Shown: positions 1-64,000, counted from the stretch's first letter. The stretch: 64,000 bases of DNA from Candidatus Bathyarchaeota archaeon (GCA_963726255.1 CAVSBL010000002.1:1504001-1568000), one strand, 5' to 3'. Program-made: numbers and translations. Notes: a model not told the origin generated them from the letters alone.

Positions 1-389
1 TATGAGTCGATAGCTTTCATGGCTCCGCTTGTCATGCCTCCTATGACGACTTTACAGCCTTGCGCGTACAGGGCCTGTATTCCCGTTAAGGCTACGTCGG
101 GTTTGGTCTGAAAGTCTTCGATGTAGAACTTGAATGTCGTCGGTATGCCCAACGAGGTCACGTAGGCATTGATGTCAGTCTCTGCGATCTTGACTGTCGC
201 CTGAGCTCTTACACCGTAACTCGAGAAGTCTCCGGTGAGGCTTAGCAGAGCGCCGATTGGAATCACGGATGGCAAAGTAGATGTTAAGGGCGGTGGGGTT
301 GGGTGCAACGCATAACCAAGTCCGCCGCCAATCACGAGCATTACTAGCATCAAAGCAATGACGGGGGGTTTAGTAAGTGTACTAGACGT
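1..389 (-). CDS. Branched-chain amino acid ABC transporter substrate-binding protein (LivK-like), runs off the window edge
   Basis: Manual translation: ..SSTLTKPPVIALMLVMLVIGGGLGYAL (TM anchor)..IPIGALLSLTGDFSSYG..AETDINAY..FYIEDFQTKPDVAL..VVIGGMTSG, a typical type I periplasmic-binding-protein N-terminus. The start is uncertain (ACG at 389 or a downstream ATG). Confidence 0.8.
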
Positions 390-460
390 TTTTCATATCC
401 TCCTCAAAACGAAAAACGTACGCGTCTCGGCGTTTAACATATTTGTACGTAAAATTTGCG

Positions 461-484
461 AAGTATAAGTATAAGTATAAGTAT
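461..484. repeat. Tandem hexamer (AAGTAT)x4 in the intergenic region upstream of the substrate-binding protein gene
   Basis: Read directly: aagtataagtataagtataagtat. Confidence 0.9.
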
Positions 485-613
485 ATTTCCGGATTTTGCC
501 TGCTCGCAACTCTCGCACAATTTGAACACTACCCTCAGATTGGCTGGTCTCAGGTTAACACAACATGCCAATCGACATAGGATTATTGTTGCGCGTGCAG
601 CAGTTCCCTTTAC

Positions 614-1636
614 TCAATTACGTTTGTCAGTTAAGTTCCACAAATCGATACGGGTCCCGATTCCCATCGACTTCGCTAATTGGTAGGCTCTGAAAGCCGT
701 GGATGCGTCTGAGGCGGCTGTCCCTACAGATTTGAAAACGGTTATCTCACTAGGCGAAGTTCTGCCCGGCTTCCTTCCCGCCACTATGGCCCCGATCTCG
801 CTGTAAATGTCTTCTTCTCTTAGAATCCCTTTGGAAATTGGGTAGGATAAATCGCCGACGTTCTTGGCGTCCCAAGTATCCAATACGATTTTTGACGCTC
901 GCTTCATAACTTCCTCGTCGAGTTCTCTTGCATCAGGCGTATGTGATCCGATTCCTGTCACGTGGCAACCTGATGATAGCCATTCTCCCTTGATGATTGG
1001 TTTCGACGAGGTCGTGGCGGTCACGACGATATCTGACTCACGAACTGCATTTTCGAGATTGTCTGTCACGGCGAAGTCTGAGTCGACATGATTCTTCATT
1101 TCCTCGACGAATTTTCGGCATCTCTCGGCATCGAGGTCATAAGCAAACACCTTCTTTATTCTGCGAACTTCGGTCAGGGCAAGTATCTGGGCACGCCCCT
1201 GCACCCCTGTTCCTGCAATGGTCGCCGTAGAGGCATCCTCGCGCGAAAGGTACTTAGCTGCCACAGCGCCCGCCGCGCCTGTTCGGATTGCAGTTATGTA
1301 TGTTCCATCGAGGATGGCTAGGGGTAGGCCGTTCTCAGGGTCAATTAGGATAATCGTTGCAATTACAGTTGGCAATCCCAACTTGTGATTGTTTAGATGT
1401 GTCGTCACGAGTTTCGTTGCCAACGCGTTCGCGCCAGTCAAATAGGCTGGCATCACAAGCATGTTTCCGCCATAACGGTCCATGTCCACCCTCAGCCTAG
1501 CGGGGACGACTGCAGTGCCCAGGCCGACTTCTCTATACGCGTTCTCCACGGCTCTCACCGCTTCGATTGGCGTCAGCACGCGCTCGACGTCCTTTCGCGA
1601 CAACAAAAGAGCTGAATGATGTTTTCTACCTTCCAT
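614..1636 (-). CDS. Ornithine cyclodeaminase/mu-crystallin family protein (candidate Delta1-pyrroline-2-carboxylate reductase)
   Basis: [16 protein letters not shown] Rossmann motif, FKSVG C-terminal motif; directly downstream of the cis-3-Hyp dehydratase-like gene. Confidence 0.85.
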
Positions 1637-1671
1637 CTTGGTCCAGAACCTCTAGTAGACAATGATTGTTT

Positions 1672-2775
1672 TCATTCGATGGTCAGCACTGGTTTGCCTA
1701 GTACTTCCATCTTCGGCTTGATGCCGAGTCCCGGCAATTTGTTCGCGGCCATCCGGCCGTTGACGCGATGTGGAGCGCCTTCTGCGATACTTACAGTAAC
1801 GTAGCTATTGAAGTCGGTTGTTGAGAAGAGGAACTCAGGCGGCGTACTATGCGCTAGATGTGCTATGGCTGCAGTCGTGATGTCGCCTCCCCAACTGTCC
1901 TCAATAGTCATAGCTATGCCCATCGAAACACAAAGGTCACGCGCTTGACGCGCTTTGGTGAGGCCGCCGAATTTGCTGATCTTAATGTTCACCACGTCCA
2001 TTGCTAAGTCAGCCTTACCGCGCAGAAGCATGTCAATGCTATCAATCACCTCGTCGAGCACGAACGGATGGTTCGTCTGGCGGCGAACTGATAGGCACTC
2101 CTCGTAGGTCAAACATGGTTGCTCGATATAGACATCAACATCTTCAACTGCACGCACAACTCGCATGGCATCGTGCATCAACCAGCCGGTGTTCGCGTCC
2201 GCCACCAGGCGGTCGCCCGGCTGCAGCCGTGCGGAGACGGCGCGGATACGTTCAATGTCTGATTCAGGATCGCCCCCGACTTTGAGTTGAAAACGACGAT
2301 AACCTTCTTGTCGATAGGCGGCCACGCGATTGGCCATGCTTTCAGGTGATTCTTGCGAGATAGCACGGTACAGGCCGAAATCTTCGCCATAACGGCCGCC
2401 GAGCAGAACGCATACAGGCTGGCCGGTGACTCGGCCAAGGATGTCCCAACAGGCTATGTCGATGGGAGATTTCACGTAGGGGTGCCCTTTGAGTGCAGAA
2501 TCCATGCGACGGTTCAGACGGCCAAGTTCGAGTGGATCCTCGCCGAGTAGATGCGGTCCCAGTTCAGCGATGCCTGCGCGTACACCGTTCGCGTATGCGG
2601 GGAGGTAATACGGCCCAAGTGGGCACATCTCACCATAACCAATGACACCGGTATCGGTCTCTACACCAACAACTGTGCTGTCGAAAACGGTAACAGATTT
2701 GCCGCCGGACCACTTGTACGCACCTCCCTCAAGAGGAAGGTCAACCTTCCATGCGGAGATCTTCTTGATTCTCAT
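1672..2775 (-). CDS. Enolase-superfamily (mandelate racemase-like) cis-3-hydroxy-L-proline dehydratase-like enzyme
   Basis: VFDSTVV..CPLG..YLPAYA.GVRAG; FQLKVGG; DANTGW, EQP and LDE metal ligands; EDSWGGDI; TDFNSY. Closely resembles the characterised c3LHyp dehydratase/HpbD subgroup as recalled. Confidence 0.8.
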
Positions 2776-2807
2776 ACTGCAACTCCTCACGTGCTACGAG
2801 AATTCGG

Positions 2808-3212
2808 TCACCATTTCTTGGCTTCGTCTGGCTCGATTACAATTCCCTTTTCAGACTCAATCTTCCTGAGCTGTTCGTATGCTTTGTCAAATAACTCTTC
2901 GTTTAGGTTTGCAAGAGTAAATTGCATAGAGTTTTCCAGGAATTTCTGGAGTTCAAAAGGACTCTTCAACTCATGCGTAACTCCCACGTCTATGTCGCCG
3001 CCTTTCGGAACTCCGACTGTTACGTTCTTTCCATGGAATTTTACTCCCAGCCTTTTCCTTCCCCCCCAGATTGTCAAGGCCAGAACCGAGTCATCGTGTG
3101 TTCTAGCGTATGAGGCAAGAAGCCGCAAACAGTGGAGGTAATTCTCATGAATTGACAGCCTTTCTGAATCGATATTGAATTGCATGTTAGAACCTGTTGT
3201 GTTTTTCGCCAT
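2808..3212 (-). CDS. Hypothetical protein (134 aa)
   Basis: ORF with globular composition; probable start at ATG 3212; co-oriented with the downstream operon. Confidence 0.6.
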   Translation of the reverse strand: MAKNTTGSNMQFNIDSERLSIHENYLHCLRLLASYARTHDDSVLALTIWGGRKRLGVKFHGKNVTVGVPKGGDIDVGVTHELKSPFELQKFLENSMQFTLANLNEELFDKAYEQLRKIESEKGIVIEPDEAKKW

Positions 3213-3357
3213 TCGGTATAGTCCCACGCTTCTCCTATACGCTTTAGACATTAAGTCAGTATTCTCCAGGAGACACCGCGAATCGGATTGCATTGATTCG
3301 CGGAAATTGTGCTTGTGAAGATTGGCGGGGCATGTTACTTCAGGAGATGTTGTCGCG

Positions 3358-3720
3358 TTAGAGGTGCTTTCTAATCTCGGCTTCGGCTTCCTCTGGGGCC
3401 ACAACGTGCACTTTCGGCCCCGCGTCCTCTAGAAGTTTCTTTGCCTTGTCGTGCGCCGGGGCTGGGACGATGAGTACGACGGGTATGTCCAAGGTCTTGC
3501 ATGCGAACAACAGATCAGCCGGGCCCATGCGTTCCTGTTCAGCTGGTACGACCTTGTGAAAATATCCGACTACAACGTTTACCTCGCCCTTGCTAAGGTG
3601 GTTGACGTACTTCCCGTGTCCGTCCCATGTGTTCGCCACCGGCAATGTCTCAACGCCTTCAGCAGCGAGCTTCGACAACAGAAGTGCATCAGTTCCTTCA
3701 AAATAACCAACTCTAGCCAA
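3358..3720 (-). CDS. Hypothetical alpha/beta protein
   Basis: ORF ARVGYFEGTD..NTWDGHGK..VVGYFHK, protein-like composition; probable TTG start. Confidence 0.65.
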   Translation of the reverse strand: MARVGYFEGTDALLLSKLAAEGVETLPVANTWDGHGKYVNHLSKGEVNVVVGYFHKVVPAEQERMGPADLLFACKTLDIPVVLIVPAPAHDKAKKLLEDAGPKVHVVAPEEAEAEIRKHL

Positions 3721-3818
3721 CGGTCTTAGCCTCGGGTACAACTCTGTCCAAGCTCAGGATAAAAGTTTACTAATCCTTTTCTGATTGGTCTGGGCCCAAG
3801 CTTCGTTAGGGACGACTC

Positions 3819-4490
3819 TTGCGTCAGCCGAAGGCTATTCTTTCTTGGTCTTCCGGTAAGGACAGCGCAATGGCACTATACCGAACCCTCACAGGAAAGC
3901 AATTCGAGGTAGTCTGCCTCCTAACAACGCTCAGCGAACAATTCCGCCGGGTTTCTATGCATGGGGTTAGGGAGGAGCTTCTTGACTTGCAGGCAAAGTC
4001 CGTGGGCAAACCCCTGGAGAAAGTGCTGATACCCTATCCTTGCCCGAACCTGGTTTACGAAGAAAAAATGCGGGATGCCCTATCCCGATGGAAGAAAAAT
4101 GGGGTTACGCATGTCATCTTTGGCGACTTATTCCTTGAAGACATTCGGAAGTATCGGGAAGCGAACCTCATGAAGCTTGACCTCAAGCCTGTTTTTCCCG
4201 TGTGGGGAAGGGACACAGCAGGCCTTGCCCGCGAGATGCTGCAGCTTGGTTTCCGATCCATTCTTACCTGCGTTGACCCAAAGAAGGTTGACGCCAAATT
4301 TGCAGGCCGCCAATTTGACAGCTCCCTCCTAACGGACCTACCGCCGAGTGTTGACCCGTGTGGTGAGAATGGGGAATTTCACACCTTCGTCTATGATGGA
4401 CCAAACTTTCATGAACGGATTCCTGTTGAAGTTGGGGAATCCGTGTTACGGGATGGTTTTCAATTTGCGGACGTGCTGCTGAAACGCTAA
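3819..4490 (+). CDS. Diphthine-ammonia ligase-like PP-loop ATP-binding protein (MJ0570 domain)
   Basis: SWSSGKDS PP-loop, FGDLFLEDIR, DPCGENGEFHTFV. Confidence 0.9.
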   Translation: MRQPKAILSWSSGKDSAMALYRTLTGKQFEVVCLLTTLSEQFRRVSMHGVREELLDLQAKSVGKPLEKVLIPYPCPNLVYEEKMRDALSRWKKNGVTHVIFGDLFLEDIRKYREANLMKLDLKPVFPVWGRDTAGLAREMLQLGFRSILTCVDPKKVDAKFAGRQFDSSLLTDLPPSVDPCGENGEFHTFVYDGPNFHERIPVEVGESVLRDGFQFADVLLKR

Positions 4491-4858
4491 CCTGGTTTGC
4501 CACCTGATCTCTTGCGTAAGAAATAGACCGGGATGAGAATCAGGAGGGCCAACTGAAGGGCTGAGCCAACCAGGAACGTAATCGATGCAGGTGACAACCC
4601 TGCCTCCACGAATGATTGATGCTCCGGTTGCGGAAGGGAGACTGCGAGCGTGAGTAGTGAGAGAACGAAAGCTAGTGGGTATGCGATTCTATGCCCCGTT
4701 GCCGCAAGCGCAGCTACGATGACATAAGCCAGCCATCCCACGAGTACCGAGTAGAAAAGCCATCGCGGGACAAGAACGTATAGTTGCAAGAGGAGAAGAA
4801 TCCCCATGGCAACTGACAGATAGATCAACAGGTCTATCGTACGCCTAATCGAAGGCAA
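4487..4858 (-). CDS. Hypothetical 4-TM membrane protein
   Basis: Four hydrophobic segments and a basic C-terminus. Confidence 0.7.
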   Translation of the reverse strand: MPSIRRTIDLLIYLSVAMGILLLLQLYVLVPRWLFYSVLVGWLAYVIVAALAATGHRIAYPLAFVLSLLTLAVSLPQPEHQSFVEAGLSPASITFLVGSALQLALLILIPVYFLRKRSGGKPG

Positions 4859-4952
4859 GGGAATATCCTCGGGAGTGAATTCTAAGATACTAGCGTCTGA
4901 TATGAAGTTGAAGAGCAGAATGAAGAAAAAAGAAAGAGAGGAAGAGATGTTC

Positions 4953-5075
4953 TCAGTGTTTCAGTTCTTCGATTCTTTCCGCCACGCCTTTCAGTTCATT
5001 CTCAAGATTGGTCTTGTATTCTTCAAGCCATTCCAGCTTCTCTTCTTTCGTTAGGAATCTGCGTCCACCACACAT
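4953..5075 (-). CDS. Small coiled-coil protein, DUF5320-like (40 aa; below the ORF-track cut-off)
   Basis: Manual translation MCGGRRFLTKEEKLEWLEEYKTNLENELKGVAERIEELKH; GGAGGTG RBS upstream. Confidence 0.75.
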   Translation of the reverse strand: MCGGRRFLTKEEKLEWLEEYKTNLENELKGVAERIEELKH

Positions 5076-5203
5076 TGCTCAAGCACCTCCTCTAGACCTT
5101 GCCCTCAGATCAATGCGGGGACAAATTTAGCGACTGAGCGACACTGAACCCCGTCACGAATAGGCTTCACGGGACCAAGGCAAAGTGTACGGAAGAAGAG
5201 TCT

Positions 5204-5719
5204 TTACTGCTTGAGTAATCCGTACTCCTTCAGCACGTCTCCATGGCCACGTGCAAAGTCCTGAGTGGTTAGGCCTTCGGGTTTCACGTACCTAAGCTCA
5301 GAGAACCACTCTGGCCGCTCCACCTTATCCTCCAAGGTCCCCTCGTATACGAAACAAAGATCCCAATGTGCGGCCTCTGGATCGTTCGGGTCCTTAGAGA
5401 GATGCGACTGGGCCTGCTGAAACCTCAATTTGCCCGGTTTGCTTATTCCAACCTCCTGGGTCAGAACTCGCATCGCCGCGTCTTCAGGCCTCTCTCCATA
5501 TTCCAAGTGGGACGCTGGAAGAATCCACTTGTTAGATGCCACATATTGTGGTGCGAACTTTTCTCCGACGTAGAATTTCTCAACCCAAATCTCAGGCTTA
5601 ACCATCTTACCTAGAAGGATGCCATCCTTGCCCCTCAGAACGAGGAAGGCCGAAATGCAAGCGCCGCCTTTCGGCACATGCCCCTCCATGAACAGTGCTT
5701 TCTTGATCATTCGGAACAC
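5204..5719 (-). CDS. NUDIX-fold hydrolase (degenerate Nudix box)
   Basis: WILPASHLEYGERPEDAAMRVLTQEVG. Confidence 0.75.
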   Translation of the reverse strand: MFRMIKKALFMEGHVPKGGACISAFLVLRGKDGILLGKMVKPEIWVEKFYVGEKFAPQYVASNKWILPASHLEYGERPEDAAMRVLTQEVGISKPGKLRFQQAQSHLSKDPNDPEAAHWDLCFVYEGTLEDKVERPEWFSELRYVKPEGLTTQDFARGHGDVLKEYGLLKQ

Positions 5720-5758
5720 TCGCAGAAAGTTACGACCCGCTCACAATATAAGAACTAG

Positions 5759-7474
5759 ATGCAGACGTTCAAGACTGGAACATTGACCTCCGCATTTTCA
5801 CAGATCGTAGATGCCAAGCCTCACACCCCAGTCTACACCATGCATAGGTATTTCGCGCGGAGGCCTTGGAACGTCTTTCACGAACTCGTTTCGCACTATA
5901 GCACGGTAGGTGATATTGTGCTAGACCCATTCTGTGGCGGCGGCGTAACCATCGTTGAGTCTCTCAGACTGGGCAGAAAGGCGATCGGGGTTGATGCTAA
6001 CCCGCTGGCAACATACATAACAGAAATGGAATGTAAACCCCTAAACTTGCAATCGTTCCAACAAGCGCTTCTCCACGTTAGCCAAAAAGCCGAATTAGAA
6101 ATATCGCGGCTTTACCGAACGAAATGTGCGGGGTGCAATTCTGAAGCGGTCGCCGATTGGATTGAGTGGGACGAAGCAACAGGGCGAATGATCCGGCTAA
6201 AGTATGATTGCCAGAAATGCGGGACCAGTGGTGAGAAAACGCCTGAACAGCATGACCTCAGGCTTGCGAGGCAAATCACTGAAAACTTTGCCCGATTCGT
6301 AAGCCAGCGGAAGCTTTGGTATCCTAAGACCCGAATACCAAATGGTGACAAAACCAACTCTCTCTTGAGTAAGCACATCAATTTCTTCCACGAACTCTTC
6401 ACGAAAAGGAACGCCCTCGCGCTGTCCATCCTTCATGCTGAGATTAGCCGTGTTGAGGATAGTGAATGCAGGGATTTTCTGAGGTTTGCGTTTAGTGGTT
6501 CATTGAAGTGGGCGAGCCGGCAATCCCACCTTAGAGGTGAAATAGTTGAGGGTTGGGCTATGCATGCCTACTGGGTGTATCCGAGAAGCCTCGAAATTAA
6601 CGTCTGGAACACCTTTCGACGACGAGCGCAGGCCATACTTCGTGGGAAGAAATACAGTAATCAACACCTGGGAAAATTCTGCGTATTTGCACGAGACTTC
6701 AACGAGCTGGCCAAGGGGAACGCTTCTTGCCTCATACTCAATCAGAGCTCTTCAGAACTTCCTTTCCCGGAGAGTTCTGTCGACGCAATCATTACCGACC
6801 CGCCGTACGGTGGTAACGTGAACTATGCTGAACTCTCAGACTATTGGCATATCTGGCTGAGTGAAGGAAAAATCATTGACAAGGGTAGCGAGGTAATAAT
6901 CAACAGGACTCAGGGGAAGGGAGTCGAAGAGTATGAATCGCTTCTTTACGCCGTGCTGAAAGAGTGCTATAGAGTTCTCAAACCCAACCGCTGCCTTGTG
7001 TCCACTTTCAATAGTAGGGACATACGAGTTGTTGCGAGTTTCATAACCGGAGCCTCGAAAGCTGGTTTCACACTTCACCCGGATGGGCTACTTTACCAGA
7101 ACCCCATTCGCCCTTACACCACAACTTTTCACGCGATGCAAATCGGCGCCTTCGTCGGAGATTTCGTCTTCACTTTCGTTAAAGAGAAGACACTGCAACC
7201 ATACAATTCAGGGCCGAGTACTGTTGACCTGAAGGAAATTCTGGCCACATACGTCGCAGATGCTGTGGCAGGGGAAATAACGGAACCGCAGCTAAGGGAA
7301 CGAGCCTACAGGTCAATTATCCCATTTCTAGCCAACAGGGCACGCGTTGACCTGGCTGCCTGCAAGGAGACGGTTGACTTCTTTGAAGCCAAAATGAAGG
7401 AACGTGAACAGGACTTCCGCCAGATCAGAACGAAAATCACCGAAAAGAGAAGACGAAAGTTCAGGCAGAGGTAG
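5759..7474 (+). CDS. Amino (N6-adenine/N4-cytosine) DNA methyltransferase with a Zn-ribbon insert
   Basis: MHRYFARRP, motif I DPFCGGG, CxxC..CxxC, catalytic motif IV TDPPY. Confidence 0.85.
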   Translation: MQTFKTGTLTSAFSQIVDAKPHTPVYTMHRYFARRPWNVFHELVSHYSTVGDIVLDPFCGGGVTIVESLRLGRKAIGVDANPLATYITEMECKPLNLQSFQQALLHVSQKAELEISRLYRTKCAGCNSEAVADWIEWDEATGRMIRLKYDCQKCGTSGEKTPEQHDLRLARQITENFARFVSQRKLWYPKTRIPNGDKTNSLLSKHINFFHELFTKRNALALSILHAEISRVEDSECRDFLRFAFSGSLKWASRQSHLRGEIVEGWAMHAYWVYPRSLEINVWNTFRRRAQAILRGKKYSNQHLGKFCVFARDFNELAKGNASCLILNQSSSELPFPESSVDAIITDPPYGGNVNYAELSDYWHIWLSEGKIIDKGSEVIINRTQGKGVEEYESLLYAVLKECYRVLKPNRCLVSTFNSRDIRVVASFITGASKAGFTLHPDGLLYQNPIRPYTTTFHAMQIGAFVGDFVFTFVKEKTLQPYNSGPSTVDLKEILATYVADAVAGEITEPQLRERAYRSIIPFLANRARVDLAACKETVDFFEAKMKEREQDFRQIRTKITEKRRRKFRQR

Positions 7475-7555
7475 CGTACTATGGAAATCATTCACAGGAG
7501 ATATAGCTCGGGTCAATTGATGTGGAAGATATAGAACTAGTAGTTGTAATCATGC

Positions 7556-8518
7556 TTGTCAGGACAATTTACGGCTCTAAGCTATCAGGGGCATCGTGAA
7601 AATGGAATCGAAGATTCTGCTGGAACTATTTTTGATATAGTAAAGTTCTCAACGCATGACGGCCCGGGCATTCGGACCGCCGTATTCTTCAAAGGCTGCC
7701 CTCTGCACTGTTGGTGGTGCCACAACCCTGAAGGACAGACTCCCGCAGCACAACTCGTTTACAGAGAAGAAAGATGCATCCGTTGCTTCAGCTGCGTAGA
7801 GGCATGCCCGAATCACGCTATCAAAATCCTCGAAGACATTCCAACTCTTCTAAAAAATGCCTGTAAGCTTTCTGGCATGTGCACTATAGCGTGCCAGACG
7901 AAAGCCAGAGAAATGGCGGGGAAGAGACTCAAAGTTTCCGACGTCATGGAAGAAATAGAGAAGGACAATATTTTCTATGACGAATCTGGTGGCGGAGTCA
8001 CCTTTTCAGGTGGCGAACCATTTATGCAACCCGTCTTCCTCCAGAACCTACTTGAAGCCTGCAATGAGAGGAGAATACGCACGGCCGTTGAGACCTGCGG
8101 GTTCGTAAACTCCGAGATTTTACTGAATAGCGGCCGATATGTAGATTTGTACTTGTATGATTTGAAAGTCGTCGATGATGAGACTCATCGTAGGTTCACG
8201 GGTGTCTCAAATGAAGTGATCCTGAAGAACTTGCGGCAACTCTCTCAGGTCCACGACCACGTCATTGTTCGTTTCCCCGTTATTCCCGGCGTGAATGACC
8301 ATGATGCGAACGTCCTTCGATTAGGCGAATTCGTATCGTCATTGGGAAGCGTGAAAGAAATTGATGTTCTTCCCTACCACGAACTTGGCATTGAAAAGTA
8401 CAAGCGACTTGGAATGGTGAACAGGATGCCGGAAATCGAACCGCCCTCCACCTCAGAGACGCGTGCGATAGTGGAGAAATTGGAAGGGTTTGGGTTACTG
8501 GTTAAGGTAGGAGGTTGA
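7556..8518 (+). CDS. Glycyl-radical enzyme activating enzyme (HypD activase)
   Basis: HDGPGIRT..GCPLHCWWCHNPE radical SAM motif, ferredoxin insert CIRCFSCVEACP, GGVTFSGGEP; 4 bp upstream of the glycyl radical enzyme gene. Confidence 0.92.
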   Translation: MSGQFTALSYQGHRENGIEDSAGTIFDIVKFSTHDGPGIRTAVFFKGCPLHCWWCHNPEGQTPAAQLVYREERCIRCFSCVEACPNHAIKILEDIPTLLKNACKLSGMCTIACQTKAREMAGKRLKVSDVMEEIEKDNIFYDESGGGVTFSGGEPFMQPVFLQNLLEACNERRIRTAVETCGFVNSEILLNSGRYVDLYLYDLKVVDDETHRRFTGVSNEVILKNLRQLSQVHDHVIVRFPVIPGVNDHDANVLRLGEFVSSLGSVKEIDVLPYHELGIEKYKRLGMVNRMPEIEPPSTSETRAIVEKLEGFGLLVKVGG

Positions 8519-8522
8519 TGAT

Positions 8523-10879
8523 ATGAATGAAAGAGTGGGAAAGCTTAGGCAACAAAGCCTGGATACGAAACCGCGGATCTCTGGTGAAAGAGCCGAACTG
8601 ATGACGGAATTCTATGAACACTCCTCGGAACCCGCTAGCCCTATCAGAAGAGCTCTTGCATTCGAGCATTTGATGGAAAGCAAGGCGATCTACGTAGGTG
8701 ACGGAGAACTAATCGTCGGCGAAAGAGGCCCTGCACCGAAGGCCACACCCACGTACCCGGAACTATGCTGCCACAGCCTTAAGGACCTTCAAATTCTCAA
8801 CGACCGAAAGAAAATTTCCTTTGCCGTTGACGACCAAACGCGAAAGGTCTACGAGGACAGAATTATTCCGTTTTGGCGAGGCCGAACCATCCGTGACCGT
8901 ATCTTTTCCGAAATGTCGGATGAGTGGAAAGCGGCATACGAGGCCGGTATCTACACGGAGTTCATGGAACAGCGCGCCCCAGGGCACACTGTTTTGGACG
9001 ATAAAATCTACCGTAAAGGCTTCTTAGACTTTCAGGTCGACATCGAGAACGCGAAGCAAAAGCTCGACTATCACAACGACCCTGACGCTTACAGGAAGCA
9101 GAAAGAGCTCGAGGCCATGTCCATTTGTTGTGATGTCATCATCCGGTTTGCTCAACGCCACTCTGAGAAAGCGTGCGAGATGGCTCAGCATGAAACTAAC
9201 CCCCAACGAAGAGAGGAATTGGAGAGAATTGCAGAGGTTTGCTCAAATGTTCCGGCACATGCGCCGCGTGACTTCTGGGAGGCACTGCAGGCCTACTGGT
9301 TCGTTCACTTGGGCGTAATCACGGAACTTAACACGTGGGATTCCTTCTGCCCAGGCCATCTTGACCAACACCTGTTCCCGTTCTACAAGCGGGGGCTTGA
9401 GGATGGGACACTAACGAGGGACAAAGCGAAGGAGCTCTTGGAATGCCTCTGGGTGAAGTTCAACAATCAACCCGCGCCGCCGAAAGTCGGTGTAACGGCG
9501 GAGGAGAGCGCCACCTACACGGACTTCGCCAACATCAACCTCGGCGGCCTAAGGCAGGATGGTTCAGATGGGGTCAACGAACTCAGCTACTTGATCCTAG
9601 ATGTTATTGATGAGATGAGGCTCGTACAACCATCATCGAACATCCAACTCAGCAAGAAGAGCCCCGACCGCTTCCTGAAGAGAGCCTGCGAGATTATCAG
9701 GGAGGGATGGGGACAACCGTCGATATTCAACGTCGACCTAATTGTCGAAGAACTTATCCGCCAGGGCAAGGCTGTTGAAGACGCACGGTCAGGCGGCATA
9801 AGCGGTTGCGTTGAAACGGGATGCTTTGGCAAAGAGGCTTACATACTAACCGGGTACCTGAACCTACCGAAAATATTGGAGATTACCCTAAACAACGGAG
9901 TAGACCCGCGCACAGGCAAGAAGATTGGGTCGACCACGGACGACTCAGCGGGTTTCAAGTCTTTCGACGAACTCTTCGACGCATTCACTAAACAATTGAA
10001 ACATTTCGTTGACATCAAGGTTAGAGGCAGCAATATTATTGAAAGATTATTCGCCGAGCAAATGCCCGCCCCATTTCTATCGACGCTAATTGATGACTGC
10101 ATCGTGAAGGGTAGGGACTACAATGACGGGGGCCCACGCTACAATACGACTTACATAATGCCCGTTGGAATCGGCACGCTAACAGACAGCCTAGCAGCGA
10201 TCAAACGTCACGTCTTTGATGAGAAACAGTTGAGAATGGAGCAATTGCTCAAGACACTCGAAAAGAATTTTGAAGGACATGAATTAATCCGCCAAATGCT
10301 TTGGAATAAGACGCCGAAGTATGGAAACGACGACGACTACGCTGATGAATGGTTGAAAGCGGCCTTCGATTCATTATACCACGTGATTAGCGGCCGAAAG
10401 AACACGAAGGGAGGATTCTATGCAGTCAACTACCTCTCCACAACGTGCCACGTCTACTTCGGCTCGGTAGTGGGTGCAACGCCCGACGGAAGACACGCGT
10501 ATGAGCCAGTGTCCGAAGGTGTTTCACCCGTACAGGGTGCCGATACACACGGTCCTACAGCCGTGATAAAGTCGGTTGCCAAAATGGACCAAGTCCGCAG
10601 GGTGGAACGCTACTAAACCAGAAATTCTCCCCATCACTCCTAGAGGGCGAATTAGGCATTGACAACCTCGCACACCTGGTGCGATCCTACTTCAAGCTGG
10701 ACGGCCACCACGTCCAAATGAATGTCGTGACAGCGGAAACTCTACGCGCAGCACAAGCGAACCCTGAGAAATATCGGGACTTGATCGTTCGAGTGGCAGG
10801 GTACAGCGACTACTTCTGTGACCTGGGCAAGACACTGCAAGATGAAATCATTGCTCGAACAGAACACAAGTCCTTCTAG
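8523..10879 (+). pseudogene. hypD: trans-4-hydroxy-L-proline dehydratase (glycyl radical enzyme), frameshifted at ~10599-10600
   Basis: EQRAPGH, WDSF, ESATYTDFAN, SGCVE, STTCHVYFG and RVAGYS motifs match HypD active-site residues as recalled. The frame breaks at CGC AG|GGT GGA ACG CTA CTA AAC (one base missing); the downstream frame continues GGTLLNQKF..RVAGYS. Confidence 0.85.
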
Positions 10880-10901
10880 GCTTCTAGGATAGCTCGCATG
10901 T

Positions 10902-11360
10902 TCACGTCTGCGTTGCCATCGACTCGCCTTTTTCCTGCCGCTCGGAATCTCCACGCCCATAATCCCAAGATAACACGCGCTCGGGTTTCAGCATCATAAC
11001 GACTCGATCAGGCTGCTTGACGGCTTCAACTAGCCATTCATTTCCTTCCTCTTCGCCGTAACGGAAAGAGATCTTCTTCAACCAGTCGTCTCGATTGTCC
11101 TTGAGGACCTGAGCGTTTCCGAATACGCACACAGCCACGTATGGACGGATGTCTGTTGCGATACTCAAAGCGACCGCAGGGTTACTTTTCATATGCTGCC
11201 CCTTCAAGCGGCCTATGCGGGTTGTGAAGTAGAAGATTCCGTTCTGGTATGTGTACCAAATAGGGTTCACACGCGGCTTCCCTTTCTTAGACACCGTAGC
11301 AAGATGAGCCATGCGTGGCTCTTGCAGAAATTTCTCAAGTTCGGTTTTGGATAATGGCAA
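10902..11360 (-). CDS. Pyridoxamine 5'-phosphate oxidase-like (PPOX-class F420/FMN-binding) protein
   Basis: AHLATVSKKGKPRVNPIWY..NPAVALSI..RVLSWDY. Confidence 0.85.
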   Translation of the reverse strand: MPLSKTELEKFLQEPRMAHLATVSKKGKPRVNPIWYTYQNGIFYFTTRIGRLKGQHMKSNPAVALSIATDIRPYVAVCVFGNAQVLKDNRDDWLKKISFRYGEEEGNEWLVEAVKQPDRVVMMLKPERVLSWDYGRGDSERQEKGESMATQT

Positions 11361-11379
11361 CTTTCTTCTCTCGCTAGCC

Positions 11380-11901
11380 CTAAAGTTTCCCTAGTTCCAA
11401 GCGATCCCCGTAACCGTTCAGGAAGGTAAGGTCACTCAGCGGTTTGCGATTCTTCCTCTTGCCGATGACCTTTCGGGCCGGGTACCCGAACCCAACGACG
11501 ACGCTTGGATTCAAGTTATTAGGTATACCAAAATCCCTTTGCAAGGCTTCAGGGTTCAATCCGGTGAAAAGGCAGGAAATTACCCCAAAGTTCCATGCGG
11601 CGATTTGCATATCTTGAGCCGCCCTGCCCGCGTCGAGCACGTGGAAACCAAATTTCGGGTTCGTTAGGACGATGACTGCGAAGTTCGCTTGAGCAACCCA
11701 ACTGCCTGTCGTGCTGTCTTCCGCCAGACTCTTGAGATGATCACGTCCTTGAACTAGGATAAAGCGCCAATGCTGATTGTTAATCCCACTCCCCGTGAGA
11801 CGGGCGGCTTCCAGGACCTTCAGCTTCACGTCCGCTGGAACGTCTCTTGAATCGAATTCGCGCACGTCCAGTTTCGTTGCGACGCATTCATACGCATCCA
11901 T
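11380..11901 (-). CDS. Nitroreductase family protein
   Basis: VREF..VLEAARLTGSGINNQHWRFI..DAGRAAQDMQIAA..GFGYP. Confidence 0.88.
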   Translation of the reverse strand: MDAYECVATKLDVREFDSRDVPADVKLKVLEAARLTGSGINNQHWRFILVQGRDHLKSLAEDSTTGSWVAQANFAVIVLTNPKFGFHVLDAGRAAQDMQIAAWNFGVISCLFTGLNPEALQRDFGIPNNLNPSVVVGFGYPARKVIGKRKNRKPLSDLTFLNGYGDRLELGKL

Positions 11902-11957
11902 GTAACTCAGCCCTCTGCTATTGGAGCAACTCAACAGATAAAGATGGAATTAGCGAG

Positions 11958-13250
11958 TCAGCTGGCTTGAAGCGCATTCAAACCTGCATAGCGAACCTTA
12001 CTGCCAAGCTCCTTCTCTATAGCAAGCAGTCGGTTATACTTGACAATTCGTTCACCGCGGCAAGGTGCCCCCGCCTTTATCTGCCCACAGTTCAATGCGA
12101 CCGCGAGGTCGGAAATGGTTGTGTCCTCTGTCTCGCCTGACCTGTGACTAACCACAACCCTGTAATGATTAGCCAGCGCCAACTTTGCAGCATCAACTGC
12201 CTCCGTCAAAGTGCCAATCTGGTTAACCTTCAACAGAAGCGCATTCGCGGCACCGGCGTCGATGCCTTTCTTCAATCGCGTAACGTTTGTAACGAAGATG
12301 TCGTCGCCCACGACCTGAACCCAGTGGCCGACCTTGCGTGTGAACTGGGCGGTATGTTCGAAATCTTCCTGTTCGAATGGATCCTCGATGTAGCGGATTG
12401 GAAAACTCTTTGCCAACTGTTCGTAGAACTCTGCTAGTTCTTCTGGGGAGAGTTTCTTCCCATCAATTTCGTACATTCCGTTTCGGCAGAATTCTGATGA
12501 GGCGGCGTCGAACCCTAGGAAAACGTCTTTTCCGGCGGAGTAGCCGGCCTCGGATATGGCCTGCGACAGAATCTGAAGGGCTTCTAAAGTCCTGTTGAGA
12601 GGGGGTGCAAATCCGCCTTCATCGCCAACGTTGATCGCTTGCCTTCCATGTTTGGATTCGATTACCCGCTTGAGTGTGTGGTATATTTCTGAGCCAGCGC
12701 GTAGGGCTTCCGTGAAGCTCTTTGCTCCCGCGGGTAGAACCATGAATTCCTGGACCTTCAGTCCCGTCCCAGCATGCTTGCCACCGTTGATTACATTCAT
12801 GGCCGGTACGGGAAGGGTTCGACCGTTTCCGTTGCTCAAATAATCATACAGGGATTTCCCTTCAAGCCGGGCGGCAAGCTTCGCCACCGCCAACGATACG
12901 GCTAGTATCGCATTTGCGCCCAGCCGCGACTTGTTCGGTGTCCCATCCAAGTCGATCATTGCATGGTCAATATTCGACTGTTGCCGTGGGTCGAGGCCTA
13001 TGAGCTTCGGGGCGATTACTTCCCCGATGTTTCTGAGGACTTTGAGCACGCCCAATCCGGCGTAACGTTTCGGATCTCCGTCCCGGAGTTCCAGGGCCTC
13101 GTGCGTTCCCGTCGAAGCGCCCGAGGGGACTGCAGCTTTCTCCCATGTGTCATCGGAGTAAATTGCTGCCTCAACGGTTGGGTTTCCCCTCGAGTCTAGG
13201 ATTTCTCGGCCGCTCACCTTAGTTATCTTGAACTGGTTGGGCAATTGCAA
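11958..13250 (-). CDS. eno: Enolase
   Basis: EILDSRGNPTVE, VPSGASTG, GDEGGFAP, LLKVNQIG, SHRSGETED. Confidence 0.98.
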   Translation of the reverse strand: MQLPNQFKITKVSGREILDSRGNPTVEAAIYSDDTWEKAAVPSGASTGTHEALELRDGDPKRYAGLGVLKVLRNIGEVIAPKLIGLDPRQQSNIDHAMIDLDGTPNKSRLGANAILAVSLAVAKLAARLEGKSLYDYLSNGNGRTLPVPAMNVINGGKHAGTGLKVQEFMVLPAGAKSFTEALRAGSEIYHTLKRVIESKHGRQAINVGDEGGFAPPLNRTLEALQILSQAISEAGYSAGKDVFLGFDAASSEFCRNGMYEIDGKKLSPEELAEFYEQLAKSFPIRYIEDPFEQEDFEHTAQFTRKVGHWVQVVGDDIFVTNVTRLKKGIDAGAANALLLKVNQIGTLTEAVDAAKLALANHYRVVVSHRSGETEDTTISDLAVALNCGQIKAGAPCRGERIVKYNRLLAIEKELGSKVRYAGLNALQAS

Positions 13251-13288
13251 ACATCAAGCCATGAAAAACGTGCGTAACATAACAATCT

Positions 13289-15283
13289 TTGCGAAGCACT
13301 AATACATACAAAAGCAATACCTACGGCCACGGAGAGGTGCATTCCTCGAACTTCCGCCCAATAGTTTACGCGTCGATTTTGCTCGGCTTCCTGCTCTTCG
13401 TGGCACTCCCATTATCTACGGCGCAAACCAGACCGTCGGCCTCTACGGCAGACAACCTAAACGGCGTGGCTATTCTGGCTCCCAATGATGCTTGGGCTGT
13501 TGGGAACGCAGGGACAATCGAACATTTCGACGGCTCATATTGGACCCTGGTTGCTTCGAGCACCAGCTCACACCTTCTTGGATTATCATTCGGGCCGCCA
13601 GGGGCGCCCAGTTCAGATTCAGGTTTCGCGGTAGGCGGGAGCGGCGGAACGGCCGTCGCACTCTTCCACAGCCCAGTTTCGTGGGAACAAGCAATGACTG
13701 GGCTTTCTGGACCCGATGCACAGGAACTTGGGTCAGTCTTCCCGACTAGTTCTACTGATGCGTGGGCTGTCGACGCTGTTTCGGGCGCGTTTTGGCATTG
13801 GTCTGGGGTTGTGGGCTTGGGGGGTGGATGGAACGAGGTTTCCTCGGCCTCGGCTGGGCTGAATTCCATCTTTATGACCAGCGCATCAGACGGCTGGGCG
13901 GTTGGCTTAGGCGGAATCATCTACCATTATGCGGGCGGGGGGTGGTCGCCGTATCCCAGCGTGGGAACAACTCTCAACTCCGTATTCATGGTTAACCAAA
14001 ACGAGGGATGGGCCGTTGGCGACGGGGGAAACATTTTCCATTACTCGTCAGGGATATGGACAGGCCCCGTTTCATCCTCGCCCACGAACCAGAACCTCAA
14101 AGCAGTTTTCTTTGTAAGCCCAACGGAGGGCTGGGCTGTGGGCGCTTCCGGAACTGTATTGCATTACTTGAATGGCGCGTGGTTGTTGGCTTCGAATCAG
14201 TTTGGGACAAACCAGAATTTGAACGCCGTCTCCTTCCTCGGGGGAAATGGTTGGGCGGTTGGCGATTTTGGAACAATCATACCGTTGAGTACCCAAACAC
14301 CTCCGCAAGGTGTTCCTGGATCGACATTTGAGTCGGTTTACTTGTCGAACGGTGGCGATGGATGGATAGTTGGATGCTCTACCGGGGGTTGCGGAAGCGG
14401 TGCGGGCGAGCCCACGTTGCTTCATTGGAACGGTAACTCATTCACCAGAGGAAGCGCTTATGCGACCGCAACGGACCTTTACTCGGTTTCCATGGTGAAC
14501 CCATCTGAGGGGTGGGCTGTGGGCGGCCTGGGAAGCAACCCGGCTATTTTGCATTTCACTGGGGGATCGTGGGTGCAGGTTCCAGCGCCACCCGTCAACG
14601 GGATCTTACACTCGGTGTTCATGGTTGATGCGGGCAACGGTTGGGCCGTGGGAGATAACGGCGCAATCCTCCACTACTCTGGCGGCTCATGGGGAGTAGT
14701 CTCAGCGCCCACACCAAACACGCTGCGGAGTATCTTCATGGTAGGCCCCAGTGATGGCTGGGCTGTAGGTAACGTGGGAACAATACTCCGATACCAGAGC
14801 GGCCAATGGTTAACCTACTCTAGCTCAACGAGCGCATCCTTGAACTCGGTCTTTTTCCTGGACTCAAGCCACGGGTGGGCTGTAGGTTCCGGTGGCACGC
14901 TTCTCTATTTCAACGGCGTGGGGTGGGTTCCCGTAGCTGCTGGAGTTTCATCAAAGCTGAACTCGGTGGCGCAGGTGAACCCGCAGGAAGCATGGGCAGT
15001 CGGTGACTTGGGTACAATCCTGCATTGGAATGGAATAAGCTGGTACAAGACTGCGCCTTCTCCTTCAATCTCCGGCAACCCTAACTTGAATTCCATCTTC
15101 ATCTCGTCGAACGGTTTCGGTTTGATCGTGGGTGCACCTCAAGCTGCGGGCAGCCAAGGAACCATCCTACAGGTTTCAACGCTCAACCCCATCCCGGAGG
15201 TAACCACGCCACAGCTTGTGCTTGCCGCCGTGTTCGGGGCATCGCTAATCGTCATCCAAATTCGGCGCCGAAGACTCGGATGA
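13289..15283 (+). CDS. Secreted or surface beta-propeller repeat protein with a PEF/PEP-CTERM-like sorting tail
   Basis: Signal peptide; about 14 repeats of LNSVFM.....GWAVG..GTILHY.G..W; C-terminal PIPE, TM segment and RRRR. Confidence 0.85.
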   Translation: MRSTNTYKSNTYGHGEVHSSNFRPIVYASILLGFLLFVALPLSTAQTRPSASTADNLNGVAILAPNDAWAVGNAGTIEHFDGSYWTLVASSTSSHLLGLSFGPPGAPSSDSGFAVGGSGGTAVALFHSPVSWEQAMTGLSGPDAQELGSVFPTSSTDAWAVDAVSGAFWHWSGVVGLGGGWNEVSSASAGLNSIFMTSASDGWAVGLGGIIYHYAGGGWSPYPSVGTTLNSVFMVNQNEGWAVGDGGNIFHYSSGIWTGPVSSSPTNQNLKAVFFVSPTEGWAVGASGTVLHYLNGAWLLASNQFGTNQNLNAVSFLGGNGWAVGDFGTIIPLSTQTPPQGVPGSTFESVYLSNGGDGWIVGCSTGGCGSGAGEPTLLHWNGNSFTRGSAYATATDLYSVSMVNPSEGWAVGGLGSNPAILHFTGGSWVQVPAPPVNGILHSVFMVDAGNGWAVGDNGAILHYSGGSWGVVSAPTPNTLRSIFMVGPSDGWAVGNVGTILRYQSGQWLTYSSSTSASLNSVFFLDSSHGWAVGSGGTLLYFNGVGWVPVAAGVSSKLNSVAQVNPQEAWAVGDLGTILHWNGISWYKTAPSPSISGNPNLNSIFISSNGFGLIVGAPQAAGSQGTILQVSTLNPIPEVTTPQLVLAAVFGASLIVIQIRRRRLG

Positions 15284-15363
15284 TGTGGAACTGCGTTCTC
15301 GATGATTCGCCCACACTCTTTTCTTAGGGAACACTTCAGCTGCGATTAAGCGGTGTTCACTGG

Positions 15364-16104
15364 ATGAAGCGCTGGGCACGAAAATTCCTGATTACACTCT
15401 TACTCATGTTCCCAGTCGTTTTCACCGTGCTGTCTTACCTCGAAGACCTCGCGGAGTCAGGTGCGGAGGGCCCAGCTGGAGGGATTATTGCGCTGATGTC
15501 GAACCTCCCGCGGATCGTAATCGACCTAGCGACAGCGGGAGGTTACGCTGGAATTTTCGCCCTCATGTTGCTGGAAGCAGCGGCCTTCCCAGTGCCCAGT
15601 GAAATAATCCTGCCGCTAGCCGGGTACCTCGTTTCGCAGGGAACATTGGAGTTCTGGTTTGTTGTTCTCATTAGTACCTTAGCCGCAATGATAGGTTCCT
15701 TCGTAGACTATTTCATCGGTTGGAAACTTGGCAGTTCCCTCCTTGTGGGAAAGTCGAGACTCCCCTACATTGATGCGACACGCCTTCGGAGAACCCGCGG
15801 CTGGTTCGACAGACACGGTGCGGTAGCGGTCGCATTACTTCGATTAGTACCAACGGCGAGGGTGCTGGTTTCGTTTCCAGCGGGTGCTTACAAGATGAGT
15901 AAGTCGAAGTTCGCGTTCTACACTCTCGCAGGTTGCCTACCATGGAACATATCACTAGTCTATCTTGGATGGTGGCTTGGGTCTTCTTGGGAGGAAGTTG
16001 TGGCCGCCTTTAGATACATCAACCTCGTCGTCTACTTTTTGATCGCATTAATCGTGATATGGATCGTGTGGCGGTTGGTGTCGAAGCGAAACAAACGAGC
16101 GTAG
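15364..16104 (+). CDS. DedA/SNARE-associated family membrane protein
   Basis: PVPSEIILPLAG, RLVPTARVLVSFPAG. Confidence 0.92.
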   Translation: MKRWARKFLITLLLMFPVVFTVLSYLEDLAESGAEGPAGGIIALMSNLPRIVIDLATAGGYAGIFALMLLEAAAFPVPSEIILPLAGYLVSQGTLEFWFVVLISTLAAMIGSFVDYFIGWKLGSSLLVGKSRLPYIDATRLRRTRGWFDRHGAVAVALLRLVPTARVLVSFPAGAYKMSKSKFAFYTLAGCLPWNISLVYLGWWLGSSWEEVVAAFRYINLVVYFLIALIVIWIVWRLVSKRNKRA

Positions 16105-16118
16105 AGACGACTCTTACC

Positions 16119-16493
16119 CTAATTCTCTCTTAGCTTTCTGTGAAGCTGTTCCACACGACGCGTCGTCACCCAATCCTTATGGTGCCGAAAACCGCCCCCG
16201 AAGGATCTCGGGATATGTAAGAGTTCGTGGATCAGAGTCTTCTCTTTTTCGTCGTATGGCAAGGAGTCGTATTGTTCAGCCAGGACTTCAACCACATAGT
16301 AAGCTGGTTCGCTCAGTGCTTGCTGCCAAATGCGCGGCAACGAGTGAACGCGGGCTATGGTATTGTTGGCTTTGGAGCCGTAGCTTCGGTAGCAGTAGAC
16401 CCGGTGCTTGGGGATATGCGTGAAACCTAGCTTGTCTATGATTTTGACTAGCATCTCGGAGACGTCGGGTGCACGTTGGTACCGAAATTGCAT
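16119..16493 (-). CDS. Putative metallopeptidase (archaeal; HELLH)
   Basis: RSYGSKA..IARVHSLPRIWQ..TLIHELLHIP..FGGGFRHH. Confidence 0.85.
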   Translation of the reverse strand: MQFRYQRAPDVSEMLVKIIDKLGFTHIPKHRVYCYRSYGSKANNTIARVHSLPRIWQQALSEPAYYVVEVLAEQYDSLPYDEKEKTLIHELLHIPRSFGGGFRHHKDWVTTRRVEQLHRKLREN

Positions 16494-16563
16494 GCATAGA
16501 TGATGAGGCTACGTACCTAAAATGTAATTGTCAAGGATCTTGAAAATGATGCTGAGTCAATGC

Positions 16564-17088
16564 TTAGGGGTTTGCATTAATCAAAGCGAAAGCCGTTTCC
16601 ACCGCTCTCTGCGGTGTGCTCTCTCCTAGTATTCGTTCGATCTTCCGATCGTCAATGTACGTATCAGCCAGTCGGTCTGCCATTCCTCCGGTACCTTTCA
16701 GTGCGATGATTGGTATCTTCTTCTGGTAGGCTGCGGCTACCTCGATCATGGTTCCGGCCCCACCGCCGACAATTACGATTGCGTCCGCAGAGTATGCGGT
16801 TAGGAAATCTCTGGCGAAGCCTATGCCTGTGGCTATGACGACATCGGAGAACTCGTTCGCTGCTCCCTTATCGTCTTGAGGAACTATACCAACCACGAAA
16901 CCACCGCCATCCTTAGCCCCGCGGCTTGCTGCCTCCATCACTCCGCCAAGCCCACCGCTAATGAGAACTGCGCCCTGCCTCGCCACCTCTAACCCCACTT
17001 GGTAGGCGGCCCGGTACGCAATCTCTGGGCAATGGTCCTTCCCGAACCCTATAACTAAGATTTGTACACGCCTCGGCATCAAGACCAC
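16564..17088 (-). CDS. LOG-family/TIGR00725-like nucleotide-binding protein
   Basis: SGGLGGVMEAASRGA, GGGAGTMIE. Confidence 0.88.
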   Translation of the reverse strand: MVLMPRRVQILVIGFGKDHCPEIAYRAAYQVGLEVARQGAVLISGGLGGVMEAASRGAKDGGGFVVGIVPQDDKGAANEFSDVVIATGIGFARDFLTAYSADAIVIVGGGAGTMIEVAAAYQKKIPIIALKGTGGMADRLADTYIDDRKIERILGESTPQRAVETAFALINANP

Positions 17089-17104
17089 CCGCTATACGTT
17101 GATG

Positions 17105-17695
17105 CTACCTTACTGGGCCCTCTTCGATTCTTCTTCGGATTTCCGAGAGAAGCGTTTTGACCGATTCAAGTTCGATTTGATCGAGTTTTGAAAGAATATC
17201 CTCTACAATTAGCGCTTTCCGGACATGTACGTTTCCTAGCAGATATTCCTCGTATGCCCAGAGAAGTGCTTCAATCTTGTCTGCTGCCTTCAGAATGCTT
17301 ACTTCAGTCGCCGAAATCTCCCGACTTGACCTCCGCAGGCGAATGTACTCGTGGGCAAGATCAGGCGGCAAGCTGCCCATTAAATTCTCGAACCACTCCA
17401 GGGCACGGTCATCTAGCTTTTCGGCAAAAGCGACGTCCTGATGTTTGAAGGGGTGGTGAATGTCGCCCGTCCGTGCTTCCTCGGCGTCGTGCAAAAGCGC
17501 CATTCTAAGCAACCGCTCCACATCCACCTTTGTCCCTCTTTTCTTTTCGAGGTCGGCTAGAACCATAGCATACAACGCCGTGTAGTAGGAATGTTGTGCA
17601 ACATCTTCGCGGAAATGGCATTTGTAAACGCTGAACCTTCCCACTGTCATCAGCGACCTGATGGCTAACAGAAAATCGAGGACTTCCGGTTTCAA
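17105..17695 (-). CDS. HD-domain hydrolase (YfbR-like 5'-deoxynucleotidase)
   Basis: EDVAQHSY, ALLHDAEEARTGDI, AADKIE. Confidence 0.9.
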   Translation of the reverse strand: MKPEVLDFLLAIRSLMTVGRFSVYKCHFREDVAQHSYYTALYAMVLADLEKKRGTKVDVERLLRMALLHDAEEARTGDIHHPFKHQDVAFAEKLDDRALEWFENLMGSLPPDLAHEYIRLRRSSREISATEVSILKAADKIEALLWAYEEYLLGNVHVRKALIVEDILSKLDQIELESVKTLLSEIRRRIEEGPVR

Positions 17696-17734
17696 CAGTG
17701 TCCCTCAAATCTAAGAAGAATCGCCTTGAGTAAT

Positions 17735-18274
17735 CTAGCTTTCTGCGTGCGTCAAGCTCTTCTCGAGCGTGAGCGAGTTCAACCGCTGGACTTCTGGAAT
17801 ATCGTAATATTTTGTTAGAATTTCTTGTGGGTTACTGGATTTTCGGTATCCGTGCTTTTCGTAGAATGTGATTGCCCAGGAGGCTCGAGTGTAAGTTCCA
17901 ATTATGATTCTCATAGCCTTGTTTGAGTTCGTTATGATTTCTTCGATGTGCCTGAGCAGGAGACTGCCGATGCCTCTGCCTTGGGATTTGGGACGCGTGT
18001 AGGCGTGTCTGATGAGCGCCACGTCGTCAATGTATTCATACCCCATAACTCCGAGCATGTTGCCTTCCTCCTCATAGGCAAGGAATGATACTCTCTCGAT
18101 TTCTCGCTGCAACTCGTTCATGGTCATCTGCGGTTCATGGTATACGTGAGGCGGCAGGACGGGTTCGTAGGCCTTTGCTGCTTCGTTGATGATTTGCAGG
18201 ATTGCAGCCAGTCTTTGGTGGGTGCAGTGCCGTATGGTTCCAGCGGGGGGTGGTAACTCAGCCAGGGGGTTCAT
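17735..18274 (-). CDS. GNAT family N-acetyltransferase
   Basis: QGRGIGSLLL acetyl-CoA motif, FYEKHGY. Confidence 0.9.
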   Translation of the reverse strand: MNPLAELPPPAGTIRHCTHQRLAAILQIINEAAKAYEPVLPPHVYHEPQMTMNELQREIERVSFLAYEEEGNMLGVMGYEYIDDVALIRHAYTRPKSQGRGIGSLLLRHIEEIITNSNKAMRIIIGTYTRASWAITFYEKHGYRKSSNPQEILTKYYDIPEVQRLNSLTLEKSLTHAES

Positions 18275-18620
18275 CTCGCTTTGGAAATCCGGTGCTCGGA
18301 TGCCTCATTTTGGCCTATCTCAACTATAAGCGGTTGAGTCTCAAAAACGGGGGCGGGATCGCCTGAAGACCCATTGGCCGTCTTATATGGCTCAGGGCTT
18401 TCTCCCCGTACTCGTGTGGATTTAAGGAAAAACACGCCTCTGTGGCTGCCTAATAGAACATTGAACATGTGAAATTATAGTCCTGGGCTGTGTTCAGGTA
18501 TGCACGTGGCAGTGTCCAATTGAAAAATTGAGTCTCATTCTTGAGAGAGAACGAGGCCAGAACGCGATTCACACGTCTTGGCTCAGGATAAAGGTCGCCT
18601 GACTGTCTGGAGGTGATTGT

Positions 18621-18863
18621 ATGGCTAGAACGAGTATGCTCACACAGAGGTCGATTGTTGCGGACGATACGCTCGCGTTGCTCACCGGTCAACCAAGAGG
18701 TGCTCTTCTGAGTTACACGGAACTTACCAAGTTGATGCACCAGTACATCAGAACGAAACAGCTTAGGCTGAAGGCATGTCCAAGCTGCAACGCTCCAATT
18801 CCAGGCTACGCGACCTTCTGTGACAAGTGCGGCAAAGACGTAACTCCAATACAAATCAAGTAG
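18621..18863 (+). CDS. Small protein: SWIB/MDM2-like helical domain plus C-terminal zinc ribbon
   Basis: TLALLTG....LSYTELTKLMHQYIR.KQL followed by CPSC..FCDKCG; GGAGGTG RBS. Confidence 0.65.
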   Translation: MARTSMLTQRSIVADDTLALLTGQPRGALLSYTELTKLMHQYIRTKQLRLKACPSCNAPIPGYATFCDKCGKDVTPIQIK

Positions 18864-19029
18864 GTGCTGAAAACTCAGACCACAAACCCATTTTTTCCTT
18901 TTTTTCCTTCTTACGAATCAAGTTGGCATGGAGCGTGACTACGGTTGATTCGTTTAGTGTGGTGCTTAGTGTGGCGATAAGCCGTAACCTATTTTGTGCA
19001 GGCTGACGACTAGGCGGGGAAGTGTCTCG

Positions 19030-19509
19030 TTACGCGACTGTCCGTGAAAGTTGTTCTAGCGGGGCAGTCATTACCAGGCAGTTTGCAGAGCGAATGACTC
19101 TTTCGCTAACGCTACGATTGAACAAACTCGCCCAACCACCTCGAACCCGGCGCTTCATCAGGAATACGATCATGTAATTGTCGCTTTCTGTTTCGGTAAG
19201 GATGCCCTCCGCAACACTCCTGGCTATTGCGACTTTCGACCTGACGCTCATCCCCTGATTGGTTAGCCATTCCGAGATCTCGTTAAGCCTCTTTTCCGCT
19301 TGTTTGATTTCATTGCCATAAGGCTCCGGGTCTAGTGCAGCGGTTCGGCTAGGGACCTCTATGACGTGAAGCAGGACGATGAGGGGGCTCGCGAAAGCGG
19401 ATAGCAGGTGCAGAGCTCGAGTGATGAGTTCCTTGCTCACGAGGTCGCCTACAGGTATGAGTATCTTAGCCGAACCTGCTGACTTACCTTTTCTACGTTT
19501 CGTGGCTAT
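19030..19509 (-). CDS. Universal stress protein (probable ATA start at 19509)
   Basis: KILIPV beta-1 lies upstream of the GTG start; LLHVIEVP, ARSVAEGIL, SVSERVIRSANCLV. Confidence 0.85.
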   Translation of the reverse strand: MATKRRKGKSAGSAKILIPVGDLVSKELITRALHLLSAFASPLIVLLHVIEVPSRTAALDPEPYGNEIKQAEKRLNEISEWLTNQGMSVRSKVAIARSVAEGILTETESDNYMIVFLMKRRVRGGWASLFNRSVSERVIRSANCLVMTAPLEQLSRTVA

Positions 19510-19775
19510 TCAGCGACCGATTTTCCATCCTTTCTCAGCGTGTGGATTATGACCATTGAATTTGTACCTCTGATTCCTTCGATTCGTTGAATTTTGTGTG
19601 TGAGCCGCCTGAACTCAGTAATTGAATCGGTCTGAATGAGCGCAACTAAATCGTACTCCCCCGTAACCTCGTAGAGGTCTACTACCTCAGGAATCCTTTC
19701 GAGGGCTGCTGTCACTTTCTCCAATTGCTGCGCTTGAACGACTACGTTGAGGATAACCCAAACACCTCGGGGCAA
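19506..19775 (-). CDS. Stand-alone Lrp/AsnC ligand-binding (RAM) domain protein
   Basis: YEVTGEYDL..I.GIRGTNSMVII; no HTH. Confidence 0.88.
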   Translation of the reverse strand: MPRGVWVILNVVVQAQQLEKVTAALERIPEVVDLYEVTGEYDLVALIQTDSITEFRRLTHKIQRIEGIRGTNSMVIIHTLRKDGKSVAE

Positions 19776-21752
19776 CTACTTTGACCTCCTAGAAATCATA
19801 AGCTTCCCTGGATATTTAGATAGCACAGCCAGAGCAGATTCCTCTCCTTCCTTTTCGATATGGCGTCTTATTGTCTTGCGTTTCAGCAACAGTATCACAT
19901 CATTCTTTTCGGCGCCCGCTTCCTCGTCAAGGATCTTAATGAACGGGCCTATCTCGACCCGTGCGGCAGCCTCGTACCCATCTGATCTGAGTTGCGCTGC
20001 TAATGATTGCAGGTCGTCGAGCGTTTCAGTTTGGTATTCCCTGATTTGTGAATAATCCGATAGCATGTCAGTGCTGAGGCCGAGGTCCACCGGGTCGACG
20101 ATGGTCAGTAGAGTTATGTGGAAACGCTTGTCCAGTGCTTCTTTGATGGAGTCCAGTACTTCGTCCTCTGGACTTCTAACGAGAACGATCGCGTTCATGA
20201 TGTACCCGCCTGGAAGTATCCGCTTCCCAGTCTGGGCTGTCCACACGGGCATGTGTTTTATTCTGCGTAGGGCGACGAATCCGACCAAGCCAATGAGAAT
20301 CCATGCAGTGCCAAGGATTCTGCCACCTTCATGGAAAGTGAGAATGAGCCCCCAAAGCACTCCACATGATATTGCTCCGACCACACTGATGAGGGGAATC
20401 GTGACCTTTCGGTTGCGGAATTTCAGGTTGATTGCTCCGGGGACTTTCCAAGCGCGATATGCGTCTGCCTGTTTGTTTCGAAGAACTATGAGGCAAACAT
20501 TGACGATGATGTATGACAAGAGCGCTCCGAAGTTGTATAGGTCTGCGACGAAAGTGAGTTCCCCGATGAACGCGAGAGCCATCCCGATCGCTCCGAACAC
20601 CAGAATCGTCCTGAAAGGCGTTCTGAATCTGCCGTGGACTTTGTAGAACCACCTTGGGAGAAGGTCAAATCTTCCCATGGAGAAAACTATGCGTGAAACG
20701 CCGATGACGCCTGTGTTTGTGGAAACATAGCAGATGGCGAAACCAGTCAGGGCAACAACCGGGGCAAGGTACGTTCCGATTACCGGTATGTGTCCCGCAA
20801 TTGCACTAATAGGGTCGTTTCGTGCGGCCGCGAGATCCGCCCACCCCATCAAACCCATGCTGACCACGGAGAGTCCTACTGCAAAGACGACGACTGAGAC
20901 AATGGATAGTTTGTTGGCGCGTGGAATCCATTTGTCTGGCCGTCTGGTTTCCTCTGCGGCTTGTGCAATGGATTCGATTCCGATGAAAGATGTCATGGCG
21001 AGAGTTATGCCGTATATGAAATTCTGGTCCTGCACTCCAAGGCTAGGTAGTGAATATGCAATGTTGAGATGCTGTGTGGTAGAGCCGAATGTGGTCACTT
21101 GGCCAAGAAAACGGGCTAGGCTGAATGCCAGCACGAGCCCAGAGACTAGAATTATGGCCTCAACGACCAAATCAAACGAAACTAGGATTTCATTGAAGAG
21201 TGAGGATTCTCTTATTCCTATGATGTTCACTGCTAGGAGGAGAATGACGAGAGTTCCGGCAATGATTCCCAAGTGCGGGATGACCAACTTGAGACCTAGA
21301 AACTCAACTAGAATGTGGCCTCCGATGATTCCTGGGAAGAAAAAGCTAAGATATCCAGCAGATGCCAGCGAGAACAACGCAATGTCCACTGTATAGTCCA
21401 ACATCACCGCCCAACCAGCGATGAACCCGACCAAATCGTTGAAGGCTTTCATCGCGTAAATGTGGGCACCCCCCGCGTAGGGGTAGATCGTGGCGAGTTC
21501 AGAGTAAGCGAGACCTGTCGTGATGTACGTTATTGAAGCGATCAGAAAGGCTAGGGGTGATGCTCCCGCCGCAAAGAGAGCCACGAGGCCTATTGCGACG
21601 TAGATGTCGGCTCCAACATCAGCGTAGCCCATTGCAAATGAGCCGTACCAGCCAACTTCCCGGCGCAAAGTCTGTTCTTCAGGTTTCCTTGACAAAATTC
21701 CATGGCCCCTTGTTATTGCATGGTTTCCGGAACTCTCTTTCGACGTCGCCAC
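19776..21752 (-). CDS. APC-family amino acid permease with C-terminal USP-like domain
   Basis: GYADVGADIY, YSELATIYPYAGG, SFIGIESIAQAAEE, about 12 TMs and a soluble tail. Confidence 0.92.
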   Translation of the reverse strand: MATSKESSGNHAITRGHGILSRKPEEQTLRREVGWYGSFAMGYADVGADIYVAIGLVALFAAGASPLAFLIASITYITTGLAYSELATIYPYAGGAHIYAMKAFNDLVGFIAGWAVMLDYTVDIALFSLASAGYLSFFFPGIIGGHILVEFLGLKLVIPHLGIIAGTLVILLLAVNIIGIRESSLFNEILVSFDLVVEAIILVSGLVLAFSLARFLGQVTTFGSTTQHLNIAYSLPSLGVQDQNFIYGITLAMTSFIGIESIAQAAEETRRPDKWIPRANKLSIVSVVVFAVGLSVVSMGLMGWADLAAARNDPISAIAGHIPVIGTYLAPVVALTGFAICYVSTNTGVIGVSRIVFSMGRFDLLPRWFYKVHGRFRTPFRTILVFGAIGMALAFIGELTFVADLYNFGALLSYIIVNVCLIVLRNKQADAYRAWKVPGAINLKFRNRKVTIPLISVVGAISCGVLWGLILTFHEGGRILGTAWILIGLVGFVALRRIKHMPVWTAQTGKRILPGGYIMNAIVLVRSPEDEVLDSIKEALDKRFHITLLTIVDPVDLGLSTDMLSDYSQIREYQTETLDDLQSLAAQLRSDGYEAAARVEIGPFIKILDEEAGAEKNDVILLLKRKTIRRHIEKEGEESALAVLSKYPGKLMISRRSK

Positions 21753-21986
21753 CTGTTTTCGATGTATTGTTTAGATTCAGACTAATGCCTTTATTTCCGT
21801 AACCCGCGCAGGTCCTATAATGCTTGTTTTGTCGGCGTCGCGTTCCGCCAGGACTAATGTCTGTCTGGGCTTCACATATTCATAGAAGTTGCACCTTCGC
21901 TTCCTGTTTGAGAGCACACAAAAACCAAAGCCAGAAGAACGAACTGTTTTATTCTACAACCGGTTTCCAAATCCCAGTGAAGTTTC

Positions 21987-23267
21987 TTGAGAAGAGTGGC
22001 TGTAGTTGCAGGTGGGATCTCCAGGTATCAGAAACCTAGGCATGAGACACAGGAGGAGATGGTCGCCCAAGCGATGAAAGAGGCTCTTGAGGATACCCCG
22101 AATCTGTCGATTAGCGACATTGACAACCATGTATGTTCCTACTTCAGCGATCACTTCGAACAGCAACTTGCATTTCAATGGATTCCGAACGACTATCTTG
22201 GGTTGACACCGAAACCCGTTTTCAGGGTTGAAAACGGAGGGGCAGGACCAGGCACGGCAATTAGGGCCGCTTGGGCGCTTGTAGCGTCTGGGCTCTCCGA
22301 AATCTGCCTGGTTAGCGGCTTTGAAAAACAAGGAGAGGTCTCATCGCCGAAGGCGAATGAATTCATAGCGCTAGCTAGCGACACTGACTTTGACTTTCCT
22401 GTTGGCGGCTACTATACTGGATACTACGCGGCAATGGAAGCGCGTCACATGTACCTCTACGGCGAGACGGAGGAGGATCTGGCAATGATAGCCGTGAAGA
22501 ATCGTAACTACAGCCTAGACAACCCCTACGCACAGTGGCCGATCGAGTGTGGAGGAAAGAAGATCATGGTTGATGACGTCCTGTCATCACGTCTGATCGC
22601 TTGGCCTCTGAAGGTGCTTGATTGCTGCCTTCTCAGCGAAGGAGCAAGTGTAATAGTTCTTGCCTCTCAAAAATACGCGAGGAAAATCACCGACACACCA
22701 GTCTGGATAACAGGGCTCGGACTAGGAACTGACATGATGAGGCCTGGAGACCGTCCGGACAACCCCGGTTTTCATGGCATGTTCCCCAGCGAGGCACGAA
22801 CCTACCCGAAACACGCCCTGAAACCAAGAGAACCCTACCCCGAGCTGACCAACTTCGGAGCCTGCAAGTACGCTGCCAGAACCGCGTACAAGATGGCGGG
22901 AATCAAGAAGCCTCTCAAGGAGATTGATGTCGTAGAGATACACGACGCCTACGATTCCAGCGAACTCCAAACCTGCGAGGATCTAGACTTTTGCAAGAGG
23001 GGAGAAGGCAAGACGCTCATCAGAGAAGGAGAGACTTACGTGGACGGTGAAATACCGGTGAACGTAAGCGGCGGCCTGGAAGGGTTCGGACACCCGGTTG
23101 GTTCTACGGCAATCGGCCAAACCGTCGAGCTCTTTTGGCAACTGAGACAGGAGATTGGAAAGAAGCACAAGAGCAATGCCACTCAAGTGAAGGGCGCGAA
23201 GGTTGGGCTTAACCACAGCCATGCGGGCACCGGAACCGCAATCACAGTCATGATCGTGGAGAGGTGA
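21987..23267 (+). CDS. Thiolase-family protein (archaeal SCP2-type) lacking the nucleophilic Cys
   Basis: VENGGAG where the E-x-A-C-A-S motif is expected; EIHDAY, GHPVG. Confidence 0.88.
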   Translation: MRRVAVVAGGISRYQKPRHETQEEMVAQAMKEALEDTPNLSISDIDNHVCSYFSDHFEQQLAFQWIPNDYLGLTPKPVFRVENGGAGPGTAIRAAWALVASGLSEICLVSGFEKQGEVSSPKANEFIALASDTDFDFPVGGYYTGYYAAMEARHMYLYGETEEDLAMIAVKNRNYSLDNPYAQWPIECGGKKIMVDDVLSSRLIAWPLKVLDCCLLSEGASVIVLASQKYARKITDTPVWITGLGLGTDMMRPGDRPDNPGFHGMFPSEARTYPKHALKPREPYPELTNFGACKYAARTAYKMAGIKKPLKEIDVVEIHDAYDSSELQTCEDLDFCKRGEGKTLIREGETYVDGEIPVNVSGGLEGFGHPVGSTAIGQTVELFWQLRQEIGKKHKSNATQVKGAKVGLNHSHAGTGTAITVMIVER

Positions 23268-23959
23268 TGGAAATGCAGCCTGACAAAGTTCTCAAAGAGA
23301 AGAAGCCCGATGAGAAATGGAACGAATGGGGCCGGGTTGGGAAGTGGAACGTAGTCGGCTACAAGATCATCGAAGGGGACAAGGGACCAAGACCTGACAA
23401 GCTCGAAAGAGCAAGATACATGCTCGTCAACCGGCCATGGGACGTGATGTACGAGCACAGTTACGGACTCGTCTCAAAATTCTTTGAGGAACTGCTCGAG
23501 AAGAAGCTGTTCGGAACCAAGTGTCCGAAATGCGGAGACGTATTCTGCCCGCCGAGAGCGCACTGCTGGAGGAACAAGTGCCATCTTGCTGAGACTCAGT
23601 GGGTGGAGATGCCAATGCGCGGCATGCTTCACTGCTTCACAGTCCTTGGTTTCGCAGGCGAAGCATTTCTAGCGGACCTACCCTTCCTATTGGCGTATGT
23701 AAGAGTTGAAGGAGCGAACACTCTGATCGCAGGCCGCCTAGTGGGCATCGAGCCGGAAGACGTAGAATGCGACATGAAGGTAGAGGTCAAGTTCGTCGAC
23801 CACCCCACCGGCAATCCCATGGACATCTACTTCGTCCCGGCAGGACCCCCTCCGGGGAGACGATCAGCGGAACAGAAAGCACGAATGAGGAAACAACTCG
23901 AACCGATACGGGCTTGGGTCAAAGAACGATTTGGACAGAAGAACCCCGCAGAAAACTGA
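23264..23959 (+). CDS. DUF35 Zn-ribbon/OB-fold thiolase partner
   Basis: GTKCPKCG..PPRAHC..C, OB fold; overlaps the thiolase stop. Confidence 0.9.
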   Translation: MMEMQPDKVLKEKKPDEKWNEWGRVGKWNVVGYKIIEGDKGPRPDKLERARYMLVNRPWDVMYEHSYGLVSKFFEELLEKKLFGTKCPKCGDVFCPPRAHCWRNKCHLAETQWVEMPMRGMLHCFTVLGFAGEAFLADLPFLLAYVRVEGANTLIAGRLVGIEPEDVECDMKVEVKFVDHPTGNPMDIYFVPAGPPPGRRSAEQKARMRKQLEPIRAWVKERFGQKNPAEN

Positions 23960-24046
23960 CAGCCCGCTCCCCTAGGCTCACAGTCGAGGACCAAGTATGT
24001 CCGCGACTATTCGTCTGACATCGACTGCTGAAAGCTACGCGTTTCT

Positions 24047-24076
24047 TGTGTGTTGGTCTAGTGGTGCGCACGCACA
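24047..24076 (-). repeat. Dispersed intergenic repeat, copy A
   Basis: Minus strand TGTGCGTGCGCACCACTAGACCAACACACA. Confidence 0.75.
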
Positions 24077-24136
24077 AATGGAGAGACGAAGGGTAGTTCA
24101 TAGGTTATTCCGCAAAGGAAGTTGAGGCGCTATCTC

Positions 24137-24379
24137 ATGACAGAAAGAGGTAGGCTTAGCGAAGAACAGGAACGGAGGGCTGCGAAAAAGATGGACAGAT
24201 TCTACGAAAGCGTTGGGGTCAGCCACTTGGAGAGGCCAGATGGTTACTGGTTGAAATGCAGAGAGTGCGGAAAGGAATGGGAACATACTAGTGAGATGAC
24301 TCCGCTCTATCATTGGGTATGCCCAAACAAGTGCAACGTGAAGGAAAGGAAGGAACGAGGGAGAATGTTCAGGGCATAA
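24137..24379 (+). CDS. Small zinc-ribbon protein
   Basis: CRECG..W.CPNKC; AAGGAAG upstream. Confidence 0.65.
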   Translation: MTERGRLSEEQERRAAKKMDRFYESVGVSHLERPDGYWLKCRECGKEWEHTSEMTPLYHWVCPNKCNVKERKERGRMFRA

Positions 24380-24410
24380 ACAAAAGCGAGCGGTTCGTAA
24401 AGTGATTTCT

Positions 24411-24486
24411 TGCGTGGGTGCGCGCACCACTATACACAGAAAATTAGATCGATGACGACGGTTCAAATCACGTTGGTCGCACCACC
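24411..24486 (+). repeat. Dispersed intergenic repeat, copy B (composite)
   Basis: GTGGGTGCGCGCACCACTATACACAGAAAATTAGA..GACGACGGTTCAAAT..TCGCACCAC. Confidence 0.75.
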
Positions 24487-24668
24487 ATATCTTTAGCTGC
24501 ACTGAGCATGTTTGCGTTGCACCCGGCCGCTATGCGTTGAAATGTAGCCTATTCACGGGCGAGATGATGCGGTTTCGGCGGTTGAGATAATGCCATCTCG
24601 GCGGTAAGCTGGTCTTTAGCCACCTTTGTAACGGATCGTGTACTGCAAAGTCCCGAGGAGTCTTCTGA

Positions 24669-24704
24669 GCGCACCACTATATCCACACGCACGAAAAGAT
24701 TAGA
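24669..24704 (+). repeat. Dispersed intergenic repeat, copy C
   Basis: GCGCACCACTATATCCACACGCACGAAAAGATTAGA. Confidence 0.7.
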
Positions 24705-24815
24705 GAAACGGCGCACCATCTTGCCGGTCCGGGGTAAGTCAACCGTACGATCAGCGTAGCATGTGTTACGCTCATGATGAAAGAAAGGGGATGTGGGACT
24801 GCGTCCGGAGCGCGC

Positions 24816-25103
24816 TTACTTCTTTTGCAGTCCTTTCTGAAGGTCGCTTAGTTCCATTAGTGGTGTAAGGTCTAGTTTGCAGTTTAAGGTCATCCAGAGT
24901 GGCTCGAAGAATCCTGCTATCATATCGGCGCTTTGTATGTTGACTATCATGTAGATGCCTCTTTCGCCTTCAATTGGCGCAAAGTAGACTGCTTCGGGTT
25001 TGATCTGGTTGAGTAGACCTTCCATTTTCTTTAGAAAGTTAGGATCTTGCAGCAATTTGTTTCCGTGTTCTGTTGGCATATGTAAACGTAATAGGAATTT
25101 CAT
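24816..25103 (-). CDS. DUF3303-like small ferredoxin-fold protein
   Basis: MKFLL....P.E.GN....KPEAVYF....GERG..IVN....EPLW....TPLM. Confidence 0.7.
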   Translation of the reverse strand: MKFLLRLHMPTEHGNKLLQDPNFLKKMEGLLNQIKPEAVYFAPIEGERGIYMIVNIQSADMIAGFFEPLWMTLNCKLDLTPLMELSDLQKGLQKK

Positions 25104-25310
25104 TCAATTTCACCTCCGTGATCTACGAGACCTCGTTCGTGACGCTCGGAAATGACGGATCTAAGGTTACTCCGCGATTCCGCCCGAAAAAGTCGTTCTT
25201 GTTAGAACAATTTTCCAGTTAAGCGGCTTGAACACGATCTTGAGTGAACGAGAGGCCACATCCCTATTATGTCTTCTGAGTTTTTTCACTGCCGGCCTTT
25301 CCAGCTGGTG

Positions 25311-25384
25311 GCGGGTCTAGTGGTGTGTGCGCGCACCACTGACCTGTGTGTGGGCTAGCTGGTGCGGACGAATGATTTTGAACT
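25311..25384. repeat. Dispersed intergenic repeat, locus D (overlapping copies on both strands)
   Basis: Plus strand GTGTGTGCGCGCACCACTGACC; minus strand GTTCAAAATCATTCGTCCGCACCAGCTAGCCCACACACA and GCGCACACACCACTAGACCCGC. Confidence 0.75.
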
Positions 25385-25486
25385 GCAAGGGCGCTTATTC
25401 TAAGATTGGTTTCGAAGCCAAAGCATGATAAAGTCGCAATATGTCGGGAGCGTGAACAAAAGAACCGCAGACAGACGTGAAAAACA

Positions 25487-25963
25487 ATGGGAACAAAGCT
25501 AAGGGCGGGTGACATGGCGCCTGATTTCGGGGGTCAAACATCTAAGGGCACTCGGATTCGTCTCAAAGACCACCTTGGAAAGAAGAACATCGTACTCTAC
25601 TTCTACCCCAAGGATGATACCGAAGATTGCACAATTGAAGCCTGCACTTTCAGAGATAAACTCCAACCCATAGGGGCGCTCTGGACAGAGGTCATAGGCG
25701 TTAGCGTGGATACGGTCGAATCCCACAGGAGATTTGCTGAGAAGAATGGCCTCAATTTCCCATTGGTCAGCGATCATGACAAGCAGATCTCGAAGACCTA
25801 CGGGGTTCTAAGTGAAGATGGTTCGGAAGCAGAAAGAGTCACGTTCATAATTGACAAAGAAGGCAAGATTGCTAAGATCTTTCCGAACGTCGACGTCACA
25901 AGACATGCGAATGACATCATCGATGCACTCAAACAACTTACCTTCCAGAAGACGAAACGCTGA
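25487..25963 (+). CDS. bcp: Peroxiredoxin, BCP/PrxQ family
   Basis: YFYPKDDTEDCTIEAC (PxxxTxxC with resolving Cys), ERVTFIIDKEG. Confidence 0.92.
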   Translation: MGTKLRAGDMAPDFGGQTSKGTRIRLKDHLGKKNIVLYFYPKDDTEDCTIEACTFRDKLQPIGALWTEVIGVSVDTVESHRRFAEKNGLNFPLVSDHDKQISKTYGVLSEDGSEAERVTFIIDKEGKIAKIFPNVDVTRHANDIIDALKQLTFQKTKR

Positions 25964-26064
25964 AAGCACTTGGTTAATACGTAATCATAGAAGGTATGCT
26001 GAATAGAGGATTAAGTTTCAGGGTTCCCTTTTCGAATAGTCGCTGAATGGAAGGGACTGCGGCT

Positions 26065-28593
26065 TTATGCGTTTAACGCGGCGAGCGCCTTCAATGAAAT
26101 AGCCTCAACCTTTCGGTAGATACTCGATTGACTCGCCACCTGTCCCCCAACTTTCAGCAGGTCTTCGACACGGACACCGAATAGTCTTTGGTTTTCCTGA
26201 AGGTACGGTAGGATTACGTTCCAGTCAGTTGCTCCAACGGAAGTTAATTGGCCCCCATTCAGCTGATCTGCGCCAACTTTTCCTGAAGGGTCTCTCACGT
26301 AGATTGCCCCGCCAGAAGCTAAAGAGAAGAGGTTGCTGCCTGGATACGGAGTTTCAAGTTCATAGATTTGGCCGTCATCCCCGAATTTCATTCCATTGAC
26401 GATTATGAATCCGCCTCCGTTGAGGGGGTCGCCGGCCATGAAGGACTCGGCTAGGTAATCGAGGCATGTGCCATTTATGACAACGCGCGGGCGACCGACT
26501 GCATTGATGAGAGGTCTCCCAGCGGCATTTCCTAAGACGTATACGTCGCCGCCTTTTGCGGCGTACATGAACGTCTGCCCAACATCCCCGTAGATAACCA
26601 GTTTTCCGGCCTTCATTATCTGGGCAACTTGGTCCTGCGCTGACGTGTGCACGTAGATTTCGGCCCCATCAAGCCCCGACCCCAAGTAATCTCCTGGGTT
26701 GCCGAACACATCGATTCGAAAACCATCGGAATGCTCACCCAACCCCGCGCCACAGAACCGCTGTCCACGCCAATCAAAAGACAAAACATGCTTCCAATTT
26801 TGTTTGTAGGCAGTTACGATCATGGCTGAAGCTGAACCCTCACCTTCCGCCGCGAAGTCAGCTACGTCAAGCAGCAACGTTTCTTCGCTACCCGTGGGGG
26901 CTCGTAGCTTATGCTTGTTCGTTGAGCTCACTAACACCCAATTCGAGTCATACGTGTCGGAGATCAATGGAAACTTCCGAAGGATTTTGAAAAGCGATGA
27001 TTCCGCGTTTGCCTGTATTTTCCCTTCTTTCGCATATGGAATCAAGTGAAGGTTGTCTAGCAGCCAGGTCAGAAATTCCACAGCTTTCACTTTCTCTCCA
27101 TAACTTCTCTCCGCTGCCTGCTCCAAGTTCGCGCACAGAGCTTCGACGGTCTCTAATCCTGATCGAGCAGCTAACGCTTCTGTGAGAAGTGTTGGAGCCA
27201 GCCTCAAAGTCGCGTCTACGATGTCACGCGCTGGCTTCTTAGCTGGGACGGAAATCTCGACTCCGAATTTGTTAACACATTTCAATTCAGGTGTCCCGGC
27301 TGATCGGTCGACTGTGAAGATGAAGGCGCCGCCGTCTGTGTAGCTTCCCCCTCTCGCGTTCCAGTAGAGGTCAGCTTTGGCCCCGAAACGCGGATCCTCT
27401 GCGGCTAGGCTCTTTAGGCAGGCGTCTATGGCTTGGCGTTCCGAAGCGATTAGACCGATCTTGGCCGCACCGTCCTGTAATGCAAAGACTTGGGGGCGGA
27501 GCATTGACGTGTCGGTTATGCCCAGTAGGTGAAGGGTGCGGCCCGCGTCTTCACTTCGGCCGACTATGAAGAACCATGGCCCGTCTGGTGAGCCATGGAT
27601 GTGTGAAGCCTGAACCTCCCGGTACAGCCGCCGTTTGTCTTCGGGAAGCATGTAGAGGTCACGTTCCGTCGTAGGCGCCATGGCTTCGATCAAGACCTCC
27701 ATCGGGTATCCGTACACCCTTCTCCACAAGTCGAACAGGTAGACCGCGACCTCGGTGTCGGTTAGGAAGAGGGGGTAGATTTTCCGTTGAGCTAGATACT
27801 CTGCGATTGAATGGTAATTCGAAAAGTCCCCGTTGTGCACCAAGGCCTCATGAAGCCCTACGAATGGGTGTGCGCCTCCGGGGTGCCAGACTTTGCCTTT
27901 CGTTGGGTACCGGTGGTGCCCGATCCAAATGTGCGCTTCAAAATCTTCCAGCTTGTAGTAACGTATGACCTGATCTCCCCACCCAACTATCTTCAGAACG
28001 ATCATGTCCTTGCCGTGGGAAAGGACGAAAGCTTTCTTCTCGCCTAGGGACGCGTAGAACTTCTTGTTCAAAGCGTAGCTGTTTTGATAGATGAATTCGT
28101 CCTCGGCAAGTTGACGATCCAGCAGGTCGCTCCGTTGCATGAATTGGCCGAGCACATCTTCCTTCACCCTGCAGAAGTAGCGGCGGACTGCAGGTGGCTT
28201 CACCTGCAAATCGGGGAGGGTTGTGTAGTCGGGTATGGTCTCAAGCCAATTTGCGGCTTCGACGTTGAGAAACGGGTGAATGAATTCCTCTTCAACCGCT
28301 TCACTTGCCGAAGAGTCTAGGTAGGCGATTTGAATTAGGTAATCCTCCTCAAGAATACGCTTAGTTACGCCTAGGCGTTCTGGTGAGAGGCCTAGGGCAG
28401 CTATTCCTCCGCCCTTTCCGTTGCCGCGGTTTTTCATTTGAAGGAGGGCTTGGAGGAAGTGTTTGCCGGCGATGGGTTCTGAGCAGGCGGCGCCGACTAC
28501 GCCGCATCCGCCTTCAGCCTCGACCTTCCGACCGAGGTTCATTCCCTCAACTAGTCTCGACCGGGATTGGATGATGCTCGCAGCTGGATGCAT
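26065..28593 (-). CDS. Glutamate synthase-type subunit: class II glutamine amidotransferase fused to a GXGXG domain
   Basis: GGCGVVG (Ntn Cys), RGNGKGGG, HHRYPT, HNGDF, TDTE; C-terminal GXGXG repeats; probable ATG at 28593. Confidence 0.9.
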   Translation of the reverse strand: MHPAASIIQSRSRLVEGMNLGRKVEAEGGCGVVGAACSEPIAGKHFLQALLQMKNRGNGKGGGIAALGLSPERLGVTKRILEEDYLIQIAYLDSSASEAVEEEFIHPFLNVEAANWLETIPDYTTLPDLQVKPPAVRRYFCRVKEDVLGQFMQRSDLLDRQLAEDEFIYQNSYALNKKFYASLGEKKAFVLSHGKDMIVLKIVGWGDQVIRYYKLEDFEAHIWIGHHRYPTKGKVWHPGGAHPFVGLHEALVHNGDFSNYHSIAEYLAQRKIYPLFLTDTEVAVYLFDLWRRVYGYPMEVLIEAMAPTTERDLYMLPEDKRRLYREVQASHIHGSPDGPWFFIVGRSEDAGRTLHLLGITDTSMLRPQVFALQDGAAKIGLIASERQAIDACLKSLAAEDPRFGAKADLYWNARGGSYTDGGAFIFTVDRSAGTPELKCVNKFGVEISVPAKKPARDIVDATLRLAPTLLTEALAARSGLETVEALCANLEQAAERSYGEKVKAVEFLTWLLDNLHLIPYAKEGKIQANAESSLFKILRKFPLISDTYDSNWVLVSSTNKHKLRAPTGSEETLLLDVADFAAEGEGSASAMIVTAYKQNWKHVLSFDWRGQRFCGAGLGEHSDGFRIDVFGNPGDYLGSGLDGAEIYVHTSAQDQVAQIMKAGKLVIYGDVGQTFMYAAKGGDVYVLGNAAGRPLINAVGRPRVVINGTCLDYLAESFMAGDPLNGGGFIIVNGMKFGDDGQIYELETPYPGSNLFSLASGGAIYVRDPSGKVGADQLNGGQLTSVGATDWNVILPYLQENQRLFGVRVEDLLKVGGQVASQSSIYRKVEAISLKALAALNA

Positions 28594-28598
28594 TTTGT

Positions 28599-29879
28599 TC
28601 ACCTGTAAAGCAAGAGGTCCGTCCTTCCCCTCAATTCCTTGATTGAGCGTAACCCAAGGCTTGCCAAGATTGTTCTCCACTGCTGGGACCATGAAGTGTA
28701 GAGGTTTACGATTCTTTGCGCGCCCCATTGCGGCTCAATGAGCAGAGTGAGCTCAGGGTCGGTTGTTGTGATTCCTACTTGGCATCCCCTTCCACGTTCG
28801 CAGTTGCCGCAATGCGTGCAACCGACTGCCACAGTTTCAGCCGTCCCAATCACGCAGCCGTCCGCTCCGAGGGCAATGGCTTTGGCCACATCGTATGCTG
28901 TTCTAATTCCGCCGCTCGCCATCACCGTGAGCTCGTCCCTTACTCCTTCCGCGACTAGGTAGCGGTGAACCTTCGGAATCGCATACTCTATGGGCATGGC
29001 AATGTTCTTCTTGGCAATCTCTGGTGCCGCGCCCGTCCCCCCGTAGCCCCCATCGAGGTGCAAGATGTTTGCATCTGCGTAGTAGCTACCAATGGCGACC
29101 ATGTCAACATCGGATGGAGTCGAAACCTTCACAGACACCAAACACTTGGGGTTGACAGCACGAATCCAGTCGACATGCTTCTTGTGGTCTTCAACTGAGT
29201 AGACACTGTGAAAGGGAAACGGGGAATAAAGCGAGGTGAAGGGCATTGATTCCCTCATGCTCGCCACTTCTGACGTCACCTTATCAGCGAGCAAGTGGCC
29301 GCCTAAGCCCGGCTTCGCCCCTTGGGCATACTTGAACTCAACAACCCTCGCCGCCTGAATCGTCTCTTCGCGCACCCCGAACATCCCGGTCGCAACCTGC
29401 GTGATCACATAATCCTTGTACTCCATGAGCGGGGGCGGGTAGCCCCCCTCACCCGTGGATGTGAAGGTGCCCAATCGTTTCGCGGCGATAGCCCTAGCGA
29501 GCATAAAGTTGAGGCTAACCGAACCGAACGACATACCGCCGCCGTAGATGGGTATGGGGATTGTAATCTTGGGGCCGAAGTTCCGGCGGTTCAACCCAAT
29601 CGAGAGGTCATAGTCCTCGTCCCCAAGCCCTGAGTGGTTTTTGATGTTCTTGAAGTCTAGTCGATCGAAACCGCCGCCTGATTTCCCTACCTTGTACTCG
29701 AGCTGGCTGGGAGGTTTGCCGGTGGTGGCTTGTTCGTAGGTTGCGAATATCAGCCCCGAGGTCCATCTCTTGTTTCCAAGCCCGCCTGGGATACCGTGTC
29801 TAAGCGTTGGTAGAACGTTGAGCCCGTGGTGGATTAGTTTTGTATGCTTCTGAACGATCATTTCACGTTGCGCGTTCAA
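28599..29879 (-). CDS. Glutamate synthase FMN-binding subunit
   Basis: GMSFGS, TGEGG, QVATGMFGV, QGAKPGLGGHL, GGTGAAP, CTHCGNCERGRGC cluster motif. Confidence 0.92.
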   Translation of the reverse strand: MNAQREMIVQKHTKLIHHGLNVLPTLRHGIPGGLGNKRWTSGLIFATYEQATTGKPPSQLEYKVGKSGGGFDRLDFKNIKNHSGLGDEDYDLSIGLNRRNFGPKITIPIPIYGGGMSFGSVSLNFMLARAIAAKRLGTFTSTGEGGYPPPLMEYKDYVITQVATGMFGVREETIQAARVVEFKYAQGAKPGLGGHLLADKVTSEVASMRESMPFTSLYSPFPFHSVYSVEDHKKHVDWIRAVNPKCLVSVKVSTPSDVDMVAIGSYYADANILHLDGGYGGTGAAPEIAKKNIAMPIEYAIPKVHRYLVAEGVRDELTVMASGGIRTAYDVAKAIALGADGCVIGTAETVAVGCTHCGNCERGRGCQVGITTTDPELTLLIEPQWGAQRIVNLYTSWSQQWRTILASLGLRSIKELRGRTDLLLYR

Positions 29880-31446
29880 TATCGGCAAACGCCTCCTTTT
29901 CCAAATCCTCGTTGAACATCGCCCGGCCCACGTCACCCCTCAACCGTCTGACGTCACGCATTCCCATAGCGCTCAAAATCTCGATGAGTTGGTCATGCCA
30001 AGAAGCGAATAGGTTAACCAGCCGCTGTTCACCCCATTCCACGTCAAACTTCTCCGAGGTGATGCGGCCAGTTTCAGGGGACCTGCACTCGGTCAGAAAT
30101 TGGGCTTGAAGGGCGACGAGGACGGTTGTATCGATGGCCACGAGGTCGGCACCGCAGATTATTGCCTTAGGGACATGTTCTGCCAGCGTTATTCCGCCAC
30201 TCGCGATTAAGGTAACTTCGTCTCGCAGAGATTCTTTCACAAGTTTACCGTGCACGGAACGGAGAAGGTCTCCTACGAACATTGGGTTCTCCTCGTCCCA
30301 CCCTTTGCCGTGGTAGTCTGCGAAGAAGTGAATTATGTCGACACCAGCCCGAACCAAGCCCACAGCCGTCTCCGGCGAATCATTTGACAGTGGGACACGG
30401 ACTGAAATCGGAGCTCTAGGGTTGATTTCTCTAATTCTATCAACCGCGCCGGGCTCATATTCTGTTAGCTCGATCGCTTGCGCTGCAAGTACCGAATCAC
30501 GGTCTCCGTTAGTGCTTGCAGGTGAAATCAAGGGGACTAGTCGCCTCCGGTGTGAGCTGAAGAATTCTTGAGCTTGGCTTGGCGCTGCGATGAATAGGGT
30601 GCCTGTTTTTGCAGCCGCGCCAGCGACTGATTGTATTATGGATTGGCTGCTTAGGTTTGGTGGCAGGTAGTCGAAGATTATTGGTAATGAGACTTCGACG
30701 GTGCTTGTTGACAGGTCGGGTTTCTGGTTGAAGAAATCTAGGAATTTTTGTTTACGTCCCATGTCGACGATGGTGGAGATGTATTCCCTGCCGTAGACTC
30801 CGTCGCGGGTGGGCCGGACTATCTCTGACATGTCGGTCCACATTGAATCCCAGCCTGGGCCGGCAAAAGCTCCCTTGTACCCCATACCCTTGATGGGAAT
30901 CTTTCCGGTCTCGGCCTCGTACGAGACCGTAGCTATTGGCGACCCGCTCGCGGTAGCCGGATCCTCGGGGATCCAATAGGAGTCAGCGAACCTGAAGAAT
31001 TCCGGGTTACGGTCGACCGTGCAGAAGCTTGGATACTCCTGAACGCACCTCATGCAACCTGTGCATTTTTCTCGTAGAGGATGAAAACCGCCGAACCGGC
31101 TGCCAAATACTCCGTAAATGCAAGGCCTAGTCATAAGGGCGGCGCGGTATTCCTTTCGCCTTAACTTGAAGCCGTAGTCGAACACTTCTCGAAGCAACAA
31201 GCGTGCAAGCCCGACTTTCCCCACTCTCGGATAGAACGGATGAGGTTGCTCGCAGCGCGGTGGCGCTGGACTGACCTCAATCTTGTAGCGCACGTATGCA
31301 CCCGGTTTCTCTGCTTTTACGACCGGCTCAGAGTCTACGCTGTTGGCTTGCTCTAGCAATTGTAGCGCTCCATCGCTGTAGTGAACTATAGAGCCGCAGG
31401 GAATGCGTTGAACAAATATATCCGTATGGGCCGAATCGATAGACAA
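29863..31446 (-). CDS. Second, divergent glutamate synthase FMN-fold subunit with an N-terminal ferredoxin-like motif
   Basis: CTGCMRCVQEYP; WTDMSEIVRPTRDG; ASGGI..AEHVPKAIICGAD; GMRDVRRLRGDVGR. Confidence 0.82.
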   Translation of the reverse strand: MSIDSAHTDIFVQRIPCGSIVHYSDGALQLLEQANSVDSEPVVKAEKPGAYVRYKIEVSPAPPRCEQPHPFYPRVGKVGLARLLLREVFDYGFKLRRKEYRAALMTRPCIYGVFGSRFGGFHPLREKCTGCMRCVQEYPSFCTVDRNPEFFRFADSYWIPEDPATASGSPIATVSYEAETGKIPIKGMGYKGAFAGPGWDSMWTDMSEIVRPTRDGVYGREYISTIVDMGRKQKFLDFFNQKPDLSTSTVEVSLPIIFDYLPPNLSSQSIIQSVAGAAAKTGTLFIAAPSQAQEFFSSHRRRLVPLISPASTNGDRDSVLAAQAIELTEYEPGAVDRIREINPRAPISVRVPLSNDSPETAVGLVRAGVDIIHFFADYHGKGWDEENPMFVGDLLRSVHGKLVKESLRDEVTLIASGGITLAEHVPKAIICGADLVAIDTTVLVALQAQFLTECRSPETGRITSEKFDVEWGEQRLVNLFASWHDQLIEILSAMGMRDVRRLRGDVGRAMFNEDLEKEAFADIERAT

Positions 31447-31492
31447 ATGTACCTCGAATAGGCAGCATTATAGATGAACGCGCATAAAATGG

Positions 31493-31963
31493 GTGTCGAA
31501 GTTGTCTTCTGTTGAACGTTTGCGCATCGATGACGTTGACCGAAAGATATTGAGTGAGCTTCTTCGCGATTGCAGGCGGTCATACCGGTCGCTCGCTCGT
31601 CGGGCCGGTATCTCTGTGGGGACCGTTCTCAGCCGCATTCGCAGACTGGAGAAGGCTGGGATCATCAAAGGCTACTCAGCCCTGCTCGATCATGAAAAGC
31701 TAGGTTACCAGCTCACCGTCATAGCGGAAATCACCGTGTTGAAAGGAAAGTTGCTTGAGATGGAGGAGGCGATTGGGAAACTCTCCAACACTTGCGCCGT
31801 GTATGATGTTACGGGGCTCACGGATGCCCTTGTGATAGCGAAGTTCCATTCTCGAGAAGAACTGAGTAAGTTCACGAAGAACCTTCTGAGCATGCCCTTC
31901 GTGGACCGAACCAACACTCACGTTGTCCTAACGACGATTAAGGAAGATTTACGGCTCCTCTAG
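31493..31963 (+). CDS. Lrp/AsnC transcriptional regulator
   Basis: DDVDRKIL..DCRRSYRSLA..HTH plus RAM domain; divergent from the glutamate synthase cluster. Confidence 0.95.
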   Translation: MSKLSSVERLRIDDVDRKILSELLRDCRRSYRSLARRAGISVGTVLSRIRRLEKAGIIKGYSALLDHEKLGYQLTVIAEITVLKGKLLEMEEAIGKLSNTCAVYDVTGLTDALVIAKFHSREELSKFTKNLLSMPFVDRTNTHVVLTTIKEDLRLL

Positions 31964-31973
31964 CTCCGCCAGG

Positions 31974-32984
31974 TTGTTTAGGGATTTGGCTTACGCGTTG
32001 CGGCAGTCGAGCTACTTGGCCGGCTCCATAGGAGCCTTTGTCCAAGTTCTAGGCTTATGGGACATCTACTTCTCCACTCAGCTCGGAACCATTGATGTTT
32101 GGTGGACCATGGCTCACCTTGCGCTCTATGTGGGGATTACTGTGTCCGTTCTGGCAATTTGGCGAGGTGTCAAGGCTCCGCGAATGCACCCTGCAAGCAC
32201 TGTCCCGATTAATTTTGTGAATGTGGTCGGGCTCAAGTTAGCGCGTGTGGGTTCAGTGATTGAGATCATCGCCCTAATGTGGAGTGAGCTTGCTCAGCAA
32301 TTTTTCGCTAGTGAACTCTACACTTCTCTTTTCCTTTCGGCCTTGACTGTCGGCTTGTTGACCGTCACGCTTGGAATGGTCATTGGATTGACAATCGAGT
32401 TTGGATTGATCAAGCGCGAGATAATCGCTGCTTCAACCTTTATGCAGTGGTTAACGCTCATTGTGGTTGTGCTGATGTTCGCTTCGATTTGGTTGACGGC
32501 AGCTGGGTTTTTCCTATATTTAGCAACCTTATTCAGAACCATACTCGTCAATTTGGTAACGGCGACCTTCCTCGCCCTTGTTGCGCCACTCGTTCTAGTT
32601 CCTGCCAAGAGAGTGTTGCCGAGGTTTGGTACGGCTCTATCAATCGGTGTAGTATTCAGTGCAGTGTCTTACTTTGTCGTGGGAATCCGGCAGGCTTCGT
32701 CGTATGTTCCGTTGGGATTGCTGCCCTTGGCATTGTTTGACGTTCTGATCTTGGGTTTGAGGCGAGTGATGAATATGACGAAGGCTGGTCTCGTGACGTC
32801 GACGTTGACCGGATTACTTTTCGGGGCTACCTACTTTCCGTTCACTTTGTCGCTGTTTCCTTGGTCGTTTTCGCCGCAGCTTCCACTAGTAGCTGTGGTT
32901 CTGGGCAGCCTCGCTGGAGCGATACTTGGAAACGCCGTCTTCGCGGGACTTACTTCCGCTGTGTTCCGTGACGTTGCGGGCTGA
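31974..32984 (+). CDS. Hypothetical multi-pass membrane protein
   Basis: About 10 hydrophobic segments; N-terminal WD......G..D.WW..AH...Y.G motif. Confidence 0.75.
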   Translation: MFRDLAYALRQSSYLAGSIGAFVQVLGLWDIYFSTQLGTIDVWWTMAHLALYVGITVSVLAIWRGVKAPRMHPASTVPINFVNVVGLKLARVGSVIEIIALMWSELAQQFFASELYTSLFLSALTVGLLTVTLGMVIGLTIEFGLIKREIIAASTFMQWLTLIVVVLMFASIWLTAAGFFLYLATLFRTILVNLVTATFLALVAPLVLVPAKRVLPRFGTALSIGVVFSAVSYFVVGIRQASSYVPLGLLPLALFDVLILGLRRVMNMTKAGLVTSTLTGLLFGATYFPFTLSLFPWSFSPQLPLVAVVLGSLAGAILGNAVFAGLTSAVFRDVAG

Positions 32985-32991
32985 CGAGCGC

Positions 32992-33663
32992 CTACTTTTG
33001 TTTGTTTACGTAAATGCCTGCTGCGACATCCAAGCTCAGGGGGTACGAGTTCGAGCCCACCTTAACCATGATCGGGCCCTTGAACGGAGCCTTCTCCTCA
33101 ACCTTTACCTCGACTCCTGGAAGCATTCCTAGGTTGGCCAAGTAGCGTAACAGTTCGGTGTTCTCGTCAGGAATCTCGCTGACGACACCGCGCTGGCCTT
33201 GGCCAAGATTGGATAGGGCTTCGCTTTTTGTTGGTGCCAAGTACCCTTTCTCGTCTGGGATTGGGTTTCCGTGCGGGCAGGTCTCCGGGTTCCCAAGGGT
33301 CTTCTCAATGGAGGTGGCTAGGTTATCGCTTATGGCATGTTCAAGTTTGCATGCTTCCTCATGTGAATCTGTCCAATCATAATGCAAAACGTCGACCAGC
33401 AACCTCTCGGCGAGCCTGTGCCGCCTGAACACTGAGAGGGCGAGGCTTCTTCCTTGCCCTGTCAACTTGACACCCTTGTACGGTTCTCGTTCAACAAGCC
33501 CTTTCCCTTCCAGAACTTCCAGGGTGTTCGTCACACTACCCGGCGTTATGTTCAGTATCTTTGCGATATCTCCGGTTCGTGCGGCTCCGGTCTTCGCTTC
33601 TAGGTTGTAAATGGTTTTTAGGTACATTTCGGGAGCGACTGAGAATTCGTGACTCAAAGGCAA
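32992..33663 (-). CDS. DtxR/MntR-family metal-dependent repressor with FeoA domain
   Basis: EMYLKTIY, RRHRLAERLL, EEACKLEH, TCPHGNPIP, LRYL..LG..PG. Confidence 0.95.
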   Translation of the reverse strand: MPLSHEFSVAPEMYLKTIYNLEAKTGAARTGDIAKILNITPGSVTNTLEVLEGKGLVEREPYKGVKLTGQGRSLALSVFRRHRLAERLLVDVLHYDWTDSHEEACKLEHAISDNLATSIEKTLGNPETCPHGNPIPDEKGYLAPTKSEALSNLGQGQRGVVSEIPDENTELLRYLANLGMLPGVEVKVEEKAPFKGPIMVKVGSNSYPLSLDVAAGIYVNKQK

Positions 33664-33788
33664 AACCTGACTTTTGTTCCTCGTATCCACAACTAAGGCC
33701 ACCCGAAGAAAGATTCTTGGCATTTAGTATAACTACTGTATAGGCCGCCCGAAGGAGTCTAAATAGGGTACGAGCAGTTGAAAATGTC

Positions 33789-34424
33789 ATGGTCGGTACG
33801 AAACCTGACAAGAAACCTTTCGGAAGGGAGGGCCCGCCGAAAGGATATCCAAAGGACCAGGCCGTTTACGCTGACCCCGAAAACTGGCGTTACCCCCTAC
33901 ATACGCCCTGGCATGCTAAAGCAGCTCGCCGCTACTTTGACGACTCCTCAAACCGAGCCAAATACACTAGGGACGAACAGGCCTACATCGACTGGCGGAT
34001 CAATCAAGCCCTAGAAAAGTTCTCCAAGTCCGGGCCGTCGACAAGTGTGCGACGCCCCCCACCAAAGGTACCTTCCCGCAAGGCCGAAGAGCTAACTTTG
34101 GACCAACTGCTTCGATTATTCTTGGGCGCAGCACGCCTTCAACGTGCAAAGGAAATCGACGATGCACTCGTCACGGTTTCCGATTCAACCCCAGACTATA
34201 TCCGAGGGAAGGTCAAGGAGTATGTGGTCGAGATTAACCTCAAGAACCGAACGATACTGCACGACTGCCAAGATTGGCGCAAGAACATCGCTTCAAAGAA
34301 CATGTGCAAGCACCTCGGCAAGTTTCTATTAACTTTGGATGAAAAGAGGGCGACGAACTTCTTGAGAGAAGTGCTGGTCAACAAGGACAAATGGACTCTT
34401 GCGGCACCGACTACCGCAGAATAA
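33789..34424 (+). CDS. Hypothetical protein: DUF6582-like N-terminus plus SWIM-type zinc finger
   Basis: YADPENWRYPLHT..HAKAARRYF; HDCQDW..MCKHL. Confidence 0.7.
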   Translation: MVGTKPDKKPFGREGPPKGYPKDQAVYADPENWRYPLHTPWHAKAARRYFDDSSNRAKYTRDEQAYIDWRINQALEKFSKSGPSTSVRRPPPKVPSRKAEELTLDQLLRLFLGAARLQRAKEIDDALVTVSDSTPDYIRGKVKEYVVEINLKNRTILHDCQDWRKNIASKNMCKHLGKFLLTLDEKRATNFLREVLVNKDKWTLAAPTTAE

Positions 34425-35701
34425 TCTGCCTGATTATTAGCGGCGAACCTTTTCAGCATCTTCAAAATTTCGTGGCCGTGCTTAATCGTTCCCAGACGCC
34501 CTCTCCTTCCATAACTCTCTGTGAAACGCTCAGAACCGTCCGATTTGACATTCAACCCTGTTACTAGGATTGGCACTGGATCGTCGCTGTGGCCTTTTGT
34601 AACGCACGGAGTAGAGTGGTCGGCGGTAACGCAGAGCAACTTCGACCCTAACTCCTGGAGTCCGGCGAAGAAACCGGCATCGATATCCTCGATAGACTTC
34701 CTCTTTCCATCGAAGTCCCCATCATGTCCAGGCTCATCAGGACCCTTCAGATGAACGTAAACTAGGTCGTATTTCGCGGTGAGTTCCAGGGCCTTCTGTG
34801 TGCGTTGAGTGTAACCTTCAAGCGATCTGTCGGGTGGAAACACATCCGCGTCCATTCCAACCACCTTAGCGATTCCAAGCTCAACAGGCATGTCAGCCAC
34901 GGCTACGGACTTGAACCCGAATTTTTCTTTCAGCGTCTTCACTTTGGGCGTCTTGGTTCCGGCATCACGCATCAAAAGAAAGTTGGCTGGAAGGTCTCTG
35001 CGATCCCTTCTCCGAATGTTAACTGGGTGATCCCTTAGGACATCGAAGATTTCTGCTGCGAATTGGTTCAGGAGTTGCGCCGTTTGTGCTGCGACTTTCG
35101 TTTTGTTTAGCGGAACACACGTGGGTATAGGGGTTGGAAGTGTGACGCCCGATTTCGCAATCGTAACCTTGCCCTTGCGAGCATAAGCTGGGTCGAGGTT
35201 AGAGACGGAGCCTGAAAAACTCCTGTGATCTGCTCGAAAGACTAGTGCACAGCGATGGCCAATGGTCGCTTTGAGTTCGAACTTAGCTAGGGCTTTCAGA
35301 TTCGAGTTTTCGTTGACAGCTTCTACAAGTTCCCGTGCTTCATCCGTGGAGACGTTTCTGCCCGCTCGCCGGTCGGTTATCTGCCCGTCTTGGACGGTGG
35401 CGAAGTTGCACCGCAACGCCAAGTCTCCATTCTTGAACTCCATCCCTGAACCTAGCGCCTCGACAACACCCCTTGAAAGGTCGAGTTTGGACGGGTCGTA
35501 GCTGAGTAGGGAGAAAACGCCCGCATCACTTTCCGGGGCTATTCCCCGTTTCACGGTGTAGAGTATGCCCATCATTCCCTTCGCGGTGAGCTTGTCGAGG
35601 TTTGGAGTCTTCGCTGCCTCCAAGGGAGTTTGGTTTCCGCGTTCTGGGAATGGCAGATCACCCACGCCGTCCAGGATGACATACATTATTGGGTTTCGCA
35701 A
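34196..35701 (-). CDS. apgM: 2,3-bisphosphoglycerate-independent phosphoglycerate mutase (archaeal); 3' end overruns into the opposite gene
   Basis: LDGVGD, TPLEAAKTPNLD, PESD, HLKGPDEPGHDG, TADHSTP..HS.DPVP. Confidence 0.93.
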   Translation of the reverse strand: MRNPIMYVILDGVGDLPFPERGNQTPLEAAKTPNLDKLTAKGMMGILYTVKRGIAPESDAGVFSLLSYDPSKLDLSRGVVEALGSGMEFKNGDLALRCNFATVQDGQITDRRAGRNVSTDEARELVEAVNENSNLKALAKFELKATIGHRCALVFRADHRSFSGSVSNLDPAYARKGKVTIAKSGVTLPTPIPTCVPLNKTKVAAQTAQLLNQFAAEIFDVLRDHPVNIRRRDRRDLPANFLLMRDAGTKTPKVKTLKEKFGFKSVAVADMPVELGIAKVVGMDADVFPPDRSLEGYTQRTQKALELTAKYDLVYVHLKGPDEPGHDGDFDGKRKSIEDIDAGFFAGLQELGSKLLCVTADHSTPCVTKGHSDDPVPILVTGLNVKSDGSERFTESYGRRGRLGTIKHGHEILKMLKRFAANNQADYSAVVGAARVHLSLLTSTSLKKFVALFSSKVNRNLPRCLHMFFEAMFLRQSWQSCSIVRFLRLISTTYSLTFPRI

Positions 35702-35766
35702 GTCTCAGACACTCGACGGCTATCGTGACGCCCCGTTCAATATATTGATTAGAGCTAGGAAACTGC

Positions 35767-37212
35767 ATGGGTGATAAGGTATGCACAGTGGTCCCCGAGA
35801 AAACTAAGACCAAAATCGTTTGCACGATTGGCCCTTCGACGTCTTCTAGAGTGATGTTGAGACGGTTAACGCGTGCAGGAATGAACGTTGCTAGACTGAA
35901 CCTCTCCCATGGAACCTTAGATGAGCACGCCGCCCGAATGCGTTTGATCCGCTCGGTCTCGAGGGAGTTGAAGACTTCGCTCGGAATCTTGCTTGACTTG
36001 CCAGGGCCGAAGATTCGAGTTGGTAAGGTATTCCCGGAACCGGTGGAGCTGCGAGAAGGTGCACAGTTCACCCTAACGTCAAAGAGGATCATTGGCAACC
36101 AGAGGGCGGTTTCTCTCAGTCATCCTTCGATCTTGAAGCAGCTCAGGAAAGGGGACCGCGTTTTCCTTGAAGACGGCATAGTCCAGCTCTCAGTTCTACA
36201 GGCGAACAAGGACCAGGCCATTTGTAGGATCGTGAGAGGGGGGCACATCTCGTCAGGAAAGGGCGTCAATTTACCTGGGAAGAAGTTGAGACTTGGCGCC
36301 CTGACCAAGCAAGACATTGCCCTCCTTCGGTTCGCCGTTCAAAATGGGGCGGATTTTGTCGCCTTATCATTCGTGACGACCGCGGCTGAAGTTGCTAAAG
36401 CCAAACGACTAGTGAAAGACGCCGGATCTAAGGCGTGGATTATTGCGAAAATCGAAAAGCGCGAAGCGGTCGAGAACTTTGATGCAATTGTGCAGAAGGC
36501 ACATGGAGTAATGGTTGCTCGGGGTGACCTCGGCGTCGAGATGGAGCTTGAGGAGATCCCTACTCTTCAGAAGGAAATAATTGCGAAGGCTAACGCTGCC
36601 GGAAAACCTGTGATTACAGCCACCCAAATGTTGGAGTCCATGGTCAATAACCCTGTCCCAACACGTGCGGAAGTAACTGACATTGCGAACGCCATAATTG
36701 ACGGAACAGACGCGATCATGCTCTCAGAGGAAACTGCGGTAGGAAGGTACCCTGTTGAGGCGGTGAACGTTATGAAGCGAGTTGCCTCCGCAACGGAGAA
36801 GAATTTACCCTACAGTAGACTTCTCAACAGTAGGCGCAGACTTCTAAGACCGATCGTTCAGGATTTAATCAGTTACTCGGCTTGCGTAGTCGCATACCGA
36901 TTAGGCGCGGGTTGCATAGTGGCCCATACGAGAACCGGCCTTACGGCACATCGAGTGTCAAAGTTTCGGTCGCCGGTCCCTATCATTGCTCTGACATACA
37001 TTGTCCCAGTGATGAACAGGCTTTCGCTGCTCTGGGGCGTGTATCCCTACCGTGTAAAGAAACTCTCGACTACGGCTGAAATATTCTCGGCCGCAAAGGT
37101 CGCAGCCCGGCATAGCGGGACAGTTAGCCAAGACGGCAAGATTGTCGTGGTTTGCGGAGACCCATCCACACCCGGCGGCACCACAGACCTCTTACGCGTG
37201 CAGACAGTCTGA
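35767..37212 (+). CDS. pyk: Pyruvate kinase
   Basis: TKIVCTIGP, ARLNLSHG, DLPGPKIR, IAKIE, MVARGDLG, ATQMLESM. Confidence 0.98.
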   Translation: MGDKVCTVVPEKTKTKIVCTIGPSTSSRVMLRRLTRAGMNVARLNLSHGTLDEHAARMRLIRSVSRELKTSLGILLDLPGPKIRVGKVFPEPVELREGAQFTLTSKRIIGNQRAVSLSHPSILKQLRKGDRVFLEDGIVQLSVLQANKDQAICRIVRGGHISSGKGVNLPGKKLRLGALTKQDIALLRFAVQNGADFVALSFVTTAAEVAKAKRLVKDAGSKAWIIAKIEKREAVENFDAIVQKAHGVMVARGDLGVEMELEEIPTLQKEIIAKANAAGKPVITATQMLESMVNNPVPTRAEVTDIANAIIDGTDAIMLSEETAVGRYPVEAVNVMKRVASATEKNLPYSRLLNSRRRLLRPIVQDLISYSACVVAYRLGAGCIVAHTRTGLTAHRVSKFRSPVPIIALTYIVPVMNRLSLLWGVYPYRVKKLSTTAEIFSAAKVAARHSGTVSQDGKIVVVCGDPSTPGGTTDLLRVQTV

Positions 37213-37220
37213 GGAGCATG

Positions 37221-37266
37221 GACATAGCAACTAAGCAGTTAGTTGCCAGCGACTAACTGCTATGTT
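37221..37266. other. Overlapping, mutually exclusive inverted repeats just downstream of pyk (terminator or switch candidate)
   Basis: GCAACTAA-gcag-TTAGTTGC (37227-37246), GCAGTTAGTTG-ccag-CGACTAACTGC (37235-37260), and outer CATAGCA/TGCTATG. Confidence 0.6.
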
Positions 37267-37393
37267 TAGAGGGGCCTCTGATACGAATTTCTGAGGATAG
37301 GTTTATTCCGAGGCCAGGCCGAAGACCATAACGAGCAACAACCTAGATGACTTTCCGACCAAAGCAACACCATGCCAAGTTGAGGCCGCAGCC

Positions 37394-38461
37394 ATGACTG
37401 TGGGCAAAGAGGCAACACTCTACCAACAACTCCCACATGGCAGGGTGAGATGTACTGCGTGCGCCAGGTATTGCAACATTCCGGAAGGAAAGGTAGGCCT
37501 CTGCGGAATCCGAGGAAACACAAACGGAAAACTCTGGCTCTACGTCTACGGCAAAATAATCGCCGGCCACATAGACCCAATCGAAAAGAAACCCGTAACA
37601 CACTACATGCCCGGAACCAAGATCTTCTCAATCGCAACAACCGGTTGCAATTGGCTCTGTAGCTACTGTCAGAATAGTGACATTAGTCAACGGCGCAAAA
37701 TCGAAGGTTTGGACGCAACTCCCGAAGCGATTGTGGAGATGACGAAGCGCTATCGTTGTGAGGGGTTGGCCTATACCTACAATGAGCCATCGATCTTCAT
37801 CGAGTTCGCCCACGATATTGGGGTTCAGGCGCGGAAGGCTGGGCTGATCAACATATTCGTCTCGAACGGATATGACACGCCTGAGACGGTTGGGTTGATG
37901 CGGGATTTCCTCGATTGCATAACCGTCGACTTCAAGGGCAGTGGTGAAACCTCCTTTGTTAGGAAGTATATCGGAATCGCTAACGCCGACCCAATCTTCC
38001 AGACACTGCTAGAGATCCGTGACAAGACGAAGGTCCACATTGAAATCACGGACTTAATTGTCCCGGAGGTCGGAGACGACCTAGGAGTTGCGAAGAGGCT
38101 GTCTTCCTGGATTTATGATAACCTAGGCCCTGATACGCCGATTCACTTCCTACGCTTCCACCCAGACTACAAGATGATGAACCTACCACCAACCCCAGTC
38201 AAAACCCTGGAGAAGCATCACGCAATCGCCAAAGAAGTCGGGTTGAATTATGTGTACTTGGGCAACGTACCGGGGCACCCGCTCGAACACACCTATTGCT
38301 CAGGTTGCGGTAAGATGATTGTGGAACGGTTTGGTTTCGACATCACGGGCTGGCATATGGACGACCAGAACCGGTGCAAGTACTGTGGAAACGAAATCCC
38401 GATCGTAGGCCACTTGAGTAAGTCAATAAACGAAGAACGCTTCATCCCCATAGTAATGTGA
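37394..38461 (+). CDS. amrS: AmmeMemoRadiSam-system radical SAM enzyme
   Basis: C..C...C N-terminus, DPIEKKP, GCNWLCSYCQN, YTYNEP, RFHPDY, YVYLGNV. Confidence 0.9.
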   Translation: MTVGKEATLYQQLPHGRVRCTACARYCNIPEGKVGLCGIRGNTNGKLWLYVYGKIIAGHIDPIEKKPVTHYMPGTKIFSIATTGCNWLCSYCQNSDISQRRKIEGLDATPEAIVEMTKRYRCEGLAYTYNEPSIFIEFAHDIGVQARKAGLINIFVSNGYDTPETVGLMRDFLDCITVDFKGSGETSFVRKYIGIANADPIFQTLLEIRDKTKVHIEITDLIVPEVGDDLGVAKRLSSWIYDNLGPDTPIHFLRFHPDYKMMNLPPTPVKTLEKHHAIAKEVGLNYVYLGNVPGHPLEHTYCSGCGKMIVERFGFDITGWHMDDQNRCKYCGNEIPIVGHLSKSINEERFIPIVM

Positions 38462-38523
38462 ACCACATAGCCAGGAACAAATTCTATCCACGTCGTCGAG
38501 GTTCGTGGTCGCGTTCGTTCTTC

Positions 38524-38620
38524 TCAGGACACTGACTTCCAGACGAAGCCAAGCTGGTCAGCGTAGGTGCGCGCCTCTCTTATCTCCTGCGTGCGAGCGA
38601 TGGTACCTTATACTTTCTCA
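38524..38620 (-). pseudogene. Possible 3' remnant of a PflX-like radical SAM gene
   Basis: Minus frame IARTQEIREARTYADQLGFVWKSVS* resembles archaeal PflX-like C-termini from memory; in-frame stop upstream. Confidence 0.3.
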
Positions 38621-38660
38621 GAGCAGCATCTCAGTGGGGACGCAAGATTCCCAATCAACC

Positions 38661-38736
38661 GGAACGCGATTAATGTTGAGGGCCGTCGGCTCGAAGGATG
38701 ATGCCTGTTACAAGACCCCAGGTGTCGAAACTGCCA
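38661..38736. repeat. ~80 bp diverged direct repeat, copy 1 (minus-strand 29-aa ORF 38759-38670)
   Basis: Aligns with 45397-45476; peptide MLSFQLSGGSFDTWGLVTGIILRADGPQH*. Confidence 0.75.
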
Positions 38737-38821
38737 CCGCTCAATTGAAATGATAGCATAAAGCTTCTTACTGTGCATACCACAGAGTGAAAAGTCGAGC
38801 AAATCTCGAAACCGTTGGTAT

Positions 38822-40339
38822 TTGCATATGAAAAAATCGGGAAAACAAAGCCGCCTCATGTATATTGACGGCGAATGGCTGCCTTCTTCTTCTGATGAAT
38901 GGGTGGACGTACATGACCCGTCCACGGGAAAAGTGATCGATAAGGTTCCTTCTGCAGCAGACGACGATGTAGGCAAGGCCATAGACGCCGCTAAGGACGC
39001 ATTCGATAGAGGAATCTGGAGCAAGATCACCCCAGGCGACAGAGCAAACGCGTTACTAAGAATCGCGTCTATGCTGGAACAAAATATCGGCCATTTCGCT
39101 GAACTCGAGACACTAAATAACGGTAAGTCGATCAGGCAATCAACAACCTACGACTTGCCATATTCGGTCGATAACATACGGTACATCGCCGGCGCGGCGC
39201 GCATTTTGAATGGAGATGCGATGGCAGAATATGTGCCTGAGGGTACGAGCGGCATTCGAAGAGAACCAATCGGCGTCGTCGGAGTAATCACCCCGTGGAA
39301 CTATCCGCTAATGATGGCTGTTTGGAGAGCCTTCCCGGCATTGGCGACGGGTAACACTGTAGTAATCAAGCCGGCAAGTTACACGCCGCTCACAACGATC
39401 GAGCTGGGCAAACTTGTTCAGAAGGCGGAAGTTCCAAAAGGAGTTTTCAACATTGTCACGGGCCCCGGAGGAAGAGTCGGGGAACAATTAGCACGGCACA
39501 AGGATATCGATATGATTGCTTTCACGGGCAGCACCGAGGTCGGCAGGCGATTAGGGGAACTTGGGGCAAATACCGTCAAAAAAGTCTCTCTAGAACTCGG
39601 GGGCAAAGCTCCATTCATAGTTCTGGAAGACGCTGACCTTGACGCTGCTACGGAAGGCGCAGTCGTCGGCGGCATAATAAACAATGGCCAGGACTGCGCA
39701 AATTCGACAAGATACTACGTCCATGATTCAAAGCTGGAGGAATTCCAAACTCTGCTCGTTGAGAAGCTAAAGAAAGTACGCGTAGGGGACCCAAGCAACA
39801 TGGAAACGGACATGGGCCCATTAGTGTCCCAAGGCCAGCAAAAGCGCGTCAAGAAATATGTGGACGAAGGAATCGAACAAGGAGGGCGCCTACTCTTTGG
39901 CGGAAAGATTCCACAAGTTCCCGGGCACGAGAATGGTTACTTCTTGGAACCCACAGCTATTTACACAGAAAACCACGACTCTTCCATAGTTCAGGAAGAA
40001 ATCTTTGGGCCAGTCTTTACTGTACTCAAAACATCGGACCTAGATGATGCCATCAAGAAGAGCAATGAAGTGATCTATGGACTCGGCGCGTCCGTCTGGA
40101 CAAAGGACGTTACACGGGCCATGAGGGCGGTTCGAGATCTAAGGTTCGGCACAGTCTGGGTCAATGACCATATCCCGGTACCCTCCGAAATGCCATGGGC
40201 TGGCTACAAGCAAAGCGGACATGGGGCCTCACTGTCGCGATACAGCCTAGAGGAATGCACATACATCAAGCACGTCTACTTCGACCTAACTGGCGCCGTC
40301 AGAAAATCTTGGTACCATCAAATATACGGCAAGAAATGA
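38822..40339 (+). CDS. Aldehyde dehydrogenase (aminobutyraldehyde/betaine-aldehyde type)
   Basis: ITPWNYPL, AFTGSTEVG, LELGGKAP, NGQDC, EEIFGPV. Confidence 0.93.
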   Translation: MHMKKSGKQSRLMYIDGEWLPSSSDEWVDVHDPSTGKVIDKVPSAADDDVGKAIDAAKDAFDRGIWSKITPGDRANALLRIASMLEQNIGHFAELETLNNGKSIRQSTTYDLPYSVDNIRYIAGAARILNGDAMAEYVPEGTSGIRREPIGVVGVITPWNYPLMMAVWRAFPALATGNTVVIKPASYTPLTTIELGKLVQKAEVPKGVFNIVTGPGGRVGEQLARHKDIDMIAFTGSTEVGRRLGELGANTVKKVSLELGGKAPFIVLEDADLDAATEGAVVGGIINNGQDCANSTRYYVHDSKLEEFQTLLVEKLKKVRVGDPSNMETDMGPLVSQGQQKRVKKYVDEGIEQGGRLLFGGKIPQVPGHENGYFLEPTAIYTENHDSSIVQEEIFGPVFTVLKTSDLDDAIKKSNEVIYGLGASVWTKDVTRAMRAVRDLRFGTVWVNDHIPVPSEMPWAGYKQSGHGASLSRYSLEECTYIKHVYFDLTGAVRKSWYHQIYGKK

Positions 40340-41024
40340 AAGAGCAGTATTCCCGTCCTATCGAATGCTGCGTACGGTAAGTGTGATTTCTACGATACGC
40401 CACGGCGGTGTAGTAGATTACTAGGCCTACCCGTATATGCCCACGAAGCCTGTTGCTTGAAGGCCCATTGTGGCATACGAAGGATTTCGCCATTCTCGTG
40501 AAGAGGCTTTCGAAATCCTCGGGGGCGTTAGGAGAAAGGATCGTGTAAATCACGAAGTATCTTGAGGAATCCTGACAGTGAATGTGAACTGAGTATGTGA
40601 GACGTTTCGTGGCCTTTGTCTTAGAGAAGAACAACCCTCCGAGCGACAACTCGTCAAACCTAACTTGATTGTAGGCTGCTTTATGAGAGTTGACGTCTAG
40701 CGAGCTATCTACTAATCTCTCCACTTTTCCGACTGTTCGACTTTTCGTCATAGCCTTGATGCTGTGGTCAGCCTGTTCCTTGACTGTCTGGAAGTTATTT
40801 TGCACCGTCGCAAGGTCACCCCATGAAAGGAAGAGCTTCTCCCTATCGGGGAAGTGTATGACTATGTCTCCTTTATCGCGTCTGCTCTTCGGGTTGAATT
40901 CGAAGCGGCAGACTGGCGGATATTCTATAGAGAATCCGTATACACTGAACCGCTCTAGTTCGGCGCTTTCCAACAAAACAACTCTCTTGCTATGCGAGGT
41001 CATGCGAAACACTTGATTTAACAT
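40299..41024 (-). CDS. Hypothetical protein, possibly PsbP/Mog1-like fold
   Basis: FSVYGFSIEYP..LFLSW..VNSHKAAY..C..SSRYFVIY. Confidence 0.6.
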   Translation of the reverse strand: MLNQVFRMTSHSKRVVLLESAELERFSVYGFSIEYPPVCRFEFNPKSRRDKGDIVIHFPDREKLFLSWGDLATVQNNFQTVKEQADHSIKAMTKSRTVGKVERLVDSSLDVNSHKAAYNQVRFDELSLGGLFFSKTKATKRLTYSVHIHCQDSSRYFVIYTILSPNAPEDFESLFTRMAKSFVCHNGPSSNRLRGHIRVGLVIYYTAVAYRRNHTYRTQHSIGREYCSFISCRIFDGTKIF

Positions 41025-41144
41025 TTCTTCAGGAGAAAAGAATGGTCACCTATAATGACAGTTCCGGTTATCTCAAAATTCCCGCATTACTCATAAGCGA
41101 GCACTACGGATTAGGCACCTCAAACACTGGAGGAAACATGAATT

Positions 41145-41588
41145 TTGATTCAGTTCCCAAAATTGACACTCGAGGATGCACGGGTCGGGATTGAAGCGGC
41201 GAAGAAGAAAGCCACCGAAATCAATGTCCCCATGGACATTGCTGTTGTTGACGAAGCGGGAAACATTCTCGCCTTCGAGCGCATGGACGGCGGATTGGTG
41301 GGAAGTATTCAGATAGCAATCGACAAGGCGTATACTGCTTCAGTGCTAAGGCTACCCACTGGAGAAGAAGGAAAAATCGCACAGCCAGGCGGGCCTGATT
41401 TTGGCATCAACTCAACTTGCGGCGGGCGTATCGTGATCTTCGCTGGTGGGGTACCCGTAAAACTCGACAAGCTCGTTCTTGGAGCAGTAGGCTGTAGTTC
41501 GGGAACAGTCGAAGAAGACACATCGGTGGCAGAAGCAGGGGCATCAGCCATAGAAGCCTGTTTGAAAGCACAGGTCGAACAAATGTGA
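41145..41588 (+). CDS. GlcG/HbpS heme-binding family protein
   Basis: IAVVDEAG..AFERMDG..AIDKAYTA..FAGGVP..GAVG.SSG..EED. Confidence 0.92.
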   Translation: MIQFPKLTLEDARVGIEAAKKKATEINVPMDIAVVDEAGNILAFERMDGGLVGSIQIAIDKAYTASVLRLPTGEEGKIAQPGGPDFGINSTCGGRIVIFAGGVPVKLDKLVLGAVGCSSGTVEEDTSVAEAGASAIEACLKAQVEQM

Positions 41589-41594
41589 ATGCTT

Positions 41595-42524
41595 CTACCC
41601 TGAGGTAAGCATCTTCGTCTTGACCTTGCCTTTTGCAATATCGACAATTGCTCCGCGAAGCACACCCTGCGCGTACTCGCTGCCTGGATTAATGCAGATC
41701 GTTCTTCCAATCTCGATTATGCCTTTCGATTCATGTATGTGCCCGTGAACTGACAGCAGCGGCTGGTACTTCTTGATGACGTCCAGCACCGCCTTGCTAC
41801 CAGCATGAATCTCATCTGTTGCTGATGGGGTCATGTCTTCCGATAGCTTTGGGCATACGTCGAGGGTTGTGTCAATCGGTGGATCATGCATCATGAATAT
41901 GCTGTTCTCGAAGTCTCGCACTTGACTCGTTAGGGACTGAATCCTATTCGCTAGCTCCTCTTCTTCACATTCGCGCGGTGTCTTCCAAGGGCTAGGGCCA
42001 CTATACGTGCAGCATATAATCTCATATTCATCCACTTCGAATTTCTTATCGCCAACGTTTATGAATCGTGTAGACTTGTTGAGCGTGTCCTCGATTTCAA
42101 GGGGGTCATCGTTTCCTGCGGCGATGAAGAGTTTGGCTTTGCTTTTCGTGAGCCGTTCTTCGGCGAGTTTGGACCAGGATTCCATGCGTTCTGTGAAAAA
42201 TTTCAGGAAAAGAGCATCCATTAGTTCCGGATTTGATTGAATTTTCGCAATCTCTTCCACTGTGCTCCGGTAGGGATAGTAACCTACAGCGCCGACTTTC
42301 TTTTCCAACTGAGCGAGTTCAGCTTCATTCTTAATGACGGTCTTTCGACCTAAGAAATCCGTGCTGTATGTCCCATCAGGGCTCTGGACTATGGGGACGA
42401 TTACTTTTCCCCTCAAGTCTCCAAGAAGCATAGCGACATCTGCCCCGTACACGTCTATGGCATTTAGGAATTTTCGGAAGCACGTTTCAGAACTATGAAC
42501 ATCGGCAGCGAAGAAAAACCTCAT
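41595..42524 (-). CDS. Calcineurin-like metallophosphoesterase
   Basis: ADVH, GDL, GNDD, HDPP, HGHIHE, INPGSEY. Confidence 0.9.
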   Translation of the reverse strand: MRFFFAADVHSSETCFRKFLNAIDVYGADVAMLLGDLRGKVIVPIVQSPDGTYSTDFLGRKTVIKNEAELAQLEKKVGAVGYYPYRSTVEEIAKIQSNPELMDALFLKFFTERMESWSKLAEERLTKSKAKLFIAAGNDDPLEIEDTLNKSTRFINVGDKKFEVDEYEIICCTYSGPSPWKTPRECEEEELANRIQSLTSQVRDFENSIFMMHDPPIDTTLDVCPKLSEDMTPSATDEIHAGSKAVLDVIKKYQPLLSVHGHIHESKGIIEIGRTICINPGSEYAQGVLRGAIVDIAKGKVKTKMLTSG

Positions 42525-42548
42525 TCAACGGACCCTCCAATCTTCTCC

Positions 42549-43361
42549 TTATGTCATCGCGGCTGTCTCTTCGACATCCGTGTACCATTTTCTCTTTGTG
42601 CCAATTTTTGCCCTAAGTTTCCATGACATTGTCTTTTCCTGACCGTCGATCACTTTCAGGAGTGTGTCTACTTTATCTGAAACATCGCTTCGGTCTTCTG
42701 AGCCAAGCTGGGGATACTTTTCGAGAAATTCTTGTACTTTCTTCAGGTTCGAAGTGACGGTGTAGTAGAACCCCCAGTCATCGGCGAGCACGTTCGCGAC
42801 ATGTCGCCCATCGATCGTCTCTGGAGTGGAATCACCGACCGCATGCTCGCGTAGGAGCATAATGGTATCGATGACATCTTTCTCATTGATCTGGACTATC
42901 TGCATTTTTTCTAGAAGCATATCTGCCAGCGGAATGGTATATTCTTCCAGTTCGAGTCGATTGGTGAATAGGATTTCGTGGTTCATGGCAAGTTTGTCGA
43001 AGAAGACGTCCACATGAAGGCCGTTAGTCTTGCTGTCCCAAATCATGCGCGTATGGCCGAACAGCCCTGTGAAGAGCGGATTATCCTCGTAACCCAATTC
43101 TCTCATAAGGTTGTCAACCGGTACTTTCTCTCGACCGTAAGCAGCGAGGTCAAGATCGGTCAGTACTCTGCCAAGTTTCAGGGCGAGAAAATTGTATTTT
43201 GGGCAATGTGCCTGGAACGCTATCGCACCAAGCAAGCGAAGATGTAGGTTCCGCGTATTCCCCTCTGTAACGATTCGCTGCGCTTCTGACATCATCTGTG
43301 TGAGCTGAACGGTCTTCTTCTGGACATTTTCCAAATGATCTGCCTTCGTCAACCAGCGCAA
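42549..43361 (-). CDS. Putative nucleotidyltransferase (Pol-beta fold, AbiEii-like helical tail)
   Basis: LLGAIA..TDLD..VDVF, and C-terminal LLEKMQ..NEKDVID..LL. Confidence 0.7.
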   Translation of the reverse strand: MRWLTKADHLENVQKKTVQLTQMMSEAQRIVTEGNTRNLHLRLLGAIAFQAHCPKYNFLALKLGRVLTDLDLAAYGREKVPVDNLMRELGYEDNPLFTGLFGHTRMIWDSKTNGLHVDVFFDKLAMNHEILFTNRLELEEYTIPLADMLLEKMQIVQINEKDVIDTIMLLREHAVGDSTPETIDGRHVANVLADDWGFYYTVTSNLKKVQEFLEKYPQLGSEDRSDVSDKVDTLLKVIDGQEKTMSWKLRAKIGTKRKWYTDVEETAAMT

Positions 43362-43452
43362 TCCCCGTCGTAATTAAGATATATCTTCACTCGCCACTGC
43401 TGTAAGGTGGAGGTAAGCGCGTACGCAGACGCGCCTACCTGAAGTTGACTTT

Positions 43453-45057
43453 CTATTCTGGCGGAAGCTCCTTGAAAGCGAGGCTTATGTCTATGCCTTC
43501 CTTCGCAGCCTTTGCCTTGAAGGCGTAGTACCAGATTACCATGAAGATAGTTACACCGATTAGCATTGGCACCCAGATTTGCCACGCGCCGTAAAGCGCG
43601 GGTGCAGTGAGGTAGAAGTAGCCTCCCACCCAGAAGTAGCCCAGCGAAATTATCCCGGCGATCGTTGCCAAGGGAATTGGGCCGATCTTCCAGTTGTGTG
43701 GGGAAGCATTCCAGATGTGCCGCGCCTTCTTGACGAACGGAAATGCGATTGCGCAGAGGGCAGCGATCGTGAACGTTGTAATGTATTGAACGACCGTGTT
43801 GGCGGACCCGCCTATCCATGAGCCGAGTACAGGATTGAGCAAGTATCCGACTACGCCCAATTCGGCAACGATAAACACGAATATGCAGTTCTTTAGCAGC
43901 GTGTGAGTTCGTGGGTTCACGTCGGTGAACCACTTGGGGCCTAGGCGGTCCATTCCGAAACCCATCAGATACCTGGGGGCGGCCACGAACTGAAGGGGCA
44001 TCCAGATCAGGTTGGAGAGTAGAACGCTTGAGCCCATGACGATTAGCAGGAGCTTGTTAGTTGTGAATATGCCCGATAGAGTCACGAAGTCAGGAGTGAA
44101 GGGCATGTTATACCCTGACAAGCCAGCCTGTTCGACGTATGCAGAGGCCACTGTAAAGTCCCTTCCAATAATGCCTTGCAGCAGAAAACCTACCAACATC
44201 ATTAGTAACCCTGGGATGACAACAGCAGAAGTCTGAGCGACTATGAGGTTTCGTTCGGGTCGCTTCACTTCTCCGCTGATGAAGACAGTGACGTATGCGT
44301 ATTCGGCCCACCACCCATACACGCTGGTGGCCAGCCCAATAGTTGAGACCCAGTCAACACCTGAGCCTACTGGGTATCCCTGAGCCTTGACGGCGTCAAT
44401 CAGCCCTTGGTAATCGTACGAGCCATATTGCTTAGCTAACACGTTCCACGTATTCACAAAATCCTGATGCGAATGCGAGAGCCCAAAGAACATCACGACA
44501 GAGAACGTGACTACCGCGAGTATCATTAGGACTCTTTGTTGCAGGGCAAAGTAACGTAGGCGCATGAGTGCGCCGAAAACAAATCCGTAGAAGATAGCTA
44601 ACGTCGTAATGATTAAGGTAAGGTCAGGCTGAGTAACTCTCGCGACTAGGCTGGCTGAGCCTAGCATGCCAAATATAGTCGTCAAACCGGGTTTCACATA
44701 CAACGGAGAGAGTGTCCACAGCCAAGCAATGATGACAAAGACACCGCTGATAGCTGCGTTAACCACGCCAATTAGCGGGTGCAGAATTCTGGAGGCGTAT
44801 ACATAGTCACCTGCACTCCTCGGCATCGAACCACCAAGAATACCCCATACCAAGCCCTGCCCGAGCGTACACCACACCATTGCGATGAACGCGGCCCAGA
44901 CCAAGTCGGCTCTCGGAAAGAGGAAAAGGCCGAAGCTTGAGCCGAGCCAGAAGTTGAAGGTGAGCCCCTGGTTCATGAAACCTGTGGCGAAAGCATCCAG
45001 AAGACCCGCTTCTTTCACAAGTCCGCTAGATCTTCTTGCGAATAGCTGGGTAGCCAA
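43453..45057 (-). CDS. APC-family permease (archaeal type)
   Basis: FARRSSGLVKE, SMPRSAGDYVYASRILHP, ISGEVKRP, about 12 TMs, FKELPPE. Confidence 0.9.
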   Translation of the reverse strand: MATQLFARRSSGLVKEAGLLDAFATGFMNQGLTFNFWLGSSFGLFLFPRADLVWAAFIAMVWCTLGQGLVWGILGGSMPRSAGDYVYASRILHPLIGVVNAAISGVFVIIAWLWTLSPLYVKPGLTTIFGMLGSASLVARVTQPDLTLIITTLAIFYGFVFGALMRLRYFALQQRVLMILAVVTFSVVMFFGLSHSHQDFVNTWNVLAKQYGSYDYQGLIDAVKAQGYPVGSGVDWVSTIGLATSVYGWWAEYAYVTVFISGEVKRPERNLIVAQTSAVVIPGLLMMLVGFLLQGIIGRDFTVASAYVEQAGLSGYNMPFTPDFVTLSGIFTTNKLLLIVMGSSVLLSNLIWMPLQFVAAPRYLMGFGMDRLGPKWFTDVNPRTHTLLKNCIFVFIVAELGVVGYLLNPVLGSWIGGSANTVVQYITTFTIAALCAIAFPFVKKARHIWNASPHNWKIGPIPLATIAGIISLGYFWVGGYFYLTAPALYGAWQIWVPMLIGVTIFMVIWYYAFKAKAAKEGIDISLAFKELPPE

Positions 45058-45396
45058 ATTAGACCGGAAATAGCTGCACTCTGTGCGAATATAAGCCTTG
45101 GCAATTAAACGGTCTCAAACCTGGAAAAAACCCGATAAGATATAAATAAATAGTAAGTAGATTCGAGATGAGGTGGGATCGAACTCACGATATCTCCTTC
45201 GAAGAAATCTTGACTGCGTAAGTACATCAGAACTCATAGTCATCAACCTACTTTCTCAGAACGACCAAGCGTCTCAGCAGGTGGGTCCGACCCCAGTCAT
45301 GCGCGGCTTCCTTCTTGCCGTAGCCAATCAAAGTATGATTTGAGCCAGTAATGAGACTAGAGTAAGACTCTCTACCGCCTCTCGGTTTGACCTGTA

Positions 45397-45476
45397 GGAA
45401 ACGCGATCAATATTGAGGGCCGTGGGCTCTGAGGAGAATGCTCCCCGTGACAAGGCTCCAGGTGGCGACGCTGCCA
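45397..45476. repeat. ~80 bp diverged direct repeat, copy 2 (minus-strand 26-aa ORF 45487-45407)
   Basis: Aligns with 38661-38736; peptide (M)VQVGSVATWSLVTGSILLRAHGPQY*. Confidence 0.75.
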
Positions 45477-45597
45477 ACTTGGACCAAGGCGAGAATCTTG
45501 GATTGATAAACTGCAAAGGTCAAAGCAAACCCCCCGCTTCTGTCGCCTCACTGCATTCGTCCTTCTAGCCCAAGGAGTTTCTCATGGCCGAACAAGA

Positions 45598-45828
45598 CTA
45601 TTCTAAGACGATTGTTGTAACGGTGGAACGGACGCCGGGAAGTCGCCGTATCTTCCATGTGATGATCTCTTTCAACCCATCCATCGAATCAGCTTCAACT
45701 TTTGCAATCATGTCGTAGATACCGTAAGTTCGGTGGCAGTCCTTCACATTCGGAAGCTTCCGAACTTCTTTGAGCACCTCCTCTTCCGAACCCGGCTCAA
45801 CGTTGACCAAAACATAGGAAACAGACAT
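45598..45828 (-). CDS. Stand-alone Lrp/AsnC ligand-binding (RAM) domain protein
   Basis: YVLVNVEPG..TYGIYDMIAKVEA..IRRLPGVRSTVT. Confidence 0.92.
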   Translation of the reverse strand: MSVSYVLVNVEPGSEEEVLKEVRKLPNVKDCHRTYGIYDMIAKVEADSMDGLKEIITWKIRRLPGVRSTVTTIVLE

Positions 45829-45899
45829 AACAGAACCTCATCAAGCACCTCCAAAGTACGGGTAAAAGCCTTCCCTATGAGTGAATTATAGACGGCACG

Positions 45900-46275
45900 T
45901 GATGTCCAGAATTGTTTCGCAACCTCGCTCCCGAAAAGTTTCAGTTCATCCAATTGTCGGTCGGGTTCGAAACTCATTATGAATAACTGAACTCCAGCGT
46001 CTCGGAACAATTCTAACTGTCGTCGAACATCCTCCGGATCACCGTAGACGACCATCTCTCGCAGCATATGTTCCGGAACGCCCTTGTATCTCGTCGCGAT
46101 TCGCTGTTCTAGCGCATGGGGAAAAGGTGACGATAGCGGCTTTGATTTCCTCTGCTCCGAGCTGTTTGTCTATGAGCGTCTTCAAGTTGACCCTCTCACC
46201 CTCAAAGATACCGCCAACCGTATCTTCAGAAGGAGCTCCGCCCAGTTTGATCGCTTTAAACATCATCATGCCTTG
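45900..46275 (-). pseudogene. Chimeric gene debris: DsrE-like fragment joined to the C-terminus of an LLM (luciferase-like) oxidoreductase
   Basis: VYGDPEDVRRQLELFRDAGV..LKLFGSEV (LLM C-terminus) with no N-terminus; upstream, in another frame, GMMMFK..IVTFSPCA. Confidence 0.55.
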
Positions 46276-46308
46276 CCTATGCTATCGGCTGGGCTAGCCT
46301 CTTAATCT

Positions 46309-46378
46309 TGTGTGTGCGCAGCATCAGAACCAAGCACAGAAGCAACGATTATTAGAATTACGATGCGCGCATACACAA
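46309..46378 (+). repeat. Dispersed intergenic repeat, copy E
   Basis: TGTGTGTGCGCAGCATCAGAACCAAGCACAGA..AATTACGATGCGCGCATACACA. Confidence 0.65.
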
Positions 46379-46454
46379 GGAATGTCAGTTCGGCATCAAT
46401 ATTATGGAGACTCATTAAACAAAATGCTCACTCTTCCTTTAGAGATGCATGTGA

Positions 46455-47579
46455 ATGAATTTCTACGTCACATTAACGACGAACTGCAATCTGAGATGCA
46501 AGTACTGTTATGAGAAATCCTGCGAGGATTTCGGAAGCGATTTCCATGGTCTCGCCATAGACTACTCAATTCCCTCTTCTGTAGCGTATGGAATTGACGT
46601 ATTGCGGAATTTTCTGGAACAAGATAATGATCCAGTTGTCATATTCTATGGAGGCGAGCCTCTCCTTCAGATGAAAAGGCTGAAAGAAACGATGGATGCT
46701 GTCCCGAACGCTCACTTCATCATCCAGACCAATGGTCTAATGCTAGATAGATTGGACTCAAACTATCTGAATAGGCTTGAATCGATTTTCGTCTCTCTCG
46801 ATGGTGACGAAGCGTTAACTGACTACTACCGGGGAAGAGGCACATACAGGAGGGTGGAGGATAATGTGAAGAGAGTTCGTGAACTTGGGTTTCGAGGCGA
46901 AATTGTCGCTAGGATGACAGTCGCTGAAGCGACTGAGATTGACACGCAGGTCTTGGCGTTGATCAACAGAGACACGCTGCCGATTTCGTCTGTCCATTGG
47001 CAGTTGGACGCATTGTTCTGGCAGAACGATTATCCGAAACGTCGATTCTTTGAGTGGGCTGGGCAAAGCTACAATCCACGGCTAAGAAAACTGATTTCTG
47101 CTTGGGTCGAACACATGAGAAATGCTGGAGAGGTGTGGCGTCTGTACCCATTCGTTGGGGTCATGCATTCAATGCTTAACGGTGAGTCAAGTCCTCTTCG
47201 ATGCGGAGCCGGATGGTGCGTATTCAACATACAAACCGACGGCAACATTACCCCATGCCCGGTCATGGCGGGCATGAAGGACTTCTACCTAGGCCACATC
47301 AGTAACGCCTCCAGCAAAAGCCTGAAAGATACCGTGTTCGTATCTGAACCATGTACATCATGTAAGTTCATCACAATATGCGGTGGCCGTTGCCTCTACG
47401 CGAATGTTACTCGACTCTGGGGAAATGAAGGATTCAATCAGGTCTGTGGCACGGTCGTAAACATGATAGAAGCACTCTACGATGCGGTCCCACAGATCAA
47501 ATCACTAATAGAAACCGGTAGGGTTCAACTGAAAGACTTCGAGTACCCCAGATACAATGGTTGCGAAATAATTCCTTGA
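46455..47579 (+). CDS. Radical SAM/SPASM protein (AF0577/TIGR04084-like)
   Basis: CNLRCKYC, FYGGEPL, QTNG, RCGAG, TPCP, CTSC....CGGRC SPASM motif, YNGCEIIP. Confidence 0.88.
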   Translation: MNFYVTLTTNCNLRCKYCYEKSCEDFGSDFHGLAIDYSIPSSVAYGIDVLRNFLEQDNDPVVIFYGGEPLLQMKRLKETMDAVPNAHFIIQTNGLMLDRLDSNYLNRLESIFVSLDGDEALTDYYRGRGTYRRVEDNVKRVRELGFRGEIVARMTVAEATEIDTQVLALINRDTLPISSVHWQLDALFWQNDYPKRRFFEWAGQSYNPRLRKLISAWVEHMRNAGEVWRLYPFVGVMHSMLNGESSPLRCGAGWCVFNIQTDGNITPCPVMAGMKDFYLGHISNASSKSLKDTVFVSEPCTSCKFITICGGRCLYANVTRLWGNEGFNQVCGTVVNMIEALYDAVPQIKSLIETGRVQLKDFEYPRYNGCEIIP

Positions 47580-47615
47580 CGTGTTTGATTGTTTCCTTGG
47601 AACTCCCCGACAGTT

Positions 47616-47644
47616 TGTGTGTGTGCGCCAGCATTCCCGCACAA
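47616..47644 (+). repeat. Dispersed intergenic repeat, copy F (degenerate)
   Basis: TGTGTGTGTGCGCCAGCATTCCCGCACAA. Confidence 0.55.
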
Positions 47645-47677
47645 CCAGAAGTTGTCCGCGCAATTCCATAAGCCGCA

Positions 47678-49024
47678 TCAGGCGGGGCCGGAGATCTGAA
47701 CGCCGTCGAATCTAATGTAAGGAGCAACGCATCCTAATGAGGAGCCCGAAACCACTTCCGGATTGTCCGAGATTCCTGAAATCCTCTGGAGGAGGCCCAA
47801 TGCAGTTCCACTAAACGTTCCGCCCACAATCCCTTCGCCCAATTCGCCATTCTTGATTTCCTGCGCGTTTCGGATTTCTGATCCGAATCGGGTAGTGATT
47901 TCATCAGGGTTGAGCCATGCTGGGTGGTAGATCAGTAAGCCGTCCTTCACATCACGAATCAGTTCTTCTAGGCTTTCAGTTCCAGGTTTGATGTATAGGT
48001 TGGTGGTCGAGTTCTCGGGGGGAACTTGGTACCGTTCGTCCGCGTCAGCTCCGAACCCGGCGCGAATACCGTTGCCAGTTGGCTTCGATCCCATTGTCTG
48101 CGCATGGAGTTGGTCGTAGATGTAATTCTTGAAGAAGCCCTTCTCAATGATCGTGGTCTTCTGTTGAGGTTGCCCTTCGTCATCGAATGGGTTCGTGCGG
48201 AGGCCGTACGGGTAGAGGCCATCATCAACAATGGTCAATTGATCGGATGCGACCCTGTCGCCCTTCTTGAATCGGGACAGGGTCTGTTTGACTGCCTCTG
48301 CACTTGCGTGGAAGCCAACAGTTGGGAGAAATGTGTCACAAACGAGAGTGGGGGCAAAGATGACGGTTGTCTGCTTGGTCTTTGGCGGATGGCGTTTCAG
48401 GCTGCTCTTAGCGATGCTTAGCCACTCAGGGATGATTTTGTCAGGGGCCAGATCGGCGAGTCTGCACGCGTGGCGTGTAGGCCAGAATTCAGTTACGTTG
48501 CTGCCGCCGCCAACCTTCAATGTCATCTCAACGTAAAGATGTGTGCCAGTCGACTCGTATGAGAGTCCGCGACTATTCAATATCTGATTCTCAACGACGT
48601 ATGTGCGGACTTTGCCGAAGGTTAGAGTGATGTCCTTCTCATTTGAGATCAGTGACTGAACTGTCTCAGCATAGTCCTTTGCCACCTTCTCCTTGTTGTC
48701 CTTGATCTTGATGTCCACTGTCTTGGTTGTTGGAAGTTTTTTCTTGTTGGGGAGTTCGAAGAAGGGGGAGCGGTTCTGTTTGGCAAGATCGTGCGCTCTT
48801 TTGGCGGTTGCCTCCACCGCCTCCTCGGAGTTGCAGGACGCAAAACCGACTCCAGCGCCATCGTCTCGTGGAATTATCACTCGAACTCCATATCCTGTGT
48901 TTTCCTGTCGGATTGAGGCTTCTCTCTGATGTCCTCTCAGATGGAGGTCCGTTCTCTTCGAGTGTTGTATGAAGACTTCCCATTGAGCTCTTGTTGCTCT
49001 GTCGAGAACTTGGCGTATGTTCAT
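47678..49024 (-). CDS. pmbA: TldE/PmbA family protein
   Basis: PFDDEGQP..IIEKG..PTGNG; no HExxH; ATGA overlap with tldD. Confidence 0.9.
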   Translation of the reverse strand: MNIRQVLDRATRAQWEVFIQHSKRTDLHLRGHQREASIRQENTGYGVRVIIPRDDGAGVGFASCNSEEAVEATAKRAHDLAKQNRSPFFELPNKKKLPTTKTVDIKIKDNKEKVAKDYAETVQSLISNEKDITLTFGKVRTYVVENQILNSRGLSYESTGTHLYVEMTLKVGGGSNVTEFWPTRHACRLADLAPDKIIPEWLSIAKSSLKRHPPKTKQTTVIFAPTLVCDTFLPTVGFHASAEAVKQTLSRFKKGDRVASDQLTIVDDGLYPYGLRTNPFDDEGQPQQKTTIIEKGFFKNYIYDQLHAQTMGSKPTGNGIRAGFGADADERYQVPPENSTTNLYIKPGTESLEELIRDVKDGLLIYHPAWLNPDEITTRFGSEIRNAQEIKNGELGEGIVGGTFSGTALGLLQRISGISDNPEVVSGSSLGCVAPYIRFDGVQISGPA

Positions 49025-50415
49025 GCGATCACCGCCTTGGTTCTCCACCATGTTCCGCCGGCTCCTACTGGAACATAGTCTTCCGTTCCTTTTCCACAGG
49101 TCCCAGGGTCCACGAAGAACCCTTCTTTGCTGACCGCGTCTACGTTTCCGAGCACCTCTAGGACTCGCCCAGTCAGGGTTACTGACTTGAGCGGTTTCGT
49201 TTTCTCCCCGTTCTCGATAAGGAACCCTTTCTTGGAGGTTACCTGCATTCCTCCTCCTAAGGGGTCCTCGATACCGTACTGCCATCGCATCATCATGACG
49301 CCGTTCCTGGTTTCTTTGATGATTTCATCGATGCTCCAATCGCCTGGTTTCGAGTAGGTGTTGCTCATTCTGATGAAGCGTCTTCGTAATGCATTCTGGG
49401 TCCTCGAACTCGCGGTCAATTGCGCATTCATGGCCGCGCTGGTTTCAACATCGTGTAGAAAGCTGACGAGCATCCCTTTCTCTACCAATGTGTTCTTTTT
49501 GGCTGGGGCACCGTCGTCATCGAACTGGTAGCTTCCCCATCCCCGCTTGAGGGATGAGTCCTCGTAGATGGTTACGATGTCTGAGGCAACTTTCTTTCCC
49601 AGCAGATCCTTGAGGTATGAGCGCCCTCTGATCGCTTGATCGGCCTCCAGGCCATGGCCGAAGGACTCATGACAAACTGTACCCACCGTCCCTGGGTCAA
49701 TGATCACGTTCTGAGGCCCCGCCGGTGGCGTCACAGCCTTAAGCTGTAGCAGGGCACCTTCAACAGTCTCCTTCACCATTTCCTGCGTGAGGTTCTCCAC
49801 AACCTCATAGCCCATGGTGCCACCAGATGAGAGTATGTCGTAATCGGTCACATCGTTTTCCTTGACGATAACCTGTATCGAGATTCTCGTTCGAGGAATG
49901 CGTTGCCTTGCAAATGTGCCGTGGGAAGATACGAGCGCTCTCTGCAACCCTATTTCGGAATAGTAGACTTCAACGTCAAGGACTCTGGAGTCCATCCCCT
50001 TTGCGAGACTGTAGAGTTCTCGAATCCTCTGCAACTTATCTTCAAGCGCAACCTCGCCCGCGTCCATAGCCACCGGAGTCTTCACATCGAGCTTGATGGG
50101 GTCAGGCAGAAACAAGCGAGTCTTTGCCTTTGAACCAGACCGTTTTGCATTCACGGACTGCGCGAGTTTACGTATCGTTGGGAGATCTGCCTTGTTGGAC
50201 TCTGAGTAGACCCATCCATTGTCGGTGAATGCTCTAAAGGAAACGCCTTGAATGGAGCTTGACCCTATCGTTTCTCGGTCCTTGTTCTTTCTGATTAGAA
50301 GTTGGTTTTGCCAATCATAAAGACCATCAGAATAGGGCAGGCTTAATCTCTTTAGTGTCTGCTGAATATCGCCCATCACTCGGTCGGATTCACTAAGGCC
50401 GCTCAAGCCAACCAC
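49021..50415 (-). CDS. tldD: TldD metalloprotease
   Basis: HESFGHGLEAD, FDDDG, RMSNT, GTCGKG..VPVG. Confidence 0.92.
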   Translation of the reverse strand: MVGLSGLSESDRVMGDIQQTLKRLSLPYSDGLYDWQNQLLIRKNKDRETIGSSSIQGVSFRAFTDNGWVYSESNKADLPTIRKLAQSVNAKRSGSKAKTRLFLPDPIKLDVKTPVAMDAGEVALEDKLQRIRELYSLAKGMDSRVLDVEVYYSEIGLQRALVSSHGTFARQRIPRTRISIQVIVKENDVTDYDILSSGGTMGYEVVENLTQEMVKETVEGALLQLKAVTPPAGPQNVIIDPGTVGTVCHESFGHGLEADQAIRGRSYLKDLLGKKVASDIVTIYEDSSLKRGWGSYQFDDDGAPAKKNTLVEKGMLVSFLHDVETSAAMNAQLTASSRTQNALRRRFIRMSNTYSKPGDWSIDEIIKETRNGVMMMRWQYGIEDPLGGGMQVTSKKGFLIENGEKTKPLKSVTLTGRVLEVLGNVDAVSKEGFFVDPGTCGKGTEDYVPVGAGGTWWRTKAVIA

Positions 50416-50513
50416 GACACCAAGTCAAAAAGTCACACGCAAAACGCAGATTAAAGTCAACCCTTGCAGAAGGCTCTGAGCCGAAGCGTTAGTCGTAAAG
50501 ACGTATAGGACCA

Positions 50514-51884
50514 GTGTTTCAGCAGATGGAACGACGCAACTCGACTGCGCTGGTAATGATCCTAGCTATCCTCATTGCTTTGACGCCAGCCACCAGCATC
50601 CCAATAACTCAAGTATCGGTGTTTGCGGTCCAATCAAACGATCAGTATATTCTCGTCGGAGGCCAGAATGGAACGTGGTTTCGGCCTGGTCAGGCTCCTA
50701 GACTGTACCGAATGTTCCTATCAGATCACTCATTGACCCCGGTAGCTTCTCTTCCAAGTTTTGGCGTAGTATGGACTGGGAGTTGGAATGGTTCGCAATG
50801 GTTGATCTCAGGCTGGGGGATCACTCCCGGCGCGCATGGGTCTAACCCGTATATCTACCTCTATGACGGGCAGAGCCAGATTATGGCAGGAACTCTGTAC
50901 TTGTGGACAGCGCAAGCGTCTTGGCATGGAGGAGACGTATTCGCGGCCAGCTACAATGGTAGCGAATGGTTGCTCTCTGGTCTGGGTAGTGATTGGTTAC
51001 CGTCAGGTTGGGGATCCCCATCAACAGGCAAACCGAGGAATCATATGGCGTTGGCATTGTTCGACGGCTACAACTTCACTGATCTTTCCGCCGATGTACC
51101 CAATCAGTGGGATGCAGTGCTCTTTGCGAACGCTTGGAATGGGCACTATTGGCTCGTGGGTGGGGGATGGCAGGGGAACGAAGGTGTGCTTTATCGCTAT
51201 GACGGAGCCAACTTCACTGACCTCTCATCCCAGCTGGAGTCCGCAATGTGGCAGATGGGTAGGCAGTTTCATTCTGTTCAGGCGATTGAGTGGAACGGCG
51301 ACTACTGGCTCGTTGGCGGAGTAGGTTTCTTAGCGAAGTATGACGGACAGAACTTCACTGACCTCACGCCTGAGCTGAATGCAGCTCTTGACCCCAGACA
51401 CTCTCTGAACTACACATCATGCTGCAACGCTGTGAACGCGTTCGCCTGGGATGGAGTCTCGTGGCAAATAGGGGGAGGTCCCCCTGTAGGCACTCCTGAA
51501 CCGCTCACCGCATGGGCATCATCGTATGACGGTGTAAGATTTACCGACCTCACTTCGCTTATTCCATCCTACATTGCGAGCGCTCCTCACGGTTCGAGTA
51601 TACTCACTATCACCTATGCGAATGGCTCTTGGTTCTTTGGAGGATACGCTAACGACAGAGGCTTCTTGCTCTCCTATGCGAACTCTGCCATGACTGACTT
51701 TTCTGAAATGATCAAAGATACCATGACTGTTGTGAACTGGGTTGGGGGTTGGCCTGAGTCTCGCGAGACTCTGTCGAATCCGATCGGTGCGTTCGGGAAC
51801 TATGTCATTGCGACAATTGCCATCATTATGATTGCAACGGCGTTAGCGATCAGATACAGGAAGCATAACCGCCGAAGAGGTTAA
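50514..51884 (+). CDS. Secreted, membrane-anchored repeat (beta-propeller-like) protein
   Basis: Signal peptide; repeated WNG..WLVGG...L..YDG.NFTDL; C-terminal TM and basic tail. Confidence 0.8.
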   Translation: MFQQMERRNSTALVMILAILIALTPATSIPITQVSVFAVQSNDQYILVGGQNGTWFRPGQAPRLYRMFLSDHSLTPVASLPSFGVVWTGSWNGSQWLISGWGITPGAHGSNPYIYLYDGQSQIMAGTLYLWTAQASWHGGDVFAASYNGSEWLLSGLGSDWLPSGWGSPSTGKPRNHMALALFDGYNFTDLSADVPNQWDAVLFANAWNGHYWLVGGGWQGNEGVLYRYDGANFTDLSSQLESAMWQMGRQFHSVQAIEWNGDYWLVGGVGFLAKYDGQNFTDLTPELNAALDPRHSLNYTSCCNAVNAFAWDGVSWQIGGGPPVGTPEPLTAWASSYDGVRFTDLTSLIPSYIASAPHGSSILTITYANGSWFFGGYANDRGFLLSYANSAMTDFSEMIKDTMTVVNWVGGWPESRETLSNPIGAFGNYVIATIAIIMIATALAIRYRKHNRRRG

Positions 51885-52019
51885 CTTAGCTTCGATCAAG
51901 TTGGGGAATGTTGCCATTGAAGCTTGCCAAGAAACCGTCGAATCCAGACCAGTAGAGCTAGGATGAATTCCATTGTAGTATGTCTCGGTTCAGAGTTCCC
52001 TGCAATAGTCCCATATGCA

Positions 52020-53078
52020 CTACGGGCGTGCTTCAAAGACTCTGTTGAAGGGCGTCTGGGTTGCTCTCCTGAATTGTTTGAAGCCTCCACGGATGGCTAT
52101 TTCCTGCAGTTTCGAATCGCCTGCTTGAGCACCTACTGCGAGCCCTACTTCCTGCGCTAGAGAGGAGGGAACGCAGATCATTGAAGAGGCATTGTAGAAT
52201 ATTCGCCCAACTGGATTGAGGTTCTCTTCCACATGTTCATTTGAGTAGGGCTCAACGATCATCCACGCACCATCCGGCTTTAGCGATTGATGAACGTGCT
52301 TTGCCGCGCCTACAGGATCGCCCATGTCGTGCAGACAATCGAAGAAGGTGACAAGATCGAACTCCTTCCTAGGATAGTCTTTCGCGAGCGCTACCTCGAA
52401 GGTCGTGTTGCGAGATACATTCTCAGTCACTGCAACGTTCCTGGCCCACTCGATTGATTCCAAATGATAGTCGTACCCAATGAAACGCGATTTTGGAAAG
52501 GCTTTTGCCATAATGATCGTAGATGATCCATAGCCGCATCCGACATCTGCGACAAGTGCTCCAGCCTTGAGTTTCTCGACAACGCCCTCAAGGCTTGGAA
52601 GCCAGGAACTAATTAGGTTGGTAAGATAGCTGGGGCGGAAAAATTTGTGCGTGCCTAGGAATAGATCGTTGTGGTGTTCGTGCCAGCCAAGGCCCTTCCC
52701 AGTCCGGAAGGCGTCAGCGAGTTTGCTCCTATCCTTGTAAATTGAGGAGATTATGTAGAAGGCCCCTGGAATGTAGATAGGGCTGTCCTCATTAGCGAGC
52801 GTAAATGCTTGCTCGGACGTCATCATATACTTTCCAGTTGGAGCATCGTAATTCACATAGCCTCCCGCGGCTTGACCAGCGAGCCATTCGCGAATGTAAC
52901 GTTCGGCCGTACTTGTGTTCTTCGCAAGTTCCACCGGCGTCATGGGTCCGTGAGCTGATAATGCCTTGTAAAGCCCTAGTTGCTCGCCGATTAATATCGC
53001 GGGTCCCTGCATGGATGCGCCCAATTCCGTTGCGAACCTTCCTACGATTTCATTCAACTTATCCTGATTAACAGTCAA
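52020..53078 (-). CDS. Class I SAM methyltransferase with N-terminal wHTH (Rv2258c-like)
   Basis: ERYIREWL, ADVGCGYG, DCLHDMGDP, ATQTPFN. Confidence 0.92.
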   Translation of the reverse strand: MTVNQDKLNEIVGRFATELGASMQGPAILIGEQLGLYKALSAHGPMTPVELAKNTSTAERYIREWLAGQAAGGYVNYDAPTGKYMMTSEQAFTLANEDSPIYIPGAFYIISSIYKDRSKLADAFRTGKGLGWHEHHNDLFLGTHKFFRPSYLTNLISSWLPSLEGVVEKLKAGALVADVGCGYGSSTIIMAKAFPKSRFIGYDYHLESIEWARNVAVTENVSRNTTFEVALAKDYPRKEFDLVTFFDCLHDMGDPVGAAKHVHQSLKPDGAWMIVEPYSNEHVEENLNPVGRIFYNASSMICVPSSLAQEVGLAVGAQAGDSKLQEIAIRGGFKQFRRATQTPFNRVFEARP

Positions 53079-53210
53079 AACTTCACGTGTCCTGAAAGGA
53101 TTATGACCTACGTTATATAAAAACGAACGCGCGATGATTCTATGCGTGCTTTTCCACGAAGTGAACGAACCCGTGCGAATCTAAGACCTTCCAATGAAGG
53201 ACAGCGAGGA

Positions 53211-53385
53211 AGCGCATTCGAATTTCATCGGTCGTCGTTCGGTCAATTTCATGTGTGTGTGCGCGCACCAGCACACAAACTATTCCACCCCCTAGGGGGT
53301 ACCAGCAAGCGTGCGCGTCCAATCACAAACCCGGCAGAGTAACATGCTATCCCTACAAAACTATACCACCCCACCCCCGGGGCTA
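53211..53385. repeat. Dispersed intergenic repeat, locus G, plus a local direct repeat
   Basis: Plus strand TGTGTGTGTGCGCGCACCAGCACACAAA; minus strand ACACATGAAATTGACCGAACGACGACC; ACAAACTATTCCACCCCC / ACAAAACTATACCACCCC. Confidence 0.7.
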
Positions 53386-53488
53386 AACTGCTAACTTAAG
53401 GTGGCATCCAGCTCTTCGCACGAGCGAGGGTGAAATGCGGGGCTGGTGAGCTTTAATCTATGAAGCTGAAGAGGGCGATTGGAATTCG

Positions 53489-53743
53489 GTGTTTGTTGTG
53501 AGCCTAATCACGTCCCTGCTAGGAACGGCTGGGCTGTTAATGCTCTTAATCGCATTCGGCCTCAACTCATTCGGAAAACTCAAGCGAACAGATCTGACTT
53601 ACAACCTACTCAACTGCATAGGCGCGTTCGCTTTGGTGGTCTATGCCATAGACCTAAGCGCAACTCTCTTTGTCGTCTTGGAATCGGTTTGGGGCATCGT
53701 CGCCGCCTATCAGATAGCAAACCGCAAAATCACAGCGAACTAG
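53489..53743 (+). CDS. CBU_0592-like small membrane protein
   Basis: G....LIAF..YNLLN.IG..FVVLESVW. Confidence 0.75.
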   Translation: MFVVSLITSLLGTAGLLMLLIAFGLNSFGKLKRTDLTYNLLNCIGAFALVVYAIDLSATLFVVLESVWGIVAAYQIANRKITAN

Positions 53744-53779
53744 GCAAAAAGGCCCACAGTCGCATGCGAGCTGTCAATC

Positions 53780-54280
53780 GTGGTTATGGAATCATTCAGA
53801 ATCAACCGAGATCTGCCTGAGGGAAGGTATCGGCTCCGGGAGGTCTTCTCTGGGCTGGAGGATGTAGAATCCCTCTACGTCTACATAGGCAATCCAACGC
53901 AGTTGAAGCGTATCCTGGACGAGACCGATGTCACCCTCACCCAGGATACTAGTTACATGTACGTTAATGACGGCGACGGCAGCCTCGTAGTGGGTTTGGA
54001 GTATCTGCAAACCGCCGACGCCCATTACCTCTACCTGGACATCATCCACGAACTAGCCCACGTAAAACAATACTTGGACGGCAGGGAACTCTTCGACGAA
54101 AAATACAGCTACGTAGACCGCCCAACAGAGATCGAAGCATACCAATGCACCGTCAAAGAAGCAAGAAAACGCGGCATGGCCGACGACGCGATCACTGAAT
54201 ACCTCTACGTAGAATGGATCACAAGAAAAGAACACGCCAGGCTCCTGAAAACACTAGGAGTAGTTGCTACTCCGCCCTAG
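53780..54280 (+). CDS. Hypothetical zincin-like protein (HELAH)
   Basis: IIHELAHVKQ..YVDRPTEIEAY. Confidence 0.75.
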   Translation: MVMESFRINRDLPEGRYRLREVFSGLEDVESLYVYIGNPTQLKRILDETDVTLTQDTSYMYVNDGDGSLVVGLEYLQTADAHYLYLDIIHELAHVKQYLDGRELFDEKYSYVDRPTEIEAYQCTVKEARKRGMADDAITEYLYVEWITRKEHARLLKTLGVVATPP

Positions 54281-54723
54281 AATTCCTCTTCATTTCGCTT
54301 AGCGGGCTTTTGATATTTGTCTAGGTATTTGAGAACGAAGTTGCGCGTATACTCCTCTAAGTCCAGCTTCAAGGCTTCTTCAGGCTTAACCCAAACATAG
54401 TCTTGCAGTTCACGTCCATCCAACTGTACCTTGAAACTCTTTGTTTTCAGGACGTAGTCCATGAAGATGTAGTGTTCGTGCTTGTGAAAATCTTTCGGGT
54501 AGATTGCCTGCTGAACGACTAGCAGCTCAACGGGCTCGGCGTCCAGACCAGTCTCCTCCTTCACCTCACGCCTAATCGCGTCCTCCGCCCGCTCCCCGAG
54601 CTCGATATGCCCGCCTGGGACGCTGTACTTGTCGCCCCACTTATGCGAGCGAACGATGAGAACCTCGCCCTTCTCGTTCACGATGAGGGCGCCAACTGTA
54701 GCTTCAGGAAAAGTTTGAGTCAA
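54277..54723 (-). CDS. NUDIX hydrolase
   Basis: PGGHIELGERAEDAIRREVKEETGL. Confidence 0.95.
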   Translation of the reverse strand: MTQTFPEATVGALIVNEKGEVLIVRSHKWGDKYSVPGGHIELGERAEDAIRREVKEETGLDAEPVELLVVQQAIYPKDFHKHEHYIFMDYVLKTKSFKVQLDGRELQDYVWVKPEEALKLDLEEYTRNFVLKYLDKYQKPAKRNEEEF

Positions 54724-54766
54724 AGCAACACTTTCTCGGAAAGGAAGCAGCTCTAGCTGTGGGCTT

Positions 54767-54931
54767 CTAGCTCCTGCGCATCATTGTTCCGACGACCCCA
54801 ACGACTGAGATCAGGCCGCCAATGATCAGAATAAGGGGCGCCTGGGTTCTAAGGTAGACTAGGCCCGTGAACACAACCAGCGCCGTAAGGCCTGCCACGT
54901 TTACCATGGCTGCTCTTGCTTGCGGCCTCAA
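54767..54931 (-). CDS. Small 2-TM membrane protein (below the ORF-track cut-off)
   Basis: Manual translation (M)RPQARAAMVNVAGLTALVVFTGLVYLRTQAPLILIIGGLISVVGVVGTMMRRS. Confidence 0.55.
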   Translation of the reverse strand: MRPQARAAMVNVAGLTALVVFTGLVYLRTQAPLILIIGGLISVVGVVGTMMRRS

Positions 54932-55027
54932 GCCCACCCACCACAATCATTCGAGTCACCATAGCCATCTATATTTCTATTCTTCCAAGAGAATCCAATT
55001 AATCCCGCAAGCCGTATCGGGGAAGGG

Positions 55028-55807
55028 GTGGGTGGCGAAGCCGTGGAGGAAGATTCTAAGAAACGGTTCTCAAACCGGGCGACCTACTACGCCCAGTCTC
55101 GTCCCCGCTACCCCAAAGCCATTCTGGCTTTCATGGAAAACGAACTAGGCCTCTCAGAGGCGTCAGTTGTTGCGGATATAGGTTCGGGGACAGGCATTCT
55201 AACTGAGTTATTCCTGAAGCATGGAAACCCGGTTTACAGTGTTGAGCCGAACAGGGAAATGAGGAAAACTGCGGAAGGCCTCCTCAGCCAACACCCAAGC
55301 TTCAGAAGCATAGATGGCACCGCCGAAGCTACAACGCTCCCAGCCGCCAGCGTAGACTTCGTCACCGCGGCACAAGCCTTTCACTGGTTCGACCCATTGA
55401 AGACTCGCGGAGAATTCTTGAGAATTTTGAAACCGCACGGATGGGTTCTTTTGATTTGGAACACCAGGAAGAATTCACCAGGCTTTATGGAGGCTTACGA
55501 GCGGCTGGTCAGTGAATATGCGAACCGGGCACATTCTCGGCGCACTGCGAAAGACAAGGTCGGCGACCAGGCTCTAGCCAGCTTTTTCAGAGAGTACAAG
55601 GTGAAAACCTTCAGCAACAGTCAAGTCCTAGATTTCGAAGACCTGGCGGGACGGTTGCTTTCATCCTCCTATCTTCCGCTCCCCGGTGAAACTAGGTACG
55701 GCTCGATGATGGATGCGCTGCGCAAGCTTTTCGATTCCTACCAAGAAGGCGGGGTTGTTCGCCTCGAGTACGAAACTGAAACATATTACGGCCAACTTAA
55801 GCCCTGA
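55028..55807 (+). CDS. Class I SAM-dependent methyltransferase
   Basis: RFS.RA..Y...RPRYP, ADIGSGTG, AAQAFHWF. Confidence 0.92.
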   Translation: MGGEAVEEDSKKRFSNRATYYAQSRPRYPKAILAFMENELGLSEASVVADIGSGTGILTELFLKHGNPVYSVEPNREMRKTAEGLLSQHPSFRSIDGTAEATTLPAASVDFVTAAQAFHWFDPLKTRGEFLRILKPHGWVLLIWNTRKNSPGFMEAYERLVSEYANRAHSRRTAKDKVGDQALASFFREYKVKTFSNSQVLDFEDLAGRLLSSSYLPLPGETRYGSMMDALRKLFDSYQEGGVVRLEYETETYYGQLKP

Positions 55808-55851
55808 CTAAGGGGCCATTCGCTGGGGCTTCAGCTACGCCAACAATATCT

Positions 55852-57012
55852 TTGAACTCAATTCTGAGCAGGTTCTCCGCGGACGTAGTGAAGATTACCG
55901 AGGAAGTGTACGGCAGCGAAACCCCCACTGTCCTTGAGGCGCTCACGAAACCCGTCGGAACATATTACATCCGCTGCAACACTTCCAAGATCTCACCTGA
56001 GGAACTTCTGAACAGGCTTCAAGGCCGGGGGTTCAACGTATACCAACATCAACTTCTCCCCGAAGCCTTAGGTATTCGAGTTGAGGGCCCGTTTGAGATT
56101 CCACCCGCCGCCCGAAAGGTCGTCGTGGATAAGCATACTGCTGAATCAGTGCTCCAAGGCGCAAATGTTTACGCGCCCGGAATTCTAAACTGCGAGGAAC
56201 TCAGGATCGGGGAGAACGTTGCCGTTGCCTCCGAGCTAGGGGACCACCTTGCAACTGGAACCGCAACCATGAGCGCAAACGATATCCTAACCTTCAGGAA
56301 GGGGTTGGCTGTTCGGGTAAACCACAGGCGGTTCAGGGCACCCCAAGTCAGAGAATTGCCAGAATTTTCAGAAGGGCTCCTCTACCCGCAATCCCTTGCA
56401 GCCATGGCAACAGCCCACACACTTGACCCGCATGGGGGTGAGACCGTCGTTGACATGAACTGCTCCCCAGGCGGAAAACTGTCCCACATTAGCCAGTTGA
56501 TGCACAATTCCGGCAAGATTCTTGGCTTCGATAGGAACACGGAGAAGATAGGGCAGGCTCGCCGGACGTTAATGCGTTTGGGGTGTACGAACGTTACGCT
56601 TTCGATTCATGATACCAGGTACGTCCACCTAGACCTTCCTGACTTGCAGTCCGACCGCACCCTAATCGACCCGCCATGCAGCGCTCTCGGCCTCAGGCCG
56701 AAAGTATATGACTTCTCGACAGTGGACCGCGTGAATAACCTTGCAGATTATCAGAAACAATTCGTCAAGGCCGCAAGCAAAGTGACGAAACCTGGGGGAA
56801 CTATAGTCTACAGCGTCTGCACCTACACAACACAGGAGTGTGAACAAGTCGTCGAGTTCGCCGAGCATGAATGCGGGCTTAGCGTAGTGGAACAGAAACT
56901 AATCCTCGGGTCAAAGGGCCTCGCGGCTCACACGCCATCAGCCAGCCGCTGCCAAAGATTTCATCCTCACGTTGATGAAATCGGATATTTCATCGCAAAA
57001 CTCCAACGGTAG
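55852..57012 (+). CDS. RsmB/NOP-family RNA m5C methyltransferase with PUA domain (NSUN6-like)
   Basis: SVLQGANVYAPG (PUA), DMNCSPGGK, DPPCSALGLRP, YSVCT. Confidence 0.9.
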   Translation: MNSILSRFSADVVKITEEVYGSETPTVLEALTKPVGTYYIRCNTSKISPEELLNRLQGRGFNVYQHQLLPEALGIRVEGPFEIPPAARKVVVDKHTAESVLQGANVYAPGILNCEELRIGENVAVASELGDHLATGTATMSANDILTFRKGLAVRVNHRRFRAPQVRELPEFSEGLLYPQSLAAMATAHTLDPHGGETVVDMNCSPGGKLSHISQLMHNSGKILGFDRNTEKIGQARRTLMRLGCTNVTLSIHDTRYVHLDLPDLQSDRTLIDPPCSALGLRPKVYDFSTVDRVNNLADYQKQFVKAASKVTKPGGTIVYSVCTYTTQECEQVVEFAEHECGLSVVEQKLILGSKGLAAHTPSASRCQRFHPHVDEIGYFIAKLQR

Positions 57013-57062
57013 AAGGAAGCCTTTAACCCCCTTCAAGCCCGAATAACAGTTAGGGACTCTAG

Positions 57063-57353
57063 TTGGATCTGCCCGAGAATGTTTTGACAAAGGGTAAGCG
57101 TGGAAAACTCGAGGTTAGAGCCTTGGACTCACGAGGCAGCTATGTTATGTGCAAGTACCTTGACCCGAAGACGATGAAACCTGCGAACACGAAACGCAAA
57201 CTGATGCTTAGGGATCAGAGCGGAAACGTGCTTGAATATTTCATCATCCCGCTGAAGGACACAAAGCGTGCACTCCTCCTTACCGCGGCGTCCGAAGAGA
57301 AGGAACGTAAGGTTTGGCTTGAAAGCCTAGGAAGAGCTGAAGAAATCTGGTGA
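57063..57353 (+). CDS. Conserved-looking archaeal hypothetical protein
   Basis: KGKRGKLEVR..YLDPKT..EYFIIP. Confidence 0.7.
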   Translation: MDLPENVLTKGKRGKLEVRALDSRGSYVMCKYLDPKTMKPANTKRKLMLRDQSGNVLEYFIIPLKDTKRALLLTAASEEKERKVWLESLGRAEEIW

Positions 57354-57371
57354 CGTTAAATGGCTACGGTG

Positions 57372-57468
57372 GCGCGGACATGCACACAAAAATACGTCGG
57401 TTCAAATTCCGACGCTCGCAACATTAGACCCACACACACTTGCAGACGACCAACAACGACGGTTCAGA
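57372..57468 (+). repeat. Dispersed intergenic repeat, locus H (composite)
   Basis: ACGTCGGTTCAAATTCCGACGCTCGCAACATTAGACCCACACACAC..ACGACGGTTCAGA. Confidence 0.78.
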
Positions 57469-57530
57469 GAAACTCCAGTCCAGGAGACGACTCCACCGAC
57501 GCCTTATATCGGCCCAAGCGTTAGTGAAAA

Positions 57531-57671
57531 ATGATAGTGATGAAATGGTTCTGGGGTTTCATGGGATGTCTAGGGTTCCTAGGCCTCGCACTGAATGATC
57601 CTCTCTACTACGCTTTCTTTGCTTTTTTCCTTTTCTTCCTCGAACCTGTTCTAAAGAAACCCAAACGGTAA
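57531..57671 (+). CDS. Small Phe-rich 2-TM protein (46 aa; below the ORF-track cut-off)
   Basis: MIVMKWFWGFMGCLGFLGLALNDPLYYAFFAFFLFFLEPVLKKPKR; TTATAT box about 25 bp upstream. Confidence 0.65.
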   Translation: MIVMKWFWGFMGCLGFLGLALNDPLYYAFFAFFLFFLEPVLKKPKR

Positions 57672-57710
57672 GAAACACCTAAGTCGTCAAGACAAACCTG
57701 CTGGCATTCG

Positions 57711-57748
57711 GTGTGTGTGCGCAACATTAGACCCACAAACACGAAAAT
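57711..57748 (+). repeat. Dispersed intergenic repeat, copy I
   Basis: GTGTGTGTGCGCAACATTAGACCCACAAACACGAAAA; shares an exact 18-mer with locus H. Confidence 0.8.
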
Positions 57749-58115
57749 CACAAATCGGCTACTTGCACATACTACACCGACGTGTTCTTGCTTTGCCGAC
57801 GATTCCCCTAATCGAGGATTTGACTACGGGGCCAGTTCCGTCTGGGAAGGCCACGATCCACGGCGTGATCGACATCCACCTGCGAGACTCCTCGGAAGGA
57901 TTGAAGAACCTTGTTCGGGTTTGCAGCTTCAAGATGGTCAGTCATGATAAGCACTGGCACGAGCTCAGCGTTGGTAAGAACCTGGAAGTTGTGTTGGACG
58001 AATAAGAGTCAAATCTTCAGAAGCTATGGGAAAGCAAACCTTAGGTCTGGTTATCTAGTCAGAAACGACGGCTGCGTGTGGATCTTTCGATGAAACATTT
58101 CTTTCGTGCGGGTCA

Positions 58116-58727
58116 CTAGGGTGGAGCGACCGGTAGGATTTGAATCAAGGATTTCAATGGTACTCCATCGATTTTCGGCTTCCCGCTCTTGTTGACCAAA
58201 ACAAGGATGCCTACGGGTTTAGCTTTCGCCTTTCGCAGCGTCTGAATCGCAGCCCTATGCGTCTCGCCGGCTCGTAGAACCGCATCTGCGATCAACACTT
58301 TCTTTCCCGCGACCTTGTGAAAACTCGGATTAACCAAGCCGGGCAGCTTCTTATGCGCAACGCGATGGGGACGAACAGCCGCGAATGGCTTATCCAGCTC
58401 CTTAGCGATTGCCACGCCAAGAACCATACCGCTCCCTTCGATCGCAACGATCACATCTGGTTCATCAAACTCCCCCGCGCGGACTGATTCCCGAATCAAA
58501 TCTGCTAATGCCGAAGCAACGGCAGTCATACGTTTTCCATGTGAACCAAGAGAACTCCAGTCTACGAAAACATCATGCGGCGGATGTCTCGCCGCCCGCT
58601 CCTTGCCCCGGAGCAACAACCAGACGACGGTGTCTGGTTGAACCTTCAATTCGTCGGCTATCTCATACGTTGACAGCCCCTTCGACTTCAGTTCCTGCGT
58701 CCGTTTAACCAGTTCATTTGAGGCCAT
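58116..58727 (-). CDS. HTH plus orotate phosphoribosyltransferase-like regulator (GfcR-like)
   Basis: ELKSKGLSTYEIADEL...DTVVWL, DVFVDWS, PRT fold with degenerate ADAVL loop. Confidence 0.85.
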   Translation of the reverse strand: MASNELVKRTQELKSKGLSTYEIADELKVQPDTVVWLLLRGKERAARHPPHDVFVDWSSLGSHGKRMTAVASALADLIRESVRAGEFDEPDVIVAIEGSGMVLGVAIAKELDKPFAAVRPHRVAHKKLPGLVNPSFHKVAGKKVLIADAVLRAGETHRAAIQTLRKAKAKPVGILVLVNKSGKPKIDGVPLKSLIQILPVAPP

Positions 58728-58839
58728 TGAGCCGAACACGCACCACGTCTGAAGGGTTATGATTGGCCGAGGCCTTATAATAGGTAATGAATCCCAGAAT
58801 CGCTCACAGTCCCCCACGCACCCATCGAAGGGAAGGATA

Positions 58840-59811
58840 TTGTCGGCCCCCTCGCCCACCACAACTCAGGAATATTCCTTTGAAATTTCACCTAAAGACA
58901 CCCTCGGGCCCATGAATTTGGAAGCAACAATTCTGAGCGCGCAAACTTCAGAACCTGAATGGACGAGGGACGGCGCTTGTTTTGTTGACGTCGAAGAACT
59001 GAATGGCACTCCCGTCAAATACGCCATAAGTCAGGTGGGTGGAGTAGACGATTTCAAACTCAGAGTGCGCGCAATCACTTCCATACTAAATGACCAGTTA
59101 GGCGTTAGTCTGCGATTGCATTTGAACCGTGTTCTTGGTCTCAGCGACAACCTAGAGTCGTTCTACAATGAATTTTCTGACGACGCCGAACCGCTCCGTA
59201 CTACCTTCACGAAGCTTAGGGGCCTTCGCCTGATGCGAGGGACAAACCTCTTTGAAAGCTTGACCTGCTCCATTTTGTCTCAGAACAACTCAGCATTACT
59301 ATGGAACAGAACTGCGCGGCTACTTATGCGCCTATACGGATCCAAGGTGAATTTCCCCGATGGCGCAACATCCTTTCTATTCCCCAAGCCGGAGACCTTG
59401 GCAGGGCTGTCCCCGAGGGAACTTCGCTCGAAGACTTCCATGGGGTATAGAGCGAAGCCTGTGGTTCAAGTTTCCCGTTTAATTGCCACCGGGAAACTGA
59501 AGCTCGACGATTTAAGCAAGCTTCCTTACGAGGAAGCCATGGAGGTTCTTCTCGACCTTCCAGGCGTTGGCCCAAAAGTCGCTGATTGCTTCTGGCTATA
59601 CGGAGTGGGCGGCCTCGAAGCAGCTCCCGTTGACGTTTGGATTCACAGAGTTGTCACGTACCTTTACTTCAAAGGTAGAAAGGTCAGCAGGCTGAAGACT
59701 GCTAAGTTTCTGCGTGACCGTTTCGGAGAATGGGCGGGGTACGCGCAGTTGTATCTCTTCGATTTCGCACGCCATGGAGGAATCGGCAAAGTCAAGGCCA
59801 GAAAATCGTGA
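58840..59811 (+). CDS. 8-oxoguanine DNA glycosylase (Ogg1-like HhH-GPD)
   Basis: ILSQNN, MGYRA, LPGVGPKVADC, PVDVWI, AGYAQLYLF; probable TTG start at 58840. Confidence 0.9.
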   Translation: MSAPSPTTTQEYSFEISPKDTLGPMNLEATILSAQTSEPEWTRDGACFVDVEELNGTPVKYAISQVGGVDDFKLRVRAITSILNDQLGVSLRLHLNRVLGLSDNLESFYNEFSDDAEPLRTTFTKLRGLRLMRGTNLFESLTCSILSQNNSALLWNRTARLLMRLYGSKVNFPDGATSFLFPKPETLAGLSPRELRSKTSMGYRAKPVVQVSRLIATGKLKLDDLSKLPYEEAMEVLLDLPGVGPKVADCFWLYGVGGLEAAPVDVWIHRVVTYLYFKGRKVSRLKTAKFLRDRFGEWAGYAQLYLFDFARHGGIGKVKARKS

Positions 59812-59815
59812 GCTT

Positions 59816-60349
59816 CTACCTCTCGCTATGACGGCCCTTTGCAGCCTCTTTCTGGACAGGTTTTCGTTTCAGTTTGGTTCCGCAGACTGGGCAGACCTGA
59901 AGGTCTGTTTGCGCGTACCGCCTATAGCAGGCGGGGCAGTAGTAGATCCAGCTGAACTTTTCGCGGATCCCTAACGTAGCCAAGGGCTGGTAGGCTATGC
60001 GGATTCCTTCCGCAACATTTTGCACGGCGTAATCGTCGCTCACAATCACAGGCGTCTTTCCCTCGCCGCGAAGGTCGAGCGCTAAGGCCAAGACGCCGGT
60101 ATCAGCTTTCGAGAGTACAACTCGGTCCCCGAGCACTCTTGCCTTTTCAGCGACTTCTTCAAGCGAAGCGGCTGTGGGGCTACGGATTGTGAGTTTACCC
60201 GAGGATCTGGAAACGGTTAGCCTGTACGAGGGACCGGTTTGCTCTCGCAGTTCATCTGCTACCTCGGGCACGGAATAGCTCTCAAAATCAAGCCCCAGAG
60301 GGTCTAGCCCCATGATTAGGGCCGAGGTGTCCAGAACTAGAACTTTCAG
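59816..60349 (-). CDS. nob1: Nob1 endoribonuclease (PIN plus zinc ribbon); probable CTG start
   Basis: KVLVLDTSALI upstream of the ORF-track ATG; LSKAD, SDDYAVQNVA, CPAC..CPVCG. Confidence 0.88.
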   Translation of the reverse strand: MKVLVLDTSALIMGLDPLGLDFESYSVPEVADELREQTGPSYRLTVSRSSGKLTIRSPTAASLEEVAEKARVLGDRVVLSKADTGVLALALDLRGEGKTPVIVSDDYAVQNVAEGIRIAYQPLATLGIREKFSWIYYCPACYRRYAQTDLQVCPVCGTKLKRKPVQKEAAKGRHSER

Positions 60350-61188
60350 AAACCTGCTCGCTCCATCTCGTGAAGTCGAGTTAGGCTTCCCAAGGGTGGA
60401 GCGGGCCGCAATCGCACGAACACGGTATAATGCTTGGCCTTCCGAACCCCCAAGTTGACATCTTGGGTAAGCTCTCTTTGAAATCGTCCGTCTGCCACCA
60501 CAAGAGCCCGTAACTTTGGATTCTTCAGTTGAATCGAAAGTGACCTGTCCATTGAAAGTACGGTCGGCCTCAAGAATTCAAGTGGGCAAATGAAAGTGAC
60601 TACGAACGCGTCAACTGATGAATCAACCACCGGCCCGCCGGCTGAAAGCGCATAAGCCGTCGAACCTGTCGCGGTTGAAACGATGAGCCCGTCTCCCCTG
60701 ACCTGTAGAAAGGGCTCAGAATCTACAGCGAGGACCAGGTCAAGCATTTTCGAGGGGCTTCCAGATGATACCACCAGCTCGTTGAGCGCGTCAACTACGT
60801 GTGTTCCGTTCAGGTGCACTGCGAGCTTTGCTCGTTTCTCTAACCGGCATTTGCCCCTCGCGAAAAGCTCGATGGCTCGTAAAGCTTTGCTCGGTTCAAC
60901 CTCAGTCAGGTAACCACGCCTCCCCATGTTCACGGCCAAAATTGGTGTCTCCGGTTCAGGGATCGACATTGACGTCTTTAGAACCGTCCCGTCGCCTCCC
61001 ACGGTCACAATCAAATCCGCTTTGAGATTCGACAGGTCCTTACCGCCGCCCAGTCGACCTCGTTTTGCTAATTCGAGTTCAGCTGTGACTGCCATGCCCT
61101 TCCGCCTTAGCTGCTTGGCGAGGGCTGCCGCCGCTTCGAGGGCCCGCGGCTCATCGAGCCTAGAAACGAGGCCGACTTTCAGAGTCAA
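60346..61188 (-). CDS. nadK: NAD kinase
   Basis: GGDGTVL, ALNE, GDGLIVSTATGSTAYALSAGGP. Confidence 0.96.
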   Translation of the reverse strand: MTLKVGLVSRLDEPRALEAAAALAKQLRRKGMAVTAELELAKRGRLGGGKDLSNLKADLIVTVGGDGTVLKTSMSIPEPETPILAVNMGRRGYLTEVEPSKALRAIELFARGKCRLEKRAKLAVHLNGTHVVDALNELVVSSGSPSKMLDLVLAVDSEPFLQVRGDGLIVSTATGSTAYALSAGGPVVDSSVDAFVVTFICPLEFLRPTVLSMDRSLSIQLKNPKLRALVVADGRFQRELTQDVNLGVRKAKHYTVFVRLRPAPPLGSLTRLHEMERAGF

Positions 61189-61374
61189 CTCTGCTTCTCC
61201 ACGTGGGAGACACTACCCGCCGTGAGGATAATTAAGTAATCCACTCAAAACCCACGGACAGGGCAGAATTTGGTTTCGCAAAACTTTCTGTGAAAGAATC
61301 GGATGACCAGACAAGCTTTTTAGACATAGAGTAGGCGTTAACTGCTTTCAAGCTTAGCTTAAGGGCGAAGACCA

Positions 61375-61770
61375 CTGAGCAAACCAGTAGACGTTGGGAC
61401 TCTGAAAATCGGCCACTACGTAATCATAGATGGGGAACCTTGCAAAATCGTTGAATACGAAAAATCAAAACCAGGTAAACATGGGGCCGCGAAGGCTAGA
61501 ATCGTAGCCATCAGTGTTACAACTGGAACAAAGAAAAATCTAATCGGCTCTGTAGATGCGCGAGTTGAAGTTCCAATGATAGAGAAGAAGACGGGGCAGG
61601 TACTTGCTTTCGTGGGCAATAACATTCAGGTCATGGATATGGAGTCCTACGAGACCTTCGAAACACCCATGCCTGAAGAAGAAGAGATCAAGGCCAAATT
61701 GGCTCCAGGCGTCGAAGTCGAGTACTGGCAGATGTTGGGACAGAATAAGATAATGCGGACCAAGGGCTAA
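61375..61770 (+). CDS. eif5a: Translation factor aIF5A; CTG start
   Basis: Manual translation (M)[37 protein letters not shown] with the hypusine-site Lys; in-frame TAA four codons upstream. Confidence 0.93.
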
Positions 61771-61809
61771 TTCTCTCCTCTCCCAAACGCGCCTTGGAAG
61801 GTTCACTCC

Positions 61810-62739
61810 GTGCCCTTAGTTTCGCATATCAAACTAACGAAACGTATGTCCCTATCCGGCATCGCAAAGCAAATGGAAGCAGTTAAGGTCCTTGGGCCCG
61901 GACGATTCGGGAAAGCAGTAACAATCCTCGCAAGCCTGTTTAAGGACGGCCAGTGTGTTAAGCTGATTTCTCTTGCTGGCCCAATCGTCCCCGGAGGCCT
62001 CAGAACAATCATCGCAGACCTAATTGATGATGGCTTGCTCAACGGAGTTGTCACAACCGGCGCAAACGTAACACATGACCTCCTCGAAGGCTTAGGACAC
62101 CGGCACATCGCTGGAACAGAACTCGCAGACGATAACAAACTCAAACGCCAAGGGCTATCCAGAATCTACGACCTTCTCGTCACCCAGAAAGCAATCGAAC
62201 ACCTAGAGAAAACAACCTACCGAATGCTCAACCGCATCCCAGAAACAAGGCGGCGCAACATCGCCAGCTACGAGTTACTATGGGAATTCGGCAAACAGAT
62301 CAGGGACGAGCACTCAATTCTTTACACCGCACAGAAACGCAAAGTCCCAATCTTCTGCCCCGGCATTTTTGATTCAATGCTCGGCTTGAACCTCTGGACC
62401 TACAGCCGCCTCAAACCGCTCTTCGTTAACCCCTTCAAAGATTTCTCAACGCTCGTGGACTTGACGTACGAAAGAAAAAGAGTTGGCGCAATCATCCTTG
62501 GTGGCGGGATGCCGAAACACCAGGTCCTAATCGCAAACTCATACCGGGGCGGCGTGGACGCTGCGATTCAAATAACGCTCGACCGCCCTGAAGGGGGAGG
62601 CGCAAGCGGTGCACCCTTGGAGGAAGCAATTAGCTGGGGCAAAGTTAAGACTCCCAACAAACTCGTCACGATTGTTGGAGACGCTACGGTGATATTTCCG
62701 TTACTTACTCTAGCCGCCCTAGAGAGGGTGGGGAAGTAA
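61810..62739 (+). CDS. dys: Deoxyhypusine synthase
   Basis: TTGANVTHD, DSMLG, LGGGMPKH (catalytic Lys), SGAPLEEAISWGK; adjacent to aIF5A. Confidence 0.93.
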   Translation: MPLVSHIKLTKRMSLSGIAKQMEAVKVLGPGRFGKAVTILASLFKDGQCVKLISLAGPIVPGGLRTIIADLIDDGLLNGVVTTGANVTHDLLEGLGHRHIAGTELADDNKLKRQGLSRIYDLLVTQKAIEHLEKTTYRMLNRIPETRRRNIASYELLWEFGKQIRDEHSILYTAQKRKVPIFCPGIFDSMLGLNLWTYSRLKPLFVNPFKDFSTLVDLTYERKRVGAIILGGGMPKHQVLIANSYRGGVDAAIQITLDRPEGGGASGAPLEEAISWGKVKTPNKLVTIVGDATVIFPLLTLAALERVGK

Positions 62740-62741
62740 GA

Positions 62742-63104
62742 TCATCTCAGCCTTGGAATATGAACTTCGAGTACGCCCCGTTTGAATTTCGTGTTTATCT
62801 TTTTCTCATCAACGGGGACAGGCATTCGGATTCTCGCCCGGTAGCATGTGAACTCGCCATGCCTATGTTTGGCGCCTAGATCCCTGAAGGTAATCTTCCT
62901 GTTGGTCTCTGCGAATATTTCCACGGAATCCTCCGTTGGGCAGTGCAGCTTAACCCGTTTCTGATCCACGTAGGGCAGGTCGACGGTTAGAACGACCTCC
63001 GTGGCCCCCACGAACAGATTGTACAAGGGTTGGATGCATGCAGCGGCAGGATTCCATCCTGACCCATGAGTGGAAAATTCGCTCCTCGATTCAGAACTCA
63101 TCAA
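62742..63104 (-). CDS. Small heat-shock protein (Hsp20/alpha-crystallin)
   Basis: VDLPYV..FKRGVLEVHIP. Confidence 0.85.
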   Translation of the reverse strand: MMSSESRSEFSTHGSGWNPAAACIQPLYNLFVGATEVVLTVDLPYVDQKRVKLHCPTEDSVEIFAETNRKITFRDLGAKHRHGEFTCYRARIRMPVPVDEKKINTKFKRGVLEVHIPRLR

Positions 63105-63107
63105 TAT

Positions 63108-63869
63108 TCACCCGTACATTGGCGGCAGGTCGAATTCGTGGGACTTGTCCATCCTGAGCATCTCTTCGTGGGTACGGTGCATCATATCCTTGCTCTTCAA
63201 GCGGATTTCCTCCCCTCTCTTGAGAAGGTCGGAAACGTCAACATTCAGATCCAGAATCTTGTTCACGGCGGTTAGCGCTGCCGCGGCCGCTTCGGGATCG
63301 GGGTAGTTGTAGTAGGATTGGGTAAGCAGCGTGATGGCGGGAACAGATGTCTCAGCACACTTGCGCAGGATAAGCCCGTATGCGCCAACTATGTAACCTT
63401 CCTCTAAGACCTCAGCAGCCCCGTGTAGCTTTGACTCCAATTCCTTAGCGGAAAGAGCCGCAAACACTTTCGGCGCAGCTATGTCCTGCCGGTTGGAAAC
63501 GGCCATACCCCCCAACGAGAGCATCAGTTTAGTGTTCTTGGTTCGAGCCCAGTCAACTATGCCCGTCGCAAGGGGTTTGATGAGTGGTACAGGGATCGTA
63601 GTCTCAGAGATGATGACAACCAAACCATTGCCTGCGAACAAGCGAATAGGCGCTTTCGGAAGGCCGCCGTGCAGAACAATCATTGGTGGAAGAAGGTCAG
63701 ACTCAATGGCACCGACCTCCTTCAATTTCAAGTCACTGATGATATGAGACGCTGCAAGCAACCCAACAAGTCCGACATCTGGGAGGCCGTTCACAATGAC
63801 CGCTTCCTTGGGAATCGTAGCAGTTTCCAAAATGCGCAACCCGTCTTTCCCAGACAGGCTATTGGACAT
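63108..63869 (-). CDS. PAC2-family proteasome assembly chaperone
   Basis: GLPDVGLVGLLAA, PIRLF, PDPEAA, C-terminal MYG. Confidence 0.92.
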   Translation of the reverse strand: MSNSLSGKDGLRILETATIPKEAVIVNGLPDVGLVGLLAASHIISDLKLKEVGAIESDLLPPMIVLHGGLPKAPIRLFAGNGLVVIISETTIPVPLIKPLATGIVDWARTKNTKLMLSLGGMAVSNRQDIAAPKVFAALSAKELESKLHGAAEVLEEGYIVGAYGLILRKCAETSVPAITLLTQSYYNYPDPEAAAAALTAVNKILDLNVDVSDLLKRGEEIRLKSKDMMHRTHEEMLRMDKSHEFDLPPMYG

Positions 63870-64000
63870 CTCGAGACCCTTCTATGAAAGCGACCAGCTG
63901 AAACCAGAGCAACATTAGCGAGTAATTAAACGGTTCGTAGAAGTTACAAGAACTTTTAGGATGCGTCAACCAACGCATCAAGTGTATCGTGAAAATGCAT

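Follow-up and report, generated by a model that had tools for sequence, protein, structure and literature searches.

A dispersed family of putative att sites, one form resembling a tRNA gene 3' end, in a lineage of Bathyarchaeia

Short repeats dispersed through the genome of an uncultured sediment and peat archaeon (Candidatus Bathyarchaeota; genome 98.5% complete) form a family of sites at which, judging from comparison with relatives, gene content changes. We put at roughly 0.55 the probability that they serve as att sites for site-specific recombination in one Bathyarchaeia lineage, most likely by a tyrosine integrase, and that they now delimit small cassettes mobilized by an enzyme acting in trans. 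The family was recognized in a window of 64,000 nucleotides, the whole stretch of DNA analyzed here, in which the original prediction had placed repeats at no fewer than nine loci; all nine that it listed were read or found again.

A site family with two main forms

The sites share a right part, CGCACCA-NN-AGACC-CACACAC, which was scanned for as a 19-base pattern (CGCACCANNAGACCCACACAC) with a cutoff of at least 14/19 bases in the window and at least 15/19 in the genome. The 2.4-Mb genome held 71 sites versus 4.0 in shuffled sequence, and the window held 8 versus 2.15. Allowing at most one mismatch, GTGTGTGCGC occurred 18 times in the window, versus a mean of 3.46 and a maximum of 7 in 100 shuffles. 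The suspicion that the copies were (TG)n artefacts fell away, since their centre (GCGCACCA-NN-AGACC) is not of low complexity and the reversed pattern had no match in 61 genomes. Two main forms differ by the left arm, which is GTGTGTG(TG) in core-type sites (the "core" first described) and a T-loop segment, GGTTCAAAT-N9, in T-loop-type sites. They account for 21 and 25 of the 71 genome sites, respectively, the other 25 being of other types; by our own calculation, chance would place the T-loop box at this spacing in 0.5 sites. Aligned copies have only the site itself (30 to 70 nt) in common, with unrelated flanks. In our own reading, the site can be divided as 12 + 6 + 12, GTGTGTGTGCGC-ACCAYT-AGACCCACACAC, with 8/12 symmetric bases.

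Most sites are intergenic: 45 of the 54 genome sites scoring at least 16 lie outside ORFs of at least 75 aa, such ORFs making up about 87% of the DNA. One site lies within the final codons of a phosphoribosyltransferase gene. The sites cluster at about 29 chromosomal places (34 gaps below 3 kb versus 6.0 expected and a maximum of 15 in 2,000 trials). Gaps are irregular, ranging between 50 nt and several kb, and sites lie on either strand, in agreement with the earlier view that this is not a CRISPR array. Neighbouring sites in clusters have mixed orientation in this genome (G000; 18 same versus 12 opposite); among the 18 same-orientation pairs, the T-loop-type site was upstream in 12, and the core type followed by the T-loop type was never seen. 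The 80 loci found in metagenomes carried 182 sites in 239 kb, with gaps in two groups (37 to 88 nt and about 0.46 to 2.4 kb) and orientations that were the same in 63 cases versus opposite in 39.

The family is restricted to two genera, g1 (20/22 genomes) and g5 (5/5); the motif was found in 0/9 genomes of three other genera of the same family and 0/24 genomes of other families. Exact core matches among 185,579 species genomes numbered 53: the label was Bathyarchaeota or Bathyarchaeia for 46 and "archaeon RBG_16_50_20" for 4, and the other 3 were bacterial.

The self-complementary GTGTGTG...CACACAC ends had suggested REP-like or IS200/IS605-like elements, whose folded single strands are handled by an HUH (Y1) nuclease, or attC-like sites. 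The copies do resemble REP/RAYT (Y1/HUH) repeats in being short, intergenic, partly palindromic, and both dispersed and clustered, and two of five cores folded somewhat better than shuffles (z = -1.99 and -1.12). The other three did not (z = -0.14, +0.30, and +0.73), so the fold is weak; and the centre is asymmetric and conserved in sequence rather than structure, unlike attC. Unlike REP/RAYT repeats, the sites are places where gene content changes, and the genome has no match to the Y1 transposase (PF01797) at E values up to 1, nor to IntI or other tyrosine recombinases. Covariation cannot be shown, because the arms never vary. We consider this explanation extremely improbable.

Sites and cassettes in the window

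The second module of the original prediction, ACGNCGGTTCAAAT-N9-CGCA, corresponds to the T-loop-type form and was confirmed at 24454-24491, at 57394-57439, and, inverted, at 25346-25385. Of two proposed back-to-back overlaps, that at 25305-25385 was upheld; at 53211-53280, the core is preceded by no more than an inverted CGTCGT arm. The features are as follows.

24048..24077, minus strand: core-type site with left arm TTGTGCGTG, CGCACCA, and tail CTAGACCAACACAC (18/19)
24122..24379, plus strand: cassette ORF of 85 aa between two sites, without a Pfam family
24412..24443, plus strand: core-type site with a degenerate tail (14/19), conserved in a relative (G021:C8)
24454..24491, plus strand: T-loop-type site, GACGACGGTTCAAAT-N9-CGCACCA
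24670-24690, plus strand: site at the start of a one-gene cassette, GCGCACCACTATATCCACACGC, among the 8 window matches of at least 14/19
24669..25304, plus strand: one-gene cassette, with its ORF (24816-25103, 95 aa) on the minus strand
25305..25345, no single strand: back-to-back overlapping partial sites, an inverted tail (25307-25327, minus strand; match of at least 14/19) and a forward GTGTGTGCGCGCACCACTGACC
25346..25385, minus strand: inverted T-loop-type site, GTTCAAAA-N9-CGCACCAGCTAGCCCACACAC (16/19)
46310..46337, plus strand: core-type site (match of at least 14/19) upstream of a radical-SAM cassette gene (46455-47579)
47617..47645, plus strand: left arm and GCGCC-AGCA, the tail being degenerate; this locus closes the radical-SAM cassette on its other side
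53253..53270, plus strand: left arm and GCGCGCACCA, without a tail
57362..57376, minus strand: right part of the chromosomal target site, now displaced (minus-strand reading CGCGCCACCGTAGCC)
57377..58128, no strand assigned: integrase-less insertion of 752 bp
57394..57439, plus strand: T-loop-type site inside the insertion (18/19), with the rare variant CGCAACATTAGACC
57711..57741, plus strand: core-type site inside the insertion (17/19), with the same rare variant
58106..58150, minus strand: hybrid junction, in which a T-loop-like arm (GATTCAAATCCTACCGGT) is joined to incoming CGCTCCACCCTAGTGACC

The loci at 47617-47645 and 53253-53270 both keep the left arm and (G)CGC(G)C(A)CCA, with a degenerate right part.

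Gene content changes at the sites

The main comparison genome was G021, a relative 95 to 97% identical. Over the 24 kb compared, 8 of 12 homology-block ends fell in a site or at most 50 nt from one, sites making up about 2% of this DNA; the remaining four breakpoints were site free. Homology with G021:C8 ends just past TTCAAAT (24468) in the site at 24454..24491 and picks up again at the outer edge of the inverted site at 25346..25385. The cassette at 24669-25304 is found in G021 on another contig and in another context, with homology beginning exactly at GCGCACCA and a site at only one end. At 53266, homology ends right past CCA, and G021 holds a further 5.1 kb with four cargo genes. In runs X4 and X5, contigs either break or switch to other sequence precisely at 46324, just past CGCAGCA.

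These breaks fall at four positions (past TTCAAAT, 5' of GCGC, 3' of CCA, and past CACACAC), a pattern that agrees no less with homologous exchange between repeats than with one fixed crossover. The repeats might then be kept for some other function, such as a protein-binding boundary, termination, or regulation, with homologous recombination, either between copies or following the uptake of DNA, using them as short patches of identity and no dedicated recombinase. Breaks at several positions in a conserved unit of 50 to 70 nt, the 18:12 mixture of orientations in clusters, the conservation of sequence across two genera, and the failure to find a recombinase in the genome all speak for this explanation. 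However, the sites have no fixed orientation or distance relative to genes (27:18 for the upstream and 25:20 for the downstream gene), making a promoter or terminator role unlikely. The tRNA-end geometry described below is typical of att sites, a genuine site copy adjoins an integrase on a viral contig, and the 752-bp insertion joined DNA with only about 12 bases matching the target. We judge this explanation to be unlikely, though it deserves some weight.

A polymorphic, base-exact insertion

The 752-bp insertion is a base-exact event that is polymorphic in nature. Within it lie a T-loop-type site, an ORF of 46 aa, a core-type site, and a C-terminal fragment of KaiC-like type; G021, G015, and G014 lack the insertion, as do contigs of runs X2 and X5. 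With slashes marking junctions, the empty allele in G021 reads GATTCAAATTCTACCGGT/CGCGCCACCGTAGCC on the minus strand, with related forms in G015 and G014, and the filled allele reads ...CCGGT/CGCTCCACCCTAGTGACC...752 bp...GTGTGCATGTC/CGCGCCACCGTAGCC. Contigs joining 57373 to 58126 came from run X2, of the same study as the best holder, run X1, and from run X5, of another study, on peat; run X1 itself carries the filled form. Insertion and target have about 12 matching bases in common, and the junction lies exactly at CGC.CCA. The insertion ends resemble each other as one site resembles another (11/13 bases), with no exact duplication, and joining them recreates a core-type site. The arm GATTCAAATCCTACCGGT lies within the final codons of the phosphoribosyltransferase gene (58116-58862). 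Filled and empty alleles agree exactly in the last 19 residues of the protein and in the stop codon, much as att sites restore tRNA genes. Together with the block ends at sites, this event bears out the earlier proposal of a recombination-site family.

A link to tRNA genes

In T-loop-type sites, the spacing (T-loop + 5 + 7 + A + CCA) is the exact T-loop-to-CCA geometry of a tRNA, a feature missed in the original prediction. This geometry (GGTTCAAAT + 9 + CGC-A-CCA) is present in 25/71 sites, and the N9 consensus, TCCGATGCC, resembles CCCGGCGGC of real tRNA. The geometry connects the family with tRNA-targeting integrases and not with an element that lacks precedent. Real tRNAs followed by such a site were observed in metagenomes: locus L164 carries a full tRNA (Rfam RF00005, 38.8 bits) ending in GGGTTCAAATCCCGGCGGCCGCA-CCA, with a T-loop-type site 40 nt downstream; L124 has the same arrangement; and in L105 a site tail directly follows the tRNA end. 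In a relative (G011), an integrase lies beside a real tRNA ending in CCCCGCACCA. T-loop-type sites thus copy the 3' part of a tRNA gene, though its stems are not kept (a mean of 2.33/5 T-stem pairs in 79 site copies versus 4.93/5 in 28 real tRNAs). In this genome, however, the neighbourhood of tRNA genes shows no excess of clusters (4/29 versus 2.13 expected, a count reached in 295 of 2,000 rotations).

The many short dispersed copies, with their T-loop box and CCA, could also be taken for nonautonomous transposons (MITEs) or for tRNA-like RNAs, for example the halves of split tRNAs or signals for processing. As MITE or IS ends, the possibility that the original prediction had raised against itself, they lack a uniform unit length, terminal inverted repeats, and exact target duplication, and their alignment stops at the site. 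As tRNA-like RNAs, they lack the paired T-arm; ARAGORN detected no tRNA in the window, Rfam gave no match there at its gathering score, and two module-bearing stretches did not match the tRNA model even at E values up to 10. Neither candidate is supported, and we rate them as very unlikely.

The search for a recombinase

As first noted, the window holds no integrase or transposase, and the same was true of the whole genome for five recombinase families (PF00589, PF16795, PF00239, PF01797, and PF01867), none of which gave a recognizable gene. A clade-specific integrase profile returned only relics, and no recombinase was found among 191 ORFs near clusters and in the window. The presence of PF00589 does not follow the motif among relatives: genera g2 (5/5) and g3 (3/3) have integrases without the motif, and the motif-bearing G000, G006, G007, G012, G029, and G036 have no PF00589 match. 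Only 2 of 18 integrase loci of relatives (L054 and L056) have recognizable sites.

A T-loop-type site matching at 19/19 was found on a viral contig (IMGVR_UViG_3300035179_000013; 58% complete, one site only), where it is 85 to 90% identical over 39 to 48 nt to five copies of this genome. It lies about 250 nt upstream of a gene for a tyrosine recombinase of 363 aa (PF00589, E = 3.5e-9) that carries a zinc ribbon at its C terminus. Among solved structures, the one nearest to this enzyme is 4a8e, which its depositors named a probable XerC-like tyrosine recombinase and which is presumably Pyrococcus abyssi XerA. None of 14 loci with homologues of this integrase carried a site of at least 15/19, and none of the 80 metagenome site loci carried such a homologue. 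The link to an integrase therefore depends on this one viral contig. The inverted arms, moreover, lie 14 to 16 bp apart, exceeding the 6 to 8 bp usual for tyrosine recombinase cores, which counts against the att reading.

A true integron analogue with a resident, unrecognized recombinase, belonging to a new enzyme family of the two site-bearing genera, would account for the abundance of sites in the six PF00589-negative genomes and for the recent insertion in this lineage, and many ORFs adjacent to clusters have no Pfam family. Against it, no unknown gene recurs beside the clusters: of 173 neighbouring ORFs, the only ones to form a family of four are KaiC-like. This family behaves as cargo, with about 5 of 11 paralogues near sites and one cassette copy that is only a fragment. 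We find a resident enzyme improbable.

Proposed mechanism and likeness to known systems

Under the preferred att reading, the ancestral target would have been the 3' end of a tRNA gene. The crossover block (G)CGCACCA, present in all sites, would represent the acceptor end, the discriminator A, and CCA, followed by the right arm NN-AGACC-CACACAC, and the left arm of T-loop-type sites would be a decayed tRNA T-loop segment. Any two sites could recombine, so that small segments would be moved and integron-like clusters of mixed orientation would form at about 29 places. The segments, without an integrase, about 0.5 to 2.4 kb long, and often of a single gene, would be inserted, excised, inverted, and moved between sites. 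The enzyme, which we infer to be a tyrosine integrase, would be supplied in trans by integrative viruses or elements of the population, this genome having none. To some extent the system would resemble bacterial integrons, with sites of another kind and an enzyme that is not resident. Cassettes would probably pass through a circular form, and the exact crossover position would lie inside GCGCACCA.

Tycheposon islands of Prochlorococcus are described as left by tRNA-targeting tyrosine-integrase elements (10.1101/2020.12.28.424599), and archaeal integrases have been reviewed (PMC8371274). As far as these sources describe them, such elements resemble the present family in several ways: their att site duplicates the 3' portion of a tRNA gene, the gene that is hit has its 3' end restored on integration, successive integrations leave partial copies of the tRNA among the cargo, and most of the island material is without integrases. 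The sites described here differ in lying off tRNA genes (in one case in the last codons of a protein gene), in having a T-arm that can no longer fold and a second, non-tRNA left arm (GTGTGTG), and in delimiting tiny mobile units (0.5 to 2.4 kb) without an integrase.

A dif site is 28 bp long and consists of two Xer-binding arms of 11 bp each and a spacer of 6 bp. In the pdif modules of Acinetobacter plasmids, such sites are reported to be served by the host XerC/XerD (PMC6449649). According to that account, these gene modules are likewise flanked by short recombinase sites in either orientation, shuffled between replicons, and dependent on an enzyme encoded elsewhere; here, in contrast, the modules are chromosomal, the site architecture is different, and no Xer-type gene was found.

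In integron arrays, all sites share one orientation, and IntI (PF00589 plus an IntI-specific domain) is encoded next to attI. The spacing of cassette arrays was found here and the single orientation was not. Integrons and CALINs (attC clusters without an integrase) have been reported in archaeal MAGs (10.1101/2022.02.06.479319), in a main text that mentions neither tRNA nor Bathyarchaeia. With those arrays, as described there, the present clusters share cassettes that lack a recombinase, mostly hold one gene, and are each delimited by a recombination site; a division of sites into two kinds, with platform-like and cassette-like roles; a majority of arrays without an enzyme; and accessory cargo (GNAT, glyoxalase, cupin, SnoaL, and hydrolases). 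They differ in their dispersal and mixed orientation, in the lack of IntI and of an attC-type fold, and in sites that are conserved in sequence and derived from a tRNA 3' end, whereas attC conserves a single-strand fold.

A more far-reaching version, which we offer tentatively and hold to be clearly short of even chances, is that the system is an independent archaeal counterpart of integrons. Single-gene, enzyme-less cassettes with a sequence-defined site (GTGTGTG-CGCACCA-NNAGACC-CACACAC) would be captured, lineage-wide, at dispersed platforms derived from tRNA tails, some of them in the last codons of housekeeping genes that the incoming site would repair. The recombinase, brought by passing viruses, might be an XerA-like tyrosine enzyme that bears a zinc ribbon, or else an enzyme so far unrecognized.

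Two forms of site with a common right-hand part

All nine intergenic repeat loci of the original prediction were read, and its description of them was borne out; GTGTGTGCGC, allowing at most one mismatch, occurred 18 times in the window, compared to 3.46 in shuffles. The two modules that it distinguished are both present, but the alignment of copies from the whole genome under study, G000 (2.42 Mb, 51% GC, five contigs, 98.5% complete), revealed that one right-hand part, (G)CGCACCA-NN-AGACC-CACACAC, is common to both and that the left parts differ. Core sites have the left arm GTGTGTG(TG), and the others, hereafter T-loop-type sites, have (ACGACG)GTTCAAAT followed by exactly nine bases. By our numbering, this spacing is that of tRNA positions 54-60, 61-65, and 66-69, after which come CGC (70-72), the discriminator A, and CCA. 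When at least 15 of the 19 bases of the common part had to match, the main contig carried 71 sites, and shuffled sequence gave 4.0. Their left flanks were core in 21, T-loop-type in 25, and other in 25; by our calculation, about 0.5 T-loop boxes were expected by chance at the T-loop-type offset. Among 79 metagenome copies, the conserved stretch extended from ACGACG through CACACACACA-AAAA, and even the nine "variable" bases showed a consensus, TCCGATGCC.

The intergenic location that had been predicted was confirmed genome-wide: 31 of the 41 profile matches and 45 of the 54 high-scoring sites lay outside long ORFs, which cover 85-87% of the genome. The sites formed 29 clusters or singletons, with 34 gaps of less than 3 kb (6.0 expected), and the proximity of the clusters to tRNA genes was not significant in G000. 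Neighboring sites had the same orientation in 18 cases and the opposite one in 12. A role as promoter or terminator was rejected, since neither the orientation of the sites relative to neighboring genes nor their distance to them was fixed.

Within the genus of G000, 20 of 22 genomes had the motif, as did all 5 of a second genus; it was found in none of 9 genomes from three other genera of the family or of the 24 searched from other families. The reversed-pattern control gave zero matches in all genomes searched. Among 185,579 species genomes there were 53 exact core matches, 50 of them on contigs labeled Bathyarchaeota, Bathyarchaeia, or "archaeon RBG_16_50_20" and 3 on short contigs of bacterial bins. 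A metagenome scan recovered the T-loop-type form in at least 122 stretches; 28 of 80 metagenome matches were less than 300 nt from the end of the locus (contig end or fetch-limit cut).

Relation to tRNA genes

Some metagenome loci place the sites beside real tRNA genes. Locus L164 encodes a tRNA that is complete and has an intron (RF00005; its 38.8 bits exceed the gathering score), ending GGGTTCAAATCCCGGCGGCCGCA-CCA, with a T-loop-type site 40 nt downstream; L124 has the same arrangement, and in L105 the tail directly follows the same tRNA end. This 3' end is that of the G000 tRNA called Gln(CTG) by ARAGORN. Within G000, the real tRNA that matches the site profile best overall is tRNA-Ser(GCT), which has a trailer similar to the tail. 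Either may therefore be the ancestral tRNA. In the relative G011, an integrase adjoins a real tRNA ending CCCCGCACCA.

Functionally, the site units do not qualify as parts of a tRNA. The window contained no tRNA (ARAGORN) and no Rfam family, the Rfam tRNA model did not match the two module-bearing stretches searched even at E values up to 10, and T-stem pairing averaged 2.33 of 5 in the 79 metagenome copies versus 4.93 of 5 in 28 real G000 tRNAs. Split or permuted tRNA halves were ruled out by the covariance-model and stem tests. ARAGORN called 35 tRNAs in G000, nearly all intron-bearing; seven of these calls, spanning more than 300 nt with "introns" of ~0.6 to 2.8 kb, are doubtful.

Gene content changes at the sites

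Features of the window (window positions)
24510-24579, separate ~70-nt repeat between two att-type sites
24669-25304, segment with one 95-aa ORF
50431-51932, 1.5-kb segment with one 456-aa ORF without Pfam family
57377-58128, 752-bp insertion
57715-58005, C-terminal fragment of a KaiC-like protein, inside the insertion
58116-58862, minus strand, phosphoribosyltransferase gene

Over 24 kb compared with G021, the closest relative included (94-97% identical), there were 12 ends of homology blocks. Eight lay in a site or at most 50 nt from one in either genome (24468, 24669, 25304, 25345, 26048/26053, 53266, 57376, and 58128), and four had none (46105, 50431, 51932, and 53432). The segment 24669-25304 is on another contig in G021: homology begins exactly at GCGCACCA, the DNA to its left is unrelated between the genomes, and the other end has no site in G021. 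At 53266, homology ends directly after GTGTGTGCGCGCACCA, and G021 continues with the tail, two T-loop-type units, and 5.1 kb with four cargo genes. Metagenome contigs, too, end or switch to other sequence exactly at 46324 and in the region of 53253-53271. No site was found at breakpoint 46105 or at the indel 50431-51932; this segment, which both G021 and a contig of metagenome run X2 lack, is flanked by microhomology (CCAAG..AAA).

The 752-bp insertion is, with the segment 24669-25304 and position 53266, one of three clear cases. It was found in G000 only, with an empty site in the relatives G021, G015, and G014. On the minus strand, the empty site reads GATTCAAATTCTACCGGT directly followed by CGCGCCACCGTAGCC and corresponds to the end of the phosphoribosyltransferase gene, whose final nine codons serve at the same time as a T-loop-type recombination site. 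In the allele with the insertion, the incoming CGCTCCACCCTAGTGACC stands at the left junction and GTGTGCATGTC, followed by CGCGCCACCGTAGCC, at the right one, and the incoming DNA, if circular, would therefore have carried a core-type site. The cassette brings synonymous replacement codons and a TAG stop, and the last 19 residues and the stop codon are the same in both alleles. Among 40 other genomes of the family there was no donor of the insert, matches being limited to the 34 to 55 nt of the site. Both alleles occur in nature: the empty-allele join of 57373 to 58126 was found in runs X2 (same study as X1, the best-matching run) and X5 (a peat study), a similar join was found in X4, and X1 has the insertion. 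None of the 20 runs listed was an RNA data set. G019 has no site at this target and does not conserve the T-loop-like codons.

Homologous exchange at repeats retained for another reason is the main alternative. It would fit the occurrence of breaks at several positions. It leaves unexplained a base-exact insertion with ~12 matching bases and the tRNA geometry, and we consider it unlikely. Our preferred reading, to which we give a probability of about 0.55, is that the sites are interchangeable att sites bounding small segments that lack an integrase and are mobilized in trans. Crossover would take place in a block common to all sites, in or at GCGCACCA, by an enzyme acting in trans, and tandem insertions at the sites would build the clusters. 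Such insertions would account for runs of core sites, as in G019:C10 (nine sites in 8 kb), and for the order of same-orientation neighbor pairs, in which the T-loop-type site was upstream in 12 of 18 and the order core then T-loop-type never occurred. They would also account for the observation that an inverted core often lies directly against a T-loop-type unit (16 of 80 metagenome loci, by eye).

Cargo of the clusters

In a Pfam scan of 191 ORFs around the clusters, no mobility gene was found, and the cargo was of the kind usual for flexible regions.

Genes around the sites
Cargo families: GNAT, SnoaL, cupin, glyoxalase, hydrolases, MFS transporters, methyltransferases
Further cargo families: restriction-modification genes, PIN/MazE, AbiV, KaiC-like proteins
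G021 cargo beyond 53266: DUF1028, solute-binding protein, polyketide-cyclase-like protein, methyltransferase
KaiC-like paralogues near sites: G000:C2:1249289-1250113, 1774623-1775372, 1839934-1840707, 923636-924151; window 57715-58005

About 5 of the 11 KaiC-like paralogues were followed by a same-strand site 12 to 51 nt after the gene. These ATPases were considered as a mobility gene and, with no larger share of them beside sites and one copy being the fragment inside the cassette, treated as cargo. Three TATA-binding-protein paralogues lay at cluster edges (L013:1096-1662, L015:918-1511, and L022:1698-2372).

Other rearrangements and repeats were also observed. L017 (G000:C2:895001-915000) has an ammonium transporter (Amt) gene in two pieces, the N-terminal one on the minus strand and the C-terminal one on the plus strand (8019-9029 and 14267-14635). 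The ~5 kb between them encodes a dCTP deaminase, two DNA methylases, and a DpnII-like endonuclease. The arrangement resembles the outcome of an inversion or insertion by a restriction-modification unit, and no att-type site was found at its junctions (C2:903-909 kb). The ~70-nt repeat at 24510-24579, which contains GATGATG...TGAGA, has at least five other copies in G000 that are 84-95% identical (C2:2076524, 458606, 1181359, 998134, and 1671695) and occurs in relatives; one copy is inside an ARAGORN call of "tRNA-Ala with 1115-nt intron." CCACCCCCTAGGGGGTACCAGCAAGCGTGCGCG (window 53280-53330) resembles CCGCCCCTCTAGGGGTACCTCCAAGCGTGCGCGCACC near G000:C2:~196016, and the two could belong to a further small repeat or RNA element.

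Search for the recombinase

The window had been described as having no integrase or transposase, and this extends to the whole G000 genome, where none of five recombinase families (tyrosine, SSV-type, serine, Y1, and Cas1; PF00589, PF16795, PF00239, PF01797, and PF01867) gave a recognizable match. A single weak PF00239 match (E = 0.012) was a false lead, lying among housekeeping ORFs that were recognized by eye as primase-like and GINS-like. The negative PF01797 search argues against the proposed HUH nuclease, and when five cores were folded as single-stranded DNA, three did not surpass shuffles and two were modestly better. Of the original interpretation, the recombination sites are supported by the change of gene content at them, and the REP/HUH and attC-like folding parts are not supported.

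A profile built from 40 integrase ORFs of relatives retrieved mostly zinc ribbons in G000, and its integrase-like matches were relics only.

Integrase-like relics in G000
C2:145895 onward (L212), 97-aa N-terminal fragment directly after tRNA-Ala(GGC), without Pfam family
C2:265652-266761 (L210:3652-4761, minus strand), 368-aa ORF with integrase-like N-terminal half, without Pfam family

The last 90 residues of the 368-aa relic recur in a 115-aa ORF at C2:498079. In relatives, tyrosine recombinases were common but varied erratically from 0 to 12 per genome, were present in motif-free genera too, and were not found adjoining a site except in loci L054 and L056. Locus L055 (G013:C16:1-15000) has six tyrosine-recombinase ORFs within 13 kb with no intervening att-type site; the arrangement may be recombinase-in-trio-like or shufflon-like. 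The missing enzyme fits homologous exchange; a resident recombinase that went unrecognized is another alternative, which we likewise consider unlikely.

The viral contig IMGVR_UViG_3300035179_000013 (51.7 kb, GC 0.517) carries one perfect T-loop-type site, 85-90% identical over 39 to 48 nt to five G000 copies. A tyrosine recombinase of 363 aa, which has a zinc ribbon at its C terminus, is encoded ~250 nt downstream of this site, and a KaiC-like ORF at the contig end is 247 nt away from it. Homologous exchange leaves this integrase-adjacent copy unexplained. Among solved proteins, the nearest to the recombinase is 4a8e, which was deposited under the description of a probable XerC-like tyrosine recombinase and which we take to be Pyrococcus abyssi XerA. 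The enzyme has homologues in the genus, such as G011:C1:532002-533024. No homologue of it was found in the 80 metagenome site loci, and a second viral contig, with an integrase 49% identical, had no site in the 180 nt upstream. One core pattern gave 0 matches in viral contigs; the single match with another, in a giant-virus MAG, lacked the CACACAC arm and was taken as chance.

Relation to known systems and significance

Cassettes bounded by att sites are, as such, already known. The archaeal integrons described in one report rely on IntI and structure-defined attC sites, and its main text mentions neither tRNA nor Bathyarchaeia (10.1101/2022.02.06.479319). The tycheposon islands of Prochlorococcus are alike in having partial-tRNA repeats between cargo and in that integrases are missing from most of the island DNA (10.1101/2020.12.28.424599), and dif modules are a further analogue (PMC6449649). 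Within the limited literature covered, we found no description of cassette sites derived from tRNA tails in archaea. Unusual here are the dispersed platforms that are not tRNA genes, the very small enzyme-less units, the repair of a protein gene's end, and a host genome without any recognizable recombinase.

Among the uncultured archaea of sediments and peat, Bathyarchaeia belong to the most abundant, and to our knowledge their gene gain and loss are poorly known. At single-base resolution, the sites show where the gene content of strains otherwise 95-99% identical turns over. They can therefore help to map the accessory genome in metagenomes, and they explain assembly breaks in these organisms. 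Core and T-loop-type sites make a small, testable substrate pair for finding the enzyme. Should the cassettes prove to be mobile by themselves, they would represent a system of cassette capture that evolved independently of integrons, the second of its kind, with a compact, sequence-defined site that might serve as a recombination tool.
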